A stretch of DNA of 64,000 bases. Origin: a virus (Duplodnaviria; Caudoviricetes). The DNA lies in IMG/VR virus record IMGVR_UViG_3300006133_000004, positions 20,370 to 84,369 of that record; one strand, 5' to 3'. Below, in pieces: positions 1-64,000 of the stretch. A program made the translations under genes and the position numbers. The first letter of the stretch is position 1. The number at the start of each line of letters is the position of its first letter. The notes under the pieces are model-generated. The model did not search any database, was not told the origin of the DNA, and worked only from the letters and a program-made list of their open reading frames with translations.

Positions 1-1
1 G

Positions 2-139
2 ATCGACCGGAGCAACGACGCCCTGTTCCGGGCCCAGGCGGAGACAGATGTCGCCGTCCAGGACATGGACGCCATGAACGTAGACCACGAGTACCGGCTG
101 ACCCTGCTGGAGCTGGGCCTGTCCGAGACTGATATTTGA
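2..139 (+). CDS. 3' end of phage tail-region hypothetical protein (partial)
   Basis: Open frame IDRSNDALF...DHEYRLTLLELGLSETDI* runs in from the window edge; followed by RBS GAAAGGAGG. Confidence 0.6.
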   Translation: MDRSNDALFRAQAETDVAVQDMDAMNVDHEYRLTLLELGLSETDI

Positions 140-157
140 GGAAAGGAGGAATAAATC

Positions 158-295
158 ATGTTGTATCGTACTCTGAAGCGCATGATCGAGCGCGGCCAGA
201 CCGAGGGTATCGAGACCAAGCTGGACATCTTCTACGCCGCCGGCAAGATCTCTGAGGCCGAGTATTCCGAGCTCATCGGGATGCTGAGCAAGTAA
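158..295 (+). CDS. XkdX-like small phage protein
   Basis: MLYRTLKRMIERGQTEGIETKLDIFYAAGKISEAEYSELIGMLSK; strong RBS; typical position before a lysis cassette. Confidence 0.55.
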   Translation: MLYRTLKRMIERGQTEGIETKLDIFYAAGKISEAEYSELIGMLSK

Positions 296-317
296 AATTG
301 ATCGGAGGAATTGAACT

Positions 318-785
318 ATGACAATCCAAGAGCTTTTAGCTGGCGGGGGCAGTCTGCTTCTTCTCCTCATGACGCTGGTGCAACTTGCCCCCGTCAAGAT
401 CAACCCTTGGTCAGCTCTGGCAAAACTCATTGGAAGTGCTATCAATGCCGATGTGTCCAAACGGCTGCACGATATTGAGCAGAAATTGGATGCTCACGTT
501 GATATGGATGACAGGCGTACCGCAGATGGACATCGAGCCCGCATTCTACATTTTAACAATGAATTGCTACGGGATATCGACCATACGAGAGAGGAATTCT
601 TCGAGGTGTTGGCAGAAATTGACGCATATGAGCGCTACTGCGATGCCCACCCCGAATATCCGAACAATCGAGCAGTTCTCGCAATCGAAAACATTCAGGA
701 AGTCTACAAAGACCGGCTTAAAAAGCATGACTTCCTTCAGGAGAGTCATGTCAAAGATGGTGCTGAGGAGGGTGAGGTATGCTGA
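318..785 (+). CDS. Lysis-cassette membrane-anchored protein
   Basis: N-terminal hydrophobic segment plus coiled coil; RBS GGAGG. Confidence 0.55.
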   Translation: MTIQELLAGGGSLLLLLMTLVQLAPVKINPWSALAKLIGSAINADVSKRLHDIEQKLDAHVDMDDRRTADGHRARILHFNNELLRDIDHTREEFFEVLAEIDAYERYCDAHPEYPNNRAVLAIENIQEVYKDRLKKHDFLQESHVKDGAEEGEVC

Positions 786-1129
786 ATATCAAAGCGAAAG
801 AAGCCCCCATCCAAATCGACGAGCCCGATCCTGAAATGGAAAATGTTTACCAAGAGGAATCAACTGGGGGTATGGTTGAGGAACCTGCCCCCATTCAAAA
901 GGAACGCAAGACTTCCAACGTCGTGTTGACCATTTTGGCGGTGTTCCTTCTGGCGTTTATCGTGGTCATGATTGTGACTTTCTGGGTTAAAGGCTCTGTG
1001 CCGGACACGCTGATCCAGTACACCATGGGGGCAGGAGGCATTGAGGCCCTGCTTCTGGCCGGAATCAAGATCAGCAAGGTTGTGACAGGAAATAAATCCG
1101 AATCAGACCCGTCCGATGGGATGGGGTAA
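779..1129 (+). CDS. Two-TM membrane protein (holin-like)
   Basis: Two hydrophobic helices; overlaps the upstream stop; RBS GAGG. Confidence 0.5.
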   Translation: MLNIKAKEAPIQIDEPDPEMENVYQEESTGGMVEEPAPIQKERKTSNVVLTILAVFLLAFIVVMIVTFWVKGSVPDTLIQYTMGAGGIEALLLAGIKISKVVTGNKSESDPSDGMG

Positions 1130-1147
1130 CACAAGGAGGAATCGCAT

Positions 1148-1453
1148 TTGGAAAGTGTTCTGAACTGGTCTGTGGTCATTAGCATCATCGGCGTGCTGGT
1201 GGCACTGACTAACATCATTGTCCAGGTTGTCAAGAAGGCCGTCTGGGACAAGCTGCCGACGAATATTCTGGCCGTTATCGTCTCGATGGCGCTGACCCTG
1301 GTGACGTTCTTCGCCTACTGCCAGATCAAGGCCATCGCGGTGGTGTGGTATATGGTTGCCGCTGCGGTCGTGCTGGGGTTCATGGTGGCGTATGCAGCCA
1401 TGTTCGGGTATGACAAGCTCATGGAGGCCATCGGCAAGGCTGGCAAACAGTAA
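1148..1453 (+). CDS. Putative holin
   Basis: 101 aa with three hydrophobic helices and a charged C-terminus; TTG start after GGAGG. Confidence 0.6.
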   Translation: MESVLNWSVVISIIGVLVALTNIIVQVVKKAVWDKLPTNILAVIVSMALTLVTFFAYCQIKAIAVVWYMVAAAVVLGFMVAYAAMFGYDKLMEAIGKAGKQ

Positions 1454-1468
1454 TTGAGAGCGGAAAAA

Positions 1469-1507
1469 GGTGTAGGAGAGCCGTTTACTTCTTGTCTACT
1501 CCTACAC
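1469..1507 (+). terminator. Hairpin terminator after lysis genes
   Basis: gtgtaggag...ctcctacac inverted repeat. Confidence 0.45.
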
Positions 1508-1724
1508 CTTGACCGTTTTACCCCTGAAATTCCGGGATTTAGTGCTTCTTTAATAGAAACACCCTTTTGCATTTACTGCTCTTAACTACCTCTAATCACT
1601 GTTATTCCAATAGTTTTAACAGCCGTTAGAAGTGGAAAACTTTGTGGAAATGTAGATAACTCCTGTTTTATTCCTATACTAATCCTATACCGATATTCCT
1701 ATACTTTCAGAAGGGAGGACAGGT

Positions 1725-1910
1725 ATGAATAAAAATACAGTTCTCTATCTCTGCGACGGTGCTGTAGAGGCCTGCCCGAAGACAAGTTGCTACAAAAGAG
1801 GCCATGAGTGTCGCCATACAACAGACGCCACCCACGCTCTAAATCCAGAGCCTCGTAACCTTATTCCCGATGAGCAAGGTAATCTGTGGGAGACTTCTCC
1901 CGAAAGTTGA
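1725..1910 (+). CDS. Hypothetical Cys-rich protein
   Basis: RBS GGGAGG; ORF track. Confidence 0.45.
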   Translation: MNKNTVLYLCDGAVEACPKTSCYKRGHECRHTTDATHALNPEPRNLIPDEQGNLWETSPES

Positions 1911-2091
1911 AAACGCCATTTCTAAAAGAGAGGAAAAGGAGGAGGCTGCCGTCAACAGTCCCCTCCTTTTGTGTGTTTGGGTGATGTGAGTTTTACCCTC
2001 CTTTTGTGTGTTTAAGCGTATCTCGCTATCAGATCTACGACCCGGACATCGTTTGCCTGAGCACTCCCTCTCTTTTAGAAATGGCGTTTTC
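1909..2091. repeat. 25-bp perfect inverted repeat enclosing an 18-bp direct repeat
   Basis: gaaaacgccatttctaaaagagagg (1909-1933) / cctctcttttagaaatggcgttttc (2067-2091); ccctccttttgtgtgttt at 1961 and 1996. Confidence 0.9.
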
Positions 2092-2119
2092 TCATTTTCA
2101 TCGAAAAGAGGTGTAAATT

Positions 2120-2467
2120 ATGTTACCAGTTAAAGCCCCAAAGCCTAAAGATTGGACTGATAAAGATCGCTGGATTTGTACGTTAAGATGGCTTGAAGCA
2201 ACCGCTCACTCTGTCTACAATGGCTGTGATCCTGACTATAAAGGGATCGACTTAGGAGAAAAAGGCGACCCTTGTTTTGGATGTCCTGCTGGCGAACGCT
2301 GTCCGGCCTTCTGCGACGAAACTCACTGGAAACGCTACACTGAGTTTTATGCCTTTGAGAACTTCAAAGTCGTCGAACAATTTGCTGGCATTCAGATGGC
2401 CGGCATTGATGCTATTCTCAAAGAAATCTGCGATGCAAATTCGGTTAAAGATACTTCTCCGGCATAA
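2120..2467 (+). CDS. Hypothetical protein
   Basis: RBS GAGG; ORF track. Confidence 0.5.
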   Translation: MLPVKAPKPKDWTDKDRWICTLRWLEATAHSVYNGCDPDYKGIDLGEKGDPCFGCPAGERCPAFCDETHWKRYTEFYAFENFKVVEQFAGIQMAGIDAILKEICDANSVKDTSPA

Positions 2468-2770
2468 GAGGACATTGGCTTGCCATGGGGCAAAGGCTTC
2501 TTTCAAGAGTACAGCTATAACCACTTAAAGTGTACGTCAGTTGAAGGTCGGTCTTTGCCCCTAATCTTCCGTAATAGCCACCTGTCACAGTGGCCTGCTT
2601 ATGGAATCTTGGGCATTCCCCTGAATACGAGACCTCTTTATATTGCGATTGATCGTTGCGAACAATTTTCCATCCCATTGGACATATGCCTCCTGCTGCT
2701 CATGTGTGAAGTCCATTATACCATTCCGAGCGTCTGGATTCAAGATATGGGCATACGCCCTCCAGACACC

Positions 2771-4006
2771 CTATCTTATTTTTTCGATTTCGGTCTTTAG
2801 CCACTCGAACTCACGCTGAGTGTAGACTTTCTCGGTAATGTCCGAAATCTTGTGACCGACCATGTACTTGATGGCATATTCGTCTACCCCGGCTTTCTTG
2901 GCAGCAGTTACAAAGTGTTTCCGGCCATCGTGCGGACGATGCTCCGGTTTCAACTTCAGCTCATCCCGAACCATGGCGAACCCCTTTTGGTATCGCTGAT
3001 AGGTCAGCATCGTTGGCTTGCCGCTGCGGCCATCCGTACAAGTGAAAAGGCACTTGCTTCCAGCCTGCTGAGACTCTTTATATTTGCGTTCGACCAAGTG
3101 ACGTATCTTCGAGTGGATCGGCACGACACGGTTCTCTCCGGCATCCGTCTTCATGCCGCCTTTGAATGTCCACCCCTCCAGGTCAACATTCTCAAGTTCC
3201 AGTAATCCGAGCTCCTGCGGTCTCCATCCGGAGTAACACTGAATGAGCATAATATCGACATATCGTTTATCGTCTACATGACTCCAGAGAAGTTCCATCT
3301 CTTCATCCGTAAATGACATGTGTTCCTTCTTTACTGTCTGTATCTCTTTGATTGTCTCTTCAGTCAGGTTGAAGGTGCGGGAGTAGTTTCGGTCGACCAG
3401 TTCATACTCCAAAGCATAGTCGAGCATTAGGTTGAACAGAGACTTGATCTTGTTTTTCATGCTCGCCGAGGGATGCTGCTCTTTCCCTCGAACCTTGGCC
3501 GTTCCCTCCTCCATACAGCCTTTCACATGACGGGCTCGAACATCCATCACCCTCATATCATAGACAGCCGAACAATAGGCCCAAGCCGATGTAACAGCTC
3601 GGATGCTACCATCCGCTTTAAGGGTCTTAAAATACTCTTCTGACCATTTGTCGTAAAGCTCCCTAACTGTAATGGACGGCTCCAAATCATACGGATTTTT
3701 GTTATACTCTACGAGAGCGGCGTAAGCGTCATTGTAAGTAGGGAAATACGATTCCGGTTTCAGAGGTTTACAAATAGGCCGCCCTTCTGGGGTCTTTCCA
3801 ACCGTAACCATCGCCCGAAAAGGGTTTCGGAGGTTACGGTTCTTTATTTCACTGATTTGACCAAAGCCATTGGGGAGGCGCCTTCGTTTGTTGCTCTTAA
3901 CACGGGGTTTTCGTTTTACAGTGGGCTGCATCGGGTAGCCACAATGAGGGCAGGCCGTAGCCTTATCGCTAACTTGGAGTTCGCATTCAGGGCATTTTAT
4001 TAACAT
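2771..4006 (-). CDS. int: Tyrosine integrase with N-terminal zinc ribbon
   Basis: Catalytic motifs GWRPQE (R), KT (K), HDGRKH (HxxR), GH...VYT (H/Y); N-terminal CPEC...CPHC. Confidence 0.92.
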   Translation of the reverse strand: MLIKCPECELQVSDKATACPHCGYPMQPTVKRKPRVKSNKRRRLPNGFGQISEIKNRNLRNPFRAMVTVGKTPEGRPICKPLKPESYFPTYNDAYAALVEYNKNPYDLEPSITVRELYDKWSEEYFKTLKADGSIRAVTSAWAYCSAVYDMRVMDVRARHVKGCMEEGTAKVRGKEQHPSASMKNKIKSLFNLMLDYALEYELVDRNYSRTFNLTEETIKEIQTVKKEHMSFTDEEMELLWSHVDDKRYVDIMLIQCYSGWRPQELGLLELENVDLEGWTFKGGMKTDAGENRVVPIHSKIRHLVERKYKESQQAGSKCLFTCTDGRSGKPTMLTYQRYQKGFAMVRDELKLKPEHRPHDGRKHFVTAAKKAGVDEYAIKYMVGHKISDITEKVYTQREFEWLKTEIEKIR

Positions 4007-4226
4007 GGCGGTTCCTCGTCTTTCTTTTCAAGAGTCTTAATCGGAAGCCTTTCGATCTTATCCACTATGCGTCCAAGTTTTTGAATGCTCCAGACAATCC
4101 CGGCAAATTTCAAAATGCCTATGACCTGCTGGTTTTTGTTATGCTCTTTTACACCTCCTTCTTCGGTATAGACCTTATGCAGAAAGTCTTTTGGGTTCAC
4201 ATGTTTCTTCATCGAATAGCTCCTTT

Positions 4227-4253
4227 CGCAGGTTTGGCACCTCCTTTTATGAA
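4227..4253 (+). promoter_or_regulatory. Phage motif CGC-N8-CA-N7-TTRYGRR, copy 1
   Basis: cgcaggtttggcacctccttttatgaa. Confidence 0.7.
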
Positions 4254-4267
4254 GGAGGTTGACTACC

Positions 4268-4480
4268 ATGAAAATAGACAAAAAGTTAATGAACGAGGTT
4301 GAAGAGTTGTGGGTTGGCCACGAGGAGGCATTAACTCACTTCGGACAAGTATGTGTCGCGGCAGCAAAAGCTGGGCACGATTGCAAAGTGCGAAGACATT
4401 TGCGTCTGGGTATGGTTGTAGCCACTGCGGCAACTATCATCATTACATGCTGTTTAGATTTGATGAGCGAAACTTACTAA
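4268..4480 (+). CDS. Hypothetical protein with C-terminal TM
   Basis: RBS GGAGG directly after the motif. Confidence 0.55.
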   Translation: MKIDKKLMNEVEELWVGHEEALTHFGQVCVAAAKAGHDCKVRRHLRLGMVVATAATIIITCCLDLMSETY

Positions 4481-4668
4481 AACGGGAGAGGCTCGCGGAA
4501 ACGCGGGCTCTTTCTTTTATTTTTCCCGTTTATTTTGCTTTTCCCGCTATTTCCCTTTGTTTCGCCCTAATAATCATATATGATAGTGTAGGAATTGTCA
4601 AGTAATTCCTATATAACTTTTTAACTTAGATTAGGAAGCTCGTACCTTAGAACAGAAAGGAGTCATGT

Positions 4669-5040
4669 ATGATTGCCAAGAACGCGTCAGTCTGCCCAAA
4701 ATGCGGAGGACATCTCAGATTCTTCGACACTGTGAAACGCATTGTACGGACAAAAGCTCGGGTGGCAGAATGGATTGTAATACGCAGACTCCGGTGTACC
4801 ATATGTGGTTCGTTACATAGGGAATTACCAGAGGAACTATTCCCTTACAAGCAGTACGAGGCCGAAGTCATTATCGGTGTATTGGAGGGCCTTATCACCT
4901 GCGAAACACTGGGGTTTGAGGACTATCCCTGTGAGATGACTATGTCCCGCTGGCTCGCTGAATTTACAGGTGCTGTTACGGAAAGGAGGTCGTACTATGA
5001 ACGAGAAACGACTGATGGGCGAAATCGAGAAGCTGTGTAA
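4669..5040 (+). CDS. Zn-finger protein (DUF6431-like)
   Basis: CPKCGG...RRLRC..CG..H.ELP..L.PYKQY pattern. Confidence 0.55.
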   Translation: MIAKNASVCPKCGGHLRFFDTVKRIVRTKARVAEWIVIRRLRCTICGSLHRELPEELFPYKQYEAEVIIGVLEGLITCETLGFEDYPCEMTMSRWLAEFTGAVTERRSYYERETTDGRNREAV

Positions 5041-5221
5041 AGACGGTCATACGGATGCGCTACTCTACCTGTGCCGGAACTATGGAAACGCGGCAATCGA
5101 AGGGTACAGACGTGGATACCGGAAAGCATTCTGGACAGGATTGGGCGTTTCCAGTCTGATCATTACAGGTTGCATAGGAGCAATCTCGGTCATCATGAAA
5201 CAGTACGGCAAGAAGAACTGA
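4997..5221 (+). CDS. Hypothetical protein with C-terminal TM
   Basis: RBS GAAAGGAGG. Confidence 0.55.
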   Translation: MNEKRLMGEIEKLCKDGHTDALLYLCRNYGNAAIEGYRRGYRKAFWTGLGVSSLIITGCIGAISVIMKQYGKKN

Positions 5222-5260
5222 TCCAAGGAGGGAGCGGCTAAACGGCGGCTCTCTTCTTTT

Positions 5261-5287
5261 CGCTTATTTCACAGGTCCTTTTACGGA
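5261..5287 (+). promoter_or_regulatory. Phage motif copy 2
   Basis: cgcttatttcacaggtccttttacgga. Confidence 0.75.
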
Positions 5288-5297
5288 GGTGACTGTT

Positions 5298-5579
5298 ATG
5301 GTAATCAGAAATAAAGAATACTACACTCAGTTTAACGAAGAGATGAGGCGAGACCGTAAAGCTTTGGACTACCACATCCGACAGGCAGAAAACTACAAGC
5401 GTATCTACCAGCTCACAAGAGGACGTTCGGGAGTATACGTCTTGTTGAACAAATGGGCCAAGAAGATGAATCAGATTCATTGCGATAAGGGATTCAAAAT
5501 GGCAAAGTTGGACATGACATGGTGTCTTTACGAAATGATGTACCTACAGAACTACATTCAGAAAGGTGAGGAGTCCTAA
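5298..5579 (+). CDS. Hypothetical protein
   Basis: RBS GGAGG; stop lies inside the next hairpin. Confidence 0.6.
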   Translation: MVIRNKEYYTQFNEEMRRDRKALDYHIRQAENYKRIYQLTRGRSGVYVLLNKWAKKMNQIHCDKGFKMAKLDMTWCLYEMMYLQNYIQKGEES

Positions 5580-5598
5580 ACAGGGACTTTTCCCTTTT

Positions 5599-5625
5599 CG
5601 CTTATTTCACAGGTCCTTTTACGGA
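5599..5625 (+). promoter_or_regulatory. Phage motif copy 3 (identical to copy 2)
   Basis: cgcttatttcacaggtccttttacgga. Confidence 0.75.
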
Positions 5626-5637
5626 GGTGATGTTTCA

Positions 5638-5967
5638 ATGAAACTGACGAAAGAGTATAGACGGATCTTTAATTCGGACAATGTCCACTGGTCAAAGAAC
5701 ACTACGTTGAATTTGTTCTTTCTTAAGACCACACAATCACATCTTAACGATATGCTGAAGGCCAGAGGTCATCTTATGCTGAATGAAGCATATGACGCGC
5801 TCGGATTTCCGCGTACAGCGGCAGGAGCTGTGATTGGTTGGGTCTATGAAGAGGGAAACGACTTAGTTGACTTTGGTTTAGGTAAATGCGAAATTGTCGA
5901 TCCCAACATTCCAATCGTCTTTAATGTCAATGGAAACATCTTGGACAAACTGGGAGAAGAGCCCTAA
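5638..5967 (+). CDS. Short DUF6353-like protein (C-terminal domain only)
   Basis: LKARGHLMLNEAYDALGFPRTAAGAVIGW nearly matches the 18137 ORF. Confidence 0.6.
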   Translation: MKLTKEYRRIFNSDNVHWSKNTTLNLFFLKTTQSHLNDMLKARGHLMLNEAYDALGFPRTAAGAVIGWVYEEGNDLVDFGLGKCEIVDPNIPIVFNVNGNILDKLGEEP

Positions 5968-5984
5968 CAGGGGCTCTCCCTTTT

Positions 5985-6011
5985 CGCAGATTTTGCAGGA
6001 TACATTATGGA
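5985..6011 (+). promoter_or_regulatory. Phage motif copy 4
   Basis: cgcagattttgcaggatacattatgga. Confidence 0.75.
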
Positions 6012-6130
6012 AAGGAGAGAAAATCTGCTTAGGAAGAAATCCTGAATGGAACTGGTACAGGTAAAGTCTGGCTGAAATGCCGCGTGGCCATTCAGATGGG
6101 GTTCGAGTCCCCACAGCTCGCCCTTTCTCT
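6009..6130 (+). ncRNA. Putative structured small RNA with tRNA-like T-arm
   Basis: Closing helix GAAAGG/CCTTTC; ctgaatgg/ccattcag; ggc-TGAAAT-gcc; tgggg-TTCGAGT-cccca; no ORF. Confidence 0.6.
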
Positions 6131-6138
6131 TTGTTTTC

Positions 6139-6165
6139 CGCAGATTTTACAAATTCCTTTATGAA
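6139..6165 (+). promoter_or_regulatory. Phage motif copy 5
   Basis: cgcagattttacaaattcctttatgaa. Confidence 0.75.
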
Positions 6166-6257
6166 GAGGAATAAAAGGGAAACATTGAAAAGCCAAATTG
6201 TAAGACATGGTCGGCAATTACATTCGTAAGGATGTAATCCCAAATCATGCCCTCTTC
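6163..6257 (+). ncRNA. Putative small RNA
   Basis: Closing helix GAAGAGG/CCTCTTC; internal attacatt/gatgtaat hairpin; followed by a T run. Confidence 0.45.
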
Positions 6258-6262
6258 TTTTT

Positions 6263-6289
6263 CGCCAAATCGGCAGTGGCCTTTATGGA
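6263..6289 (+). promoter_or_regulatory. Phage motif copy 6
   Basis: cgccaaatcggcagtggcctttatgga. Confidence 0.75.
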
Positions 6290-6299
6290 GGTGATACTT

Positions 6300-6494
6300 G
6301 TGGAGACCAAGAAAATTCTTAGTACGATTGGAACGTTCGTTATTGTAGGGGCAGTATCAACAGCAGGAGCCGCATTATGGACGAACGTTTTAGATGACAA
6401 ACTTAAATTGGTTAAAGCGAAGAAAACACATTCCAAATCAGACAAAGTAATTGTTGTTGATTTCAAGAAAGTAAGGAGGGACATGAGCCGCTAA
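6300..6494 (+). CDS. Small membrane protein
   Basis: GTG start after GGAGG; hydrophobic N-terminus. Confidence 0.55.
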   Translation: METKKILSTIGTFVIVGAVSTAGAALWTNVLDDKLKLVKAKKTHSKSDKVIVVDFKKVRRDMSR

Positions 6495-6521
6495 CACAGC
6501 GGCTCTCTCTCTTTTATTTTC

Positions 6522-6548
6522 CGCATAAAACTCCACGTCCTTTATGGA
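6522..6548 (+). promoter_or_regulatory. Phage motif copy 7 (CA replaced by CC)
   Basis: cgcataaaactccacgtcctttatgga. Confidence 0.65.
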
Positions 6549-6558
6549 GGTGAAAGTA

Positions 6559-6834
6559 ATGAGACAAGTCATTCTTTATGGAATTTCTGGAGCAAGTAGG
6601 GCCTATACAGTTCTGAATTACTTCTGTATCTACGAGGAATTCGTATCGATCAGCACTATCTTAGGGGAAGCGAGGCGACTTCGGATGAGAAATCCGGATA
6701 TCGAGCACGTTTACGCAATAGATAATCGATACGGGCTCCGCCGTGATTACAGGGAGAGCATGAAACGGAATAGTATCGAGAGCCATTACATTTTCAAGGA
6801 TATTCTGGAAAGAGAAGGTATGCGAATTATTTAA
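6559..6834 (+). CDS. Hypothetical protein
   Basis: RBS GGAGG. Confidence 0.6.
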   Translation: MRQVILYGISGASRAYTVLNYFCIYEEFVSISTILGEARRLRMRNPDIEHVYAIDNRYGLRRDYRESMKRNSIESHYIFKDILEREGMRII

Positions 6835-6871
6835 CTCCGAGGAGGGTCCCGGCAGGGACTTTTCCTCTTTC

Positions 6872-6898
6872 CGCAGGAATGGCAGTTCCCTTTATGAG
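6872..6898 (+). promoter_or_regulatory. Phage motif copy 8
   Basis: cgcaggaatggcagttccctttatgag. Confidence 0.7.
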
Positions 6899-6934
6899 AG
6901 GCTTAGGCTTCATCTGTTATAAGGAGTGGAAACT

Positions 6935-7096
6935 ATGTTTACAAAATTGGAAATGGTCGGAGCTATTGCTATCAGCCTGTTCGGCGGATTCGCCATCGGC
7001 TACAGCAAGGCAAGAGAAATCTGTTTGCAAGCAATCATCACTGCTACCGGAGAGCAGAAGGAACCCGAGACGACCGAGAAGGAGGAGACGCCCTAA
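6935..7096 (+). CDS. Small single-TM protein (not in ORF track)
   Basis: MFTKLEMVGAIAISLFGGFAIGYSKAREIC...ETP*; RBS AAGGAG. Confidence 0.6.
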   Translation: MFTKLEMVGAIAISLFGGFAIGYSKAREICLQAIITATGEQKEPETTEKEETP

Positions 7097-7115
7097 ACAG
7101 GGGCTCTCCCCTTTT

Positions 7116-7142
7116 CGCACAAACCACAGCACCTTTTATGGA
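7116..7142 (+). promoter_or_regulatory. Phage motif copy 9
   Basis: cgcacaaaccacagcaccttttatgga. Confidence 0.75.
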
Positions 7143-7171
7143 AGAATCCATATTTGAAAGGAGAAGCAACA

Positions 7172-7519
7172 ATGAGCATGGAAAAGTTCAAAAGGTTTGT
7201 GGAGGACCATAAAAAGGAGCTGATTGCCACTACGGCGGTCGCTGGCGGAATCGTGCTGGTGATTCTCGGGTGCAAGCGCCACAGCGGGAAGGCGGTCAAG
7301 GCCAAAGGCATATTCAGGAGGAAAGATATTTCGATCCCGGATGGCCTCAAGGTCTGGGACACGTCATACCTCTGGGTGGAGGGAAAGTACCTGAACGCAA
7401 TCGTCAACAGCATTCCCGTGGACGACCTGGGTGAACTGGGCAAGCAATACATCAAGCATGGGCTCGCACAGCCTGGCGACATTGCAAGTGTCGTTATTGG
7501 AGTCGAGTACAACAAGTGA
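7172..7519 (+). CDS. Hypothetical membrane-anchored protein
   Basis: RBS GAAAGGAG; N-terminal TM. Confidence 0.6.
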   Translation: MSMEKFKRFVEDHKKELIATTAVAGGIVLVILGCKRHSGKAVKAKGIFRRKDISIPDGLKVWDTSYLWVEGKYLNAIVNSIPVDDLGELGKQYIKHGLAQPGDIASVVIGVEYNK

Positions 7520-7632
7520 TTCTACCAAAGGTGGAGGCCGCTAAAGCAGCGGCTTTCGCCTTTTCACCGAGGTTGTTTGTACTTCAGTGTGGTTGCTAAC
7601 TTAGAATAGCCGTTGAAAGGAGGTAGTCGTTA

Positions 7633-7884
7633 ATGAGTGAACAAGAATTTCATCCAGGCTCTGTTCCAGTAGCAGTAGTAGCCCGCGTCTATGGAAAAGA
7701 TGCGTCTTGGGTTCGAGCCGGCATTGTGTCAGGATGGCTTCCGATTGGTAAGGCTACCCGAAACGGCAAACTGGTGACCAGCATCAACGAGATAGACAGC
7801 CGGTACGGACGTATCAACTTTTACATCTCGCCAAAACTCCTCTATGAGGAAACCGGATTTTTATGGAAAGGAGAAAAGCGATAA
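7633..7884 (+). CDS. Small DNA-binding (excisionase-like) protein, paralog of 54957
   Basis: GSVPVAVVARVYGKDASWVRAGIVSGWLPIG; winged-HTH-like. Confidence 0.55.
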   Translation: MSEQEFHPGSVPVAVVARVYGKDASWVRAGIVSGWLPIGKATRNGKLVTSINEIDSRYGRINFYISPKLLYEETGFLWKGEKR

Positions 7885-7885
7885 T

Positions 7886-8305
7886 ATGCCTACAAATGTA
7901 CGACCCGAAGTATCCAAGAAGAATCCCTACTACATAGAGCGTGAGCGATACTACGAGCTGAAACACTTCTGCCGGCAGTATCCGATTTGGAAGAAAGCTC
8001 ATGCGGCCCTTGATGGGCTGAGCCGGCGACCTGCTGATTTGGAGTTGTTCAGCGAGACTGGAGAGACAAGCGATCCAACATTCCGATGCGTAGCGGCCCG
8101 TGAACGCTACTCCAGATGGATGGGTATGGTTGAGCAGTGCGCTCATGAAGCGGACCCCGAGCTCTACAAGTATCTCATGAGCTATGTTACGAAAGGAGAT
8201 TGCTACAGCGTTCTCAAAATGCGTGACCATATCCCCTGCTGCAAGGATGTGTTCTACGAGACGGCCCGTAAGTTCTTTTGGCTCCTTAACAAAGTTCGAG
8301 ACTGA
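7886..8305 (+). CDS. Putative phage transcriptional regulator (RinA/ArpU-like position and size)
   Basis: RBS GAAAGGAG; helical C-terminus FYETARKFFWLL. Confidence 0.4.
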   Translation: MPTNVRPEVSKKNPYYIERERYYELKHFCRQYPIWKKAHAALDGLSRRPADLELFSETGETSDPTFRCVAARERYSRWMGMVEQCAHEADPELYKYLMSYVTKGDCYSVLKMRDHIPCCKDVFYETARKFFWLLNKVRD

Positions 8306-8317
8306 TTTGGCATCTTC

Positions 8318-8344
8318 CGCAGAAAATACATCCACCTTTATGGA
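8318..8344 (+). promoter_or_regulatory. Phage motif copy 10
   Basis: cgcagaaaatacatccacctttatgga. Confidence 0.75.
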
Positions 8345-8373
8345 AGACCCAATATTAGAAAGGAGTTTGACTT

Positions 8374-8550
8374 ATGAACCGTCGTTTTAACTGGATGGAC
8401 AAGCCTGTCACCTGGGGAGGTTACTTTAAGCTGTGCGGCATTTGCACTGTGGTCGGAACGGCCATCGCTGCGATTGAGCTCATCGTGTTTATGGAGCCCG
8501 CCTGGTGGAAGGCTACAAAGAACTTTGTGAGAAGACTGTTCGACAGATGA
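8374..8550 (+). CDS. Small TM protein (not in ORF track)
   Basis: MNRRFNWMDKPVTWGGYFKLCGICTVV...; RBS GAAAGGAG. Confidence 0.6.
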   Translation: MNRRFNWMDKPVTWGGYFKLCGICTVVGTAIAAIELIVFMEPAWWKATKNFVRRLFDR

Positions 8551-8622
8551 ACTATCGGCATATAGGTCGGCCAAGAGGGAGGTTGTGGAAACACGGCCTC
8601 TTCTCTTTTTTATATTTTTGCT

Positions 8623-8649
8623 CGCACAATTTACAATGACCTTTATGGA
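8623..8649 (+). promoter_or_regulatory. Phage motif copy 11
   Basis: cgcacaatttacaatgacctttatgga. Confidence 0.75.
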
Positions 8650-8664
8650 AAGGAGGTTCGATTT

Positions 8665-8844
8665 ATGACTTACAAGCAAATTGAGGCCAGCAGAGAATTG
8701 CGGCTTTGGATCGGGCAGGTAATCGTACCGGCTGTCAGCGTGACGGCGGTAGTGCTTGCTAATCCTGACGTGAGAAATGCGGCTAAGCAAAAGCTGGACA
8801 GCATCAAGCAGAAGTTCCAGACCAAAAAGATCAGGGTCGTGTAG
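8665..8844 (+). CDS. Small TM protein (not in ORF track)
   Basis: MTYKQIEASRELRLWIGQVIVPAVSV...; RBS GAAAGGAGG. Confidence 0.65.
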   Translation: MTYKQIEASRELRLWIGQVIVPAVSVTAVVLANPDVRNAAKQKLDSIKQKFQTKKIRVV

Positions 8845-8959
8845 CAGCGACCCTTTCTTTTATATTTTCCGCATATAGGTGACTGTAATGTGTGGTAAAT
8901 TGGTATTCTAAAAAATTCCCGGGTGGAAAATTCTGAAAAACAATTTTAGGAGGAATCCT

Positions 8960-9178
8960 ATGGAAATCGTAATCGCACTCGTAGCTGTCCTTATCGGCTT
9001 TATCATCGGTCGAGTCCTTCCCAGAGAGCGCCCCCTTGGCGATTTGCGGGTTGACAGGTCTGACCCGACTTGTGAGCCCTATCTTTTTCTTGAACTGGGT
9101 ACGGATGTCCGTAACGTCATGAGTAAGCGGCACGTTACATTTCGCGTCAAAGTCGAAAACTTCCTGCCGCACGAATAA
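8960..9178 (+). CDS. Small membrane-anchored protein
   Basis: RBS AGGAGG; N-terminal TM. Confidence 0.6.
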   Translation: MEIVIALVAVLIGFIIGRVLPRERPLGDLRVDRSDPTCEPYLFLELGTDVRNVMSKRHVTFRVKVENFLPHE

Positions 9179-9194
9179 CACCCGCTATTATGGA
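9168..9194 (+). promoter_or_regulatory. Phage motif copy 12 (overlaps the upstream stop)
   Basis: cgcacgaataacacccgctattatgga. Confidence 0.7.
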
Positions 9195-9228
9195 GCCCAA
9201 CTCTAATATTTGAAAGGAGTAAAGCAAT

Positions 9229-9903
9229 ATGGCAGAGATCAAAAGTTTGTTGGACGGCGTGATCGAGCAGGAAATCCAAAACGTGGAGGCCCTGAGCTCT
9301 GGATCTGACGAGAAGTCGAAGGCGATCCAGAATCTCGCAACCCTGCACAAACTCCGTATCGAGGAGATCAAGGCCGAGACCGAGGCGGAAGAGAAGCGTG
9401 AACGCCGGGTTATGGACAGCGAGCAGCGTAAAGCGGAACTCGCTCTGAAAGAAAAGCAGGCTACCCAGCATCAGGCTGAGCTCTCTATCAAGGAGCGCCA
9501 GGTGGATAGTGCCGAGGCAGAACGTAAGATGAAGGACGAACAGTTCAAAGCTGAACTCGCCCTGAAGAAGCGTCAAGCCGACGGCGACACCGCTGAGCAC
9601 AAGTTGAAAGAGAAGCAGAGTGAGGCTGAGTCTCAGCATAAGGGTGCCGAGCTTGTTCTGAAGGAGCGGGAGCTTGACAGCAAGGATGCTGACCGTACCC
9701 AGGAGGGAGAGCTTCAGAAACGCCAGGCCCGGGATCAGATGGTCGACCGGTGTGTGAGAGCTGGTGTGGCGGTTGGAGAACTGGTACTGCCGTTGGTATT
9801 CTACGGCATCTGGATGAACAAGGGTTTCAAGTTCGAGGAAACCGGTTCGTTCACGTCGACCACATTCAAGAACTTGCTGAATCGCTTCAGACCCACGAAG
9901 TAA
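9229..9903 (+). CDS. Coiled-coil protein with repeated AELxxK(E/K)(K/R)(Q/E) units and a C-terminal hydrophobic segment
   Basis: RBS GAAAGGAG; four internal repeats. Confidence 0.65.
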   Translation: MAEIKSLLDGVIEQEIQNVEALSSGSDEKSKAIQNLATLHKLRIEEIKAETEAEEKRERRVMDSEQRKAELALKEKQATQHQAELSIKERQVDSAEAERKMKDEQFKAELALKKRQADGDTAEHKLKEKQSEAESQHKGAELVLKERELDSKDADRTQEGELQKRQARDQMVDRCVRAGVAVGELVLPLVFYGIWMNKGFKFEETGSFTSTTFKNLLNRFRPTK

Positions 9904-9958
9904 AGGGTAAGGCTACAAAAGCGGAGAGGGCGCGGAGATTTCGCGCTCTTTTCGTTTT

Positions 9959-9985
9959 CGCCATTTCTACAGCGCACTTTATGAG
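9959..9985 (+). promoter_or_regulatory. Phage motif copy 13
   Basis: cgccatttctacagcgcactttatgag. Confidence 0.7.
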
Positions 9986-10067
9986 GAAGAAGAGCTCTTT
10001 TACCTCGACTATTAGCCAAGAGTGGAGTATAATACTATACAACACTTCTGGACTACATCAGGAGGTA

Positions 10068-10403
10068 ATGAAAGTGCGTAAAAAGGGTAAAGAGATCATT
10101 CGGCCGGTAGGAGTTGAGATCAGGGAGTATCTCAATGACGGCTGGGGTATCTGCAACAACTGCGGAGCGCTTATGGATGAGGAAATCAGGGATAGAATTG
10201 GAGTATTCACCTGCCCGGCATGTGGCTGGGAGTGCGATGTTATGGATTATGAGTACGAGGAGGAAGACACTATGGAACTCGTACAGGATGAAAGAGGTGA
10301 CGAGTACCTGATTCCGAGAGATGATATGCCGCCCGCGGGGTGCAGAGCTTGTGGAGGTCCATATCCCTACTGCAAAGCATCTTGCAAGATGTATGACGAC
10401 TAA
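10068..10403 (+). CDS. Zinc-ribbon protein
   Basis: CNNCG...CPACG...CRACG; RBS GGAGG. Confidence 0.6.
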   Translation: MKVRKKGKEIIRPVGVEIREYLNDGWGICNNCGALMDEEIRDRIGVFTCPACGWECDVMDYEYEEEDTMELVQDERGDEYLIPRDDMPPAGCRACGGPYPYCKASCKMYDD

Positions 10404-10478
10404 GCATTATCAAAATGGAGGAGAGTCCTGGAAAAGCCGGGGCTCTTTCTCTTTATCTCTGAACTTTGTGAGGAGATT

Positions 10479-10505
10479 CGCAGATTTTGCAAATCGTATT
10501 ATGGA
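10479..10505 (+). promoter_or_regulatory. Phage motif copy 14
   Basis: cgcagattttgcaaatcgtattatgga. Confidence 0.75.
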
Positions 10506-10584
10506 AAGGAAGTATGAGAGACGCATGTTGTTGGTGAAAACCCAACCATCTACGAGGAGTGCGATCCTCCCTCGTAGCCTTTTC
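10503..10584 (+). ncRNA. Putative small RNA
   Basis: Closing helix GGAAAGG/CCTTTTC; gttgg-TGAAAAC-ccaac; ctacgagg/cctcgtag. Confidence 0.5.
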
Positions 10585-10609
10585 TTTTTATTTTCTTGGA
10601 GGGATTGTG

Positions 10610-10969
10610 ATGCGCTATCATTTCGAGAAGCCGGCTGTTTCGCTGTCGATGTATGGTCGGCGTTACATTTGCAACCATCCGGTGTATGACAGTTGCACCT
10701 TGTTCGAAATTGATGAAAAGGGTTTAGCTGTGATACAGCAGAGATTTGATCCTAAGACAAAGAGTACATCCTGGACAGAGGTAGACGCCTATTTGACCGA
10801 CGTTTTATATTTGCACCCCAAGTTCAAGGAGTTCTTTGACAGTCGGGCCAGAACTTGTACGGACGGCCTCTACCCTACCGTAACCATTCGGCAAATCATG
10901 TGGGCTTTGAAAATGAAGCCTTTGCCTAAGCAAACATGGGAAACCGTGTTCGACCGTTCGCCAATTTAG
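10610..10969 (+). CDS. Hypothetical protein
   Basis: RBS GGAGG. Confidence 0.6.
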   Translation: MRYHFEKPAVSLSMYGRRYICNHPVYDSCTLFEIDEKGLAVIQQRFDPKTKSTSWTEVDAYLTDVLYLHPKFKEFFDSRARTCTDGLYPTVTIRQIMWALKMKPLPKQTWETVFDRSPI

Positions 10970-10996
10970 CGCCGAATAGACAGCCTCTCTTATGGA
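10970..10996 (+). promoter_or_regulatory. Phage motif copy 15
   Basis: cgccgaatagacagcctctcttatgga. Confidence 0.7.
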
Positions 10997-11027
10997 GAGA
11001 TCCAAAATTTTTGAAGGGAGCTAAATT

Positions 11028-11744
11028 ATGAATCTCAAACTTTTGAAGAGCTTAGGGGCTTTGTGCAAAGAGCAGTTACCTACGATCCTATCAGGAGCGG
11101 CAGTGATTGGAGTCTTTGCAACTGGAATCTGTGCGGCTAAGGCAACTTTGAAAGCAAAGGAAGAGGTTGAGAAGCTGGAGGAGCCGACAACCTTTGAGAA
11201 GTTCAAGGTGGCGGCACCCATTTATGGGCCGTGCGTTGCCATCGGAGGAGCAACCGTTGCTTGCATTCTTGGTGCCAACCGAGTCAGTGTCAAGCGTTAT
11301 GCAGCTCTTGCTGGGACTTGCGCTATTGCAAAGACTCAACTGCAAGAGCACAAGGACAAGGTGCTTGAGATGTTTGGCAAAGAGAAAGCAGAAGCTGTTG
11401 AACAGGAGATTGCCAAAGATCAAGTAAGCAAGAAGGCGACTGGCGGACTAATCTGTGCAAGCGACGAGCTCGTGACATGCAAGGATCTTGTGACTGGGAT
11501 GGTGTTCAAGTCAAGCATGGTCCGGATACAAGCTGCGGCAAACAACGTCAACACATTGGTGCTACTGGATGGCGCTGCTGGGTTGACGGATTTCTACGAT
11601 CAGCTTGACGAAGAACACACGCCAATCATGGAAAGAGTACGATGGCATTGCGATTCACGCATTCCGACGATGCAGATAGAGTTTGGAGCGGAGATTTCGG
11701 AGCATGGACTCCCATACTTGACGTTCACTTACGAGTGTGACTGA
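11028..11744 (+). CDS. DUF6353-like membrane protein, paralog 1
   Basis: LPTILSGAAVIGV...A.KATLKA...YGP...ILGAN signature shared with 14240, 15662 and 18137. Confidence 0.6.
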   Translation: MNLKLLKSLGALCKEQLPTILSGAAVIGVFATGICAAKATLKAKEEVEKLEEPTTFEKFKVAAPIYGPCVAIGGATVACILGANRVSVKRYAALAGTCAIAKTQLQEHKDKVLEMFGKEKAEAVEQEIAKDQVSKKATGGLICASDELVTCKDLVTGMVFKSSMVRIQAAANNVNTLVLLDGAAGLTDFYDQLDEEHTPIMERVRWHCDSRIPTMQIEFGAEISEHGLPYLTFTYECD

Positions 11745-11784
11745 TGGTGACTGCTGAGGGGCGCAAAGCCTCTTAGCTTTTTAC

Positions 11785-11811
11785 CGCCAATTCCGCAACT
11801 CCTATTATGGA
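11785..11811 (+). promoter_or_regulatory. Phage motif copy 16
   Basis: cgccaattccgcaactcctattatgga. Confidence 0.75.
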
Positions 11812-11841
11812 CACCAATACCTATGAAAGGGGTTAAGGAGT

Positions 11842-12057
11842 ATGGATGAGATGAGAATTGAATCGAAGTTTACAAGAGGAATTGCGTCGAGGCTTATCAA
11901 GAAGGCCATGCGTGACAAATTGGGCTACAATGTAGATGTTCAGCTCAATAAGTTCCGCACGACCGTCATCGAGGAGAAGACGCACGTCCATCTGGACATC
12001 GAACTGGATCTCAGCAAAGAGGAACTTGACAAACTGTTAAAGAGCATTGGTCTCTGA
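11842..12057 (+). CDS. Hypothetical protein
   Basis: RBS AAGGAG. Confidence 0.65.
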   Translation: MDEMRIESKFTRGIASRLIKKAMRDKLGYNVDVQLNKFRTTVIEEKTHVHLDIELDLSKEELDKLLKSIGL

Positions 12058-12074
12058 GGCAAAAGCCGCTGTTA

Positions 12075-12101
12075 CGCAAGATATTCACACCGTATTATGG
12101 A
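12075..12101 (+). promoter_or_regulatory. Phage motif copy 17
   Basis: cgcaagatattcacaccgtattatgga. Confidence 0.75.
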
Positions 12102-12111
12102 GGTGATCGCT

Positions 12112-12298
12112 ATGAGATTTGACAGCAAAAAGGTATTCAAGTTTGCGGGAGAAGTTAGTGGTTGTGTCGTCATGGGAATTGTTTCCGCGGCAACGCAGAC
12201 GCTTTGGTACAGAATCGCAGAACCCAAGATACTTAACGCTATGGACAAAAATGAGGCAAAGCGAAAGCAGCCAATAGGTTTTAGGGGGGGGAGTCCTA
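12112..12298 (+). CDS. Small TM protein; true stop depends on the G-tract at 12284-12291
   Basis: RBS GGAGG; one extra G gives ...FRGGES* with the TAA in the hairpin, as in neighbouring cassettes. Confidence 0.45.
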
Positions 12299-12318
12299 AC
12301 GGGCTCCTCTCTCCTTTT

Positions 12319-12345
12319 CGCAGATTTTGCACATTCCTTTATGGA
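12319..12345 (+). promoter_or_regulatory. Phage motif copy 18
   Basis: cgcagattttgcacattcctttatgga. Confidence 0.75.
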
Positions 12346-12401
12346 GAGAAAGAGTTCTGCCCGATTAGCGTTGGGAGCAAGAATTGTGGCGACTTTCTCT
12401 C
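12343..12401 (+). ncRNA. Putative short hairpin RNA
   Basis: 9-bp closing helix GAGAGAAAG/CTTTCTCTC, then a T run; no ORF. Confidence 0.5.
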
Positions 12402-12410
12402 TTTTTCTTC

Positions 12411-12437
12411 CGCAGATTTTACAAATCGTATTATGGA
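12411..12437 (+). promoter_or_regulatory. Phage motif copy 19
   Basis: cgcagattttacaaatcgtattatgga. Confidence 0.75.
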
Positions 12438-12515
12438 GAGGAGACAGTTAGCTCAGTTGGTAGAGCGCAACCTGAAATGGTTGAGGTCATCGGTTCGAGT
12501 CCGATACAGCCTCTC
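12436..12515 (+). tRNA. tRNA-like RNA (Phe/GAA-like, non-canonical 6-nt loop, imperfect acceptor stem, no CCA)
   Basis: D-arm gctc-agttggta-gagc; caacc-TGAAAT-ggttg; aggtc; T-arm atcgg-TTCGAGT-ccgat; outer helix gagagg/cctctc. Confidence 0.6.
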
Positions 12516-12547
12516 TAATTTTTTCGTCGAGGAAAGGAGAAACAGGA

Positions 12548-12733
12548 ATGAGAAAAGAAATGAAGCCGATTCTCATCGGCGCATTGACCGCAGGCGTCAT
12601 CATTGCGGTTGGTGTTGGGTTTCATGCATGGACCATCAAAACTATCCCTTATTCCTATCGTCAGAATCTCTTAGATGCCGTTGACTATCTCGCCGGCAAA
12701 AATGTTTTCAACAGAGTCGATTCATTACAGTAA
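12548..12733 (+). CDS. Small TM protein
   Basis: RBS GAAAGGAG. Confidence 0.55.
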   Translation: MRKEMKPILIGALTAGVIIAVGVGFHAWTIKTIPYSYRQNLLDAVDYLAGKNVFNRVDSLQ

Positions 12734-12756
12734 AACAATGAAAGGAGAAAATCAAA

Positions 12757-13227
12757 ATGGAAATCAAAATCGTAGGAGAAGTCAAGTTCAGAAACCGCGT
12801 CCTCGCTGTCTATGGGGATCTGGATGCGCCCCTCTTCAAGGCTGCGGACGTCGCCGATCTGGTGGAGTACGGCGAGGGGAATGTCTGGAACCTTGTTCGG
12901 CTCTGTGAGGAGGACGAGCATATGCTCCTTCCGCTCGTAGTCGCTGGGCAGAAGCGGCAGGTAACTTTCATCACCGAGACCGGCCTCTACAACGTCCTGG
13001 CCCAAAGCAGAAAGCCTCTTGCCAGAGCATGGCGGCGTATCGTTCACGAGGAACTGATTGCGCTCCGGCGGTCCCAGGGTAAGAACGTCTCTGAGAAGTT
13101 CGACGAGTGGGACCATCTGGCCGACAACATCTACTTCGATGAGGAACGGGGCTGTCTGATGCGCTCTGTGACCGTTCAGGGCGGCGATGTCGAGCAGGTT
13201 CCGTATGAGCTTGATGACCGGAGGTAG
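12757..13227 (+). CDS. BRO-N domain protein (antirepressor-like)
   Basis: PLFKAADVADL...FITETGLYNVLAQSRKPLARAW. Confidence 0.8.
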   Translation: MEIKIVGEVKFRNRVLAVYGDLDAPLFKAADVADLVEYGEGNVWNLVRLCEEDEHMLLPLVVAGQKRQVTFITETGLYNVLAQSRKPLARAWRRIVHEELIALRRSQGKNVSEKFDEWDHLADNIYFDEERGCLMRSVTVQGGDVEQVPYELDDRR

Positions 13228-13229
13228 AA

Positions 13230-13730
13230 ATGAATCGACAAATCTACGTCCACTATGGATCAACAGCCTTTGACCCAACCAAAGGTTTTCCTATCAAAAA
13301 TGTTAAGGACTGGATTAAACCAGAGGGAGGACTTTGGGCGTCACAGATAAATGCGACACGAGGTTGGAAAGATTGGTGTGAAACTGAGGATTTCAGAGAA
13401 TGCACCGAAAAGCTCTCCTTCAAGTTTACCGTCAAAGATGGTTCAAATATAGCGGTCATCAAATCTACAGAAGATCTTGAGAAACTTCCTGTACAAGAAG
13501 GGTCCAGATGGAGCAAAGATACACCGTGGAGGAGATATATTATTGACTTTGAAAAGTGTATCAATCAGGGAATAGATGCAGTTGAACTCTGTATTTATGG
13601 TGATGAGTATGATTGTGAAGATTACTTTGAACTCCATCATTCGCTTTATGGTTGGGATTGTGATTCCATTGTAATACTCAATCCGAATGTGGTAATTCCC
13701 GTTTCCGATAGGGAAGGAATCATTGCATGA
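13230..13730 (+). CDS. Hypothetical protein (possible ART-like fold)
   Basis: YVHYG...KPEGGLWAS...WDCDS; AT-richer than flanks. Confidence 0.55.
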   Translation: MNRQIYVHYGSTAFDPTKGFPIKNVKDWIKPEGGLWASQINATRGWKDWCETEDFRECTEKLSFKFTVKDGSNIAVIKSTEDLEKLPVQEGSRWSKDTPWRRYIIDFEKCINQGIDAVELCIYGDEYDCEDYFELHHSLYGWDCDSIVILNPNVVIPVSDREGIIA

Positions 13731-14089
13731 AACCCGAAATCGATTATGACCACATCGTGATAGGTTCTTACATTGATGATCTTCTCAAAGATGTTGAGCG
13801 GAACTTAAAACGTACTGCACTGCGAGATCCATACTTCAAGCAATTAAGTGTTGAGAAGTTTGCGCTTGAAACATTACTCCAGGAAATCATCGAGTGTAAT
13901 GGCATTGTTACACCGATAGAGGTACTTGAACGTTTTGCCCAGGAAGCCGAACGATGCATTGTCGACAGCCGTGACCCAAACAGCAGCTATACTTTTGAAG
14001 TGTCGAGAGACACAGCGATATCCATTTTAGATGGACTCTATTTTGGATATTTGGAAGGAGAAAAACGCGGTGGATTTGAAGAAACATAG
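13727..14089 (+). CDS. Hypothetical protein, paralog of 15328 and 27114
   Basis: ALETLLQEI...TPIEVLERFA pattern. Confidence 0.55.
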   Translation: MKPEIDYDHIVIGSYIDDLLKDVERNLKRTALRDPYFKQLSVEKFALETLLQEIIECNGIVTPIEVLERFAQEAERCIVDSRDPNSSYTFEVSRDTAISILDGLYFGYLEGEKRGGFEET

Positions 14090-14239
14090 AAACCTCTGGA
14101 ACGATGTCATTTATGGAACTCCGATGGCATCCTTAGCGGCTGCGAGCAAGCTTTATGATCTCGGTGAAATGAGTAAAAAGACGTTCCAAGTCCTTGTTCT
14201 CGCAGCGGGCATCGAATCTACAGATAAAAAAGGAGGTAA

Positions 14240-15070
14240 ATGGAAATGAAGCCTAAGCAAGGTCTGGTGAAGCAGACCCAAAAAGCCTTAAAAAAGGCGT
14301 CGCCGACAATCTTGAGCATCCTCGGAGTTGTCGGCGTGGTTACAACGGCGGTTTTGGCCGTCAAAGCTACACCCAAAGCCCTCGAACGTATTGAGGATGC
14401 TAAAGAGGCTAAAAACCTCGAAAACGGCAAAGATTTGACCCGGATGGAGACGGCAGCAGCTTGCTGGCAATGTTATATCCCTGCTGCCGCCACTGGAATC
14501 GCCACAATCGGGTGCATTATGGGCGCAAATGTCCTGAATCGGCGTCAACAGGCTTCTCTCGCCAGTGCGTATGCTTTACTTAACCGAACGTACCAGGACT
14601 ACACAAAATCGGTCAAGAACGTCTTCGGCGAAGAAGGTCATAAGCGCGTCTTGGAGGATATGGCCATTGAGCGGGTTCCCGAGAATCACACAATCTATAC
14701 CGAGGGTATGTTTGAATCTACTACCTTAGATTTCTGCATCCCTGAGGAGGAGCATCTGTTTTACGATGTTTATTCCAACCGGCAATTCGCTTCTACCATC
14801 GGAAAGGTGCTTCAGGCCGAATACCATCTGAACAGGATGTTCGCTCTGAATGGAAATGTCTCACTCAATGACTTCTATAAGTATCTCGGACTCGACCCTG
14901 TTCCTGAAGGAGACGACATTGGATGGTGGGTCGATTTCGATAATGAGGTATATTGGGTCGAGTTCAATCATGCTGTCTCTTACATTGATGACGGGCCTGA
15001 ACATCCGCAAGTCGAGTGTCTCATTATTGAGTTTCCTCAGCCGCCGGGTCTTCCGCCTCCCGAGGAGTAA
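14240..15070 (+). CDS. DUF6353-like protein, paralog 2
   Basis: SPTILSILGVVGV...AVKATPKA...CWQCYIPA...LNDFYKYLG. Confidence 0.7.
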   Translation: MEMKPKQGLVKQTQKALKKASPTILSILGVVGVVTTAVLAVKATPKALERIEDAKEAKNLENGKDLTRMETAAACWQCYIPAAATGIATIGCIMGANVLNRRQQASLASAYALLNRTYQDYTKSVKNVFGEEGHKRVLEDMAIERVPENHTIYTEGMFESTTLDFCIPEEEHLFYDVYSNRQFASTIGKVLQAEYHLNRMFALNGNVSLNDFYKYLGLDPVPEGDDIGWWVDFDNEVYWVEFNHAVSYIDDGPEHPQVECLIIEFPQPPGLPPPEE

Positions 15071-15072
15071 TC

Positions 15073-15099
15073 CGCAGAAACAACACACTCTATTGTGGA
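15073..15099 (+). promoter_or_regulatory. Phage motif copy 20
   Basis: cgcagaaacaacacactctattgtgga. Confidence 0.7.
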
Positions 15100-15116
15100 A
15101 AGGAGGCTAAGGCTTC

Positions 15117-15290
15117 ATGGATAAGAAAGCTATCTTCAGAGTCATGTCCATGATCGGTATGGTCCTTGGAGCGGTGGGAACGCTGCTGTCCAACTGGGCC
15201 GACGATCGTGAGCAGGACATGCTGATTGACGAGAAGATCAATGAAAAACTTGCCGCCCGTGAAAGTGAAGAAGAGAGTGAGGAGCCCTGA
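15117..15290 (+). CDS. Small TM protein (not in ORF track)
   Basis: MDKKAIFRVMSMIGMVLGAVGTLLSNWADD...EEP*; RBS GAAAGGAGG. Confidence 0.6.
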   Translation: MDKKAIFRVMSMIGMVLGAVGTLLSNWADDREQDMLIDEKINEKLAARESEEESEEP

Positions 15291-15327
15291 CAGGGGCTCT
15301 TCGCTTTTGGATGGGGAAGAACTGCAC

Positions 15328-15630
15328 ATGAACGAACGGGCAATTATCACGCTGAATCGGATGCTGGAAATGTACGAAGATGCTCCATATTTTGATTGGC
15401 CGCAACATGAGCTTGAAGAGGTTGCGTTCTCAAGATGTGCCATTGAAGAAATTTTACAACTGGTTTGGGACCATCCGTGGACTCTGGCATCCGACACCAT
15501 CGAAAATTTTGCATTAACGATGGAACTTTACAAGCATTCGTCTGTTACGGACGAACAAAGGCGGATATTTTCAGTTTTAGCAGAAACGACTTGTGAAATT
15601 CTGCAAGAAATCGAATCACTTGAAAAGTAG
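15328..15630 (+). CDS. Hypothetical protein, paralog of 13727 and 27114
   Basis: AIEEILQLVWDHPWTLASDTIENFA. Confidence 0.55.
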   Translation: MNERAIITLNRMLEMYEDAPYFDWPQHELEEVAFSRCAIEEILQLVWDHPWTLASDTIENFALTMELYKHSSVTDEQRRIFSVLAETTCEILQEIESLEK

Positions 15631-15661
15631 CCCCAAAAATACGTTTGAAAGGAGTCATATT

Positions 15662-16426
15662 GTGAACAAGCAAACCTTTGTAAAGGCGCTTAAAAATGTT
15701 CCGAAAATTCTGAAAAAGCACAGTCCTGAGCTTTTGACAGGTATCGGCATCGCAGGGATGATCTTTACAACCATTACAGCCGTCAAAGCCACTCCCAAGG
15801 CCCTTCGCCTCGTAGACGAGCGAGAAATCAAGGAAGGAAAGCGACTGACTAATTCGGAGATCGTCAAGACAACTTGGAAGTGCTACGTTCCCGCAGCTGT
15901 GACTGGTGTGTGCTCCATTGGGTGTTTGATCGGTGCCAGCTCGGTCAACGCGAGGCGAAATGCGGCTTTAGCCACTGCCTACACCATCTCTGAGACAGCT
16001 TTCAAAGAGTACAAGGAGAAGGCGGTCGAGGTTGTTGGTGAAAAGAAGGAGCAAGCGATTCGTGATGCAGTCGCTAAGGACAAACTGGAGAAAGCCCAGG
16101 TGGCCAGCCGAGAGTTCATCATCACCGGCAAAGGAGAAACCCCCTGCTTCGACCCGCTCACCAACTCCTGTTTTAAGTCCGATATTGAGATTCTGCGGAA
16201 GGCAGAAAACATCCTGAATAAGCGGATGCGGGACGACATGGTCATAACCGTCAACGAGTTCTTACAGGAAATCGGCCTGGACTCCTGCGACGATGCCATT
16301 GGAGAGAACATGGGCTGGGATATCGACAAAGGCTACATTGACCTGGACTTCAGTTCGCAGTTGGTCGATGGCGTTCCCTACCTTGTCATCGGACATCACA
16401 ATCCGCCCCGCTACATCGGACGATAG
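15662..16426 (+). CDS. DUF6353-like protein, paralog 3
   Basis: KHSPELLTGIGIAGM...AVKATPKA...WKCYVPA. Confidence 0.72.
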   Translation: MNKQTFVKALKNVPKILKKHSPELLTGIGIAGMIFTTITAVKATPKALRLVDEREIKEGKRLTNSEIVKTTWKCYVPAAVTGVCSIGCLIGASSVNARRNAALATAYTISETAFKEYKEKAVEVVGEKKEQAIRDAVAKDKLEKAQVASREFIITGKGETPCFDPLTNSCFKSDIEILRKAENILNKRMRDDMVITVNEFLQEIGLDSCDDAIGENMGWDIDKGYIDLDFSSQLVDGVPYLVIGHHNPPRYIGR

Positions 16427-16430
16427 CGTC

Positions 16431-16457
16431 CGCAAAAATTGCAAACCGTATTATGGA
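16431..16457 (+). promoter_or_regulatory. Phage motif copy 21 (heads the long operon toward the replication genes)
   Basis: cgcaaaaattgcaaaccgtattatgga. Confidence 0.75.
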
Positions 16458-16497
16458 GAGATCCACACTAAAATCTTTAATAAAGGAGTAATTCAAA

Positions 16498-16794
16498 ATG
16501 GAAGAGAACACTGTGAGAACCAACGAGATCGAGGAGTATGAGCAGCCTGAGATCGAGGTTGAGGAGGCTCTGGAAGAGAGCTCCGGCAGCGGCGCGTTTG
16601 TTGCGGGTATCGTCGGTGGTTTCTTGGCCTATGCCGCAATCGGCGGGGTTAAGAAGCTGGTGGCGTTTGCCCAGACGAAGTTGGCCGATCGGAAGCAGAA
16701 GGAGCAGGCCAAGACCGTGATCGAGGCGGACTACACGGAAGTCCCGGACGAGCAGCAGGAAAATTCCGATGAGGACGCTTCTGAGGAAAAGTAA
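16498..16794 (+). CDS. Acidic single-TM protein
   Basis: RBS AAAGGAG. Confidence 0.65.
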   Translation: MEENTVRTNEIEEYEQPEIEVEEALEESSGSGAFVAGIVGGFLAYAAIGGVKKLVAFAQTKLADRKQKEQAKTVIEADYTEVPDEQQENSDEDASEEK

Positions 16795-16874
16795 ACAGCG
16801 AGGATCGCCGGCGGGGAGAGTACCTACAACAGGTGCTTTCCCCTTTTTTCATTAAGTAACAAGGAGGAACCACT

Positions 16875-17492
16875 ATGGCAGAAGCCCCCTACCCCAACAA
16901 TTCCCATACTGCACGGGAGCGCAAACCGGAAGGTCCCAACCCGCCCGAGAAAAAGCTGGAGAAGGTAGTAAGCGGAGGGGCCAAGACCCGAAAGAAGAGT
17001 GAGGTCAAGAAATTCGCCAATATCTTCGTTCCGGAGGATGTTGAGAACGTCAAAAGCTACATCTTGGTCGACGTTATCGTACCGGGCATCAAGAACGCAA
17101 TCGCCGACGCGGTAAGCATCATGCTTTTCGGCGAAGCTGGTCGTCTCGGTGGCCGGAACGGTAAAGCTTCCCGGGCCTCTTATCAGAGATACTACGATGA
17201 TCGGCGCGATGATCGTCGAGACTACGGACGGCCGAGAGCTGCCGCCGGATTCGAGTATGACGACATTGTCTTTGAGACCCGCGGCGATGCGGACTTGGTT
17301 TTAGACCAGTTGGAGTCAGCCATCAATACCTATGGCATCGCTTCTGTTGCCGACCTGTATGACTTGGCCGGTATCACCTGCCGTAGCTACACGGCAAACA
17401 AATACGGCTGGACTGATATTCGGTCTGCCAAGGTAGTCCGTATTCGGGACGGATACATCTTGCAGCTTCCGAGAACGGTTCAAATCAACTAA
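16875..17492 (+). CDS. Conserved phage hypothetical protein
   Basis: RBS AAGGAGG; C-terminal SVADLYDLAG...YGWTD. Confidence 0.7.
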   Translation: MAEAPYPNNSHTARERKPEGPNPPEKKLEKVVSGGAKTRKKSEVKKFANIFVPEDVENVKSYILVDVIVPGIKNAIADAVSIMLFGEAGRLGGRNGKASRASYQRYYDDRRDDRRDYGRPRAAAGFEYDDIVFETRGDADLVLDQLESAINTYGIASVADLYDLAGITCRSYTANKYGWTDIRSAKVVRIRDGYILQLPRTVQIN

Positions 17493-17505
17493 GGAGGATT
17501 CGACT

Positions 17506-17613
17506 ATGTGCGGGTATCCCGTTTCGTCTGGCTATAGAGGCTTGGTCAATGGCGAGTGGATGTTGTTCCCGACTGAAGCCGAGTACCACGAGTACATGGA
17601 GGAAGAGTCATGA
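17506..17613 (+). CDS. Small hypothetical protein
   Basis: MCGYPVSSGYRGLVNGEWMLFPTEAEYHEYMEEES; RBS AAGGAGG. Confidence 0.55.
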   Translation: MCGYPVSSGYRGLVNGEWMLFPTEAEYHEYMEEES

Positions 17614-18134
17614 AACTAAACTCTGATACGCTGCTCAGCTTCGGCGTATTTGGTCTTGGCCTTGTTGCCATTGGGTATACGATTGGTGTCCATTCTCGTA
17701 TGAAGGCTGTGGCCGACAAACTGGACACCAGCATTGACAAAATTGCCAATGACACCGAGGTCGAAATTCCGTCTAAGCTCATTGAGCAGGCAGTCCAGAA
17801 AGCAGTCGACCGTGAGTCCTATACTGCTGTCCGGCGGGCTACGGATGTCGTGGTGGATGGTCTGAAGAAGGAAATCGGCGACCAGGTATCTACGGCTGTG
17901 AAAGCCAGCTATGACAGCATCGCGGATGGCGTGACCAGTGAGATTGCGAAAAATGTCGCTAAAATCGACGAAGCTCGTCTCAAGAAAGAGGTTGTCGCCA
18001 AAGCAAAGGAGCAGATTGCCGAGAAATTCGACGATAAGCTCGATGATATTTTGGATGAATTCAATGGTAATCTCCAAAATGTTGGTAAAATCTACAAATC
18101 TATTGCCAAATCATTCTCTAAGGAGGAAATTTAA
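17610..18134 (+). CDS. Membrane-anchored coiled-coil protein
   Basis: N-terminal TM; ATGA overlap with upstream gene. Confidence 0.65.
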   Translation: MKLNSDTLLSFGVFGLGLVAIGYTIGVHSRMKAVADKLDTSIDKIANDTEVEIPSKLIEQAVQKAVDRESYTAVRRATDVVVDGLKKEIGDQVSTAVKASYDSIADGVTSEIAKNVAKIDEARLKKEVVAKAKEQIAEKFDDKLDDILDEFNGNLQNVGKIYKSIAKSFSKEEI

Positions 18135-18136
18135 CC

Positions 18137-19099
18137 ATGATGAAAAACGAAATCATGAAGTCTGTGGGCCTGACCTTCAACAAGATCGGCTTCCAGATTC
18201 AGAAGAAGAGCCCCGAGCTCCTGGTCGCTGCCGGTATCGCCGGCGTCGTTGTCAGCGCGGTTATGGCCTGTAAGGCCACTATCAAGGCCAGCGAGGTCGC
18301 CGAGGAGACCAAAGAGACCATTGACGAGATCCACGAGGCCGAGGCCAACGGCATCACCAAGGCCGGCAAGGACTACTCCGCCGAGGACACCAAGAAGGAT
18401 CTTACCACCGCCTACATCCAGACCGGCGTAAAGTACGCCAAGCTTTACGCTCCCGCTGTCATTTTGGGCGCTGCTTCCATCACATGTATTGTTGCCAGCC
18501 ACCGTGTTCTGAAGAAGCGCAATATCGCCCTTGCGGCGGCCTATACGACCTTGGATAAGTCCTTCAAGGACTACCGCGGCCGGGTCATGGAGCGTTTCGG
18601 CGAGCAGGTCGAAAAAGAGATCCGCTACAACATCAAAGCCAAGGAGATCAAGAAGACCGTTGTCGACGAGAACGGCAAGAAGGAGAAAGTCAAAGAGGTG
18701 GTCGACGTACCTGCCGTTGAAGGATGGGACCCCTCTCAGTACAGCCCCTACGCCAGGCGCTTTGATGAGGCCCATCCGCAGTGGACGAAGAACCCTGAAA
18801 TGAACCTCTACTACCTGAAGGCCCGGCAAGCGCAGGCTACCGATATGCTCAAGGCCCGTGGTCACCTGTTCCTCAATGAGGTATATGACATGTTGGGCTT
18901 CCCCCGCACCAAGGCCGGCGCAGTTGTGGGATGGCTGTTTGACCCCAAGCATCCTGAGCTGGGCGACCCCTATGTGGATTTCGGTATGTATGAGATTCAC
19001 GAGGGCGACAGTTTCGAGGACTACCTGAAGTCCTATATTCTTGATTTCAACGTTGTTGGCGACATTACGGACGATATCGCCGACCATCAGCATATTTGA
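18137..19099 (+). CDS. DUF6353-like protein, paralog 4
   Basis: KKSPELLVAAGIAGV...ACKAT...RGHLFLNEVYDMLG. Confidence 0.72.
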   Translation: MMKNEIMKSVGLTFNKIGFQIQKKSPELLVAAGIAGVVVSAVMACKATIKASEVAEETKETIDEIHEAEANGITKAGKDYSAEDTKKDLTTAYIQTGVKYAKLYAPAVILGAASITCIVASHRVLKKRNIALAAAYTTLDKSFKDYRGRVMERFGEQVEKEIRYNIKAKEIKKTVVDENGKKEKVKEVVDVPAVEGWDPSQYSPYARRFDEAHPQWTKNPEMNLYYLKARQAQATDMLKARGHLFLNEVYDMLGFPRTKAGAVVGWLFDPKHPELGDPYVDFGMYEIHEGDSFEDYLKSYILDFNVVGDITDDIADHQHI

Positions 19100-19110
19100 G
19101 GTGTGGGCCA

Positions 19111-19757
19111 ATGAAGAAATTTGTACTTCTCCTACTGATCGCCGCAATGGTGATTGTTGGGGATTCCTATGCGGCTGGGCCAGTAATCGTATCCAAAAAT
19201 GACAGAGCCGTTGTTCAGCTGAAGAACGCGGCTCTTCTTTCGTCTTTTGTGAAATGCACCCCCCCGGCGAGGAAATCAAGACCATCGTTGAATTGGCACA
19301 ACCCCCTGCCGAGAACGAACCGAAGGCAAAGCCGGTAGTTGAGCAAAGTCACTATTGCGACAGCATCCCGCTTACCTTTGAGGAACAGGGTTGGCTTCGA
19401 GCGGCCTGCGAAGAGTTCAACATTCCTTATGCCCTGGCGCTGGGTCTCATTGAGAAAGAGACCGAATTCCGAAATCTCATCGGGGATGACGGTGCTTCTA
19501 CCGGCTATATGCAGATTCAGAAAAAGTGGCATTGGGACAGAATGGAACGTCTCGGTGTTACAGATCTGGTGGAGCCGAGCGGTAACTTCAGAGTAGGATG
19601 CGACTTTCTGGCCGAGCTCTATGCAAAGTACAACGACTGGAGTCTGGCTCTAACCGTCTACAACCGTGGGCATAATCCTGGCTACATCACTGATTATGCC
19701 AAAGAGGTCATGGGAAACTATGCTCATTGGCAAGAGATCGTCGAAAATTATATTTAG
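19111..19757 (+). pseudogene. Signal-peptide lytic transglycosylase (SLT), frameshifted at C7 tract 19259-19265
   Basis: MKKFVLLLLIAAM signal peptide in one frame; LALGLIEKETEF...GYMQI...YNRG SLT motifs in another; one extra C fuses them. Confidence 0.65.
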
Positions 19758-19773
19758 AAAGGATGGTATCACC

Positions 19774-20027
19774 ATGAAAAAGTGCTTTAACAGCTTGCTT
19801 TCGTATACCCTGTCCGTCGTCTCCGGCTTGTTCCTCGTTAGCGGCATCGCCGTTCTGTCGGCTGGGAGGTAATGGACATGGAGGGATTTGCGAACCTTGT
19901 GTCCATGATGGACTATGTGGTTGACACAAAACGGAAGCGTCATATCACCGGCGGGCTCCTGATTAGCATGGCTATGCTTTTTGGGGGCCTTGCCATCACG
20001 GTGATGAGCGCTAAAGAGGAGGACTAA
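19774..20027 (+). CDS. Two small membrane proteins (19774-19872 and 19872-20027)
   Basis: Hydrophobic ORFs with overlapping stop/start. Confidence 0.45.
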
Positions 20028-20030
20028 ATT

Positions 20031-20669
20031 ATGGGTAAACTCAATACCGTAATTGCCTTCTTCACAGGAGCTGCTGTTGGCGGTGCGGCCGTTTGGTACA
20101 TAACCAAAGAGCGGTATGCTCAGCTTGCCGAAGAGGAGATCAACTCCGTGAAAGAGGCTTACTCCCATAGGGGAGAGAAAAAAGAGAAAGCCGATGCGGC
20201 CCTGCGGCGGTATCAGGGAGAGGGCGAAGAGGAGCCCAAGACTCCTGTTGTGACTACTAAAGTCACTGAAAAAGAGAGCATCTCCGAATACGCCAAGAGG
20301 GTTCAAAATGGGGCTCCGATGGAGTATTCCAAAACAGTCGTACCACCCAAGGCTATGGAGCCGGAGAAACCCGCTCCCCCCGTCACCTCGGGTGATGTCC
20401 CCTATGTTATTTCACCTGAGGAGTTTGACGAACTTGAAGGCTACACTCCGATCAGCCTGACTTACTTCGCCGATGGCGTATTGGCAGATGAGAACGGTGT
20501 TATTGTCGATGATGTGGAAGAGATTATTGGCGATGCACTGGAACATTTCGGCGAGTACGAGGAAGACGCAGTCTTCGCTCGAAACGACGCAAAACGATGC
20601 GACTATGAAATTCTGAAAGACGAACGCACATATGCGGAGTTTCGGAAAACTCTTCCGACCAACATCTAA
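20031..20669 (+). CDS. Membrane-anchored hypothetical protein
   Basis: N-terminal TM; acidic C-terminus. Confidence 0.7.
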   Translation: MGKLNTVIAFFTGAAVGGAAVWYITKERYAQLAEEEINSVKEAYSHRGEKKEKADAALRRYQGEGEEEPKTPVVTTKVTEKESISEYAKRVQNGAPMEYSKTVVPPKAMEPEKPAPPVTSGDVPYVISPEEFDELEGYTPISLTYFADGVLADENGVIVDDVEEIIGDALEHFGEYEEDAVFARNDAKRCDYEILKDERTYAEFRKTLPTNI

Positions 20670-20687
20670 AAGAAGGAGGTTCAACCT

Positions 20688-21242
20688 TTGACCAGAAACG
20701 AGCTTATCGATCAATATTTTGATTGGATGTATCAGCTCGTGGTCGACAACCGATATTCTAAGTCCTATCGTAAGCTGTTTGCCAGGCTGCACGATACGGA
20801 ATTCACATACACGATTCCGATGGACGGCAACCGGGCCGAAGACGGCATCGACCTTAGATATCGGTTCGGTCGCGAGTATTCCTATCCGGACGCTATGATT
20901 GCGTCATATTTGGATGACCGTCCGTGCAGCATTCTGGAGATGATGACGGCCCTTGCGATTCGTTGCGAAGAGCACATCATGGATGACCCCGACATTGGCA
21001 ACCGTACCGGACAATGGTTCTGGAGTATGTTGGTCAATCTTGGACTCGGTTCCATGTATGATGCTAAGTTTGACAGATACCGTGTTGACAGGATTCTTGA
21101 ACGACTCCTGGATCGCGAGTACGGACGTAATGGCAAGGGTGGTCTCTTTACCGTCAACAACGGCCGAGATATGCGGACAACGGAAATCTGGTATCAGATG
21201 AACTATTACCTCAGTGAGGTTATTAGAGAAGGGAACACTTAA
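20688..21242 (+). CDS. Conserved phage hypothetical protein
   Basis: TTG start after AAGGAGG. Confidence 0.65.
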   Translation: MTRNELIDQYFDWMYQLVVDNRYSKSYRKLFARLHDTEFTYTIPMDGNRAEDGIDLRYRFGREYSYPDAMIASYLDDRPCSILEMMTALAIRCEEHIMDDPDIGNRTGQWFWSMLVNLGLGSMYDAKFDRYRVDRILERLLDREYGRNGKGGLFTVNNGRDMRTTEIWYQMNYYLSEVIREGNT

Positions 21243-21243
21243 C

Positions 21244-21813
21244 ATGAAGAAAATTCCTACACTCTTTGAGCGTGTGTATGAAAACCACAAAATCGTCGGA
21301 ATAACCGAAGTGGTAACACCGGGTTTCGAGTGGGTGCTTGCCGGCGGTGGTATCAGCACTATCAAATATGATGGTAGCTGTTGTGCTATCATCAACGGCG
21401 AACTCTACAAGCGTTATGATGCCAAGAAAGGCAAAAAACCTCCAGTTGGAGCGATTCCTTGTTGTGCCCCGGATTCCGTGACGGGTCACTGGCCCCATTG
21501 GGTAAAGTGCGATCGGAACAATCCGTCTGACAAATGGTTCTGGGCGGCGTATGATGCGTCTCCCTTGGCCAGAATGGATGGAACCTATGAGGCCATAGGT
21601 GTTCACTTCCAAGGAAATCCTTATCAGCAGCAGGTCGACTTACTCTATCCTCATGGCGTGGATATCTGCGAGGTGGACCGGAGCTTTGAGGGTATCCGGG
21701 CTTATCTGGAAAGTCACAACATCGAAGGAATTGTGTTTTGGCTTGATAATGAGCCTCAGTGTAAAATTAAAAGAAGCGATTTTGGCTTTAGTTGGCCGGC
21801 GAAAGGAGACTAA
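21244..21813 (+). CDS. RNA-ligase-like nucleotidyltransferase (DUF5565-like)
   Basis: Motif I IKYDG, motif III YEAIG, motif IV EGIVF, motif V CKIK. Confidence 0.65.
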   Translation: MKKIPTLFERVYENHKIVGITEVVTPGFEWVLAGGGISTIKYDGSCCAIINGELYKRYDAKKGKKPPVGAIPCCAPDSVTGHWPHWVKCDRNNPSDKWFWAAYDASPLARMDGTYEAIGVHFQGNPYQQQVDLLYPHGVDICEVDRSFEGIRAYLESHNIEGIVFWLDNEPQCKIKRSDFGFSWPAKGD

Positions 21814-21820
21814 GCTTAAC

Positions 21821-22069
21821 ATGGCAAAGAAGAAAAATATCGTCCCCATCAACTCTATGCGGGACCTGGTTGACTTGGTCAATCACAACTCCCAGGTTCT
21901 CGATCGGCGGACCAAAAAGCTGGTTAAGAGCGCCCGGAATATGAAGATTCTGTACTTCATCGCGGTAGGCTATGCCATTTACACCGCCATCGAATGCCGG
22001 AAACAGGAAGAGCAGCTCTATCAGCTTTCCATCAAGGTGAAGAAGCTGGAGCACAACGAAGGGGAGTAA
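21821..22069 (+). CDS. Small TM protein
   Basis: RBS GAAAGGAG. Confidence 0.55.
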   Translation: MAKKKNIVPINSMRDLVDLVNHNSQVLDRRTKKLVKSARNMKILYFIAVGYAIYTAIECRKQEEQLYQLSIKVKKLEHNEGE

Positions 22070-22077
22070 GCGATCCA

Positions 22078-25000
22078 ATGTTAGACTTCTTGATGATATC
22101 CACGCGCCCAGGTAAGCGCGGCATCATCGAGATCTACCCAAGGTTTATCATCAAAAAAAGCAGCGACCTCATGATAAGAGGCGGAGACTTCTACGCTGTT
22201 TGGGTCGATGACCGTGGGTTATGGTCGACCGATGAACAAGATGCGGTTGACTTGATCGACCGCGAATTAGACCAATATGCTGAGGAGAACCGCCAGCGCT
22301 TTGACAACAACATTCGTGTCCTCCATATGTGGGATGCTGAGACTGGCATGATCGATTCATGGCATAAATACTGTCAGAAACAGATGAAAGACCAGTTTCA
22401 TATGCTCGATGAAGAACTGATATTTGCCAACACCAAGACCGGAAAGCGAGATTATGCCAGTAAGTCTTTGAGTTATCCTCTGGAACCTGGAGAGACACCG
22501 GCATGGGAGAAACTCATTAGCACTTTATATTCTCCAGAGGAGCGGCACAAGATCGAATGGTGTATTGGTTCTATCGTAACCGGCGCTTCCAAGAGGCTGC
22601 AAAAGTTCATGGTGTTCTACGGAGCCGTTGGTACCGGTAAAAGTACCATCATCAATGTCATCCAGCAACTCTTCGATGGGTACTACACCAGCTTCAATGC
22701 CAAAGATCTTGGCTCCTCCAGCAATGCTTTCGCATTGGAGGCGTTTCGTTCAAACCCGCTGGTGGCGATTCAGCACGACGGGGACCTCTCACGCATTGAG
22801 GACAATACCCGCATCAATAGTTTGGTGTCTCACGAGCTGATGACCGTCAATGAGAAGTTTCGGTCCGCCTACTCAAACCGATTCAAGGCGTTCCTTATCA
22901 TGGGTACAAACAAGCCCGTAAAGATTACGGACGCCAAGTCAGGCATCATCCGCAGACTGATTGACGTGTCCCCTACGGGGGATAAGGTTCCGCCAGGAGA
23001 GTATCGCACGCTCACCAAGCAAATTCCTTTTGAGCTCGGCGGCATCGCCTATCACTGTCAGGAAGTATATTTGGAAGACCCTGATTATTACGATGACTAC
23101 ATCCCTATCTCGATGCTCGGAGCCTCTAACGACTTCTACAACTTCGTTGTGGACTCCTACCATGTGTTCAAACGGGAAGATGGTGTTTCTCTGAAATCCG
23201 CTTGGGAAATGTATAAAACCTATTGCGACGATGCGAAGGTTCTGTATCCCTTGTCTCGAATGATATTTAAGGAGGAGTTGCGAAACTACTTCCGAGAATA
23301 CGAGGAGCGATTCAACATGGAGGATGGAACTCGTGTGCGGAGCTACTATCACGGGTTTCGGACAGAAAAGTTTGAGGAACCTGCTTCAGACGAAAAGGAG
23401 GGAGCTGCAAGTGCGCGAAACACTGATTGTCAACCAACTATTGAGTTCGCGGAAGGTGTTTCCTCCGTCTTTGATGCTTGTTGTATGGACTGCCCTGCTC
23501 AATACGCAGGAGAAGAGGGAACACCGCAGCGAAAATGGGAGCGTGTGCGCACAAAACTCTCGCAGCTTGATACCTCGAAGCTCCACTATGTAAAGCTGCC
23601 GGAGAATCACATCGTCATCGACTTTGATATTCCGGACGAACAAGGCAATAAGTCCTTTGAACGGAATTTGGCCGAGGCGAGCAAGTGGCCGGCGACTTAT
23701 GCAGAGGTGAGCAAAAGCGGCTGTGGCATCCACCTGCACTACATCTATTCCGGAGATGCAACAAGGCTTAGCCGGATTTATGACGACCATATCGAGATAA
23801 AGGTCTTCACCGGTAATAGCTCGCTGCGCCGGAAGCTTTCCAAATGCAACAACCTGCCTATCGCTACGATAAGCTCTGGATTACCGTTGAAAGGAGAAAA
23901 CAACGTGGTAAATGCCAAAGTGGTTCAAAGCGAGAAAGGGCTTAGACTCCAGATCAAGCGCAATCTCAACAAAGAGATCCATCCAGCTACTAAGCCCAGT
24001 ATCGACTTTATCTACAAAATCCTGACGGATGCGTATGAAAGCGGCATGACCTACGATGTCACTGATATGCGCAATGCTGTCCTGGCTTTCGCGGCCAACA
24101 GCAGCAATCAGGCGGAATACTGCATCAAGCTGGTGAACAAGATGCCGTTTAAGTCCGCCGAAGATGGCCCTGCGGTGAAGAACGACGAGGCAAAGCTTGT
24201 CTTCTATGATGTGGAGGTGTTCCCGAACCTATTCTTGGTGAACTGGAAAATTGAGGGCCCCACACAACCCGTCGTGAGAATGATTAACCCGAAGCCCCAA
24301 GAAATTGAGGAGTTGATGAAGTTCCGCCTTGTCGGGTTCAACTGCCGCCGGTATGATAACCATATCCTCTATGCTCGCCTGATGGGTTACACGGAGGAGC
24401 AGCTCTACAATCTGTCCCAGAAGATCATCAGCAGCGAGAAGAAAGCCAAGAGCAACAACTGCTTCTTCGGTGAGGCCTATAACGTATCTTATACGGACGT
24501 TTATGACTTCTGCTCCAAGAAACAGAGCCTGAAGAAGTGGGAAATTGAGCTCGGCATTCACCATCAGGAGCTGGGCCTTCCCTGGGATCAACCGGTTCCC
24601 GAGCATCTGTGGCAGAAGGTTGCAGAATATTGCGACAACGATGTCATTGCAACTGAGGCGGTGTTCAATGCTCGTAAGGCCGACTTTGTGGCTCGTGAGA
24701 TCCTGGCAGACGTAGCCGGCATGACAGTTAATGACACCACCAACACCTTGACTACCAAAATTATATTTGGCGGCAACAAGAAACCTCAGGATCAGTTCAA
24801 CTACCGTGACATGGGCGATACGAACCAGATTTATGATCCAGACCGAGACCTGCCTTTCGAGATGGGCCCGAAAGAGTTCGACGAGTTCACGGCTTTCGAC
24901 AAGAAGGGCCGTCCTATCTTCCCGGGCTACAAGTTCGAGAATGGTAAGTCCATTTATCGCGGTGAGGAAGTTGGCGAAGGCGGATACGTCTATGCCGAGC

Positions 25001-26226
25001 CTGGTATGTATGGCAACATTGCTCTGCTGGACATCGCCAGTATGCACCCGTCGAGCATCATTGCCGAAGTCCTGTTTGGTCCTGAATTCACTAAACGGTT
25101 CCAGGAAATCCGTGATGCCCGCGTGGCCATCAAGCATAAGGACTTCGAGAAAGCGAAGAAGATGCTGAATGGTGCGTTGGCGAAGTACCTGACGGATGAA
25201 GGAGCAGCTACTGACTTGGCTCAGGCTCTGAAAATCGCCATCAACTCGGTGTATGGACTGACCTCAGCCAGTTTCGAGAATCCCTTCCGGGACAACCGGA
25301 ACAAAGACAATATCGTTGCCAAGCGCGGAGCCCTGTTCATGGTCAACCTCAAGCATGAGGTCCAGAAACGGGGCTTTACTGTTGCCCACATCAAGACCGA
25401 CTCCATCAAGATCCCCGATGCTACTCCGGAAATCATCAAGTTCGTCATGGACTACGGCGAGAAGTACGGCTACACCTTTGAGCATGAGGCTACTTATGAC
25501 CGGATGTGCTTGGTGAACAACGCCGTCTATATCGCCAAGTATAAGGATGGTAAGCACGCCGGCGAGTGGACGGCCACAGGGACTCAGTTTCAGATTCCGT
25601 ATGTGTTCAAGAAACTGTTCAGCCGTGAGGCGATCACCTTCGAGGATATGTGCGAGACCAAGAGCGTGACCAGTGCTCTCTATCTGGACATGAATGAGGA
25701 TTTGCCTGACGTTTCTGAGTATGAGAAAGAAGCTGGCATCCGTGTCAAGATTGCCAACTGGGATTACAACAGAGACGGACGTACACCGCCGAATCAAATC
25801 ATGCCTGATATTTCAGATGAGGAGCTGGCGACCAAGATCGCTGACGGCCACAGTTATACCTTTATTGGAAAGGTTGGGCAGTTCTGTCCGATCAAGCCTG
25901 GCTGCAATGGCGGCTTGCTGCTGCGGGAAGTCATTGACAAGAAGACTGGCGCAAAGAGCTATGCTGCGGCCACCGGGGCGAAAGGCTACCGTTGGCTGGA
26001 GTCCGAGATGGTCAAACAACTGGAGAAAGAGGACGGCATCGACCGAGGCTATTATGATGCTATGGTCGACGAAGCGGTTCATGATATTTCTCAGTATGGC
26101 GACTTCGAGTGGTTCGTGTCTGATGACCCCTATGTTCAGCCGAACCCTTCGGACGATATTCCGCCTTGGGAGACCCCCGGTGAACCTTGGCAGGCTGAAC
26201 CGGCAACGGCGTTTGACGTGCGATGA
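22078..26226 (+). CDS. SF3 helicase - AEP primase - 3'-5' exonuclease - family B DNA polymerase fusion
   Basis: Walker A GAVGTGKST; AEP VIDFD...SKSGCGIHLHY; exonuclease FYDVEVF / GFNCRRYD; PolB DIASMHPS, KIAINSVYG, KTDS. Confidence 0.85.
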   Translation: MLDFLMISTRPGKRGIIEIYPRFIIKKSSDLMIRGGDFYAVWVDDRGLWSTDEQDAVDLIDRELDQYAEENRQRFDNNIRVLHMWDAETGMIDSWHKYCQKQMKDQFHMLDEELIFANTKTGKRDYASKSLSYPLEPGETPAWEKLISTLYSPEERHKIEWCIGSIVTGASKRLQKFMVFYGAVGTGKSTIINVIQQLFDGYYTSFNAKDLGSSSNAFALEAFRSNPLVAIQHDGDLSRIEDNTRINSLVSHELMTVNEKFRSAYSNRFKAFLIMGTNKPVKITDAKSGIIRRLIDVSPTGDKVPPGEYRTLTKQIPFELGGIAYHCQEVYLEDPDYYDDYIPISMLGASNDFYNFVVDSYHVFKREDGVSLKSAWEMYKTYCDDAKVLYPLSRMIFKEELRNYFREYEERFNMEDGTRVRSYYHGFRTEKFEEPASDEKEGAASARNTDCQPTIEFAEGVSSVFDACCMDCPAQYAGEEGTPQRKWERVRTKLSQLDTSKLHYVKLPENHIVIDFDIPDEQGNKSFERNLAEASKWPATYAEVSKSGCGIHLHYIYSGDATRLSRIYDDHIEIKVFTGNSSLRRKLSKCNNLPIATISSGLPLKGENNVVNAKVVQSEKGLRLQIKRNLNKEIHPATKPSIDFIYKILTDAYESGMTYDVTDMRNAVLAFAANSSNQAEYCIKLVNKMPFKSAEDGPAVKNDEAKLVFYDVEVFPNLFLVNWKIEGPTQPVVRMINPKPQEIEELMKFRLVGFNCRRYDNHILYARLMGYTEEQLYNLSQKIISSEKKAKSNNCFFGEAYNVSYTDVYDFCSKKQSLKKWEIELGIHHQELGLPWDQPVPEHLWQKVAEYCDNDVIATEAVFNARKADFVAREILADVAGMTVNDTTNTLTTKIIFGGNKKPQDQFNYRDMGDTNQIYDPDRDLPFEMGPKEFDEFTAFDKKGRPIFPGYKFENGKSIYRGEEVGEGGYVYAEPGMYGNIALLDIASMHPSSIIAEVLFGPEFTKRFQEIRDARVAIKHKDFEKAKKMLNGALAKYLTDEGAATDLAQALKIAINSVYGLTSASFENPFRDNRNKDNIVAKRGALFMVNLKHEVQKRGFTVAHIKTDSIKIPDATPEIIKFVMDYGEKYGYTFEHEATYDRMCLVNNAVYIAKYKDGKHAGEWTATGTQFQIPYVFKKLFSREAITFEDMCETKSVTSALYLDMNEDLPDVSEYEKEAGIRVKIANWDYNRDGRTPPNQIMPDISDEELATKIADGHSYTFIGKVGQFCPIKPGCNGGLLLREVIDKKTGAKSYAAATGAKGYRWLESEMVKQLEKEDGIDRGYYDAMVDEAVHDISQYGDFEWFVSDDPYVQPNPSDDIPPWETPGEPWQAEPATAFDVR

Positions 26227-26306
26227 CACGCCAAAACAACAATCCATGTGACGGAGAGGATGCCATAATCGGCGTCCTCTTTATATTTTGAAAGGAGAAA
26301 ACAGAT

Positions 26307-26507
26307 ATGAGCAAGTTTGTTCAGTTCCTCGCGAAAGGCATCATCTATGACCGGGACAAGAAGGGCCGTCCTTGCGGTGTGAAGTGCACCATCAAGGGGG
26401 GGGGCGTAACGCTCGGCAACGCTAACCTGATGGGTAAGGTCTTCATGCAGTGCCCGGATCTGCTGCCTTGCGACTGGGTGGAGGTTGAGACCTGCCCCAT
26501 CGGGTAA
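26307..26507 (+). CDS. Hypothetical protein
   Basis: RBS GAAAGGAG. Confidence 0.55.
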   Translation: MSKFVQFLAKGIIYDRDKKGRPCGVKCTIKGGGVTLGNANLMGKVFMQCPDLLPCDWVEVETCPIG

Positions 26508-26543
26508 TTCAACTATCAACAATCATCGAAAGGAGTTTTTCAC

Positions 26544-27035
26544 ATGGCTAACCCCAGAGTCACCGAAAACATCAAAATCGAGAACGCGCACATCCTGTTC
26601 CGGAACTTCTCCGGCCGGGAGAGTAAGTACAACCGCGCCGGTCAGCGCAACTTCTGCGTCTACATCGACGACCCTGATCTGGCTCAGCGTCTCATCGACG
26701 ACGGCTGGAACATCCGTGTTCGTGAACCGCGGGAGGAGGGCGAGGCCCCGAGGCACTACCTCCAGGTCGCTGTCAGCTTCGATAACATCCCGCCCACGGT
26801 GTATATGCTCACCAAGCGGAAGAAGGTCAAGCTGGATGAGGAGTCCATCGATACCCTGGACTTTGCCGAGATCCGCAATATCGACCTGACCATCCGTCCC
26901 TATAACTGGATTATCCAGGAGGGCACAAAGAATGAAAAGAGCGGCGTCAAAGCCTATCTGCGGACGATGTACGTCATCATTGATGAGGACGAGTTCGCGG
27001 AGAAGTACGCCGGCGACGAGTATCCCCAGGAGTAA
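26544..27035 (+). CDS. Phage single-stranded DNA-binding protein (putative)
   Basis: ENAHILFRNFSG...KYNRAGQRNF; acidic tail; follows the polymerase. Confidence 0.7.
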   Translation: MANPRVTENIKIENAHILFRNFSGRESKYNRAGQRNFCVYIDDPDLAQRLIDDGWNIRVREPREEGEAPRHYLQVAVSFDNIPPTVYMLTKRKKVKLDEESIDTLDFAEIRNIDLTIRPYNWIIQEGTKNEKSGVKAYLRTMYVIIDEDEFAEKYAGDEYPQE

Positions 27036-27113
27036 GGCATGTGCAGGGGCGCTGGTTAGGAGGTGACTGGCGCTCCTGCTCTTCGCTTTATATTTGAAAG
27101 GAGAAAAGTTCAA

Positions 27114-27482
27114 GTGACCATAGACTATTCACACTGCAACCAAGCCTTTGTTGATGGTTTGTGGGCGTTCTTGGAATACACTGAACCAAATTCATTACGA
27201 ACACAACCAAAAGAGGGCCTGATGGTTCGCAGATGTTTACAGAAGGGAGACTTTGAAAAGCGTTGCATTCAAAGATGGGCTATCTCCGAATTGGCGGACT
27301 CGATCATTAAAAATCCATACGAACCCGTTGAAGACACAACTTACAAGCTCGCATTAAAGCTGTATTCTTTTGAAAAAGCGGCTATTAGCGAGAATGTAAA
27401 AAAGGTATTCCGCACTGCAGCAGAATTTATCGACAATGAGGTTATCGGAATTTTTAGAACGAGGGAGGGAATATACCCATGA
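27114..27482 (+). CDS. Hypothetical protein, paralog of 13727 and 15328
   Basis: WAISELADSIIKNPYEPVEDTTYKLA. Confidence 0.55.
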   Translation: MTIDYSHCNQAFVDGLWAFLEYTEPNSLRTQPKEGLMVRRCLQKGDFEKRCIQRWAISELADSIIKNPYEPVEDTTYKLALKLYSFEKAAISENVKKVFRTAAEFIDNEVIGIFRTREGIYP

Positions 27483-27958
27483 AGAAATCTTTCTGGCGAC
27501 ATTTTCAGCTCCCAAGAAAACGCAAACCAAAACCCAAGGCAGAATTGGTGGTGTATAAGCCACCTAAAAAGCACATGACGGAACCTGACCGTTGGAAGCC
27601 GCCATTTGCAACGACCAAGGAGGCTCCGCCTCTCAAAGTTGAGAATCAGGACTTAATTGTTCTGAACGAAACGATAGGATTTGACCTTGGCAAGGTTACG
27701 GCGACAGTCGGCATTATGCTGCAAGCGAGAATGGACTATACCTTTCAGCTGTTTGTAGACGAATGCCTCGAACGTTTTAAGGCGCAGGATTGGGGCGGCG
27801 TAAACGAAAAAGAAAGGCGGTTGAATGACCTCAGAGTCACAGCACGGACTGGGACTATTTGCGGCATCTACACTGAACTCGGCTCTGGAGTGCAAATCTG
27901 GATCGCAACTGACTTGGATCAGGGTATCACAAGGATTTGTCTCTCTGACGAACGCTGA
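27479..27958 (+). CDS. Hypothetical protein
   Basis: ORF track; ATGA overlap. Confidence 0.55.
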   Translation: MKKSFWRHFQLPRKRKPKPKAELVVYKPPKKHMTEPDRWKPPFATTKEAPPLKVENQDLIVLNETIGFDLGKVTATVGIMLQARMDYTFQLFVDECLERFKAQDWGGVNEKERRLNDLRVTARTGTICGIYTELGSGVQIWIATDLDQGITRICLSDER

Positions 27959-27971
27959 AAGAGGTGTGGTT

Positions 27972-28997
27972 ATGAAACCGTTTTGGCAGAGATCGCCCAA
28001 GAAAAGTAAGAAGAAAAAGCGAAAGCCCAAGGCTGCACCACAAGGAAAAGCTTTGCAGACAATTCCTAAATCAAAACCGACGCCTTGGGTTCCGCCACAT
28101 CCGGTAATACCGAGCTCGCCCTCAATAGAGGGTAAATTTCTCGCAAAACCGTCCGTAACATATCAGGTGCCGGCTGTCCAGGAGGTTAAAGAGGACACAC
28201 CGAGCCCATCTTCTCCAAAGTCAAAGGTGATTCATCATAGAAATGAGCATATACGAAAAGAGTTCATGAAAACATTTCAGAGCCTTACTAATCGTTGGCG
28301 GTCCTGGGATATTTGGACCGACTTCATTACTATGACAGCTTGCGCTATTTCCAACTCAGTAGACAAGCTTCACTTTGACGAGCGGGAAAAGACGTATCTC
28401 CGAATCATCAATAAGTATAACAAGCAGGAACGGAAACTCTTTCCACAACTATTTACCTATGTGGTGCTCGCTTTGGAAGAAAATCCTGACCAAGACTTCC
28501 TTGGCGATATTTACACCGAACTTGGCTTGAATAGCAAGGAACACAGACAGATATTTACACCGTACAATGTCTGTTACTTCATGGCCGAGGTTACGATTGG
28601 CGATCTCGCAAAGCAGGTTGAAGAAAAAGGCGTCGTTGAGATTCATGACTGCTGTTGTGGAGCTGGAGCAACACTCATTGCTGCTGTAAATGTAGCAAAA
28701 GAAAAGCTTTATGAAACCGACTTCAACTACCAGAATCATATTTTGGTTACCGGCCAAGACATCGACTACCTCGTTACCATGATGTGCTACATCCAGCTCT
28801 CACTTCTCGGCGTGGCCGGATATTTTAAGGTGGGCAACGCCCTTACTGAGCCGATGACAGACCATGATGATTTAAGTACCTATTGGTTCACACCGATGTA
28901 TTTCTTCCCTGTTTGGCATTACCGGAGAATTTGGCATAGCATAGACAAGTTGTTTGAACCAAATAAGAGCGACGACGTTGAAACCAAAGGAGAATGA
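27972..28997 (+). CDS. N-6 DNA methylase-like protein (type I M-like, truncated)
   Basis: DFLGDIY...QIFTPYNV...HDCCCGAG SAM-binding motif; no NPPY/DPPY seen. Confidence 0.65.
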   Translation: MKPFWQRSPKKSKKKKRKPKAAPQGKALQTIPKSKPTPWVPPHPVIPSSPSIEGKFLAKPSVTYQVPAVQEVKEDTPSPSSPKSKVIHHRNEHIRKEFMKTFQSLTNRWRSWDIWTDFITMTACAISNSVDKLHFDEREKTYLRIINKYNKQERKLFPQLFTYVVLALEENPDQDFLGDIYTELGLNSKEHRQIFTPYNVCYFMAEVTIGDLAKQVEEKGVVEIHDCCCGAGATLIAAVNVAKEKLYETDFNYQNHILVTGQDIDYLVTMMCYIQLSLLGVAGYFKVGNALTEPMTDHDDLSTYWFTPMYFFPVWHYRRIWHSIDKLFEPNKSDDVETKGE

Positions 28998-29001
28998 ATC
29001 C

Positions 29002-29205
29002 ATGCAGGCTTTTACAAAAACCGAAATCTCATGGTTAATTATTGAGCTCGATAAGCAGGCTGCAATTCTCAATTTGGATGCCAAAGACCCTATCAATAAA
29101 AGCATTTCTGAAACTTATCGGCTCAGATCGGAACAGTACGCTGATATTTCTCGGCGACTTCGCCTGGCCCTTAAAGAGGGCAGTAAACGAATTGAAATCA
29201 AGTAA
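29002..29205 (+). CDS. Hypothetical protein
   Basis: RBS AAAGGAG. Confidence 0.5.
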   Translation: MQAFTKTEISWLIIELDKQAAILNLDAKDPINKSISETYRLRSEQYADISRRLRLALKEGSKRIEIK

Positions 29206-29264
29206 ATCTGTTATTAAGCAGCTAATCAGAGCTGCTTATATTTTTGAAAGGAGAAAAAACAACT

Positions 29265-29780
29265 ATGAGCACTAACCATATGCCTCCCCTTGAAGTGATC
29301 GAGCAGGGGTTGAAGGACGACGATTGCGATGTCCGGGCTGCGGCCATGAACGCCTGCCAGGGCCGGGAGGTGCCCCTTGAAGTGATCGAGCAGGGGTTGA
29401 AGGACGACGATTGTGATGTCCGGGCTGCGGCCATGAACGCCTGCAAAGTAAACAATATGCCGATTCCGGTGATTCGGACGATTGAACCGCCCAAGCTGGT
29501 CTACAAGAAGTGCGTCGGCGGCATTATTGTTGTTGCCTCTATTCCCCAGGACGCCCAGGTTCGTGGCAGTATCGGTCACAAGTGCCGGGCCAGCAAAGCA
29601 GTCATCAAAGAAATCATCGGTGATCTCTGCGGAGAGCGAGTCGGGATTTCTAAGTATGACCTGAGGACTCTTTACTATGCTGGGGACGAGGTTGAAATCG
29701 ACAACTTCGATTTCAGTAATGAGGAATGCTCCACCGGCTTCCACTTCTTCTGCACAATCGAAGAGGCCCGGAACTACTAA
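29265..29780 (+). CDS. HEAT-repeat plus DUF5758-like domain protein
   Basis: Two PLEVIEQGLKDDDCDVRAAAMNAC repeats; KCRASKA...ECSTGFHFF. Confidence 0.65.
   Translation: MSTNHMPPLEVIEQGLKDDDCDVRAAAMNACQGREVPLEVIEQGLKDDDCDVRAAAMNACKVNNMPIPVIRTIEPPKLVYKKCVGGIIVVASIPQDAQVRGSIGHKCRASKAVIKEIIGDLCGERVGISKYDLRTLYYAGDEVEIDNFDFSNEECSTGFHFFCTIEEARNY
29286..29444 (+). repeat. 72-bp in-frame direct repeat, period 87 bp
   Basis: 29286-29357 vs 29373-29444 differ by one base. Confidence 0.9.
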
Positions 29781-29793
29781 GCATTAGGAGGGG

Positions 29794-30248
29794 ATTCAAA
29801 TTTTAAGTCAGGCACTATTCTCTACGGGCAAGAATGACTGGGCAACTCCGCAGGAACTCTTTAACGAGCTCGATGCGGAGTTTCATTTTACGCTCGATCC
29901 TTGTGCAACTCCGGAAACGGCAAAATGCGCAAAATTTTACACGGAAGAAGACAACGGTCTTGCCCAAGATTGGACTGGAGAGACAGTGTTCTGCAACCCT
30001 CCCTACTCTGACCAGCAGCAAACCGAATGGGTTAAAAAATGCTATGAACATGGAGTTCGGGGGGGGTAGCAGTTATGCTGATACCAGCCAGAACCGATAC
30101 GAAACGTTTTCACGAATACATTTATGGAAATGCAGAGATACGGTTCATCAAAGGCCGGTTGAAGTTCGGCGGGTGTGAAAACTCTGCACCCTTCCCCTCC
30201 ATGATCGTTGTGTTTGGAAAAGATCCTATTGAAAGGAGGACGCGGCCA
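29794..30248 (+). pseudogene. Phage N6-adenine methyltransferase (Dam-like), frameshifted at G8 tract 30059-30066
   Basis: DWATPQ...LDPCA...VFCNPPYS in frame 1, ending TAG right after the G-tract; VMLIPARTDT...RFIKGRLKF...APFPSM in frame 2; no ATG start. Confidence 0.75.
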
Positions 30249-31490
30249 ATGGGGCGCATCAATCTCCGTGACTACCAGCTTGACGCTATTAAGCGGATGA
30301 AAAATGGATGCATCCTGTGTGGCGGTGTCGGAAGCGGTAAATCACGCACTTCCCTTGCATACTATTACGATTTGCAAGGCGGCGATCTTCTTGCGCCAGA
30401 TGAAGTCGCTATGAAGAACCCGCAAAACCTCTATATCATTACGACCGCTCGGAAACGGGACACCTGCGAGTGGGAGGGGGAACTGGCTCCGTTCCTCCTC
30501 TCTACTCATCCTGACTGCAACTACTACAAGAATACGGTAGTTGTGGATTCATGGAACAACATTGGAAAATACACGGATGTCAAAGATGCATTCTTTATAT
30601 TTGATGAACAGCGGGTAGTTGGTTATGGTGCTTGGACAAAAGCTTTCCTCAAGATTGCCAAGGCCAATAACTGGATTCTGCTATCCGCTACTCCCGGGGA
30701 CACTTGGCAGGACTACATTCCAGTCTTCATCGCCAATGGGTTCTATCGCAACAAGACTGATTTCGTTGACCAGCATGTCAACTATGACTGGCGAGCCAAA
30801 TACCCGAAGATCGATAGCTATCGGAACACAGGACGTCTGATCCGGCTTCGCAACAGTATTCTCGTAAACATGGACTTTAAGCGGCAGACTATTTCTCATC
30901 ATGAGGACATCCCCGTCCCGTATGATATTTCCAAGTATAAGGACATCATGCGGAAACGTTGGAATCCATGGGAAGATCGGCCAATCGAAACGGCAGCGGA
31001 GTTGTGTATGGCTCTTCGGCGAGTCGTCAATTCCGATGAAGCTCGTTCAGTTGCGACGCTTGAAATCTTGGAAGACCACCCCAAGGCCATTATCTTTTAC
31101 AGCTATGACTATGAGCTGGAGATTCTTCGCTCCCTTGGATATTCGGAGGGTACGGAGATAGCGGAGTGGAACGGTCATAAGCATCAGGAGATCCCGACAA
31201 GCGACAAATGGGTCTATCTTGTCCAGTACACGGCTGGCTGCGAAGGGTGGAACTGCATCACAACCGATACCATTATATTCTACTCCCAGCAGTATTCGTA
31301 CAAGGTGGCGACGCAAGCAGCCGGACGAATTGACCGACTCAACACCCCATACCAAGATTTGCACTACTACCATCTGAAGAGTTTCTCTGGAATCGACCTC
31401 GCTATCAGCAAAGCCCTTAAACAGAAGAAGAACTTCAACGAGGGTAAGTTTGTTGGCTGGGCCACCAAGCCGATGCCAAGAGCCGCATAA
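30249..31490 (+). CDS. SF2 (DEAD/SNF2-like) helicase
   Basis: LRDYQ, GGVGSGKS, FDEQ, LSATPG; own RBS GAAAGGAGG. Confidence 0.85.
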   Translation: MGRINLRDYQLDAIKRMKNGCILCGGVGSGKSRTSLAYYYDLQGGDLLAPDEVAMKNPQNLYIITTARKRDTCEWEGELAPFLLSTHPDCNYYKNTVVVDSWNNIGKYTDVKDAFFIFDEQRVVGYGAWTKAFLKIAKANNWILLSATPGDTWQDYIPVFIANGFYRNKTDFVDQHVNYDWRAKYPKIDSYRNTGRLIRLRNSILVNMDFKRQTISHHEDIPVPYDISKYKDIMRKRWNPWEDRPIETAAELCMALRRVVNSDEARSVATLEILEDHPKAIIFYSYDYELEILRSLGYSEGTEIAEWNGHKHQEIPTSDKWVYLVQYTAGCEGWNCITTDTIIFYSQQYSYKVATQAAGRIDRLNTPYQDLHYYHLKSFSGIDLAISKALKQKKNFNEGKFVGWATKPMPRAA

Positions 31491-31510
31491 TTTGCAAGTC
31501 CTATTACGGA
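31484..31510 (+). promoter_or_regulatory. Phage motif copy 22
   Basis: cgcataatttgcaagtcctattacgga. Confidence 0.7.
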
Positions 31511-31563
31511 GGAGATGCTACATAGCGTCTTCTTTTATATTTTATGAAAGGAGGCGAAATGCC

Positions 31564-32862
31564 TTGCAACAGCAGCCTGACCTTGAAGTCAAGGCGTTCT
31601 TTGACACTTTGTCTGGCACAGCATCTATCAAGGCAAAAAAGCAGCTCCTCGCCGAGAAGCGGAATGATGGAAATGTCAAGAAATTTCTGGACTATCTGCT
31701 GAACCCGTTCTTTGTTACGGGTATCTCTGAGAAGAAAATTGGCAAATCGGTGACAAAAGCGCCGACTATCCAATTTACCTCATTCCACGAGCTGATGCCC
31801 TACATCCGGGAGAACCACACAGCCTCGGATGATATTTTGGCAAATGTTCAAGCATTCTTGGAGGGTACGGAGGACGAACTGCGGTCGTTCTACATGGGCA
31901 TTATCACCAAGACCATTCGGATTGGGTGTGATGTCAAGACTGTAAACGACGCATTTAGGTTCGAGCTCATTCCTCAATGGGAAGTGCAGCAGGCTTATCA
32001 GATCGGCAAGCTGAAAATGAATGAGAACGAGTGGTTCAGTTTGAGTCAAAAGCTCAATGGCGTTCGCGGTACCTACTTTGAGGAAAAGCTCATCAGCCGG
32101 CAGGGAAAAGAGTTCAATGGACTGGAGCATATCCTGGCAGACATCCAAAACCTTATCCCGGATTGTGAGAATTGGGTACTTGACGGAGAGCTGATTCGCA
32201 AGAACATCGACCATGTCTCTGATAACGAGAACTTTCGGCTGACTACCGGAATCGTCAATCAGGAAGATGGCGATAAGAGTCTGATTCAAATGGTGATCTT
32301 TGATATTTTGCCGAAGTCCGAGTTCCTCTACGGCGAGAGCAAATTGCGATATCGAGATCGCCTTGAACAGCTAAAGAAGTTGAAACGGCAGATACGGAGA
32401 CTGGGTCTGTCTGCTCTTCGTGTTGTGGATATTCTCTATACCGGAACCGATATGTCCATGATTTCGCCGTATCTGGACCGCATGATTGCCGAAGGCAAAG
32501 AGGGCATGATGCTGAACCGTAACTGTAAATACTTCAGAAGACGTCACAATGGCATTCTGAAAGTGAAGCAGTTCTATACGGTAGATCTTGAGGTCGTAGA
32601 CCTTGAAGAGGGGACGGGGCGACTGACCGGAACTTTGGGGGCATTCGTTGTGCGCTACAAAGGTAACTACCTACGGGTCGGCTCTGGCATGACCGATGAG
32701 CAGCGGAAGCTGTTCTGGAGCGACGGTATCAGTTTGATCGGGCGTGTCATTGAAGTCAAGTATAAGGACGAAAGCCTTGACAAACGAACAGGTCTTTACA
32801 GCCTGCAATTTCCGATCTTTGTCCAACTCCGTGAACTCGGAAAACAAGAAAGCTACGACTGA
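31564..32862 (+). CDS. ATP-dependent DNA ligase
   Basis: SQKLNGVR (motif I), LDGEL, IFDIL, EGMML, LKVK, RVGSGM, FPIF; TTG start after GAAAGGAGG. Confidence 0.88.
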   Translation: MQQQPDLEVKAFFDTLSGTASIKAKKQLLAEKRNDGNVKKFLDYLLNPFFVTGISEKKIGKSVTKAPTIQFTSFHELMPYIRENHTASDDILANVQAFLEGTEDELRSFYMGIITKTIRIGCDVKTVNDAFRFELIPQWEVQQAYQIGKLKMNENEWFSLSQKLNGVRGTYFEEKLISRQGKEFNGLEHILADIQNLIPDCENWVLDGELIRKNIDHVSDNENFRLTTGIVNQEDGDKSLIQMVIFDILPKSEFLYGESKLRYRDRLEQLKKLKRQIRRLGLSALRVVDILYTGTDMSMISPYLDRMIAEGKEGMMLNRNCKYFRRRHNGILKVKQFYTVDLEVVDLEEGTGRLTGTLGAFVVRYKGNYLRVGSGMTDEQRKLFWSDGISLIGRVIEVKYKDESLDKRTGLYSLQFPIFVQLRELGKQESYD

Positions 32863-33441
32863 TATTTTAGGAAAGGAGCCGAAATGAGCTGTTGGACTTA
32901 TGTAACGGGCGTCATCGAAGTCGATACTTGTGCCAGGAGTGATGCGGAAGCCATGTATCTCGCTCAAACTGTCGTCAACCATCTGCCACATCGTCCTTTC
33001 TGAGGATGAGTTAAGTCAACTTCTCAAAACGGGTCATGTAACTATACACATGTCTCGTGTTCCTTGTACCACAAGCAGATTGGTCTTTAATGACGACGAA
33101 GGAAAAATGGAAATCCACGTCAATGAACCTGTCGCCGACATTGAAGCCGGTGACCACAATGTACAATTCTTGTGTATCAACATTGAGAGAAAGACGGGAA
33201 GTGATATCGATGGCTCAGAAAAGAATCAGAATGGTACGGACGGACATCTTGAACTGTAAAGTCCGACTTCTCTATGATGACGGCAGTCAAGGTGAGCTCG
33301 ACATGACGAAGGCGAAAGTTTCTACGAGCGAGGCCGCCTTTGTAGTCGGCATGACTTTGAAGAAAGCCAAGATACGGCTCGGTATCAAGAGTTGACAGCT
33401 TTGGGCCGAACATTATATTCTGTCAGATGGGAGGTGAAAAA

Positions 33442-34227
33442 ATGATCGGTGCAATTATCGGCGACATCGTTGGTTCTCGGTTCGAGCGGGCAAACTGCAA
33501 ATCTACTAAATTCGAGCTGTTTACAAAAAGATGTTCATTTACTGATGACACCGTGATGACGCTTGCGATTGCAAAAGCGCTGCTTGAAAGCGACAATGAT
33601 TGGAGCAGACTGAGAGAAAATGCCGTGAAGTGTATGCAGGAAATCGGTAGGAGGTACCCAAACTGCGGATACGGTCAGATGTTCTATCTGTGGCTCCATA
33701 AGCGAACCCCAAAGCCCTATAACAGCTTCGGAAATGGGGCGGCCATGAGAGTAAGTCCGGTAGCATATGTGGCTGAAACAATAGAGCAATGCATCAAGCT
33801 TTCCGACATAGTCACCGGAGTTAGTCACAACCATCCGGAAGGATTAAAAGGCGCTCAGGCTGCCGCAGTTGCAACCTGGGCTGCATTGCAGGAAATGCCG
33901 AAACAGGAAATTCGAGAGTTGATCGAAGATCGCTTTTACGACCTGAACTTCACGATTGATGAGATACGCCCGAAGTACCGTTTCGATGCATCCTGCCAAG
34001 GCAGTGTACCACAAGCAATTAAAGCGTTCCTGGAATCCGACGACTTTGAGAGCGCGATACGACTTGCTGTCTCTATTGGTGGCGATAGCGACACGATTGC
34101 AGCCATTGCGGGAGGAATCGCAGAGGCATACTACGGTATCCCGGAACATATCAAAATGCAGGCCATAAAATATTTGACAGAAGATCTACGCGATATCATG
34201 GTCGAGTTTGAAGTGGCCTACTATTAA
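33442..34227 (+). CDS. ADP-ribosylglycohydrolase (ARH/DraG family)
   Basis: GAIIGDIVGS, FTDDT, SFGNGAAMR, GGDSDT. Confidence 0.9.
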   Translation: MIGAIIGDIVGSRFERANCKSTKFELFTKRCSFTDDTVMTLAIAKALLESDNDWSRLRENAVKCMQEIGRRYPNCGYGQMFYLWLHKRTPKPYNSFGNGAAMRVSPVAYVAETIEQCIKLSDIVTGVSHNHPEGLKGAQAAAVATWAALQEMPKQEIRELIEDRFYDLNFTIDEIRPKYRFDASCQGSVPQAIKAFLESDDFESAIRLAVSIGGDSDTIAAIAGGIAEAYYGIPEHIKMQAIKYLTEDLRDIMVEFEVAYY

Positions 34228-34296
34228 ACTGAATGAAACGAGGGTTTCTCTACTTTGAGGAGCCTTCGTTTTATATTTTGAAAGGAGAAAATTTTT

Positions 34297-36342
34297 ATGG
34301 AATTCAACAAGTTCAAGAAAGCGATTCAAGATCATTTCGCAAAACTGAGCGAGACTGCCGACCATGTCTACGAGGTGGAAGTGGACAAGGATGCGCTGTG
34401 GAACCTGTACTTGGACAGCTTCCCCGCTGGAACCAACGAAATCTATCGGGAGCGCCGCGAGTACGATTGCAGCTGCTGCCGGCAGTTCATCCGGGCCATC
34501 GGCAACGCGGTGTTCATCAAGGACGCCATTATCCACACTATTTGGGAGCTTACCGATCTCGGCTCCACGTTCCAACCTGTGGCGGATGCGCTGGATGCCT
34601 ACATCAAGGCCCACGCGGTTACGGACGTTTATATTTCCAAGTTCGCAAAGATCGGCACCAACAAGAACCATGAGCAGCTCTCGGATGGCACTGTGAAGAC
34701 CTGGGAACATTTCTATCTGGAGCTCCCCTCCAAGTTCGTCGATAAGAGCCAGCGTTCTGTCGGCGACCTCAAAGGCCCTTTCCGGGATACCAAGAACGTC
34801 TTCAAGCGGTCTTTGGAGGAGATTACGGATGATGCTGTTGATACCGTGCTGGAGCTGATCGGCCAGAAATCCCTGTATAAAGGCGAGGAATGGCAGCACG
34901 CCTTGGAGGAATTCAAGAAGTACAAGGCTATGTATGCTGCAACGCCGGAGGAACTCCGGGACAACTTTACCTGGGAGCAGTCCATGAACGCCGGTATGGC
35001 AGTCGGTCGAATCCGCAACCACAGCATGGGTACTCTCCTGGTCAATATCAGCCAGGGGATGGAACTGGATGAGGCTGTTCACAAATACGAGGTCATCGTG
35101 GCCCCGACAAACTACAAGCGGCCCAAGGCAATTTACACAAAGAAAATGCTTGAGAATGCGAAGCAGACGATCTCCGACCTTGGATATTTGTCTTCCCTGG
35201 GGCGGCGCTTCGCTACTCTGGACGATATTACGGTGAACAACATCCTGTTTGCCAACCGCAATGCGGCGCAGCGCATCCGGAGCGGGACTGATATTTTCAG
35301 CGAGATGGAGCGGGACATCGCTGTTGACCCGAAGAAGTTCTCTCGGGTACAGGAGATCTCGATTGAGGGTTTCGTCAAAAGCGTACTCCCGACAGCTACC
35401 TCGGTGGAGACTTTGCTGGAGAATCGGCATGCGGCCAATATGGTCTCGCTGATTGCGCCTGCGGATAAAGATAGCAAAACCATGTTCAAGTGGGCTAATG
35501 GCTTCAGCTGGGCATACTCCGGCAACATCACTGACAGTGACATCCGCGAGAACGTGAAGATGGCCGGCGGCAAGGTAGATGGTATCCTCCGTTTCTCCAT
35601 TCAGTGGAACGACGAGGATTTCTGCCCGAATGACTATGATGCCCACTGTAGGCTTCCCGACGGCAGGGAGATTTACTTCCATGAAAGGCTGGATCGAGTG
35701 ACCCTCGGTGAACTGGACATTGATATTATTCACCCGCAGAGGGGAACTCCCGCTGTCGAGAACATTGTATGGCCTTCCATGACCAACATGAAGCCGGGGA
35801 CTTATCTGATGTACGTCCACTGCTACACCAACAGCGGTGGTCGGAGCGGCTTCAAGGCTGAGGTGGAGTTCGATGGAACGATTCACTCCTTCGAGTATAA
35901 GAAGGAGCTTCGGCGGGACGAAATCGTCAAGGTAGCTGAGGTTACCTATGACCCGGCCACCGGCTTCACGATTAAGGATCTGATCCCCTCCTCTGTGTCC
36001 ACACGGGATATTTGGGGGCTCAAGAGCAACCAGTTCGTTCCCGTCTCTGTTGTCATGTATTCGCCCAACTACTGGGACGAGCAGGACGGCATCGGTCATC
36101 GGCACTACTTCTTCATGCTCAAGGACTGTGTCAATCCCGAGCGGCCCAATGGCTTCTACAACGAGTTCCTGAAGCCTGAGTTGGAGCAACACCGGCGAGT
36201 CTTTGAGGCTCTTGGAAGCAAAGCAGCGGTTCAGGATGTGGAAGATCAGCTCTCCGGGCTGGGCTTCTCTGCTACGAAGCGGAACAGCCTGTTGGTCAAG
36301 GTGAAAGGCGCCACTGAGCGCATTCTCAAAATCACATTTTAA
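34297..36342 (+). CDS. Large conserved phage hypothetical protein (681 aa)
   Basis: Long ORF with RBS GAAAGGAG; YDCSCCRQF; C-terminal RFSIQWN...DYDAHC...LDID...AVENI. Confidence 0.75.
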   Translation: MEFNKFKKAIQDHFAKLSETADHVYEVEVDKDALWNLYLDSFPAGTNEIYRERREYDCSCCRQFIRAIGNAVFIKDAIIHTIWELTDLGSTFQPVADALDAYIKAHAVTDVYISKFAKIGTNKNHEQLSDGTVKTWEHFYLELPSKFVDKSQRSVGDLKGPFRDTKNVFKRSLEEITDDAVDTVLELIGQKSLYKGEEWQHALEEFKKYKAMYAATPEELRDNFTWEQSMNAGMAVGRIRNHSMGTLLVNISQGMELDEAVHKYEVIVAPTNYKRPKAIYTKKMLENAKQTISDLGYLSSLGRRFATLDDITVNNILFANRNAAQRIRSGTDIFSEMERDIAVDPKKFSRVQEISIEGFVKSVLPTATSVETLLENRHAANMVSLIAPADKDSKTMFKWANGFSWAYSGNITDSDIRENVKMAGGKVDGILRFSIQWNDEDFCPNDYDAHCRLPDGREIYFHERLDRVTLGELDIDIIHPQRGTPAVENIVWPSMTNMKPGTYLMYVHCYTNSGGRSGFKAEVEFDGTIHSFEYKKELRRDEIVKVAEVTYDPATGFTIKDLIPSSVSTRDIWGLKSNQFVPVSVVMYSPNYWDEQDGIGHRHYFFMLKDCVNPERPNGFYNEFLKPELEQHRRVFEALGSKAAVQDVEDQLSGLGFSATKRNSLLVKVKGATERILKITF

Positions 36343-36356
36343 GGAGGACATGTAAA

Positions 36357-36743
36357 ATGGATGCTAACAAAATGTTCGAGGTTGCGGTTCGCAACAAGTT
36401 CCGGTATCCCTACAAGGGCGTCATCGCCACCGAGGACCTCTGGGATCTGCCTGTCCAGCAGTTGGACGGCATCTTCAAGACGCTTAAGTCCCAGGAGAAG
36501 AAGGCGCAGGAGGAGAGCCTTCTGGACACCCGCACTCCGGAGGATGAGATCCTGACGGCTAAGATCGAGATCATCAAGTACATCGTCAACACCAAGCTGG
36601 AGGAGGCCAAGCAGGCCGAGCGCGCCAAGGAAGCGCACGACCAGAAGCAGAAAATCCTCGGCATCCTCGCTGAGAAGCAGGATGAGGATCTGCGCAACAA
36701 AACTCCTGAAGAGCTCATCGCCATGCTGAATCAGTTCGGCTAA
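36357..36743 (+). CDS. Coiled-coil partner of the 681-aa protein
   Basis: RBS AAGGAGG; KFRYPYKG...EDLWDL. Confidence 0.7.
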   Translation: MDANKMFEVAVRNKFRYPYKGVIATEDLWDLPVQQLDGIFKTLKSQEKKAQEESLLDTRTPEDEILTAKIEIIKYIVNTKLEEAKQAERAKEAHDQKQKILGILAEKQDEDLRNKTPEELIAMLNQFG

Positions 36744-36811
36744 GCGGCAACGGGAGGGCCTGCGGAAACGTAGGCTCTCCCAAATTATATTTTAGAAAGG
36801 AGAAAACTTCC

Positions 36812-37084
36812 ATGATCGATATTAAAGGATTGGACAAAGCTGAGGTTTTGAAAGCTTTGTATGATAGCTCCCATGTTCAGGGAATGGGTTTCCTTCAGAC
36901 TGTTCCGGAAGGAACAGTTACTGTACAGCACTGCCGCGAGTTGCTTAAGCATGGCACCTACTTCGACTACTTGTACGGACGGATTCTCAAGGTTGACCTC
37001 TCCGGCGATGAGTTCGACGAGCGGCTCTATGAGCGTGATAATGGCCGTGATTCGGCTGCCAGAGCCATTTCTTTCTTAAAGTAG
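36812..37084 (+). CDS. Hypothetical protein
   Basis: RBS GAAAGGAG. Confidence 0.6.
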   Translation: MIDIKGLDKAEVLKALYDSSHVQGMGFLQTVPEGTVTVQHCRELLKHGTYFDYLYGRILKVDLSGDEFDERLYERDNGRDSAARAISFLK

Positions 37085-37094
37085 GGAGGTCTAT

Positions 37095-37967
37095 ATGGAT
37101 ATTTTGATTGGAAAACGTCAGCAGGGCAAGACGACTCGCCTGATTGAATTGTCGGCCGCCGGCAAAGGTACCATCGTGGCCCCGACCGAGCAGAGCGCTG
37201 AATACATTAAGGAACAGGCCAAGGCGATGAAGCTGAACATTCCGGAGCCTATCAGTTGGAACCGATTGACCGAAATCGGCGGAGGTGGATATGGGGGCGG
37301 CCCCTACCTTCTCGATGAACTTGGTGGGGTTCTCGGTTGGCTCAACATTAAAACCGCAACTCTCGGCGACGAGAGTTGCATCGAGTATCTGAGCGGAGGG
37401 CCGCTGCACTACGGGGATGAACTGACTGCAAAAATCCGGGAAAACACAAAGGATCTCAGCAAACTTTCCGATTTTGACAAGTTCGTCCTCAATAACGGTT
37501 ATCGGTATGAGACTCAGGAGGCATTGCAAGCCGGATACGAGCGGCACTGGAAAGCGGCCCATGATATTTTGGTGTCCATGGATGAGTTCCTGGCTGAAGC
37601 CGAAAAGAAACAAAGTGATCCGGCCGCAGATGTATATGAGATACTCACAGGCCTCGTTGAAACGAAGAAACTCCGCCCAGGTGAAGTTCTTAACTATGCG
37701 CACTTCCACTGGTGTCTTGATACCCCGGAAGCGATTGTTGCCTGGCAGACCGGACGGGATAAATGGACTGTAAACAACTGCGACACCGAGATAACTGAGG
37801 AAGCAGCTCTTATCAAAATCTGTGAGGAATGGGGATTTGAGACCGGGCGGACTCATATCATCGGCACGCCCTACTATGACGCGACCGATTATCAGTTCAT
37901 CCGCTTCAACTGCGCTCATATGGCTTGGCTCTGGCAGAACGGCAATCTCCTTCAGGTGTACTGCTAA
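37095..37967 (+). CDS. Hypothetical protein with N-terminal P-loop-like motif
   Basis: ILIGKRQQGKTT; RBS GGGAGG. Confidence 0.55.
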   Translation: MDILIGKRQQGKTTRLIELSAAGKGTIVAPTEQSAEYIKEQAKAMKLNIPEPISWNRLTEIGGGGYGGGPYLLDELGGVLGWLNIKTATLGDESCIEYLSGGPLHYGDELTAKIRENTKDLSKLSDFDKFVLNNGYRYETQEALQAGYERHWKAAHDILVSMDEFLAEAEKKQSDPAADVYEILTGLVETKKLRPGEVLNYAHFHWCLDTPEAIVAWQTGRDKWTVNNCDTEITEEAALIKICEEWGFETGRTHIIGTPYYDATDYQFIRFNCAHMAWLWQNGNLLQVYC

Positions 37968-37978
37968 GAGGTGGCTTG

Positions 37979-38567
37979 ATGTTGTTCAGAAGAAAAAACC
38001 CTGAAAGCAAGGACATCCGCAAATTTGTTGATATTCTGTATCAATTTGAAAAAGAGCATCCCGATGAACTATGTCCTCCTGAGACAGATCCTCAGCTGGT
38101 CGTAAACTGTCTTTGTGATGTGTTTTTGGGAGCAGATTGGTACACCGCCATGCCTATGAACACAAAACAGGTCAACACTATCATTCTTGATAATATTCTC
38201 CGAATGCACAGCAAAGAATTCCGGAAGATGGTGAAAGAGAAACAGAAAGAATGGAGGAACTCGAATGCCTCATGATTTTTCATGGAAACGGATACCCCCA
38301 AGGGTGCAGGAATATTTTGTCGAGCTTTTGGGTTCTAAAAAGGCAAAAGCCCTTACTACGGCTATGAGACGGCGTCAATGGATTGTCATAGGTGGACCTT
38401 CTGGACCCACGGGGAAATCAACTCTCGCCGATGTATTGCGTTCAATCGGCTATACCCGGGTAATCGAGGAATGGGAATCTACATCCATTCAAATTTGCGA
38501 TCCTTTGACGGAACTCCGAGAGAAGAGCGAAATATTTGAATCGCTCGGGATCGACTGGAAATGTTGA
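37979..38567 (+). CDS. Two hypothetical proteins (37979-38275; 38265-38567, the latter with P-loop GPTGKST)
   Basis: ORF track; RBS GAGG and GGAGG. Confidence 0.5.
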
Positions 38568-38784
38568 AATAGGTTTGCCCATCACGTTGCACGGCTTGAT
38601 AACCGCAGTCCTTCATGGCGCGAATTACATCATGCTCTGTAACATAGAACCCTTTATCGTAAAGACGCTCAAATATGCCGTGAATTGTGTATGCACATAC
38701 TTCTTCGTTGATACTTTTGATCGGCGTAAAATTTCTTTCTGCCCAACTGAGAAGAACATTATATTCTTCGTTTGTAAGTTGCAT
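38479..38784 (-). CDS. Antisense-oriented hypothetical protein
   Basis: MQLTNEEY...; RBS GGAGGTG on the minus strand. Confidence 0.55.
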   Translation of the reverse strand: MQLTNEEYNVLLSWAERNFTPIKSINEEVCAYTIHGIFERLYDKGFYVTEHDVIRAMKDCGYQAVQRDGQTYFNISSRSRAIQIFRSSLGVPSKDRKFEWM

Positions 38785-38848
38785 ATTCGACACCTCCAAT
38801 ACCTGGAGAGTATAGCACGTTTTCCAGCAAATTGAAAGGAGAAAAAAC

Positions 38849-39898
38849 ATGGAACTGAAACAATTCTGCAAAGATAACAACATCCCGCTGGAAAAGCTGG
38901 GTGACATCGGTGAGGTGAGCGACGGCTTTCACACCTTTAACTCCCTCTACCACCAGCGGCTGATTCTGTCTGCCGCCCTGGTCAACGCCTTCCCGCATCT
39001 GGCTTGGAAGTCCCACAAGCACCATGATGGTGAGCCCCCATTCGGTGGCGGCTGGTTTGTCGTCGGCATCAATACACCGAAGGGCCAGTACACCTACCAC
39101 TATGAGGATAAGGATTGGGATATTTTCCGCTGCCAGGAGCTGGAGAAGGCCCCTGAGTGGGACAGCCATACCGACAAGGATGTCGAAAGGCTGTTGTCGC
39201 TGACTCCCGATCCGGAAAAGGACACGATGTCCAGCTGGGCCGCTAAGGAAATTGAGCTGGCTATTCAGGCTGAAAAGGAAGCCTCTGATGGTACGGATGA
39301 CTGGAATTATGGTGCTGCGTGTTATAAGAGTGCGTTTCGGGCATTCAACAGCCTGTCCAGTGATGGTCACTCTGGCTTCAGCATCCAGATGACTAAGAGC
39401 ATCCTCAACCGCCTGATTGATGGGCGCTGCCTTACTCCCATCGAGGACACGCCTGATATTTGGACGAATATCTCGGAGATTTTCTCCAAAGGCAGTAAGA
39501 CCAAGCGTTACCAGTGCAAACGGATGTCTTCCCTCTTCAAAGAGGTGGCGGAGGATGGCACCGTGACCATAAGCGACGCCAACCGTGTCTGCGGGGTGAA
39601 TGTGAATAACCCTGATGTGACGTTTACGAATGGATTCCTCACCCGGCTGATCGACAAGATATTTCCGATCACCCTGCCCTACCTCCCGTCCAGCAAAAAG
39701 TTCAAGGTCGTGGTGGATGACTTCCTCGTTGACCCCAAGAACGGCGACTATGACACCATCGGCTATCTCTACTTTACTACGCCGGATGGCAGAAAGGTGG
39801 AGCTGAACCGCTACTTCAAGGAAGTCGACGGCCAGATGGTTCAGATCGAGAAGGCAGAGTTCGATGAGCGGAAGGATAAGCGGGTGGATAAGAAATGA
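38849..39898 (+). CDS. Two-domain phage hypothetical protein
   Basis: SDGFHTFNSLYHQR...WDSH N-domain; GHSGFS...LTPIED C-domain. Confidence 0.7.
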   Translation: MELKQFCKDNNIPLEKLGDIGEVSDGFHTFNSLYHQRLILSAALVNAFPHLAWKSHKHHDGEPPFGGGWFVVGINTPKGQYTYHYEDKDWDIFRCQELEKAPEWDSHTDKDVERLLSLTPDPEKDTMSSWAAKEIELAIQAEKEASDGTDDWNYGAACYKSAFRAFNSLSSDGHSGFSIQMTKSILNRLIDGRCLTPIEDTPDIWTNISEIFSKGSKTKRYQCKRMSSLFKEVAEDGTVTISDANRVCGVNVNNPDVTFTNGFLTRLIDKIFPITLPYLPSSKKFKVVVDDFLVDPKNGDYDTIGYLYFTTPDGRKVELNRYFKEVDGQMVQIEKAEFDERKDKRVDKK

Positions 39899-40248
39899 GA
39901 GTGCTCGACAGCGAGAAAGCCATAGCCCTTCTTGAGAGGGCAAAGAAGCTTCTCCCCGGAAACGATGGAATACTCCCTCAAAAATACCTTTCCAAAGATG
40001 GTATGGATGCGATCATTCAAGGTTTGCGTGAACATACAGTAGACCTTGATATTTTGGCCAACACGATTGGCTTGGCAGGTAAAAAGAAAGATTCCGATAC
40101 CCTTCTGACTGGTTTTGACCATGCGCATGGTGATATTGCTGTTCTCATCATCGGACGTAAGGAATCCGATGGTAAAGTCCAAATCGTCAATCAGTTCCAA
40201 GGCAAGGAGGCCGAGGAGTTGTATGAAAGGTTGGTGGAGAAGAAATGA
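39895..40248 (+). CDS. Hypothetical protein
   Basis: ATGA overlap. Confidence 0.55.
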   Translation: MRVLDSEKAIALLERAKKLLPGNDGILPQKYLSKDGMDAIIQGLREHTVDLDILANTIGLAGKKKDSDTLLTGFDHAHGDIAVLIIGRKESDGKVQIVNQFQGKEAEELYERLVEKK

Positions 40249-40278
40249 GCTTTATTCACCTTTGGAAAGCTGAGTAAG

Positions 40279-40605
40279 TTGCCTTCCAATGTCGTTCCTA
40301 TCTCCATATGTGGCAAAGCACCTGACTGGTACACGGGGTTACAGTATAAAAAGCTGGCCCCAAAGTACCAGTTTTTCATGGAATGGAAACGGACGCATGA
40401 CAACGCCTATTACGTTGAGCACTTCGAGCAAGAGGTGTTGGTGCAACTGAATGCCGACACGGTGTTTAAGGAGCTCTCGGCGTTGTCGGGCGGGCAAACC
40501 TTTGCTCTGATCTGCTACGAACGGCCAAGCGACTTCTGTCACCGACATCTCGTGGCGGAGTGGTTCTGTAAGAACGGCTACCGCTGCGAAGAAATTGATA
40601 TTTGA
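40279..40605 (+). CDS. DUF488-like protein
   Basis: KLAPKY...ALICYERPSDFCHRHLVAEW. Confidence 0.7.
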   Translation: MPSNVVPISICGKAPDWYTGLQYKKLAPKYQFFMEWKRTHDNAYYVEHFEQEVLVQLNADTVFKELSALSGGQTFALICYERPSDFCHRHLVAEWFCKNGYRCEEIDI

Positions 40606-40617
40606 AAGGAGAAATCA

Positions 40618-41007
40618 ATGCATACGTTGGATGAACTGATTGCGGCTGGATATTCCATCCAAAACGCCAAGATCACGAATGTTTCGCTCAATATGGAAGA
40701 CTACGGATGCCTGACGCTCGCTATGACCCTGGAAGGCGGCGGTTGGGGCGTTGTTTATGGTGGCTATTGCCTGGGTAAGGGCTACCTTGGCGCAGAAGAG
40801 TTTGAAGGCTCTGCCAGGGGGATGGAAGCTATCATGCGGATCATGAACACAGTCGGTGTATCTGACCTTCTCAAAATGAAGGATAAGTATGTCAGGGTGG
40901 CCACCAAGGGCCTGGGCTCTACGGTGAAGATCATCGGCAACATCATCAATGATATTTGGTTCGACTACGAAGCCTTCTTCAATGAGAACGGGGGGGGGAG
41001 GCAATGA
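40618..41007 (+). CDS. Hypothetical protein
   Basis: RBS GAAAGGAG. Confidence 0.65.
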   Translation: MHTLDELIAAGYSIQNAKITNVSLNMEDYGCLTLAMTLEGGGWGVVYGGYCLGKGYLGAEEFEGSARGMEAIMRIMNTVGVSDLLKMKDKYVRVATKGLGSTVKIIGNIINDIWFDYEAFFNENGGGRQ

Positions 41008-41528
41008 GGCCAAAAATCATCGCCGTTGACTTTGACGGCACATTGATTGAGGAAGGTAAGTGGCCTGGAATCGGGGCTACGAACGAAAAAGTCCTCAACT
41101 ACTGCAAAGATGAACAGGCAAAGGGCGCCCGCATAATTCTCTGGACGAACCGTGTTGGCGAGCCTCTCGAAACTGCGGTCAAGTGGTGCGAGAAACACGG
41201 CCTGCGGCTGGACGCGGTCAATGACAATGTCCCCGAGGCTGTCGAGTTCTTCGGAACGAATACCCGGAAAATCTATGCGGACGAGTTCATTGATGACCGA
41301 ATGACTCAGGGTTTCAATCTCCCCTATTATGGTGAGCCCAAAATCAAGGAGCTGACAGATGAGGAGCTCATTGTTCTCTATCGAGAGAAATATTTCGATG
41401 AGCATGATCCCATCATTAACTACTGGCCGCATGAAACCATCCCTCACACTATTGTGGTGGAGCACCATAGCGGGTTTGAGAGGACATTCAATGTCTTTGA
41501 GTATCCTGTGGGTAAGAGGGATCAGTGA
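41004..41528 (+). CDS. HAD-family phosphatase (polynucleotide 3'-phosphatase-like)
   Basis: IIAVDFDGT, LWTNR, KIYADEFIDD. Confidence 0.75.
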   Translation: MRPKIIAVDFDGTLIEEGKWPGIGATNEKVLNYCKDEQAKGARIILWTNRVGEPLETAVKWCEKHGLRLDAVNDNVPEAVEFFGTNTRKIYADEFIDDRMTQGFNLPYYGEPKIKELTDEELIVLYREKYFDEHDPIINYWPHETIPHTIVVEHHSGFERTFNVFEYPVGKRDQ

Positions 41529-41959
41529 TGTGTGAATTCTGTATGCGTCATGCAGGAAATGGGCAAGAGTGCGGAAAGGACTACACGATTCACCCCTGTG
41601 CGAATGGCGATCTTGGGGTTCGAGCAGAGTACATTGATGGCGGAATTGTCCTGTTCAAAGACCATAACATGGCCAGTGGATATTTTGACATCAACTACTG
41701 CCCTATCTGCGGACGACGGATTGCCAAGGAGACTGATTCTGAACCGGTTCCTGTCCAGAAAGTTCTTGAAGATATGTATAACCCTGATGGCGGACTTGTA
41801 GCATTAGCTGCCAGGGATTACTACTATCAGAACTATGCCAATGAGAAAGAGCGTAAAAGCATGGATCGAGAAGACAAGATTCAAACAGCGGTCGCAATTA
41901 TATTCATGATCGTCTTCTGGACAGCCGTCGGTTTTGCTGTCATAAAATCGTTCATCTAA
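41525..41959 (+). CDS. Hypothetical protein (Zn site, C-terminal TM)
   Basis: CEFC...YCPICG. Confidence 0.5.
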   Translation: MMCEFCMRHAGNGQECGKDYTIHPCANGDLGVRAEYIDGGIVLFKDHNMASGYFDINYCPICGRRIAKETDSEPVPVQKVLEDMYNPDGGLVALAARDYYYQNYANEKERKSMDREDKIQTAVAIIFMIVFWTAVGFAVIKSFI

Positions 41960-41961
41960 AG

Positions 41962-42123
41962 CATATGCGGTGGTGGAATAGGTAGACACTAATGTCAGAT
42001 AGGATGGCCTATCGGTTCGATTCCGACGGCTCTTAACCACGGTGAAATAGCCGACAGAGCAGGGGCTGATTTGGTACAAGGGAGTGGACGTCTATGCAAG
42101 GTGCAAATCCTTGCCCGCATATG
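41962..42123 (+). ncRNA. tRNA-like RNA with an insertion of about 100 nt in place of the anticodon arm
   Basis: catatgcgg/ccgcatatg acceptor-like stem; Leu-type D-arm TGGTGGAATAGGTAGACAC; T-arm caagg-TGCAAAT-ccttg; internal second T-arm tcgg-TTCGATT-ccga. Confidence 0.65.
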
Positions 42124-42151
42124 TATGATATTTTGAAAGGAGAACTTCCAA

Positions 42152-42412
42152 ATGAAGAAAAAGCTGTTTGCGGCCATCCTCGCTCTGGGGATGGCCCTTT
42201 CTCTGGCCGGATGTGGAAACCGCCAGATGATCGATCTCACCTATAACTACAAATACGCCATCATCAACTTGCTCAACGGCGAAATCATCGAGGGTAAGGT
42301 TGAGTCCTGGCGGGACTATGAGGACGGCGACCAGATTCAGGTTACTGTTGACGGTGTGACCTATCTTGTTCATGCCGCAGATGCTGTCCTGATGACGGAG
42401 GAGCCGAAGTGA
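42152..42412 (+). CDS. Lipoprotein
   Basis: Lipobox SLAGC after the signal peptide. Confidence 0.7.
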   Translation: MKKKLFAAILALGMALSLAGCGNRQMIDLTYNYKYAIINLLNGEIIEGKVESWRDYEDGDQIQVTVDGVTYLVHAADAVLMTEEPK

Positions 42413-42904
42413 TGGACAAAAACCAGCTCAAAGAGTTCATGAACGCCATTGGGGCCGTCGCTGAAACCACATTGATATTTTACCGGAGCATCATTAAGGC
42501 CGGTGGAACTCAAGAAGAAGCTACGCGGCTGACTCAGGCACTCATTGCCGCAACTATCTTTGGAGACAAGCACGGCCAAGAGAATGGGGGGGGGGTAACG
42601 AATGAATATGACCGTCGAATGGAATACCCGGCTTTGCACAGTCAAAGGCGAAACTGGATATTTTCATACCTGGGAGCACTATTCAAAACCCCTCCCGGCA
42701 AGCCCACTTATTGGCGGAGAACCTGCTGGGCTGTTTAGCCAGATCTTCGGCATCGTAGAGTTCAAAGATGGTGTCCGGCGAGTAGATCCGACGACCATTA
42801 TATTCTGCCCGGCCGGATATTGTGTGCAAGTTGATTACAACAAACTGGCAACAGCAATCCATGAGGCCGGTTATAGAAAGGAGAAAACACATGATCCTGA
42901 TTGA
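42409..42904 (+). CDS. Two hypothetical proteins (42409 to about 42598; 42602-42904); G10 tract 42586-42595 removes the natural stop of the first
   Basis: G9 would read NGGG*; second ORF starts MNMTVEW. Confidence 0.45.
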
Positions 42905-43877
42905 GAAAACCCAAATCACGGGCCTGGAGCCCACCATCCGCGGAATGCGGAACCCGATGAACTCCTGGGCTAAGTCAGATAGTATCTTTGCGGAAATTGG
43001 CCGCGATGATACCCATGATCTCGTTGGGAATTTTGTCGGCATGGGGCCGTTGGACAAAAGCGATGTAGACATCGGCCCCAATGACCTCGACCTGATGCTG
43101 CGGCTGGCCAGGGTCGGCTCGGTGGACGGCAAGTTCCGCCGGATGATCGCAGTGTACGTCGACATCACCGCCCCGCTCTACTGGTGGAAGGAGTTCGACA
43201 CCTATAAGGTGGGTACGGTCGCCAACTCCTGCTCCACCATGCACAAGATTCATGCCAAAGAGTTTACGCTGGACGATTTTAGTCATGAGCATCTGCGTGG
43301 CGAGGGAATTGTCCCGGATCACGATTATCAGAACGGCCATGATATCCTGTGTCTCACAATCGACTGCCTCAATTACTGGCGAGAGCAGTATCTTGAGCTC
43401 TCAAAAATTGATGATACAGTTTGGAAGGCCGCTCCGAAGTCCAAGGGCTTAACTGATGAATCACTTGCCACTGCTAAGAAAGAATGCTGGTGGCAGATGA
43501 TTCAGCTTCTCCCCTCCAGTTACAATCAGAGGCGGACGGTCATGCTGAACTACGAGGTCCTGTCCAACATCTACCAGCACCGGCGGAACCACAAGCTGAA
43601 CGAGTGGCGGGAGCTCTGCAAGTGGATTGAGGGCCTGCCGTACAGCGAGGTCATCACCTGCAATGCAGCCAAGCAGGAAGAAGACAGTTCCATTGTGGCC
43701 GCCATTACAAAGCTGAAGAACGAACAGTGGAGTACGGAGGACATTGTGGCACTTCTCCTTGGTCAGACTAAGAAAGAGTACATGAAACTCTTTTCTGACG
43801 ATACGGATAAAATGCCTGTTCATGGAGGAGCTTTTGAGATTCCTGCTGTTATGGCTGATAATACCAAAAACGATTAA
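42891..43877 (+). CDS. Conserved phage protein, possibly ThyX-related
   Basis: RGMRNPMNSW...DITAPLYWWKEFDTYK...STMH...LPSSYNQRRT. Confidence 0.45.
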   Translation: MILIEKTQITGLEPTIRGMRNPMNSWAKSDSIFAEIGRDDTHDLVGNFVGMGPLDKSDVDIGPNDLDLMLRLARVGSVDGKFRRMIAVYVDITAPLYWWKEFDTYKVGTVANSCSTMHKIHAKEFTLDDFSHEHLRGEGIVPDHDYQNGHDILCLTIDCLNYWREQYLELSKIDDTVWKAAPKSKGLTDESLATAKKECWWQMIQLLPSSYNQRRTVMLNYEVLSNIYQHRRNHKLNEWRELCKWIEGLPYSEVITCNAAKQEEDSSIVAAITKLKNEQWSTEDIVALLLGQTKKEYMKLFSDDTDKMPVHGGAFEIPAVMADNTKND

Positions 43878-43880
43878 GCC

Positions 43881-45209
43881 ATGAGCGACAAACCCAATAA
43901 AAAGATATTTGGAAGGTTAGCCCCGTGGAAACCGATACCTCTCCCTACCGGGCCAGCGTTTCTTCAACTTCCCCAACCGGCATCGCCCAAAGCTCTCAAA
44001 CCAGCACCTGCTCCCGGTGACCACCACCGTGAAACATTTGAGCCTATTATCTCCAGAACCATAGAGATGGACAAGTTTACAGCAGAAGTCATACTTCGGT
44101 ATCGCGACCTTGATGGAGAGCGTGAGATCAGAACCTGCCCCGGTGATATTTACAAAATCGTCAACGTGTTCATGGACTATGCCAGATTGTTGGAGTTAGT
44201 CTGTGACGAGTGGGGTTTGGATGCTTACCATCGGGCCGTCAACGAGGTAACTGCTGACAAGTTGCGTTCCATTGCGAAGAAGTACCAAACAGCCATTGGA
44301 TACGACTATGACGAGGCCGTGGCGAAGTGCGAGGCGAAGAAGAAAAGGAAGCCGAAGGACGACGATGTCGGTGGGGATGCTTTGGAGTTAGCAATGAAAC
44401 GCGGAAAGCGATCACCCAAGAAAAAGGAGAAGTAAGCCATGGACAAATTCATTATGACGGTAGTCGTCATTTTGCTGGTGTACTTATGTGTCTATGCGAT
44501 TGTCAATCGTATCTGTAAGTGCATCGAGCACCACACGGAATACAAATACCCCTCTTGGAGCGAGTTTCCCCATACAAACTCCAATGATGAATGCTGCCGA
44601 AGGAAGGAGGATAACTGAAGTGTGTGGCGTAAAAGAGACTCAATGCACTCACTGCAACCACCTCCAGATCTGTTCCTTTAAGGCGCAGTTTCTTGCGGCA
44701 CAAAAAGCAGTCGATGAGGTTACGGTCAGCACGGTGGATCGTTCCTTCATCAGCCTCCGTGATATTTCGTGGATTCGACCTGTCAGCCTGGAATGCTCCT
44801 ATTTCTCAGGAAAGATGCCGGTCATGAGGGATGTTGCCCAAAGTGCGACTTTGGCTGCGGAACGGGCATCGGCTCTGAGATTCATGGATGACCCGACATG
44901 ACTAAACAAGAAAAAATCGTTGTCTCGGCGTATACCGGCGTTTTAATGTGCGATTTTGACGATCTGCACGAATACATCGAGGACAAACTTGGAAGGTCGG
45001 TATGGACACACGAGCTGGCTTCGGAGGCTGTCTCTGCGGAAATCAAAGAGAAATCTAAAGCCGACTTCCTTGCAATCTGTCAGCGGGAATCCGATGATCT
45101 GATAAGCCGGTCAGCTCTTCTGAAAGAGGTCGGTGATCCTGATGATGGAATGGTTTGGCCATCGAAACGCGGAATCGTCGATTTAATCATGAAAACTCCT
45201 GCTGTATGA
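43881..45209 (+). CDS. Four hypothetical proteins (43881-44435, 44439-44618, 44620-44901, 44898-45209)
   Basis: Tightly packed ORFs with RBS or overlaps. Confidence 0.5.
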
Positions 45210-45210
45210 A

Positions 45211-45239
45211 TTGATATTTCTCTGGCCCTATGCTACAAT
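45211..45239 (+). promoter_or_regulatory. Sigma70-type promoter
   Basis: TTGATA-17 bp-TACAAT with extended TG. Confidence 0.6.
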
Positions 45240-45309
45240 GACCTTATACACATTCAAGGAGGTGTTAAGGTCATGGCCGAGGAAATCAAAAGTGGAACTC
45301 AGTCTTCTG

Positions 45310-45336
45310 CGCAGAAAAAGCAACCCCCTTTATGGA
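45310..45336 (+). promoter_or_regulatory. Phage motif copy 23
   Basis: cgcagaaaaagcaaccccttttatgga. Confidence 0.7.
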
Positions 45337-45350
45337 AGGGGGTGAGTGAC

Positions 45351-45515
45351 ATGACTGATAAGGAACAGACCAACATGCTTATCGACATTTACACCAATTT
45401 GCAGCGCATCAAATCTGCGGCCGATCGGGACAAGGAGATCGACTACCAGATTAAAGCCGCAAAGGCGAAGTTGGAAGCAAGCGGGATTGTAACCGAAAAT
45501 CTGGACATTCACTGA
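45351..45515 (+). CDS. Small hypothetical protein
   Basis: MTDKEQTNMLIDIYTNLQRIK...; followed by a GAAA-loop terminator. Confidence 0.55.
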   Translation: MTDKEQTNMLIDIYTNLQRIKSAADRDKEIDYQIKAAKAKLEASGIVTENLDIH

Positions 45516-45588
45516 TTCCAAACCGGGAGAGGGCCTACGGAAACGTGGGCTCTCTTCTTTTATATTTTGGGTGGAAAGGAGGGTAAAA

Positions 45589-46200
45589 ATGAACATATTT
45601 GAGGCTGAAGCCGAACACTTCGAGAGAACTATGCGGGATATTCTTCTCAACTATAAAGATGACGAAGAGGCTTGCCATTCAAGAATGGATGATCTCATGT
45701 GTGAAACGCTCGAAAAATTTGGGTGTCATGAGGGCGTGAAGATTTTCCGGGAAGCACCTAAATACTACTCTTAAAAAACGGAGGTACATCAAAATGCGTA
45801 AGTTTCTCAGGAACATGGCGAAGGCCAAGATGAAGGAGATGGGCTACTCCAAGATCAACAAGCGGATGGATCGGGGCCGCTGGCGTGAGATCGTCGGCGC
45901 CTATCCGGTGAACCTCTTTACCGGCAAGAAGATGTCCATGAACTTCCGCGGCCGGAAGAAGAACAAGCCCGGCTCCTACAGCTCCCTCTTCGCGTACTGA
46001 TGGGGAGCCCCTTCCAAGCGGCCAAAGACGAAATCGTATGGGTTCGGGGCTGTAACTCCGATGGAACCCTGCGATACGTCATCACCAGCAACAAAACCAG
46101 AGATCGCTATTTCCTCTACGGCCTTGAAAGAGGTAAGTGGGAGAAGATAGCCAAGGCCCGGTCCCCGATCGCTTTCGAGGGCCGGGTCAAATTATATTAG
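45589..46200 (+). CDS. Three small hypothetical proteins (45589-45774, 45794-46000, 46000-46200)
   Basis: RBS present; ORF track. Confidence 0.5.
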
Positions 46201-46212
46201 GAGGAATGCAGC

Positions 46213-46593
46213 ATGACCAAAGAAGAGCAGGTCATTGAGACCATCGGAAAAGGGCCCGGAATGAGCCCGAACGAGTATCAGCGGCTGGCGCTCCGGACGG
46301 CATCCGATGAATCCATGAAAGATCCTCTGCTGAACGGTTTGCTGGGCCTTGGGGGTGAAACTGGCGAGTGCCAGGATCTCTACAAGAAGCACCGTTTCCA
46401 GGGCCATGAGCTCGACAAAGCTAAGATGGCCAAGGAGCTGGGCGACGTGTCCTGGTATTTGGCGCTCACGGCCTATGCCATCGGCTACAACCTGGAGGAT
46501 ATTTTCAAGATGAACATCGAGAAGCTCCGGACCAGGTATCCGGATGGCTTCAATGCTGACCACAGCCTCCACCGGCAGCCCGGGGATATTTAG
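46213..46593 (+). CDS. MazG-like NTP pyrophosphohydrolase
   Basis: GLLGLGGETGEC...KELGDVSWY...MNIEKLRTRY. Confidence 0.85.
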   Translation: MTKEEQVIETIGKGPGMSPNEYQRLALRTASDESMKDPLLNGLLGLGGETGECQDLYKKHRFQGHELDKAKMAKELGDVSWYLALTAYAIGYNLEDIFKMNIEKLRTRYPDGFNADHSLHRQPGDI

Positions 46594-46604
46594 GAGCGGC
46601 GGTC

Positions 46605-46897
46605 ATGGAGTACCACGAACAGCTCGTTGAGTTCGACCAATACTGTAAGACCTGCCAGCATGAGAAGCTTGCGGAATCGGACTCGCCCTGTGACGAGTGC
46701 CTGGAGCACCCGGTAAATTGGGAAACCAACAAACCATACTGCTACAAACCAATTTCTTAGGAAAGGAGAGTTGACTTATGCTGGAGAAACCCGAAATCAT
46801 GGTGTCGTGCGAGGACCCCAACACCACCTATCTCTGCTACCGCGACATGCGCTTCATCTTCCGGGGCGGCGAGTACGCTGGCTGGTATCGGCCGTAA
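46605..46897 (+). CDS. Two small proteins (46605-46760 Cys-rich; 46778-46897)
   Basis: YCKTC...PCDEC; RBS GAAAGGAG. Confidence 0.5.
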
Positions 46898-46976
46898 ATC
46901 AACAAAAAAAAGAGAGCCTGTAAAGATGCAGACTCTCTTTGGTCCTTTATGAGGCCACTGTGCCGAAACTTTAAGT

Positions 46977-47189
46977 TCAATTTGGCTGGTGACTGACTGA
47001 AGCCGAAGATACACTTTTCAAATGGAATTCGCCATAAGACAAGTCTGTATCCCGGTTATATTTTGCATTGGCGTAAACAGTTACGCAATAACACATCCCG
47101 ATCACGAGAATCGCGGTGACGGCAATCATGGGATTCCCGAGGTCAAGGGTTGATTGTTGGGTGACAGGAATTGCTGAGGCATTAGTCAT
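46977..47189 (-). CDS. Small membrane protein (antisense moron)
   Basis: RBS GGAGG; TM IAVTAILVIGMCYCVTVY. Confidence 0.55.
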   Translation of the reverse strand: MTNASAIPVTQQSTLDLGNPMIAVTAILVIGMCYCVTVYANAKYNRDTDLSYGEFHLKSVSSASVSHQPN

Positions 47190-47233
47190 GGTCGAAAACC
47201 TCCTTATCAGGCTTCGACACAATGGCCTCCTTT

Positions 47234-47262
47234 ATATTACCATGAACCTTTTGAATTTGCAA
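47234..47262 (-). promoter_or_regulatory. Sigma70-type promoter for the antisense moron
   Basis: Minus strand TTGCAA-17 bp-TAATAT with extended TG. Confidence 0.6.
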
Positions 47263-47349
47263 GATATGTAAAAAATCAAATTCTCTACAAATGCAACAGA
47301 GCACTCGAACGTTATCACAAAAATGGAGAAGTTTAAGGGGATTTTATAA

Positions 47350-47673
47350 ATGACTGAAAAAGTTATGCGACACAAGGAGCTCTGTGATGGGCTGAATACC
47401 TTGTACGCTCGCAAGAACCACGACTATGGCGACAGCTTCCACCAGACCTTCATCGAAGAGGGGCTGGCTATGGCCCGTATCCGCCTGGGGGACAAGTTCT
47501 CCCGCTTCAAGACCCTGTCCCGCATCTCGCCAACCGACAGCACTCAGCAGCAGGTTACGGATGAGTCCATTCGGGACACGCTGCTCGATCTGGCAAACTA
47601 CGCTATCATGACCGTGCTGGAGCTGGATGAGGCAGAGAAAAAGGCTGCCGCTCCGGACTATGATATTTCGTGA
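47350..47673 (+). CDS. DUF1599 / nucleotide-modification-associated domain protein
   Basis: KNHDYGDSF...RLGDKFSR...DTLLDLANYAIM. Confidence 0.75.
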   Translation: MTEKVMRHKELCDGLNTLYARKNHDYGDSFHQTFIEEGLAMARIRLGDKFSRFKTLSRISPTDSTQQQVTDESIRDTLLDLANYAIMTVLELDEAEKKAAAPDYDIS

Positions 47674-47683
47674 GGCATAAATC

Positions 47684-48649
47684 ATGTCTGACGAACCTAC
47701 CTATATCGACTGGCTCACAACCATTGAGCCCGAAGAAGTCTGTGAAATCGCCTCCAAATACGGAAACCGCTATGCCGAAATCACCGAGGAGCAGATTGAA
47801 GAATTGCGGGCTGGAAAGGTGCTGTGCTATGTGGACGAGTATGGCATCTTCATCAGACTGAAAAAGGAGTGATATTTGTTGTTCGAGTTCATTTCATTGA
47901 TACTCGTTCTCGTAGGGCTATTCTCCGAAAGAGTGGATGTGCTCTTCGTAGCAGCCCTGTTTGCGCTCATTTCAAACGTGGATATCTCCATCAACATCAA
48001 TAAGGAGGACAAACACGATGATGGCTAAACTTCAGGAGCGCTGGTACTTCCTTCTCGTTCTGCTGGATGCGGCCGGTATTGCCTGGGTCCGGACGAGGCG
48101 GACATTCCGCAGCCTGCTGGATATTCTCGTCGCACTGGTCGAGCTTTTGCTCGACACTGAAACACTGAGGAACAAATTCTACGCCATTCTGCTCATCGCC
48201 TGTACCCTACCGGTCATGTTCCTGGACGGCGATGCTACGGCGACCGTCTTTGTGGGCATGTTCGCAGTACCGATGTTCTTCGCTAAAGAGAATTGGATTT
48301 ATTAGAAAGGATGGGGCTAACCATGAAAGACACCATCAGAAACATTCTCCTCGCGCTGCTCGCTGTCATCATCGTGGTGGGCGGGACCTACACTGCTATC
48401 CAGTGGGATGTCATCGTCGGCAAGTGGGAGACGGAAGCGGAGCGGGAGGTCTTCAAGCAGACGACCACCTATTCCGAGGCCGCCGCATCCTTCCTCGCCG
48501 ACAGCTACAAGCAGTACAACGACGCAGAAACCGAGGCCGATAAGAACACCATCATGGAGTACGTCATCATGCGGTATCCCAACCTCGATACAGACTCCAT
48601 CGACAACGACACTCTGCGCCGGTTCTATAACCAGTGCCTCAATCATTAA
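47684..48649 (+). CDS. Small hypothetical and membrane proteins (47684-47872, 48017-48305, 48323-48649)
   Basis: ORF track; RBS present. Confidence 0.5.
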
Positions 48650-48669
48650 AAAAACGGAGGAAATGAAAA

Positions 48670-49200
48670 ATGAAGAAAACCATGAAAATCGCTGCCCTGC
48701 TCCTGTGCGCCGTCATGATGACCTGCCTGATGGTGGGGTGTGATGAAACCACGCGGATGAAAGAGGAGAATTATACCGAAAACACCAAGACGCAGATACT
48801 GGATATGTATGGGCTCCCGGAGGTGTCTAATTTCTTTGAGTATTCCCAGCTCAAGGAAATTTATGAACTCCGGGATAATCCCAACTTGATCTGCTACTGG
48901 TACACAAAGAATGATATGTCCGGCAAGTGGGTCTACCAAGGTACTTGTGTGGGATATGGTATCCCCTATGGGGCGAGCATCACAAACCCTGAGCAGCGTG
49001 TATATAGCGGTCTTACGCTGCCTCTTGCGGAACCGAACGGGCTGTACACAAACGGCCTTTCCACTTCCGCGACCTGGATTCTGACTACGGACGCCAAGGG
49101 AAACATTATGCCTACTTACGTCGAAAGCGAAATCACCATCAGCCAGTCCAAGATGGATGCCCGGCTCTGCGAGGACTGGTCAATTCCGTCCGACTATTAA
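48670..49200 (+). CDS. Lipoprotein
   Basis: Lipobox MVGC. Confidence 0.7.
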   Translation: MKKTMKIAALLLCAVMMTCLMVGCDETTRMKEENYTENTKTQILDMYGLPEVSNFFEYSQLKEIYELRDNPNLICYWYTKNDMSGKWVYQGTCVGYGIPYGASITNPEQRVYSGLTLPLAEPNGLYTNGLSTSATWILTTDAKGNIMPTYVESEITISQSKMDARLCEDWSIPSDY

Positions 49201-49298
49201 CACATACAGAAGCTTACGGGTGGCGGTGTTCCTACACAGGGATGCCGCCGCTCTTGTTTTTATTCCAAAATTATATTTTTCCAAAGGGGTATTGCCAC

Positions 49299-51497
49299 AT
49301 GACCATCATTAAACGAAACGGCACTGAGGTTGTCTTCGAGTCCGAAAAAATCGCTAATGCGGTTACGAAGGCGAACAACAGTGTCTCTGAATCCTGCCGC
49401 ATGACAGCTGCGCAGATTCAGGAAATCACGGAGGCTGTCACCAAAACTTGCGAGGCTATGAGCCACGCTCCGTCGGTGGAGGAGATTCAGGATCTTGTCG
49501 AGCGTCAGATTATGGAGCACGGCGCATTCGATGTGGCGAAGAGCTACATCACCTACCGCTACACACGCTCCTTGGTCCGCCGCTCTAATACGACTGATGA
49601 GAAGATTCTCAGTCTCATTGAGTGCTGCAACGAGGAAGTCAAGCAAGAAAACTCCAACAAGAACCCTGTGGTGAACTCGACCCAACGGGACTACATGGCC
49701 GGTGAGGTTTCTCGGGACATCACAGAGCGTCTGCTTCTTCCTGCCGATATTGTGGAGGCTCACAAGGAGGGCATCATCCACTTCCACGATTCTGACTATT
49801 TCGCTCAGCATATGCACAACTGCGACCTGGTCAATCTGGAGGACATGCTTCAGAACGGAACCGTCATCAGCGGCACTCTGATTGAGCGGCCTCACCGGTT
49901 CTCTACAGCTTGCAACATTGCAACCCAAATTATCGCGCAGATAGCTTCCAACCAGTACGGTGGCCAGTCCATCTCTTTGACCCATCTGGTGCCCTTCGTT
50001 GATGTCAGTCGGAAAGAAATCCGAAAAAAACTGGAGCGGGATTTGGCCGATGTCGGTTTGAATGTTGGCCCTGAACAGCTTGATATTTTGGTGGAGAAGC
50101 AGCTTCGAGACGAGATTCGGAGTGGCGTCCAAACCATCCAGTATCAAATTCTCACCCTGCTGACGACCAACGGCCAGACGCCTTTCGTGACAGTCTACAT
50201 GTATCTGAATGAGGCGCGCTCCGAGCAGGAGAAAAAAGACCTTGCCGTTATCATCCAAGAAACCTTGGAGCAGCGGTATCAGGGCGTGAAGAACGAGTCC
50301 GGCGTGTGGGTGACCCCGGCCTTCCCGAAGCTTATCTATGTGCTGGAGGAGGACAATATCCGGGAGGGAACGCCTTATTGGTATCTGACCAAGTTGGCGG
50401 CCAAGTGCACCGCCCGGCGGATGGTTCCGGATTATATTTCTGAGAAGAAGATGCTGGAACTGAAAGGCGATGTCTATACCTGCATGGGCTGCCGCTCCTT
50501 CCTGACACCGGATAGATTCACCGATGCCGGAGTTGGCAACATTGCAAACGCGAAGAACTATGTCCCCGGTCAGCACAAATATTACGGACGGTTCAACCAG
50601 GGTGTTGTTACCCTCAACCTTCCCGATGTCGCGCTATCCTCTGGGGGCGATAAGGACAAGTTCTGGGATATTCTCAACGAGCGGTTGGAGCTGTGTCATC
50701 GGGCGCTTCTGTGCCGGCACGAACGCCTGAAAGGAACTATTTCGGACGTTTCGCCTATCCTGTGGCAGTACGGTGCTCTGGCCCGGCTGGAGAAAGGCGA
50801 GGTCATTGACCGTCTCCTGTTCAATGGATATTCTACCATCTCCCTGGGCTACGCCGGCCTCTACGAGTGCGTGAAGTACATGACCGGCAAGAGTCACACT
50901 GATCCGGAGGCCAAACCCTTCGCTATTGCCGTTATGAACCGCCTCAACGATGCCTGTAAGGCCTGGAAAGCGGCCAGCAACGTCGATTTCAGCCTGTATG
51001 GTACTCCCTTGGAGTCCACCACCTATAAGTTCGCCAAGGCCCTCCAGAGGCGTTTTGGGGTCATTCCTGGCGTAACTGACAGGAATTATATTACCAACAG
51101 CTACCATGTCCATGTGACAGAGCAGATCGACGCCTTCGAGAAGCTGCGGTTTGAATCCGAGTTCCAGGCCCTGTCTCCTGGCGGTGCCATCAGCTACGTC
51201 GAGGTGCCCAATATGCAGAACAATCTGACGGCTGTGCTGCGCGTCATCCAGTTTATCTACGACAACATCATCTATGCCGAGCTGAACACCAAGAGCGATT
51301 ACTGCCAGTGCTGCGGCTGGGACGGAGAGATCGAGATCGTGGAGAAAGACGGAAAGCTCATGTGGCGCTGCCCGCAATGTGGCAACATGGATCAGACGAA
51401 GATGAACGTGGCCCGGCGTACCTGCGGCTACATTGGGAGCCAGTTCTGGAACCAGGGACGGACGCAGGAGATTCGGGATCGGGTGCTGCACTTATGA
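49299..51497 (+). CDS. nrdD: Anaerobic ribonucleoside-triphosphate reductase (class III) with ATP cone
   Basis: IIKRNG ATP cone; MGCR; TPLES; TNSYH; RRTCGYIG glycyl-radical motif. Confidence 0.95.
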   Translation: MTIIKRNGTEVVFESEKIANAVTKANNSVSESCRMTAAQIQEITEAVTKTCEAMSHAPSVEEIQDLVERQIMEHGAFDVAKSYITYRYTRSLVRRSNTTDEKILSLIECCNEEVKQENSNKNPVVNSTQRDYMAGEVSRDITERLLLPADIVEAHKEGIIHFHDSDYFAQHMHNCDLVNLEDMLQNGTVISGTLIERPHRFSTACNIATQIIAQIASNQYGGQSISLTHLVPFVDVSRKEIRKKLERDLADVGLNVGPEQLDILVEKQLRDEIRSGVQTIQYQILTLLTTNGQTPFVTVYMYLNEARSEQEKKDLAVIIQETLEQRYQGVKNESGVWVTPAFPKLIYVLEEDNIREGTPYWYLTKLAAKCTARRMVPDYISEKKMLELKGDVYTCMGCRSFLTPDRFTDAGVGNIANAKNYVPGQHKYYGRFNQGVVTLNLPDVALSSGGDKDKFWDILNERLELCHRALLCRHERLKGTISDVSPILWQYGALARLEKGEVIDRLLFNGYSTISLGYAGLYECVKYMTGKSHTDPEAKPFAIAVMNRLNDACKAWKAASNVDFSLYGTPLESTTYKFAKALQRRFGVIPGVTDRNYITNSYHVHVTEQIDAFEKLRFESEFQALSPGGAISYVEVPNMQNNLTAVLRVIQFIYDNIIYAELNTKSDYCQCCGWDGEIEIVEKDGKLMWRCPQCGNMDQTKMNVARRTCGYIGSQFWNQGRTQEIRDRVLHL

Positions 51498-51712
51498 GTG
51501 AGATAAAGTACAAAATTTCTGAGACCACTTTGGAAGCAGAGTGGAAAAAGAGCAATAGTATCGGGTCATCTTTCCACTATTGCAGCAACTGTCACGATGG
51601 TCGTGATGGTGGATATCCTCCCAGAGCTTTTAGGCTTGGTAAATTCTGCTCTCAGTGCGGTGCAAAGATGAAAAATCCGCAGTTGATAAGTTTTGAGTTC
51701 GACTACGACTAA
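51494..51712 (+). CDS. Zn-ribbon hypothetical protein
   Basis: CSNC...CSQCG. Confidence 0.5.
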   Translation: MSEIKYKISETTLEAEWKKSNSIGSSFHYCSNCHDGRDGGYPPRAFRLGKFCSQCGAKMKNPQLISFEFDYD

Positions 51713-51846
51713 ACTGAAAAGGAGAGATGAAATGGATTGGAAAGATCTTGCGGTCCTACTTCTCAGGATTGCAACTATCGGATTGTTTTCGATAGCTGTT
51801 CTTTTAGGTTTCTTTATCGGAAAGATATTTTGAGGAGTGTTAAGCG

Positions 51847-52371
51847 ATGAACTATTCGCTCATAAGGGCCTGTGACATCGCAAACGGTCCGGGCGTTCGG
51901 GTTTCTCTGTTCGTCTCGGGCTGTACGCATCACTGCCCTGGCTGTTTTCAGCCGGAAACGTGGAACTTCAACGCCGGTCAGCCGTTCATCTGGAAAACAC
52001 AGTACCGGATATTTGAGCTGCTTCAGCCGGACTACATCGAAGGTCTCACAATCCTTGGCGGGGAACCTCTTGAATCGAGCAATCAACGTGACCTCCTGCC
52101 GTTTGTGGAAGCTGTGAGGCGAGAGTTCCCGAACAAAACTATCTGGACCTATACCGGCTTTACCTTTGAGGAGCTGATGAGCAGGACTGGAGAGTATGGA
52201 GCTGTCACGGAATCACTGCTCTCACAGATGGATATTTTGGTTGATGGGCCTTTCATCGAAGCGAAAAAAGACCTGCGGCTGAAATTCTGTGGTTCCTCCA
52301 ATCAGCGCCTTATCGACCTGAGAAAAACAAAAGAGGCTTGTAAAATCGTCCTCTGGGAAGGAGAAGCATAA
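51847..52371 (+). CDS. nrdG: Anaerobic RNR activase (radical SAM)
   Basis: NGPGVRVSLFVSGCTHHCPGC...LGGEP...GSSNQR. Confidence 0.95.
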   Translation: MNYSLIRACDIANGPGVRVSLFVSGCTHHCPGCFQPETWNFNAGQPFIWKTQYRIFELLQPDYIEGLTILGGEPLESSNQRDLLPFVEAVRREFPNKTIWTYTGFTFEELMSRTGEYGAVTESLLSQMDILVDGPFIEAKKDLRLKFCGSSNQRLIDLRKTKEACKIVLWEGEA

Positions 52372-52685
52372 TGCCTTACGAAATATCTTCTTTACAGAAA
52401 AATGCAGCTCCCGATGAAGCGGTACAATCCAGAGGATACATACTGATTGAGCATATGGGTCTGGATAAATTCGGAAAACTGGTTCGAGACATCCGCATCA
52501 CTCGGAGCCTGCTGCTCTACGATATGGCGAAGACGCTGGATATTTCACCGGCAGAACTCTCAGCTATTGAGTGCGGGAAAAAGCCGGTTCCTGGCTGGTT
52601 CATTCCTGCGCTCGAAAAGCACTATGGCATCGGCGAGACCTGTGCTCACACGCTCCGCTTCCTGGCTAAGAATCGAGGTGATTGA
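52371..52685 (+). CDS. XRE-family HTH protein
   Basis: LYDMAKTLDISPAELSAIECGKK. Confidence 0.75.
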   Translation: MPYEISSLQKNAAPDEAVQSRGYILIEHMGLDKFGKLVRDIRITRSLLLYDMAKTLDISPAELSAIECGKKPVPGWFIPALEKHYGIGETCAHTLRFLAKNRGD

Positions 52686-52688
52686 TAT

Positions 52689-53747
52689 TTGTCCGGGAGA
52701 GATAGAAAGAACTCGGAAGGCTATTCCGACCCAACGGCTTACGCCGCCATAAGGAATATCAACCGAGACGAAGATCGTTACAACAAACTGCGTAGGGTCA
52801 TTCTGAACATCTGTGAGATGGCGGGCTTCGAGATTCGGGGCCCGCTTGTTCTTATTGACAAGAAAACAGGAAAGGTTTGGAGGTAGTTATGCCTGAAAAA
52901 GCTAAATGGACCAGAAAATTTCGCATTACCCACGATTGCGCTTGGTCTTGGCACATCGGTCTGTTTCTTTGTGTAGAGCCGAAATCTACTGTAACAGGAA
53001 AGCGTGATATTTACCTGTTCTTTTGCCTCGGTATGCATGATTTCAGCATCGGCATGATAACTAAATTCGACGAAGACGAGGAGTATACATGAAAGCTAAA
53101 GAGTATTACGCACTGGTCAAAGAAGGGATCGAGGCGGGTACTGCGACCGCCCTTAAAGGGGCTGTTGACGAGATGTTCATGGGAATGAACCGTGAAGTTC
53201 GTGAGTTGCAGGAAAAGCGGCACATCCAGTTTGACCGTGGGATATTCCCTGTTCTTAAAGAAATGAACGATAAGTGGAATGCTGTCGTCAACCTCATTGA
53301 GAAGGACTATGGATATTCTCCCATCATCCGAGATGGCTTCAAGAATTTCTGGGTTGCAAAAATGCCGGAGTTAGGAAGATACATATGAACCAAAACGAAA
53401 AGCACAACGAGGTTATTGTAGGGATATGTCACGATGCTGTTCTCTTAGCTGAAATATGGGGAGCATTTCAGAAGCTCTTTGGAGACTATGTAGAAGAAGT
53501 GATTGCGGCACTTACCCCGGTTGCCGAGGCATTAGCTGGTCCGATCCTCTTTGGTAATGAGCCGCCGGATTTATCCGAAGAAGAGTTGGAGCGGCTTATC
53601 CGAACGGTTGATAACAGCCAGCATCTGAATACACCGCCGAAAAAATACGGAGCAGATCGGTACAGACATCCTCAGAAAACGCACATCCACTACAATTATA
53701 TTTCCAGAGCAGTCAGAAACCAACCTTACCAGCGGCGGACATATTAA
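52689..53747 (+). CDS. Four small hypothetical proteins (52689-52886, 52889-53092, 53089-53388, 53385-53747)
   Basis: Translationally coupled ORFs. Confidence 0.55.
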
Positions 53748-53760
53748 GGAGGGACGTAAC

Positions 53761-54228
53761 GTGACTGAACCAATCGACGAATTCCGTGGAAAGTATTTCT
53801 TTCTCAGCAATTTCTATTCTGCACCAGTCGAATATCAAGGCTATCGTTTTAAGAACAACGAAGCGGCCTTCCAAGCTGCCAAGTGTCCGGAACGGATGCT
53901 CGACTTCTGTAACCTCACACCACGTCTTGCAAAATGGCTCGGACGAAAGGTTTCTCTGCGCCACGATTGGGAGATTGTTAAATACGATGTCATGTACGAG
54001 GTATGTATGGCGAAGTTCACACAGAACCCCGATCTGCTTTCAAAGCTCCTTGCCACCGGCGATGCGGAATTGATTGAGGGCAACACCTGGGGTGATCGGG
54101 TGTGGGGCGTTGATATGTACCGATGCATCGGTGAAAACCATCTTGGAAAAATTCTGATGCGGGTTCGGAGTGAGTTGGGTGGCATCATAGATAAGTTCTG
54201 TGAGGCCCCTGGATATTCTCCATCCTGA
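53761..54228 (+). CDS. NADAR family protein (YbiA-like)
   Basis: FLSNFY...EAAFQAAK...W...KYDVM...AKFTQNPDL...LIEGNTWGDRVWG...GENHLGKILMRVR. Confidence 0.9.
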   Translation: MTEPIDEFRGKYFFLSNFYSAPVEYQGYRFKNNEAAFQAAKCPERMLDFCNLTPRLAKWLGRKVSLRHDWEIVKYDVMYEVCMAKFTQNPDLLSKLLATGDAELIEGNTWGDRVWGVDMYRCIGENHLGKILMRVRSELGGIIDKFCEAPGYSPS

Positions 54229-54267
54229 ATACCACACAATTTACTAATTGAAAAAGGAGTTGTAGAC

Positions 54268-54839
54268 TTGAAACTATTTTCGGATTGTTCTGGTGAATGC
54301 GCCGTTTGCGGCTGTGCGGGTTTATGTCTTGCTGGTCACGGGGACGATGATTTTATCCTTGCCTCAGCAAAGCAAATCATCGAGAGGCTTCAAAAAGGTC
54401 AGTATTCCTCATATAAAGAATTGATGATTGAGACTTTGAAAACTCAGTATAACATCAACTACGAGGAACTCGCACTGTAATGGGCTTATCAAAACTGTCC
54501 GCCAAGTGTCAGGCCTGCCCATTCGTAGACACATGCGACCATAAAGAAATGGAGGCCCTTGGATATTTGCCTATTCCGGAACCGGCTGCTCAGCCTACTG
54601 AGAAAGGATACCAGAAAGTCGAGAACCTGTGGAGCAATCCCCAAATGCTGATTGGTTCCGACCCGGCCTCAGGAGGTATGGTGAGTATAGGCAGCAAAAT
54701 CGACATCAACGTTGAAGGACTGGTACGGACGATTGCCCGGGAGATTCAGCTTCCCGAGCGGGTGTTGAGAGAAGAACTTGCATCTCCTAAAATGGAGGAG
54801 CAGTGGCAAAAATTCTTGGAAATCAATGGATTGAGGTGA
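54268..54839 (+). CDS. Two hypothetical proteins (54268-54480, 54480-54839)
   Basis: ORF track; coupled. Confidence 0.5.
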
Positions 54840-54956
54840 TGGTTTATATCAGAGCCCTTAACGTCCTTCCCCACAAGCATCATATACGACCTGTTACTAC
54901 CAAAAATAGTGGCAGGTCATTTTTATTGAATTGTCATAGAGAGGAGGTAAATAAAT

Positions 54957-55238
54957 TTGGATGAGCAATTCTCAATCGGTTCAGTTCCAGTATCTGTAGC
55001 TGCTAAAGTGTACGGAAGAGATGCATCTTGGATTAGGGCCGGTATTGTGGTAGGATGGTTACCTATTGGACGAGCTACCCGAGACGGTAAGCTTGTAACC
55101 ACTATTGAAGAGATGGACTCGAAGTACGGACGTATCAACTATTATATTTCTCCCAAGCGGCTCTATGAAGATACCGGCTATGTGTGGAAGGGGGAGAAAA
55201 CAGTGAATGAGCTCGATCAGTGCAGTGCTTCAGCGTGA
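54957..55238 (+). CDS. Small DNA-binding (excisionase-like) protein, paralog of 7633
   Basis: GSVPVSVAAKVYGRDASWIRAGIVVGWLPIG. Confidence 0.55.
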   Translation: MDEQFSIGSVPVSVAAKVYGRDASWIRAGIVVGWLPIGRATRDGKLVTTIEEMDSKYGRINYYISPKRLYEDTGYVWKGEKTVNELDQCSASA

Positions 55239-55251
55239 AGCCGACTGAGTC

Positions 55252-55560
55252 TAACTTAGAATAGAAAATCTATCTAACCTAAGATAGAATTCTGCCCGTT
55301 TGCCCACTTTTATTTTCAGAATGGGTGGCTTTGAGCGGTTGGGGGAGGACTGATACGGTCATTTTGCCCGAAAAAAGCGGGTTTTTGCCCACTTTTCAAA
55401 ACAAAAGTGTCCATGTACTTAGACGTAGTTAGCAGTAGTTAGCGGTTTTTGAGTATCAGAACGAGAGTTTTGGCCAAAAGCCCACTTTTACTTTACACTT
55501 AAGCACGAAAGAAAAAAGTAAGAAATATATATAAGTGGCCGGAAAAAGTGGGCAAGTGGG
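55252..55560. repeat. Non-coding region with GCCCACTTT iterons and TAACTTAGAATAG boxes
   Basis: gcccacttt at 55302, 55387 and 55480; inverted aaaagtgggc at 55544; boxes at 55252 and 55275. Confidence 0.7.
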
Positions 55561-55630
55561 TAAAAGGCGATTCTTCAGTAAAATCTTTGCCTGCGTGATG
55601 ATATTGCCTCTTTTCTTTCTTTAGAAGGTG

Positions 55631-55808
55631 TGGTATACTGTCCTTGCGACACAATCAGATAATCGCCCGATTAAGTAGGGGATAACACGGCAAATAGTGT
55701 TATCTCTCTTTACTCGTACCCTACATAATTGGGCAATGAGATTGTGTCGCAACAATGGGGAGAACACTTTTGCAGGTGCGTCTCTCCATTGAGGCGCACC
55801 TTTTTTTT
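55631..55808 (+). promoter_or_regulatory. Extended -10 promoter, structured leader and terminator/antiterminator
   Basis: TGGTATACT; 13-bp ttgcgacacaatc/gattgtgtcgcaa; terminator ggtgcgtctc/gaggcgcacc followed by T8. Confidence 0.6.
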
Positions 55809-55835
55809 ATTGATCTGAGGTGAGGAGGGCTGAAT

Positions 55836-56870
55836 ATGGCTGAGCAGAACTGGGGGATTGTTCCATGCGATGTAGCGATGGATGTTTCCCCTGCAAATGG
55901 TTTCACCAAGTTGGAACTTAATTCCACACAGAAGATTCAGGTCGGGGCTCTTTTGCAGCAACTGCCGTCTGTAGCAGTTACTAATAAAATGTCACAACTA
56001 TACACCGTTACGTTCCCAGAAGGAATATCTGGGAAACTGATGGAATTAAAACAGCGTGAAGGATTTACCACCTCAATTATTGGTGAAGATGGAAAAATCG
56101 CCGCATCGGCTGCGCTAAACCCGGTGGACCATGTCCAAGTTTTGGCCATGGGATGCTTTACCGCCATGTCAATCGCATCCAGCCAATACTTTCTCAAGAA
56201 GATCAATGACGAATTGAAAGTGATGCGGATGACCATCGATAAGATCCTTGAATTTCTTTATGGAGATAAGAAGGCAGAGTTGATGGCCGAGATCAACTTT
56301 GTCAGATATGCCTATGAAAATTATATTTTCATTATGAGGTCTGATGCGCAGCGGGCTGCAACAATCGCAAGTTTGCAGAGTGCTCGTAAGGTTGCGATCA
56401 AAGACATTGAATTTTACATAGCCGATTTGGAGTCCACCGTTAAAGGAAAAGAGGGAAAAGATATTTCGAGCCTTGTAGAAAAAGAATTCCAGCTGAAAGA
56501 AAGTCTTGAGGTCGCCATGCAACTTTATGGCGTAAGTAGTTTACTGGAAGTTTACTACGCCCAGAATTATGACCGAGGTTATCTTGAATATGTAGAAAGG
56601 GACATTTCGGTTTACATCGATAAATGTGAAAAACGGATGTTGGGTAGTTTTTCGTCCCTTCGTACCCTTGTTGACAATGCTAAGGAAATGCCGTTTAAGA
56701 AAATAGCGAAGGCTGATATTTTAGATCGCATCGATGGGCTTGTTGAATCGCTTGGTCGAGGTGAAGAATCTGACATGAGAAAATCGTTGCGGGCTGGTCT
56801 AAATGCAGCAACTCAAAAGGCTGATTATTATATGACCGTTGATGGAGTTATTTATTTGAAGACAGCGTGA
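55836..56870 (+). CDS. Moron: helical/coiled-coil hypothetical protein
   Basis: AT-richer; RBS GAGGAGG. Confidence 0.65.
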   Translation: MAEQNWGIVPCDVAMDVSPANGFTKLELNSTQKIQVGALLQQLPSVAVTNKMSQLYTVTFPEGISGKLMELKQREGFTTSIIGEDGKIAASAALNPVDHVQVLAMGCFTAMSIASSQYFLKKINDELKVMRMTIDKILEFLYGDKKAELMAEINFVRYAYENYIFIMRSDAQRAATIASLQSARKVAIKDIEFYIADLESTVKGKEGKDISSLVEKEFQLKESLEVAMQLYGVSSLLEVYYAQNYDRGYLEYVERDISVYIDKCEKRMLGSFSSLRTLVDNAKEMPFKKIAKADILDRIDGLVESLGRGEESDMRKSLRAGLNAATQKADYYMTVDGVIYLKTA

Positions 56871-56879
56871 TTGGAGTAG

Positions 56880-57449
56880 ATGATAATGAGCTCTAAGAAA
56901 ACGAATGGTGGAAACAATAAAAAATCTATCGCTCCTACTGTGTTGTCTGCCTTAACAATAGCCCCAGCCATAATTACAGCTGTTGAAGAATTGATAGATA
57001 AGCTTCCAGATATTCCGAGTAAAGTTGGTGTTCCACAATTATATGGCCTCGGTTTTCCGTTGAAACTGGATCAGGCTATTACAAGATTGACCAAGGTAGG
57101 CCTGACAGTTATGCCAAGTGAACTGAGTATTGGAGAAGCCGATCCAAAATATAGAAACTGCGTTGACTCCGAGGTGGTTGATTCAGATCCAAAGCCAAAA
57201 CAGAAGGTTGCTGCTGGATATCCCGTAATAATTAGGTATGTTACTCAGGAAGTGATTGACGAAAGTAAGCGGCTGTTTGAGGAATTGGAGAGACAGAAAG
57301 CAGAGGCAAACCGCATAAAAAATGAGAAACGTGAACATCAGAAAGCGCAGGCACAAAGGACTATCGCAGATGCTGCTATCCAAGTTAAGGGTTTACCTGA
57401 AAAAATATTACACTATAATAAGAAAGGAACCAAATCTAAAGCTCCTTAA
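56880..57449 (+). CDS. Moron: PASTA-like domain protein
   Basis: VPQLYG...AITRLTKVGL...VVDSDPKP...V..G..V.IRY. Confidence 0.5.
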   Translation: MIMSSKKTNGGNNKKSIAPTVLSALTIAPAIITAVEELIDKLPDIPSKVGVPQLYGLGFPLKLDQAITRLTKVGLTVMPSELSIGEADPKYRNCVDSEVVDSDPKPKQKVAAGYPVIIRYVTQEVIDESKRLFEELERQKAEANRIKNEKREHQKAQAQRTIADAAIQVKGLPEKILHYNKKGTKSKAP

Positions 57450-57501
57450 CAAAATTATATTTTTGGAAAAGAGACGCCTTAATCAGCGTCTCTTTTCTTT
57501 T

Positions 57502-57528
57502 CGCCGAAAAAACAGACTCTTTTATGGA
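57502..57528 (+). promoter_or_regulatory. Phage motif copy 24
   Basis: cgccgaaaaaacagactcttttatgga. Confidence 0.75.
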
Positions 57529-57610
57529 GAGAAGAGATGTGCTCTAAAAATATTCCCCGTGGTTACGGAATACGGAGTTGTGTGGCAGCAATAAATATCA
57601 CTTCTCTCTT
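57526..57610 (+). ncRNA. Putative small RNA or structured leader
   Basis: Closing helix GAGAGAAG/CTTCTCTC; internal tattcc/ggaata. Confidence 0.45.
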
Positions 57611-57638
57611 TTATTTTTCAATAAGGAGGGTCTATCCG

Positions 57639-58193
57639 ATGGATATTCACAACAAACCATCATCGCAGAATTACCTTGCTCATCATGGAGTGAAGGGTAT
57701 GCGCTGGGGAGTTCGACGTTACCAGAATTATGACGGTTCCTATACCCAGAAAGGCTTGGAGCGTTATCGCAAAGCAGACCAAGCGCATGAAGATGCTAAG
57801 CAGAAAGCAAAAGAAACGAAACAAGCATATAAGAATGGGACAGCGACAAAAGATCAGTACAAGGCCGCTAAGGGTGAAGTAAAAGTAACAAAGAGAGCTC
57901 TCGATAAGAGTTACGACAAGTTGAAAACTGATAAGCTCGCCGATGAGGGAAAGAAGCTTTATCAGCGAGGAAAAACGATTACGAGCAATACTCAGACTAC
58001 TCAGCTTGCTGAGACTGGCATTATTGTTGGGTCAGGTATAGTCACTACGCTTCTGTCTAATACAATGAAAGACACCCGCGTGGCCTATTTGGCTGGTACA
58101 TCTATCGCAATCGGCGGCACCATTGTTAATGCCATACTTACAGGAAAGGCAAATTCTGAGAACAAAAAGCTCCGTGCGTACTATGCTCACTAA
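57639..58193 (+). CDS. Protein with N-terminal HHGxKGxxWGVR leader, coiled coil and two C-terminal hydrophobic helices
   Basis: YLAHHGVKGMRWGVRRYQNYDG; RBS AAGGAGG. Confidence 0.7.
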   Translation: MDIHNKPSSQNYLAHHGVKGMRWGVRRYQNYDGSYTQKGLERYRKADQAHEDAKQKAKETKQAYKNGTATKDQYKAAKGEVKVTKRALDKSYDKLKTDKLADEGKKLYQRGKTITSNTQTTQLAETGIIVGSGIVTTLLSNTMKDTRVAYLAGTSIAIGGTIVNAILTGKANSENKKLRAYYAH

Positions 58194-58205
58194 AAGGAGC
58201 GTCAT

Positions 58206-59117
58206 ATGGATATTTACCACAAACCATCTTTAAGCGTTTATCTCCAGCATTACAGTAAACCATCCTTAGACGAGTGCCTTGCTCATCATGGCATTCGAGG
58301 TCAAAAATGGGGAGTTCGTAATGGCCCGCCATATCCTTTAGGAGAAAAAGACCATTCGGCATCAGAAAAGAAGGCTGGATGGCAGAAATCTCTTGATAAA
58401 CATCAAGTGGATCAGCAAAGATCCTCCGACAAGAGCTTGACCATAACTAAAGGTGGAGCTAAAATGAACATGTCTGGAGAAACCCGCAATAATCATCAGA
58501 GCCATATTTCAAATGGGGCATTAAACATTTCAAACGAGATTCGTCAAGTGGCAAATAAAACGGGTCTTAAACTTAAAACGGGTAATATGTCAATAGACGA
58601 AGACTGCAAAGCTGTTGACCCGGATTACAACCCCAATAGCCCTTTAGCGCGAAATAACTGTGGAAAATGTAGTGCAGCTTATGTCCTTCGTAGAATGGGG
58701 CTTGATGTTGAAGCAGAAGACATGCGAAAGGAAGAAGCTGATGTTGGACTCGATTATAATGATTTTGGGAAGTATTTTAAGGGATACAAACCTGAAGGGA
58801 TCATTACGGGAAACCATTTTACCAAAAATGGATATCGAGATGCGTTATCCAAAAAGCTTCTAAAGCTCTGTAACAACGAAAATGGAGCGATGGGAATTAT
58901 GCTAATTGGAGATGGATATTCTATTGGGCATTTTGTTTCATGGGAGAATGTGAATGGACAGATCCATTACGTTGACTCACAAGGAAAAATGTCAAACGCT
59001 GATTACATATTCCAAGGAATGGCATCTGGGATACTTTTGCGTGGATGTTGGGTCGGTCGCCTCGACAATCTGGAAATCAATACCGACACGATTGGCGAAT
59101 TAGTCAAAAACAAATGA
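58206..59117 (+). CDS. HHG-leader protein with C-terminal papain-fold (Tox-PL/deamidase-like) domain
   Basis: LAHHGIRGQKWGVRNGPPYPL; NNCGKC...GHF...YVDSQ putative Cys-His-Asp triad. Confidence 0.7.
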   Translation: MDIYHKPSLSVYLQHYSKPSLDECLAHHGIRGQKWGVRNGPPYPLGEKDHSASEKKAGWQKSLDKHQVDQQRSSDKSLTITKGGAKMNMSGETRNNHQSHISNGALNISNEIRQVANKTGLKLKTGNMSIDEDCKAVDPDYNPNSPLARNNCGKCSAAYVLRRMGLDVEAEDMRKEEADVGLDYNDFGKYFKGYKPEGIITGNHFTKNGYRDALSKKLLKLCNNENGAMGIMLIGDGYSIGHFVSWENVNGQIHYVDSQGKMSNADYIFQGMASGILLRGCWVGRLDNLEINTDTIGELVKNK

Positions 59118-59125
59118 ATAGGAGA

Positions 59126-59455
59126 ATGACGATGGTATCTTTGAAAACGGCGTGTCATGTGGTTGAAACAAATCATCCCAATCGATGCATTGTGAGATGC
59201 TTCGATTATGATTCTTTCTATGGTTTTATGACTGTGCTCCGTAATTGGAGTGAAAAAAGTATGGAACTTCCATCCGTACCTGCCAACAACAGTATGAATT
59301 ATATTCGGAAGGAAGATGGTACAGAATTTTTTCTTTCCTTCCATGATTGTCTAAACCTATTAAAAGATGGAACAGAAGTAGATATCAAAGATTATCTTTC
59401 TTCTGAAGACGTTGCATTTGCAACGAAGGTAAAAGAATCGATCAACCGACATTAA
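59126..59455 (+). CDS. Small protein, candidate immunity partner
   Basis: Immediately follows the toxin ORF; RBS AGGAG; terminator downstream. Confidence 0.45.
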   Translation: MTMVSLKTACHVVETNHPNRCIVRCFDYDSFYGFMTVLRNWSEKSMELPSVPANNSMNYIRKEDGTEFFLSFHDCLNLLKDGTEVDIKDYLSSEDVAFATKVKESINRH

Positions 59456-59518
59456 CACTTCCGCAACTATATTTTTTAGAACAGAGACGCCGATTATGAC
59501 GTCTCTGTTTTTCTTTTG

Positions 59519-59545
59519 CGCCAAAAAAACAGACTCTTTTATGGA
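59519..59545 (+). promoter_or_regulatory. Phage motif copy 25 (heads the operon containing the RNAP gene)
   Basis: cgccaaaaaaacagactcttttatgga. Confidence 0.75.
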
Positions 59546-59611
59546 GAGAAGAGGGAATGTGTCAAACTTTTTCTGTTTTTTCTATTATTTCTGTTGAAAG
59601 GAGGCCTTTTT

Positions 59612-59917
59612 ATGGCCAGGAGTTCCCGCCTGGAGAGCGGTTTTCAGGATAGGCTCATTGACAAAATCGAAAATCTCTTTCCTGGGTGCATGGTCTTCAA
59701 GATGGACCAGATTCAGGGCATTCCTGACCTGCTTGTTCTCTATAAGAACAAATGGGCCTCCCTGGAATGCAAGAGGTCTGCGAGGGCGAAGAGACAGCCG
59801 AACCAGGAATACTACGTCGGGAAGATGAACGAGATGTCTTTCTCTCGTTTTGTCTCTCCTGAGAACAAGGAGGAAGTGCTCAATGAGCTCCAGCAGATTT
59901 TTGAAAGTCATCAATGA
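59612..59917 (+). CDS. VRR-NUC domain nuclease
   Basis: ESGFQ...QGIPDLLVL...LECKR...NQ. Confidence 0.8.
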   Translation: MARSSRLESGFQDRLIDKIENLFPGCMVFKMDQIQGIPDLLVLYKNKWASLECKRSARAKRQPNQEYYVGKMNEMSFSRFVSPENKEEVLNELQQIFESHQ

Positions 59918-60428
59918 TTTTCCGGATTACACGGTTGATATTTATGGCCGAGTTTTTAATCGTTCCGGAAAAGAACTGAAACAGTGGGTAACCCGTGATG
60001 GATATTGCATGGTTAGACTTTGCAGAAATGGTTACGAAAAAAGTTGCTCTGTCCATAGATTGGTTGCGGATGCCTTCTTTGATGGAGATCATAATGGCTA
60101 TGAAGTTAATCACATTGATGGCAATAAGCAGAACAATTTTGTAGGTAATTTAGAGTGGGTTACCAGAAGTGAAAATCTTCAGCACTCATATAAGGCTAAC
60201 TTGCGAAAATCTCCTCTGACCAAAGAACTTAGGATGAAAGGAGCTAAAGTCTTTGCTGAGCAAAATAAGCGTCCTGTGCGGGTTTTAGAAACAGGCGAGA
60301 TATTTACAAGCATAAAAGACTGTGCGCAAGCCTTAGGATGCGCCTCTTCTGCAATTAGCTGTTGCTGTCGCGGTTATGCAAAACAGCATCACGGTTACCA
60401 TTTTGCCTTTGCGGATCAGGAGGACTGA
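59880..60428 (+). CDS. HNH homing endonuclease (NUMOD4-HNH-NUMOD1-like)
   Basis: YTVDIYGRV...VHRLVADAF...VNHIDGNKQNN...NLEWVT..EN...FTSIKDCAQAL; start codon uncertain. Confidence 0.85.
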   Translation, partial: SMSSSRFLKVINDFPDYTVDIYGRVFNRSGKELKQWVTRDGYCMVRLCRNGYEKSCSVHRLVADAFFDGDHNGYEVNHIDGNKQNNFVGNLEWVTRSENLQHSYKANLRKSPLTKELRMKGAKVFAEQNKRPVRVLETGEIFTSIKDCAQALGCASSAISCCCRGYAKQHHGYHFAFADQED

Positions 60429-60430
60429 CT

Positions 60431-60988
60431 ATGGTATTTAATAGGCACGATAAATTGGAAGGACTTCATGCTTTCCTCGGCGCAAGTAATTATCATTGGA
60501 TCAATTATAGTGAGGAGAAGGTTGAAGAAACCTATTCTAAATGGAGAGCCGCCCAAAAGGGTACAAAGCTCCATGCTTTTGCTGCTGAATGTATCCGCCT
60601 CGGACAGAAGCTGCCCAGATCGAAGCAGACGTTGAATATGTACGTCAACGACGCCATTGGATTTAAGATGACGCCGGAACAGATCCTGTACTATTCTCCT
60701 AACTGCTTTGGGACAGCAGATGCAATTATATTCCGGAATGACTTTCTCCGCATTCACGATTTGAAGACCGGAGAGACGCCGGCCAAAATGGAGCAGCTGA
60801 TGATCTATGCTGCGCTCTTCTGCCTGGAGTATGGCATCAAGCCCAGCGAGATTGGGATGGAGCTTCGTATTTATCAGAATGACGAAGTACTCTGCCACAA
60901 CGCCACTGTGGAAGACATCTTCCCAATTATGGACCGCATTATCACATTTGATAAAATCATCAACAGAATGAGGGAACAGGAGGGGTAA
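60431..60988 (+). CDS. PD-(D/E)XK / Cas4-like nuclease (DUF2800-like)
   Basis: GTKLH...FGTADAI...IHDLKTG...QLMIYA. Confidence 0.75.
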   Translation: MVFNRHDKLEGLHAFLGASNYHWINYSEEKVEETYSKWRAAQKGTKLHAFAAECIRLGQKLPRSKQTLNMYVNDAIGFKMTPEQILYYSPNCFGTADAIIFRNDFLRIHDLKTGETPAKMEQLMIYAALFCLEYGIKPSEIGMELRIYQNDEVLCHNATVEDIFPIMDRIITFDKIINRMREQEG

Positions 60989-60991
60989 AGC

Positions 60992-63679
60992 ATGAATCCA
61001 TTTCAGGACGATATCCTGATGCACTATGGCGTCAAAAGACGTTCTGGGCGCTATCCGTGGGGTTCTGGCGATAACCCCTTCCAGCATGGCGGTGACTTCC
61101 TCAGCAGAGTTGAGGAACTTCAGTCCCAGGGCAAGAGTGAAAAAGAGATTGCCGAGGAACTGAAGATGTCCACAACGGATCTGCGGATGCAGGTTCGGGT
61201 GGCGAAGCATGAGCGGCGTATGGTTCTGGCTGACAGGGCCAAGTCTCTGAGAGAAGAGGGTAAAACCCTTGACGAGATTGCTAAGATCATGGGTTACAAT
61301 AACGATTCTTCGGTTCGAGCGCTTCTCAACGAGAACACTGCAACCAACAAAAATAAAGCACGGCAGACTGCGGAACGGTTGAAGCAGGAGCTTGCGGAAA
61401 AAGGCGCCCTTGATGTCGGCACCGGAGCCGAGCGTGAGCTTGGTGTTTCCAGTGGTGTCCTTCAGGAGGCGCTTTTTATTTTGGAGACTGAGGGTTACAA
61501 CCGCTTTGGTGTCGGTGTTCCTCAGGTCAACAATCCGAAGAACCGTACCATCACACCAATTATATCCGTACCAGACATCGACCAGCGTCAGGTTTATCAA
61601 GACCTTTCCCTGGTCAAGTCGGTCGGTGAATATCACAGCACTGATGGCGGCGAGTCTTGGGATAAGCGAGAATATCCAGCCAGTATCAGCTCTGACCGGG
61701 TGAAAATCCGCTATGCCGAGGAAGGCGGGTTGGCGAAAGACGGCGTCATTGAGCTCCGAAGAGGTGTTCCTGACCTGGACTTGGGCGCTTCCCACTATGC
61801 TCAGGTCCGGATCATGGTCGATGGAACCCATTATCTCAAGGGCATGGCCATGTACTCCGAAGACATGCCAGATGGTGTAGACATTATATTTAACACCAAC
61901 AAACGGTCCGGTACTCCGAAGCTGGACGTACTGAAGAAAATCCAGAACGACCCGGACAATCCTTTCGGAGCGTTTATCAAGGCTGGTGGCCAGAGCCATT
62001 ATATTGACGAGGATGGCACCGAGAAGCTGTCGGCGATCAACAAGCTGAAGGAAGAGGGTGACTGGGATAAGATGAGCAAGAACTTGTCTTCCCAGTTCCT
62101 TTCTAAGCAGCCCATCAAGCTGATTCAGACTCAGTTGGATTTGACCTATGCAGATGCAGAGGATGAGTTTTCCGAGATCTGCTCCCTGACCAATCCCACT
62201 GTGAAGAAGAAGTTGCTGATGGACTTCGCCGATGAATGCGACTCCGCTGTTGTCCACCTGAAGGCCGCTGCTCTTCCCCGCCAGAGCACCCAAGTTATAT
62301 TGCCGCTCACGGCGATGAAGGAAACCGAGATCTACGCCCCTAACTACAGGGATGGGGAGAAGGTTGCCCTTGTTCGGTATCCTCATGGCGGAACATTTGA
62401 GATTCCTATCCTGACTGTCAACAATAAAAACAAGTCAGCTATTTCTATTCTGGGCCCCCGGACCAGGGACGCCGTCGGTATCAACGCCAAGGTTGCGGAG
62501 CGGCTCTCCGGAGCGGACTTCGATGGCGACCAGGTCGTTGTTATTCCTACCGGTGGGAGGGTGAACATAAAATCGACCCCCGCCCTTGCCGGATTGAAGG
62601 ACTTCGACGCCAAAGTTGAATACTCCACTGAAGGCAAGACCGGTATCCGGCTCCTCTCTAAAGAGGCCACCCAGATAGAGATGGGTAAGATCTCCAATCT
62701 CATCACCGATATGACCCTGAAAGGGGCCCCCGAGAGTGACATCGTGAAGGCTGTCAAGCACAGCATGGTGGTCATCGACGCTGCCAAGCACAAGCTGGAC
62801 TATAAGCGGTCTGAGCAGGAGAACGACATCGCCACCCTTCGGAAAAAGTGGCAAGGTTACACTGATGAAAATGGCAAGGAAAGAGGCGGTGCCTCCACTC
62901 TGCTGTCCCGTCGCAAGCAGGACGTTGAGGTTCCTGAGCGTCAGGGCAGCGGTCGTATCGACAAGCAGACGGGTAAGGTCATCTATAAGGAGTCCGGCCG
63001 TACTTACTTTGACGCAAAGGGTCGTGAAGTTCAGGCTACAACCAAGATTAAGCTGCTGGACAAGACCGATGACATTCGGACACTGTCTTCCGGAACGCTT
63101 GTCGAGGATGCCTATGCCGACTACGCTAACAAGATGAAGGCTCTGGCCAACCGGGCAAGGCTTGAGTACGTTGCGACGCCGACTTTGGCTCGCTCTGCCA
63201 GTGCTGCCAGAACTTATCAGCCGGAAGTGGATCGTCTTACTTCGGCGCTTCGTCTTGCTCAGCTCAACGCTCCTCGTGAGCGTGAAGCCCAGCGTATTGC
63301 CAACGCTCGTGTTAAGGCGAAGGTCGAAGCCAACAACATCACCGACAAAGATGAGATCTCCAAGATTCGCAGAGCTGCAATCAGCGATGCTCGCGTCGAG
63401 ACTGGAGCAAGCGGTAAAGGAACTCGAATCACTATCAGCGATGGTGAATGGGAAGCGATTCAGGCTGGAGCAATCTCTGACACAACATTGAAAGAGATCC
63501 TGCGCTATGCTGACCCTGACGTTGTACGTGAACGCGCCACACCAAGAACGAGAACCGAAGTGTCCGAAGCTCGGGCAAACAGGATCAGAGCAATGGCGAA
63601 TTCTGGTCATACAAATGCCGAAATCGCTGATGCTTTGAACCTTTCGCCTTCTGCTGTGTCGAGAATTCTCAATGAATGA
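60992..63679 (+). CDS. Putative single-subunit two-barrel RNA polymerase (QDE-1/YonO-like) with three HTH domains
   Basis: YAQVRI...YLKGM (cf. RdRP Q-x-R...K-G); LVRYPH (R-x-P); RLSGADFDGD (catalytic DxDGD); HTHs at about aa 45-65, about aa 88-112 and the C-terminus. Confidence 0.8.
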   Translation: MNPFQDDILMHYGVKRRSGRYPWGSGDNPFQHGGDFLSRVEELQSQGKSEKEIAEELKMSTTDLRMQVRVAKHERRMVLADRAKSLREEGKTLDEIAKIMGYNNDSSVRALLNENTATNKNKARQTAERLKQELAEKGALDVGTGAERELGVSSGVLQEALFILETEGYNRFGVGVPQVNNPKNRTITPIISVPDIDQRQVYQDLSLVKSVGEYHSTDGGESWDKREYPASISSDRVKIRYAEEGGLAKDGVIELRRGVPDLDLGASHYAQVRIMVDGTHYLKGMAMYSEDMPDGVDIIFNTNKRSGTPKLDVLKKIQNDPDNPFGAFIKAGGQSHYIDEDGTEKLSAINKLKEEGDWDKMSKNLSSQFLSKQPIKLIQTQLDLTYADAEDEFSEICSLTNPTVKKKLLMDFADECDSAVVHLKAAALPRQSTQVILPLTAMKETEIYAPNYRDGEKVALVRYPHGGTFEIPILTVNNKNKSAISILGPRTRDAVGINAKVAERLSGADFDGDQVVVIPTGGRVNIKSTPALAGLKDFDAKVEYSTEGKTGIRLLSKEATQIEMGKISNLITDMTLKGAPESDIVKAVKHSMVVIDAAKHKLDYKRSEQENDIATLRKKWQGYTDENGKERGGASTLLSRRKQDVEVPERQGSGRIDKQTGKVIYKESGRTYFDAKGREVQATTKIKLLDKTDDIRTLSSGTLVEDAYADYANKMKALANRARLEYVATPTLARSASAARTYQPEVDRLTSALRLAQLNAPREREAQRIANARVKAKVEANNITDKDEISKIRRAAISDARVETGASGKGTRITISDGEWEAIQAGAISDTTLKEILRYADPDVVRERATPRTRTEVSEARANRIRAMANSGHTNAEIADALNLSPSAVSRILNE

Positions 63680-63695
63680 AAGGAAGTGAGAGCGA

Positions 63696-63959
63696 ATGGC
63701 TAAGTGTGCTTTGACTACAACCGACAATCCCTATGACCCTTTCACTCAATTCGATGCCTGGTTCCGGTTCGATGAGGACAAAGGTTACCATTCCTGCGCC
63801 TATTTGGCGCGTATCGCTCGTACTTCCGATCAGCTCTCCGCTGTTGAGAATGAGCAGGAGATCGAGCGCGCCATTGACGACATCGTCAAGTACAATCCCC
63901 TCGGCATCTACAAAAAAGTTAAGGAAACTGTTGAGCCTGAACCTGCGGTGACGGCCTGA
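63696..63959 (+). CDS. Conserved phage hypothetical protein
   Basis: RBS GAAAGGAAG; LTTTDNPYDPFTQFDAW. Confidence 0.65.
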   Translation: MAKCALTTTDNPYDPFTQFDAWFRFDEDKGYHSCAYLARIARTSDQLSAVENEQEIERAIDDIVKYNPLGIYKKVKETVEPEPAVTA

Positions 63960-64000
63960 GCGGGATACCTCAGCCCTTGAAAACGAGATGACTTCACTTT

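Follow-up and report, generated by a model that had tools for sequence, protein, structure and literature searches.

A Three-Box Motif as a Candidate Promoter Class for a Two-Barrel RNA Polymerase in a Temperate Gut Phage

Introduction

The T7 promoter consensus is contiguous and extends across the purine at +1, and the T7 enzyme displays a right-hand fold. At the middle promoters of T4, a box located near -30 is combined with TATAAT, MotA substitutes for the -35 element, and transcription starts about 7 nt past the -10. Melting of these and other sigma70-type promoters requires an A at -11.

Two described systems employ two-barrel polymerases. YonO, a single-chain DNA-dependent RNA polymerase of this type from the temperate Firmicute phage SPbeta, transcribes the phage's late genes as a single operon from one promoter, the sequence and factor requirement of which were left open (PMC5467207). 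Thermus phage P23-45 has two such polymerases, gp96 and gp64, and a separate promoter motif for each (10.1101/2022.12.01.518664). A YonO-like polymerase was predicted for the 1706 phage family in 2010 and 2021; neither of two reports on the putative enzyme (PMC2919709; bioRxiv 10.1101/842583) proposes a promoter, and no report of an activity test on it was found. In the Gordonia cluster DJ phages Vardy (PMC9671010) and Conley (PMC10868162), a 43-50-bp MEME motif with five copies per genome has been read as a sigma70 -10.

Here we describe a 27-bp motif in a 64,000-nt stretch (the window) of an 84-kb viral genome. The window is that of a temperate gut-Clostridia phage belonging to the 1706/Oengus/actinophage AM-AU-BI-DJ-EL lineage.

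Results

The first-pass annotation had described 25 plus-strand copies of the element CGC-N8-CA-N7-TTRYGRR, with freely varying spacers, nearly all located after a terminator or stop codon. It took them for promoters read by a phage polymerase encoded by ORF 60992, with the start near the G of TTATGG. The copies and the adjoining integrase region are as follows.

2771-4006, minus: tyrosine integrase, which marks the phage as temperate
4227-4253, plus: copy 1, before the first early gene and facing the integrase promoter
4573-4601, minus: canonical host sigmaA promoter (11/12) driving toward the integrase; an inverted repeat spans its -35
4956-4982, plus: copy overlooked in the first pass, within the ORF at 4669; Shine-Dalgarno (SD) at position 26
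5261-5287, plus: copy 3' of a terminator; SD from position 25
5599-5625, plus: copy 3' of a terminator, preceding ORF 5638; SD at position 25
5985-6011, plus: copy preceding a ~130-nt noncoding unit with a T-arm-like hairpin at its end
6139-6165, plus: copy preceding a ~100-nt noncoding unit
6263-6289, plus: copy with SD at position 25
6522-6548, plus: copy with CC replacing CA; SD at position 25
6872-6898, plus: copy 3' of a terminator
7116-7142, plus: copy 3' of a terminator
8318-8344, plus: strict pattern match
8623-8649, plus: copy 3' of a terminator; SD at position 26
9168-9194, plus: copy overlapping the 3' end of the preceding ORF
9959-9985, plus: copy 3' of a terminator; structured leader
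10479-10505, plus: strict pattern match
10970-10996, plus: copy immediately 3' of a stop codon
11785-11811, plus: copy 3' of a terminator
12075-12101, plus: copy with SD at position 25
12319-12345, plus: copy preceding a ~70-nt hairpin RNA
12411-12437, plus: copy preceding a tRNA-like gene (12442-12513)
15073-15099, plus: copy immediately 3' of a stop codon
16431-16457, plus: copy at the head of an operon extending to the primase-polymerase
26229-26255, plus: degenerate 27th copy with an altered third block, just past the primase-polymerase stop
31484-31510, plus: copy at the helicase stop, with the ligase next
45310-45336, plus: strict pattern match
57502-57528, plus: copy 3' of a terminator, followed by two DUF7211 genes
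59519-59545, plus: copy heading the polymerase operon

The motif is real and not a product of chance. CGC, the second box, and TTRYGRR were present at the given spacing at all 25 of the starts first listed, with CA as the second box everywhere except at 6522. The strict pattern gave 25 plus-strand matches in the window, namely 24 of those starts and the extra copy at 4956, and none on the minus strand. The first pass had proposed a regex or PWM scan with shuffled controls; in 100 dinucleotide shuffles the mean was 0.12 matches with a maximum of 2, which places the motif far above chance. Among 64 spacer combinations, N8/N7 was the only populated one (25 versus at most 3). A PWM scan of the whole genome revealed 26 sites scoring 20-36, the copy at 26229 scoring 15, and all others below 7; loose matches at 19227, 20009, and 30345 were rejected as noise on their scores. 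The best minus-strand score was 5, and the 20 kb of the genome beyond the window contained no site in the PWM scan. Every entry in the original list was thus genuine, although the list was incomplete (26 strong copies plus the weak one).

The spacers are constrained rather than free to vary: 26/26 copies have A/T at positions 7-8 and C/T at position 19, 20/26 have C at position 18, and G25 is near-invariant. The centres of the boxes are spaced 10.5 bp apart. With a terminator defined as a hairpin of -10 kcal or lower plus a T-run, one lies just 5' of 14/26 copies as compared to 17/500 random positions, and several other copies follow a stop codon; the proposed placement holds to that extent, but not at 4956, which is intra-ORF. 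The structural genes are without the motif.

Of the seven perfect GGAGGTGA SD sites in the whole genome, five have position 25 of the motif as their first base (binomial p 1e-8). Transcripts would therefore start at or before positions 25-26, and a start near G25 is the one best supported by the sequence. With G25 as +1, there is a pyrimidine at -1 and a purine at +1; the first two boxes map to -24 to -22 (CGC) and -13/-12 (CA), and -6 to -1 is taken up by the A/T-rich block. A hypothetical start at 31 would deprive six genes with 7-11-nt leaders of their SD. In six small-RNA units of the window the stems seem to start at G25; this is a weak hint only, because a covariation test covering 17 anchored helices did not reach significance (p 0.15) and purine/U-tract pairing could explain the stems. 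Four runs designated as metatranscriptomes were rejected as RNA evidence: they come from one study, contain contigs up to 186 kb, are probably mostly DNA, and show neither transcript starts nor transcript ends.

The polymerase gene lies within the following operon.

59612-60988, plus: nuclease (59612), HNH (59883), and Cas4-like/DUF2800 (60431) genes, upstream of the polymerase gene
60992-63679, plus: ORF 60992, an 895-aa single-chain two-barrel RNA polymerase (phrog_4291) by homology and predicted structure
63696-63959, plus: 87-aa gene (phrog_4303), next after the polymerase in relatives too

The predicted model (pLDDT 82.7) marks ORF 60992 as a DxDGD polymerase of the two-barrel type, with the fold of QDE-1 and P23-45 gp64. 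The core spans about 229-725 and has the double-psi barrel fold, the DxDGD loop (D509/D511/D513), and the R-x-P (R462/P464) and basic second-barrel residues. Indeed, R273, K283, R462, P464, D509, D511, and D513 are invariant across 144 homologues. The top structural matches are QDE-1 and RDR2 (Z 17-18, rmsd 4.0-4.9, about 350-375 residues aligned), with values for RDR2 of Z 17.8, rmsd 4.0, and 353 aligned, and a Foldseek E of 7e-10 for QDE-1; P74 gp62 and gp64 follow at Z 13-14. A PDB sequence search returned HTHs only. Four modules are predicted, with HTHs at about 47-70, 90-112, and 873-895 and a winged-helix-like region at 139-195. The recognition helix of HTH2 has conserved E/S/V/R, and a joint loss is seen once, in P092; from these two observations, HTH2 may be the module that reads CGC. 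The N-terminus is a variant of the DUF7211 peptide; no paper mentioning DUF7211 or its peptide was found in a literature search. Full-length homology and the gene order nuclease, Cas4-like, polymerase, small gene place ORF 60992 in the 1706/Oengus family (phrog_4291), at 54% to FP_oengus and 36-50% to the lactococcal and actinophage orthologues. The 1706 orthologue, orf75, was labelled "structural protein" by its depositors.

The first pass had also proposed scans of related phages and of the host chromosome. The same geometry recurs, in register, across two phyla and in 12 named relatives, among them FP_oengus, Mudcat, Gordon, Qui, Rima, Kenosha, Damascus, and BitterVaud1, with 10 copies in the cluster DJ phage Kenosha. 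The exact window pattern had no matches in actinophage and lactococcal genomes, where the variant was recovered by de novo dyads and PWM; the lactococcal phages retain CA-N5-TATART with a weakened first box. A PWM trained without Yotsuba located 9 plus-strand and 0 minus-strand sites in that phage. When the second spacer was shortened by one base, there were 2 viral matches versus at least 112 with the correct spacing. At 70/70 viral loci the polymerase gene is preceded, 0.9-1.4 kb upstream, by a motif site, the position of 59519 being conserved in all, and the sites at these loci number 157 plus and 0 minus. Conversely, when long contigs were selected for the motif, the polymerase was encoded on 25/28, and on 18/18 of those at least 90% complete. 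In five host genomes the matches are concentrated in prophage and otherwise stay at control level, bar one unrelated dispersed repeat; the motif thus goes with its presumed cognate polymerase rather than with the host. In most relatives no canonical site lies ahead of the late genes.

The co-occurrence is lineage-wide, and therefore any other core gene would co-occur just as well. The polymerase is the sole recognised transcription protein among the genes common to all 11 relatives tested; the other core genes include 5638 (present in 11/11), 18137, and 63696, which have no assigned function. No sigma factor was recognised among the window genes. There is no clear repressor gene, with a single weak and unassigned HTH_19 match, and an exact SOS box is absent from the window.

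Discussion

The motif is likely to represent a promoter class of the phage polymerase ORF 60992, with a self-amplifying loop. Reading from the sequence, this is favoured by the two-way co-occurrence, the placement at the polymerase operon, the lack of a sigma factor in the window, and the SD sites at positions 25-26.

It is unlikely that host RNA polymerase with sigmaA uses the third block as a -10, a phage activator on CGC-N8-CA replacing the -35; in this scheme the HTH part of ORF 60992 might itself be the activator. The claim that the motif is unlike sigma70 -35/-10 needs qualification, since the third block is, in register, TATAAT in actinophage and lactococcal relatives, nearly all of whose sites carry TATAAT or TATAGT, and the motif was interpreted as a sigma70 -10 in both DJ reports. 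CGC would, moreover, sit at -30 to -28, matching the MotA box. In the window, TAnnnT (T-12, A-11, T-7) fits only 7/26 sites, and 0/14 in Oengus, whereas most actinophage and lactococcal sites fit. The best match to TTGACA at 16-18 nt averages 2.7/6, is not above background, and reaches 4/6 or more at 1/26 window sites; an extended TG is present at 1/26. Assignment as a sigma70/sigmaA promoter thus fails in the window on both the -10 hexamer and the -35/TG; a sigma54 promoter was likewise rejected, CGC and CA being eight bases apart rather than the ten of GG -24/GC -12. The A at -11 is missing from 14/14 Oengus, 19/26 window, and 5/9 Yotsuba sites and from most sites heading the polymerase operon, whereas G25 hardly varies. 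Besides stripping the six SDs, a start near 31 would trim the acceptor stem of an Oengus tRNA-like RNA. Also against sigmaA are the canonical form of the genuine sigmaA promoter of the same genome and the invariant catalytic centre of ORF 60992. In lytic members, host sigmaA could use the perfect TATAAT third block, and dual use of the motif by host and phage enzymes is possible.

Oriented repressor sites that silence the prophage, comparable to cluster A mycobacteriophage stoperators, would also be asymmetric, in a single orientation, and intergenic in a temperate phage. We consider them very improbable here: the motif is not confined to phages that are temperate and carry a matching repressor, being retained in five relatives with a tyrosine integrase in 0/5, and the sites follow terminators and adjoin SDs or the 5' ends of RNAs, where there is no further promoter that could be repressed. 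Least probable is a motif serving chiefly as a recombination or cassette-insertion site that assembles the modular early region. Contigs of related strains, from one study, do gain, lose, and exchange units at the boundaries of the motif or close to them, but lone copies head conserved operons where no swapping is seen. Homology between copies is short because the spacers differ from copy to copy, and the exchange of cassettes is more plausibly a side effect of having promoter-terminator units in repeated form.

With respect to the phage-polymerase promoter, we infer a scheme in which ORF 60992 would recognise the motif, its domains pairing with the boxes, and the A/T-rich block at -6 to -1 would melt, with transcription beginning near G25. 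Given the 10.5-bp distance between box centres, the HTH modules could dock on one helix face without a sigma factor. The 22 early-region copies would direct transcription of small promoter-gene-terminator cassettes and of small RNAs, other copies would head replication operons, and that at 59519, heading the polymerase's own operon, would provide positive feedback. Read-through from this operon would probably reach the motif-less structural genes. When the phage infects, virion-borne polymerase may make the earliest transcripts; the self-amplifying model leaves the first polymerase on prophage induction without explanation.

Like T7 promoters, the motif has a consensus running through a purine +1, but T7 promoters are contiguous and served by a right-hand-fold enzyme. 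T4 middle promoters similarly combine an upstream box with TATAAT, yet need A-11 and start later.

The motif of Vardy and Conley, which is intergenic, mid-genome, contains TATAAT, and ends near the start codon, is very likely the same element, judging from the descriptions and from Kenosha. Those papers contain no polymerase link, no cross-phylum comparison, and no TATAAT-less gut version. No paper linking the motif to the polymerase was found in a search that did not cover the Rhodococcus Pepy6/Poco6 and original 1706 papers. ORF 60992 shares DxDGD and N- and C-terminal HTHs with the 1706-family YonO-like polymerase. SPbeta YonO is alike in being a single-chain two-barrel enzyme of a temperate Firmicute phage; SPbeta is not among 250 tblastn matches to the polymerase, and its one late promoter differs from the dozens of early copies here, which counts against a phage-polymerase reading. 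P23-45 offers the same fold, many co-oriented phage-specific promoters, and a virion polymerase that serves the first genes, but has two enzymes, two motifs, and one tape-measure fusion; here, HTHs are fused to the single enzyme and the motif has three boxes.

A fuller model, plausible but somewhat doubtful as a whole, is that one 100-kDa polymerase would read a double-stranded three-box promoter via fused HTHs without sigma or host factor, be packed into the virion by a short N-terminal tag, and amplify itself; enzyme and promoter would have moved together between Firmicutes and Actinobacteria as a transcription unit independent of the host, and temperate members would have lost TATAAT to stay silent. 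The tie between that loss and temperate life, amounting to about one independent contrast, is only an idea.

Promoter finding by single-chain two-barrel polymerases becomes testable with a candidate promoter of 27 bp, its predicted start, and an enzyme that may read it, and cultured lytic models exist among Streptomyces, Gordonia, Arthrobacter, and Lactococcus phages (250 records). If true, the proposal would reannotate a motif now taken for a sigma70 -10, account for a lineage that crosses host phyla, and possibly provide an orthogonal expression system for Gram-positive bacteria.

The motif in the window

The 27-bp motif CGC-N8-CA-N7-TTRYGRR had been proposed in the first-pass annotation as a promoter for a phage-encoded polymerase, with transcription starting near the GG/GA of its third block. 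All of the copies listed there were located at their positions, but one further copy, at 4956, had been overlooked. The CA box is present in every listed copy except that at 6522, which carries CC. A strict-pattern scan gave 25 matches on the plus strand and none on the minus strand, versus 0.12 matches in shuffled sequence. N8/N7 is the sole populated spacing, and the boxes are separated by 10.5 bp, or about one helical turn; the spacer sequences, believed to vary freely, are in fact biased. Of the reported placement behind a terminator or stop codon, the terminator part holds for about half of the sites, with a hairpin and T-run lying upstream of 14 of 26 copies versus 17 of 500 random positions.

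A PWM scan of all 84,369 bases of the record set 26 strong sites, plus a degenerate one at 26229, apart from the noise, and no site fell among the tail genes outside the window. The motif clusters early, with 22 copies at 4.2-16.5 kb, and the structural genes are without it. In contigs of related strains, whole cassettes have been gained or lost near motif boundaries across window positions 4950-6520 (512 extra bases at 6494-6512, for example). The following small noncoding units each possess a motif copy of their own.

6009-6141, small noncoding unit
6163-6262, small noncoding unit
12343-12410, small noncoding unit
12442-12513, small noncoding unit

They include a tRNA whose anticodon loop is 8 nt long and an RNA with a terminal T-arm-like hairpin. 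Additionally, tRNA-like RNAs with defective anticodon arms lie downstream of motifs in the relatives Oengus (FP_oengus), P092, Kenosha, and Gordon; such RNAs are possible decoys.

Other features of the genome were also observed. One of 78 window ORFs matches the Pfam family Tad8, a Thoeris type II inhibitor (6.5e-31), and there are also matches to ADP-ribosylglycohydrolase, NADAR, and MazG. Paralogues of one family of unknown function, core to the whole lineage, occur at 14246, 15662, and 18137 (phrog_2152) and at 11028 and 5638. The region 55240-55835 is a 600-bp noncoding, A/T-rich, origin-like stretch with a 10-mer repeated directly at 55302, 55387, and 55480 and inverted at 55544; next, ORF 55836 is preceded by an extended -10 and by a leader forming a long hairpin. 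Outside the window, a 391-aa ORF following the tail genes (18955-20130 of the whole record) looks by eye like a candidate diversity-generating retroelement reverse transcriptase.

The putative polymerase and its lineage

The phage is temperate, as judged by an integrase gene at 2771-4006 (minus strand), and its relatives point to a host among mouse-gut Clostridia. ORF 60992 (60992-63679, plus strand), the 895-aa putative polymerase, matches phrog_4291 and 250 phage records, with matching phages that include FP_oengus, those of Arthrobacter, Gordonia, Streptomyces, Microbacterium, Curtobacterium, Rhodococcus, and Bifidobacterium, and Lactococcus 1706-like phages. The polymerase has been predicted twice before: Koert et al. 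(10.1101/842583) described the lineage and suggested that the protein, which has HTHs at its termini, may be an RNA polymerase, and the list of YonO-like proteins given by Ruprich-Robert and Thuriaux (PMC2919709) contains a 1706 family. The predicted model, built from a 78-sequence alignment (pLDDT 82.7), resembles QDE-1, RDR2, and the Thermus phage non-virion polymerases. Across 144 homologues of ∼50% identity, the catalytic residues do not vary. In the gene set common to all 11 relatives, several members of which are of unknown function, the polymerase is the sole recognised transcription protein.

63696-63959, 87-aa gene, always immediately 3' of the polymerase gene; no Atlas match

The polymerase N-terminus (60992-61070) is a variant of the DUF7211 peptide, which is also found in window ORFs 57639-58193 and 58206-59117 and on one to nine small ORFs per relative genome, near the packaging genes. 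In 1706, the orthologue carries the annotation "structural protein." The peptide suggests a possible packaging or capsid-targeting tag. The 10.5-bp box spacing suits HTHs bound on one helical face. The recognition helix of the second HTH is conserved, and in P092 it is altered and the CGC box is lost; this joint change, a single event, is only a lead tying that HTH to the CGC box.

Distribution of the motif

The motif geometry extends across the relatives. Oengus has 12 strict copies. The exact window pattern fails to match in the actinophages; unseeded dyad counts recovered CGC and TATAA there at the same offsets, and the refined motif CGC-N8-CA-N5-TATARTGA is present in Mudcat, Gordon, Rima, Kenosha, Damascus, BitterVaud1, and Qui (7 to 33 copies). 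Yotsuba was left out of the construction of a PWM, which then found nine plus and no minus sites in that phage. In the lactococcal phages, the first box is weakened, but the CA box persists, as does the third block, with the distance between them unchanged. The surroundings of the polymerase gene in 80 IMG/VR loci contain 157 plus sites and no minus site. A site lies 0.9-1.4 kb upstream of the polymerase gene in 70 of 70 loci with enough upstream DNA, heading an operon of nuclease, Cas4-like protein, and polymerase, and, conversely, 25 of 28 long contigs chosen by motif alone (18 of 18 near-complete ones) encode the polymerase, although these loci are related, so that the counts do not represent independent events.

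In five host genomes, matches cluster in prophage and are otherwise at control level. The excess in one genome arises from an unrelated dispersed repeat of 170 bp (∼20 copies, ∼95% identical), one end of which fits the strict pattern; the repeat is MITE-like, and the fit is probably coincidental.

Predicted transcription start and recognition

Of the perfect GGAGGTGA sequences in the genome, seven in all, five start at motif position 25 (p about 1e-8), and each of these five SD sites precedes a start codon by 5-7 nt. Four of the five motif copies concerned follow terminators, and thus read-through cannot easily supply these SD sites. Among 307 de-duplicated sites, no GGAGGTGA SD begins before position 25, a result that the motif itself constrains. 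If transcription began near position 31, as from a sigma70 promoter, six window genes would lose their SD, and in Oengus a tRNA-like RNA would lose part of its acceptor stem. These positions and losses argue for a start at or before position 25-26. The T24/G25 step agrees with the usual pyrimidine-purine initiation step. Small-RNA stem boundaries also agree with a start at 25; they failed a covariation test. Public RNA runs yielded no transcript 5' ends.

The motif is real, and we consider it quite probable that it is the promoter of the phage polymerase. Host sigmaA, reading the third block as a -10 element, is a serious rival because that block is TATAAT in the lytic relatives and two genome announcements on one phage cluster, where the motif was glimpsed earlier, read it so (PMC9671010, PMC10868162). 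The original statement that the motif is unlike sigma70 -35/-10 sequences needs correcting on this point. Against the sigmaA reading, the sites have no -35, and the A equivalent to -11 is missing in 19 of 26 window, all Oengus, and 5 of 9 Yotsuba sites. Furthermore, no sigma factor was detected among the window genes, and the one clear sigmaA promoter of the genome is canonical, with a perfect 8-bp inverted repeat across its -35.

4557-4601 (promoter 4573-4601), minus strand, near-consensus sigmaA promoter directed toward the integrase, convergent with motif 4227

Promoters for phage polymerases are a known class, as in T7 and P23-45. Within the literature consulted, two older papers excepted, no publication was found that joins this motif to the polymerase or describes its three boxes in phages of different phyla.

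Proposed working

If the phage polymerase reads the motif, a first round of transcription may come from virion-carried enzyme, as the 1706 annotation and the DUF7211-like peptide hint. The polymerase would then fire every motif site, including that ahead of its own gene, and its expression would thus be self-amplifying. Structural genes may be reached by read-through, and the convergent sigmaA promoter, which overlaps the first cassette, may belong to the prophage switch.

Follow-up and report, generated by a model that had tools for sequence, protein, structure and literature searches.

Several RNAs with the shape of a tRNA are known that do not decode. The tRNA-like RNAs of murine gammaherpesvirus 68, the t-elements of plant mitochondria and the mascRNA of MALAT1 are sited at transcript ends, and all three are eukaryotic systems that rely on RNase P and RNase Z. 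Some phage tRNAs with altered anticodon loops escape host anticodon nucleases, and the mRNAs of Firmicutes carry intrinsic (rho-independent) terminators as well as 5′-terminal stabiliser hairpins. Y RNAs of the YrlA type, which also occur in phages, combine an end-closed stem with a non-decoding tRNA-like module, and Yrn1 of Deinococcus radiodurans has an 'anticodon' loop of 6 nt (Chen et al. 2014, PMC4201824). In the Bacillus phage SPbeta, a late operon transcribed by YonO opens with a non-coding RNA (Forrest et al. 2017, PMC5467207).

The locus described here belongs to a mouse-gut phage (Caudoviricetes), of which a stretch of 64,000 nt of record IMGVR_UViG_3300006133_000004 (the window) was analysed. 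The explanation that we prefer, and regard as rather probable, is that six segments, each named here by its first nucleotide, represent RNA carried as cargo by a modular cassette of the phage clade, two of them being tRNA-derived, conserved, non-decoding mimics that would act in trans. The phage element shares with the three eukaryotic systems a tRNA shape outside decoding and a site at a transcript end, but it stands at the 5′ end behind a phage-polymerase promoter, and in two host genomes no RNase Z exceeded the score cut-off. As in the YonO operon of SPbeta, the transcript of a single-chain two-barrel RNA polymerase would begin with a structured non-coding RNA. The yonN-yonK gap of SPbeta contains the Rfam DUF3800-VIII RNA, and the YonO leader RNA matched the tRNA-shaped model in neither sequence nor structure; SPbeta has a single leader, whereas the mouse-gut phage has an array of cassettes. 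Like intrinsic terminators and stabiliser hairpins, the units consist of a stem followed by a U-run, and the 5′ end would be shielded by a helix that starts with the first base of the transcript. Unlike an intrinsic terminator, the phage stem encloses a structured cargo of 40-100 nt, and the initially transcribed sequence of the promoter serves as its 5′ arm, termination here being putative.

Promoter copies and closing helices

The promoter motif called in a sequence-only reading of this DNA was borne out, as CGC-N8-CA-N7-TT[AG][TC]G[AG][AG] occurs in 26 copies, every one on the + strand. The sub-variant CGCAGATTTTRCA is found in the promoters of five of the six RNA units and is absent from ORF-driving copies within the window (hypergeometric P ~9e-5, calculated by hand, for its concentration on RNA units). 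Sub-variant CGCAGATTTTGCA precedes units 6009 (promoter at 5985..6011), 10503 (10479..10505) and 12343 (12319..12345), and CGCAGATTTTACA precedes units 6163 (6139..6165) and 12435 (12411..12437), all on the + strand. Unit 57526 is driven by the copy CGCCGAAAAAACA (57502..57528, +), a near-duplicate of the copy at 59519. This sister promoter is followed by a hairpin anchored at +1 and a U-run without cargo (59519..59583, +), then by an RBS and an ORF, a design that matches the RNA units without an inserted RNA.

All six closing helices lie where that reading had placed them, and each begins within 1 nt of the promoter's GG, which upholds the common start offset. They are GAAAGG (6010) with CCTTTC (6122) in unit 6009, GAAGAGG (6163) with CCTCTTC (6251) in unit 6163, GGAAAGG (10503) with CCTTTTC (10578) in unit 10503, GAGAGAAAG (12344) with CTTTCTCTC (12393) in unit 12343, GAGAGG (12436) with CCTCTC (12510) in unit 12435 and GAGAGAAG (57527) with CTTCTCTC (57601) in unit 57526. 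The T-rich run reported behind each 3′ arm is likewise present in all six, after a spacer of 0-3 nt, so that each unit has the stem directly followed by a U-run of an intrinsic terminator. A closing helix with a T-run was counted in 6 of 25 promoter units, a figure that includes the hairpin at 59543 and leaves out unit 6163, which the T-count rule of the script did not catch; among sites elsewhere with the same 6-mers the figure was 18 of 487.

The six helices had also been taken as independent support for the start site, an argument that fails because most units can be closed just as well by 5′ ends taken from other promoters. When the first 10 nt of other promoters were swapped onto the units, closure was obtained in 16, 22, 20, 10 and 22 of 24 cases; the helices are not independent since the generic GGARAG start pairs with the CUYUCU tail. 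The terminal helix and U-run of model R1 also match the terminators of the phage's ORFs, including hairpins at the promoter's +1. At 31484..31543 (+) a promoter copy is followed by a plain terminator-like hairpin at +1, showing the closing helix to be the terminator stem that the phage ordinarily uses. Transcript release at the closing helix and U-run is a candidate step, and the MFE z-scores of the units are modest (-1.6 to -3.6).

A tRNA-shaped RNA and its expanded relative

Unit 12435 (12435..12524, +, with a T-run at 12519-12524) is the tRNA-shaped RNA. A search of Rfam, suggested in the sequence-only reading as a check, identified it as a tRNA (RF00005) at 12442-12513 with 47.5 bits against a threshold of 29, and its relatives score 36-58 bits; a further search gave 83.8 bits for this unit. 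It thus resembles tRNAs in having an above-threshold cloverleaf with textbook D-arm, T-arm and elbow; as a further likeness, its phage has an RNA ligase-like gene. The anticodon arm reads CAACC-UGAAAU-GGUUG with a loop of 6 nt, and the terminal helix is lengthened by GGAGAGG/CCUCUCU.

Covariation had been proposed as a further check, and diverged homologues with compensatory base changes were found for this unit. Across the 35 distinct sequences of the family, 93.4% of cells are paired compared with 43-52% when the partners are slid, and 21 of 25 pairs have changed on both sides, including 10 of the 11 in the terminal helix. The cloverleaf is maintained throughout, with D and T helices 98-99% paired, and what the family has in common is the D-arm, the T-arm, the elbow and a closed terminal helix of 11 bp. 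In a set of 45 clade genomes picked via a core protein, independently of the RNA, 40 contain the tRNA-shaped RNA and 38 of these have exactly one copy, located 0.3-1.5 kb downstream of the core-protein gene in the records compared. An RNA that is kept, nearly always as a single copy, in 40 of 45 related phages though it does not decode probably has an important role. A tmRNA was also considered and rejected, as ARAGORN gives none and the Rfam match covers only 15 nt of the T-loop (10.7 bits).

Unit 6009 (6009..6128, +, closed by its helix and followed by a T-run at 6129-6138) folds into an 8-bp long arm around two hairpins, one of which is GGC-UGAAAU-GCC, together with a T-arm of GGGG-UUCGAGU-CCCC. 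It has six diverged homologues, and in the resulting set of 7 sequences 94.9% of cells are paired and 16 pairs have changed on both sides. It is an expanded tRNA-shaped relative of unit 12435, with which it shares the GC-UGAAAU-GC hairpin. UGAAA-loop hairpins number 6 observed against 2.0 expected, and 3 of them lie inside the units. The claim that the units are non-coding RNAs in place of ORFs is upheld as to their non-coding nature, and diverged, covarying homologues are confined to units 12435 and 6009, the two that comparative sequence evidence supports as RNA genes.

Four further cassettes

No diverged homologues were found for units 6163, 10503, 12343 and 57526, either in IMG/VR searches or in related phage DNA totalling 1.05 Mb. 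Unit 6163 (6163..6257, +, z -2.8) is closed by GAAGAGG/CCUCUUC around an inner hairpin UUACAUUCGUAAGGAUGUAA, lacks an ORF and ends in a T-run; its sole match is a near-identical copy. Unit 12343 (12343..12402, +, z -2.4) is a closed unit of 60 nt formed by GGAGAGAAAG/CUUUCUCUCU, and unit 57526 (57526..57609, +, z -3.6) is closed by GGAGAGAAG/CUUCUCUCU; both end in a T-run, the latter being followed by the RBS AAGGAGG and ORF 57639, and no homologue of either was found. Since diverged homologues were not found, units 6163, 12343 and 57526 are unproven as RNA genes. Unit 10503 (10503..10584, +) is a closed unit without an ORF, with the hairpin GUUGG-UGAAAAC-CCAAC and a T-run. The entire promoter-RNA-terminator cassette is a recent insertion before core gene 10610, which is left without a promoter of its own; the cassette is missing from 78 of 80 relatives.

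It is nearly an even call whether units 6163, 12343 and 57526, and perhaps 10503, are functionless by-products, transcribed or not: cassette remnants or filler left by recombination among repeated promoter and terminator-arm sequences. In other strains the contig joins fall precisely on promoter copies, and the cassettes at 12345, 12348 and 12435 differ, the slot of unit 12343 among them, and the near-duplicate promoters at 57502 and 59519 differ in their cargo. The generic closing helix, the recent arrival of 10503 and the lack of diverged homologues point the same way, but the last may only mean shallow sampling. The z-scores of -2.4 to -3.6 and the presence of the RNA-specific promoter sub-variant in three of these four units speak for functional RNAs instead, as does the recurring UGAAA-loop hairpin of 10503, a unit that is identical in three other records. 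Other RNA cassettes of relatives fold no better than shuffles. On the preferred reading of the six segments as cassette cargo, these four would use the same kind of cassette and are candidates as functional RNAs.

Possible cis leaders, possible decoding and a proposed action in trans

The claim that no ORF with an RBS lies downstream was correct for units 6009, 6163 and 12343, behind which another promoter comes next and no ORF, and incorrect for units 10503, 12435 and 57526. These are followed by ORFs 10610, 12548 and 57639, each with an RBS and with no new promoter between unit and ORF. ORF 10610 (10610..10969, +) directly behind unit 10503 is the core gene phrog_17256 of 119 aa, the synteny anchor of the clade, and a 61-aa ORF (12548..12733, +) directly follows the tRNA-shaped RNA. 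With three units placed directly before promoter-less ORFs a role in cis is possible, and the units could be 5′ leaders, attenuators or 5′-end stabilisers for the genes behind them, with an RNA that is functionless in trans. We consider this unlikely. It fits the arrangement in 30 of 35 family members, in which the tRNA-shaped RNA is succeeded by an RBS-ORF without an intervening promoter, the ORFs preceded by plain +1 hairpins and U-runs at 31508 and 59543, and the spacers of 2-3 nt between helix and U-run, which suggest leaky termination. However, the tRNA-shaped RNA is retained, nearly always as a single copy, while the ORFs downstream of it form 15 unrelated clusters, so that the constant downstream gene of a riboswitch or attenuator is missing here, as it is at core gene 10610 with its 78 relatives out of 80 lacking the cassette; nor did Rfam give any match to a riboswitch or attenuator leader. 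To attenuate or stabilise, a hairpin would be enough, yet conservation extends to D-arm, T-arm and elbow, and three units have another promoter rather than an ORF behind them. The 15 unrelated clusters favour action in trans over action in cis.

Whether unit 12435 could function as a tRNA, be it as a variant of tRNA-Phe or as a four-base (GAAA) frameshift suppressor for UUUC, is a separate matter, and we hold it to be very improbable. The Rfam score, the anticodon 'gaaa' assigned by ARAGORN and the loop of some relatives, whose length has to be 8 nt (CUGAAAUA) and in which C32 and U33 are present, are compatible with decoding. The 'anticodon' loops of the family, however, range from 4 to 8 nt and are unrelated in sequence (e.g. 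CAUC, AAACCC, UUGAUU), and neither the UGAAAU of the window copy nor any other family loop is the 7-nt loop with U33 and purine 37 of tRNAs; the same loop also occurs in the 6009 RNA, which is incapable of decoding. Instead of a fully paired 7-bp acceptor stem with free ends, 8-10 of the 35 sequences have mismatches at acceptor positions 3:70 to 5:68, two mismatches and an insertion of 3 nt occur in the acceptor region of the window copy, and leader and trailer stay paired, adding 4 further bp beyond the acceptor stem from the first base of the transcript. No CCA is encoded, whereas 7 of 7 host tRNA genes compared end in one, and the two hosts gave no RNase Z. The single copy per genome and the junction to a phage-specific promoter also set this RNA apart from tRNAs. 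A Y-RNA-like (YrlA-type) partner of a Ro60/Rsr protein, to which the tRNA-like module and a stem formed by the two RNA ends would be suited, is likewise very improbable, given that the closed stem is here the acceptor stem itself and not a separate Ro-binding stem, that neither the phage nor hosts G001 and G002 have the TROVE/Ro60 gene (PF05731) in a search that gave matches in control genomes, and that the Rfam matches over 4000-14000 include no Y-RNA family, even at E up to 5.

On the preferred reading, a promoter of ~27 bp, which the phage's own single-chain two-barrel RNA polymerase presumably recognises, would be fused to the 5′ arm of a standard terminator stem (GGAGAGG...CCUCUCU plus U-run), with the structured RNA as cargo in the loop of that stem. 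Transcription would start at the GG, and the closing helix would both bury the 5′ end and work as a leaky intrinsic terminator, yielding a discrete small RNA and some read-through to the next genes. Units 12435 and 6009 may then serve as non-decoding tRNA mimics in trans, as the conserved elbow and the free loop argue for mimicry and not decoding. Their target would be a factor able to recognise the elbow and the acceptor/T-arm of tRNAs, which could belong to the tRNA machinery of the host, be a defence protein directed at tRNAs or come from the phage itself. In the sequence-only reading the small RNAs would be stable and early, and decoys, protein sponges and anti-defence RNAs are candidate roles; the variability of the 'anticodon' loop speaks against a decoy aimed at a single anticodon nuclease. 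Tentatively, and with more doubt than confidence, the tRNA-shaped RNA could represent a new class of phage effector in which elbow and acceptor dock, the loop sets the specificity of an arms race and the cassettes swap RNA weapons. If so, a non-decoding tRNA mimic would be produced as soon as the phage polymerase begins to transcribe, and the promoter-terminator cassettes would be a recombination-driven platform for exchanging such weapons among strains.

The CGCAGATTTTRCA-type sub-variant also occurs at 78 viral loci, where it abuts tRNA-shaped RNAs and at least two other closed RNA families, and an unannotated copy of the tRNA-shaped RNA is present in the cultured phage FP_oengus.

A tRNA-shaped RNA behind a phage promoter

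The promoter motif CGC-N8-CA-N7-TT[AG][TC]G[AG][AG] is present in 26 copies in the window, all on the plus strand, and six of the segments it drives are closed by a helix that pairs their two ends (units 6009, 6163, 10503, 12343, 12435 and 57526, named by start coordinate). The helices lie exactly where the sequence-only reading had placed them and a T-rich run follows each. The sub-variant CGCAGATTTTRCA is common to five of the six ORF-less units and is found in no ORF-driving copy of the window; the sixth unit has a promoter, at 57502, that nearly duplicates the copy at 59519. CGCAGATTTTRCA also occurs in 78 other viral loci, in many of which it sits directly on a homologue of the unit 12435 RNA that starts 4 nt past the GG.

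Unit 12435 (12435-12524, plus strand) is a tRNA-shaped RNA that matches the Rfam tRNA family with 47.5 bits. ARAGORN assigns it no anticodon, and its anticodon arm has a 5-bp stem and the 6-nt loop UGAAAU. A cloverleaf whose terminal helix spans 11 bp is supported by an alignment of 24 sequences, and covariation bears this out: among 35 distinct sequences from a model-based census 93.4% of cells are paired, compared with 43-52% when the partners are slid, and changes on both sides are seen in 21 of 25 pairs, including 10 of the 11 in the terminal helix. The D-arm, T-arm and elbow of the family are almost invariant, acceptor positions 3:70 to 5:68 are frequently mismatched, and the 'anticodon' loop measures 4-8 nt with a sequence unrelated from subgroup to subgroup.

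Prevalence was assessed in 45 records chosen via core gene 10610 (the phrog_17256 gene at 10610-10969, plus strand), a sample that is thus independent of the RNA. The model matches 40 of the 45 records; among the 26 with a completeness of 90% or more it matches 23. A single copy is carried by 38 of the 40 positive records. In the records compared, the distance from the core gene to the RNA downstream of it is 0.3-1.5 kb. The cultured phage FP_oengus carries 10 motif copies within 8 kb, one of them directly followed by an unannotated tRNA-shaped RNA (58 bits, loop UUGAUU) at 2745-2829 of locus L232, corresponding to about 2932-3016 of NC_047916. A second ORF-less closed unit is located behind another copy at L232:2327-2447 (about 2514-2634 of NC_047916). 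Both occupy 'empty' intergenic gaps of ~255 nt each, and the one paper examined that names both FP_oengus and tRNA contains no description of the tRNA-shaped RNA.

Decoding or mimicry

Phage tRNA genes are usually seen as helpers in codon usage or as substitutes for cleaved host tRNAs. The RNA of unit 12435, judged from its sequence, is not a working tRNA. All host tRNA genes compared encode CCA and have 7-nt loops, two features that the phage RNA lacks. The host genomes of Clostridiales bacterium CCNA10 and M. aceti yielded no RNase Z above the family cut-off, and therefore the usual maturation route of CCA-less precursors is absent from these two; the leader and trailer of the RNA stay paired across the family. 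Retention of a non-decoding and mostly single-copy RNA throughout a large clade of gut Oscillospiraceae phages, on the phage's own promoter, points to a putative role outside translation. Automatic annotation may mislabel such RNAs, because ARAGORN called those of three relatives tRNA-Phe(AAA) or tRNA-Val(AAC).

The ORFs behind the tRNA-shaped RNA fall into 15 unrelated clusters, which speaks against a leader bound to a single gene and in favour of an RNA that would act in trans. The conserved elbow, T-arm and outer helix together with the free loop would fit recognition by a reader of tRNA shape rather than decoding, and would be at odds with a decoy aimed at a single anticodon nuclease. Descent from one host tRNA was rejected, as the phage RNA shows 63-69% identity with each of the host tRNAs compared. 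A role as attP was discarded as well, since the unit is 8 kb away from the integrase and is present inside prophages, and Y-RNA identity fails because Ro60 is absent from the phage and the two hosts and there is no Rfam match. The phage RNA would represent a variant form of tRNA mimicry by viruses, one for which a cultured phage-host pair exists, and direct tests are feasible with FP_oengus and with lysogenic isolates.

The expanded relative and the other closed units

Unit 6009 (6009-6128, plus strand) is an expanded tRNA-shaped RNA that has a T-arm and encloses the hairpin GGC-UGAAAU-GCC, whose loop is identical to that of unit 12435. A promoter-independent pattern search recovered six diverged homologues, each behind a motif variant, and a second pattern returned the same set. 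Across the 7 sequences of the family, 28 pairs are 94.9% paired as against 35-53% when slid; 16 pairs have changes on both sides, the 8-bp arm is unbroken in all and GCUGAAAUGC is invariant in all members. UGAAA-loop hairpins number 6 on the plus strand of the window with 2.0 expected, and three are within units 6009, 10503 and 12435. The segment 6549-6607 has a blastn match to tRNA genes from phages that are unrelated; lying inside coding sequence and not being tRNA-like, it was attributed to chance.

The sequence-only reading had taken all six units for small RNA genes. Covariation upholds this for two of them, units 12435 and 6009; units 6163, 10503, 12343 and 57526 are candidates that covariation neither confirms nor refutes, as blastn-short and nhmmer found only near-identical copies of them in 1.05 Mb of loci. 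Unit 10503 is a whole promoter-RNA-terminator cassette, recently inserted; core gene 10610 comes directly after the upstream terminator in 78 of 80 relatives. A cloverleaf for unit 10503 was rejected because it lies 3.5 kcal/mol above the MFE structure, and so was kinship with the RNA L010_3894 of a related locus, with which it has short motifs in common and an unconvincing alignment. ORF 57639 has no relatives in viral contigs and because of this its leader is not comparable. Coding alternatives gained no support: ORF 5878-6243 on the minus strand and ORF 6207-6494 have no PHROG match, and homology of ORF 57537 begins only at about residue 42.

A further tRNA-shaped element was observed at 41962-42123. 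Its D-arm is of the Leu/Ser type, its terminal stem has 9 bp, and its anticodon arm holds an insert of ~90 nt that includes a second T-loop (TCGGTTCGATTCCGA). The element receives no ARAGORN call and the promoter motif is absent upstream.

Rfam scans of the window and five relatives, with gathering and permissive thresholds, returned only tRNA and RT-18 RNA (RF03021, 65 bits, relative L057:9151-9257, minus strand), which by its position should lie near the diversity-generating-retroelement reverse transcriptase and in the phage is upstream of the window's start. The relatives carry additional closed RNA families without an Rfam entry. One of these, AUGGAUAGAUGC-GGUGGAAAUCC...ACGAAG...GGCAACGCAA...CUGAAGUC, is found at L007:50-190, L009:3804-3915, L015:1893-2035, L016:6561-6725 and on the minus strand of L209; it has no Rfam match and is at times fused behind a tRNA-shaped RNA.

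Promoter units, cassette exchange and lineage

A helix anchored at +1 and followed by a T-run is present in 6 of 25 promoter units versus 18 of 487 other sites bearing the same 6-mers. The six helices had also been read as independent support for the start site; this could not be upheld, as the units are also closed in 16, 22, 20, 10 and 22 of 24 trials when they are given the first 10 nt from other promoters. All six starts are GGARAG-like and all tails CUYUCU-like, and a closing helix with a U-run is the ordinary terminator of the phage as well. Since the helices are not independent and the outer part of the family model matches terminators across the window, including promoter +1 hairpins at 31508 and 26253, the design is real but is one design reused rather than six confirmations of a start site. 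Nor does the absence of a downstream RBS-ORF extend to units 10503, 12435 and 57526, each of which is followed by an RBS and an ORF that lacks its own promoter. In the leader of ORF 10068 (9983-10070) a promoter copy and a +1 hairpin precede a host-type sigma-70 promoter, CTCGACT...TATAAT in the window and TTGACT-N18-TATAAT in relative L037, so that both the host and the phage polymerase may transcribe this gene.

In Logan contigs from other mouse-gut samples, the joints fall exactly on promoter copies (5984 to 12411; 6262 to 10479) and different RNA cassettes occupy 12345, 12348 and 12435, which argues that strains would exchange cassettes by recombination at the repeated promoter (5984-12435). 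Non-coding RNAs are thus exchanged among phage strains in the manner of accessory protein genes.

The virus record containing the window, which covers its bases 20370-84369, is 84,369 bp long and rated complete, and public runs place the phage in the mouse gut. Its lineage is that of Faecalibacterium phage FP_oengus (Koert et al. 2021), which encodes a single-chain two-barrel RNA polymerase; one protein of the window matches phrog_4291 at E = 0. The cassette layout provides a testable transcription-unit map for this poorly known polymerase family. The hosts are probably Oscillospiraceae-type Clostridia, judging from prophage copies; among the carriers are Muriventricola aceti H5_61, an isolate, and Clostridiales bacterium CCNA10, whose genome is complete.

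The phage carries several counter-defence genes and an RNA ligase-like gene (21244-21813; full-length match to phrog_14301 'RNA ligase', partial match to Pfam RLIG1), a content that is compatible with, and no proof of, RNA-level conflict with the host. An ADP-ribosylglycohydrolase is encoded at 33442-34227, and Tad8 and NADAR domains are also found in the window. The tRNA-shaped RNA is surrounded by four paralogues of the domain-of-unknown-function family DUF6353 (11028-11744, 14240-15070, 15662-16426 and 18137-19099); the window has a fifth copy, and the family is also present in FP_oengus.

The YonO operon of Bacillus phage SPbeta likewise begins with a non-coding RNA, but this leader is unrelated and does not match the tRNA-shaped model. 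The unannotated 1.7 kb yonN-yonK gap, where YonO starts the late operon, contains on the minus strand a skipping-rope-like RNA (L233:20719-20828; 29.6 bits, below threshold) and a DUF3800-VIII RNA (L233:19409-19474; 47.5 bits, above threshold).
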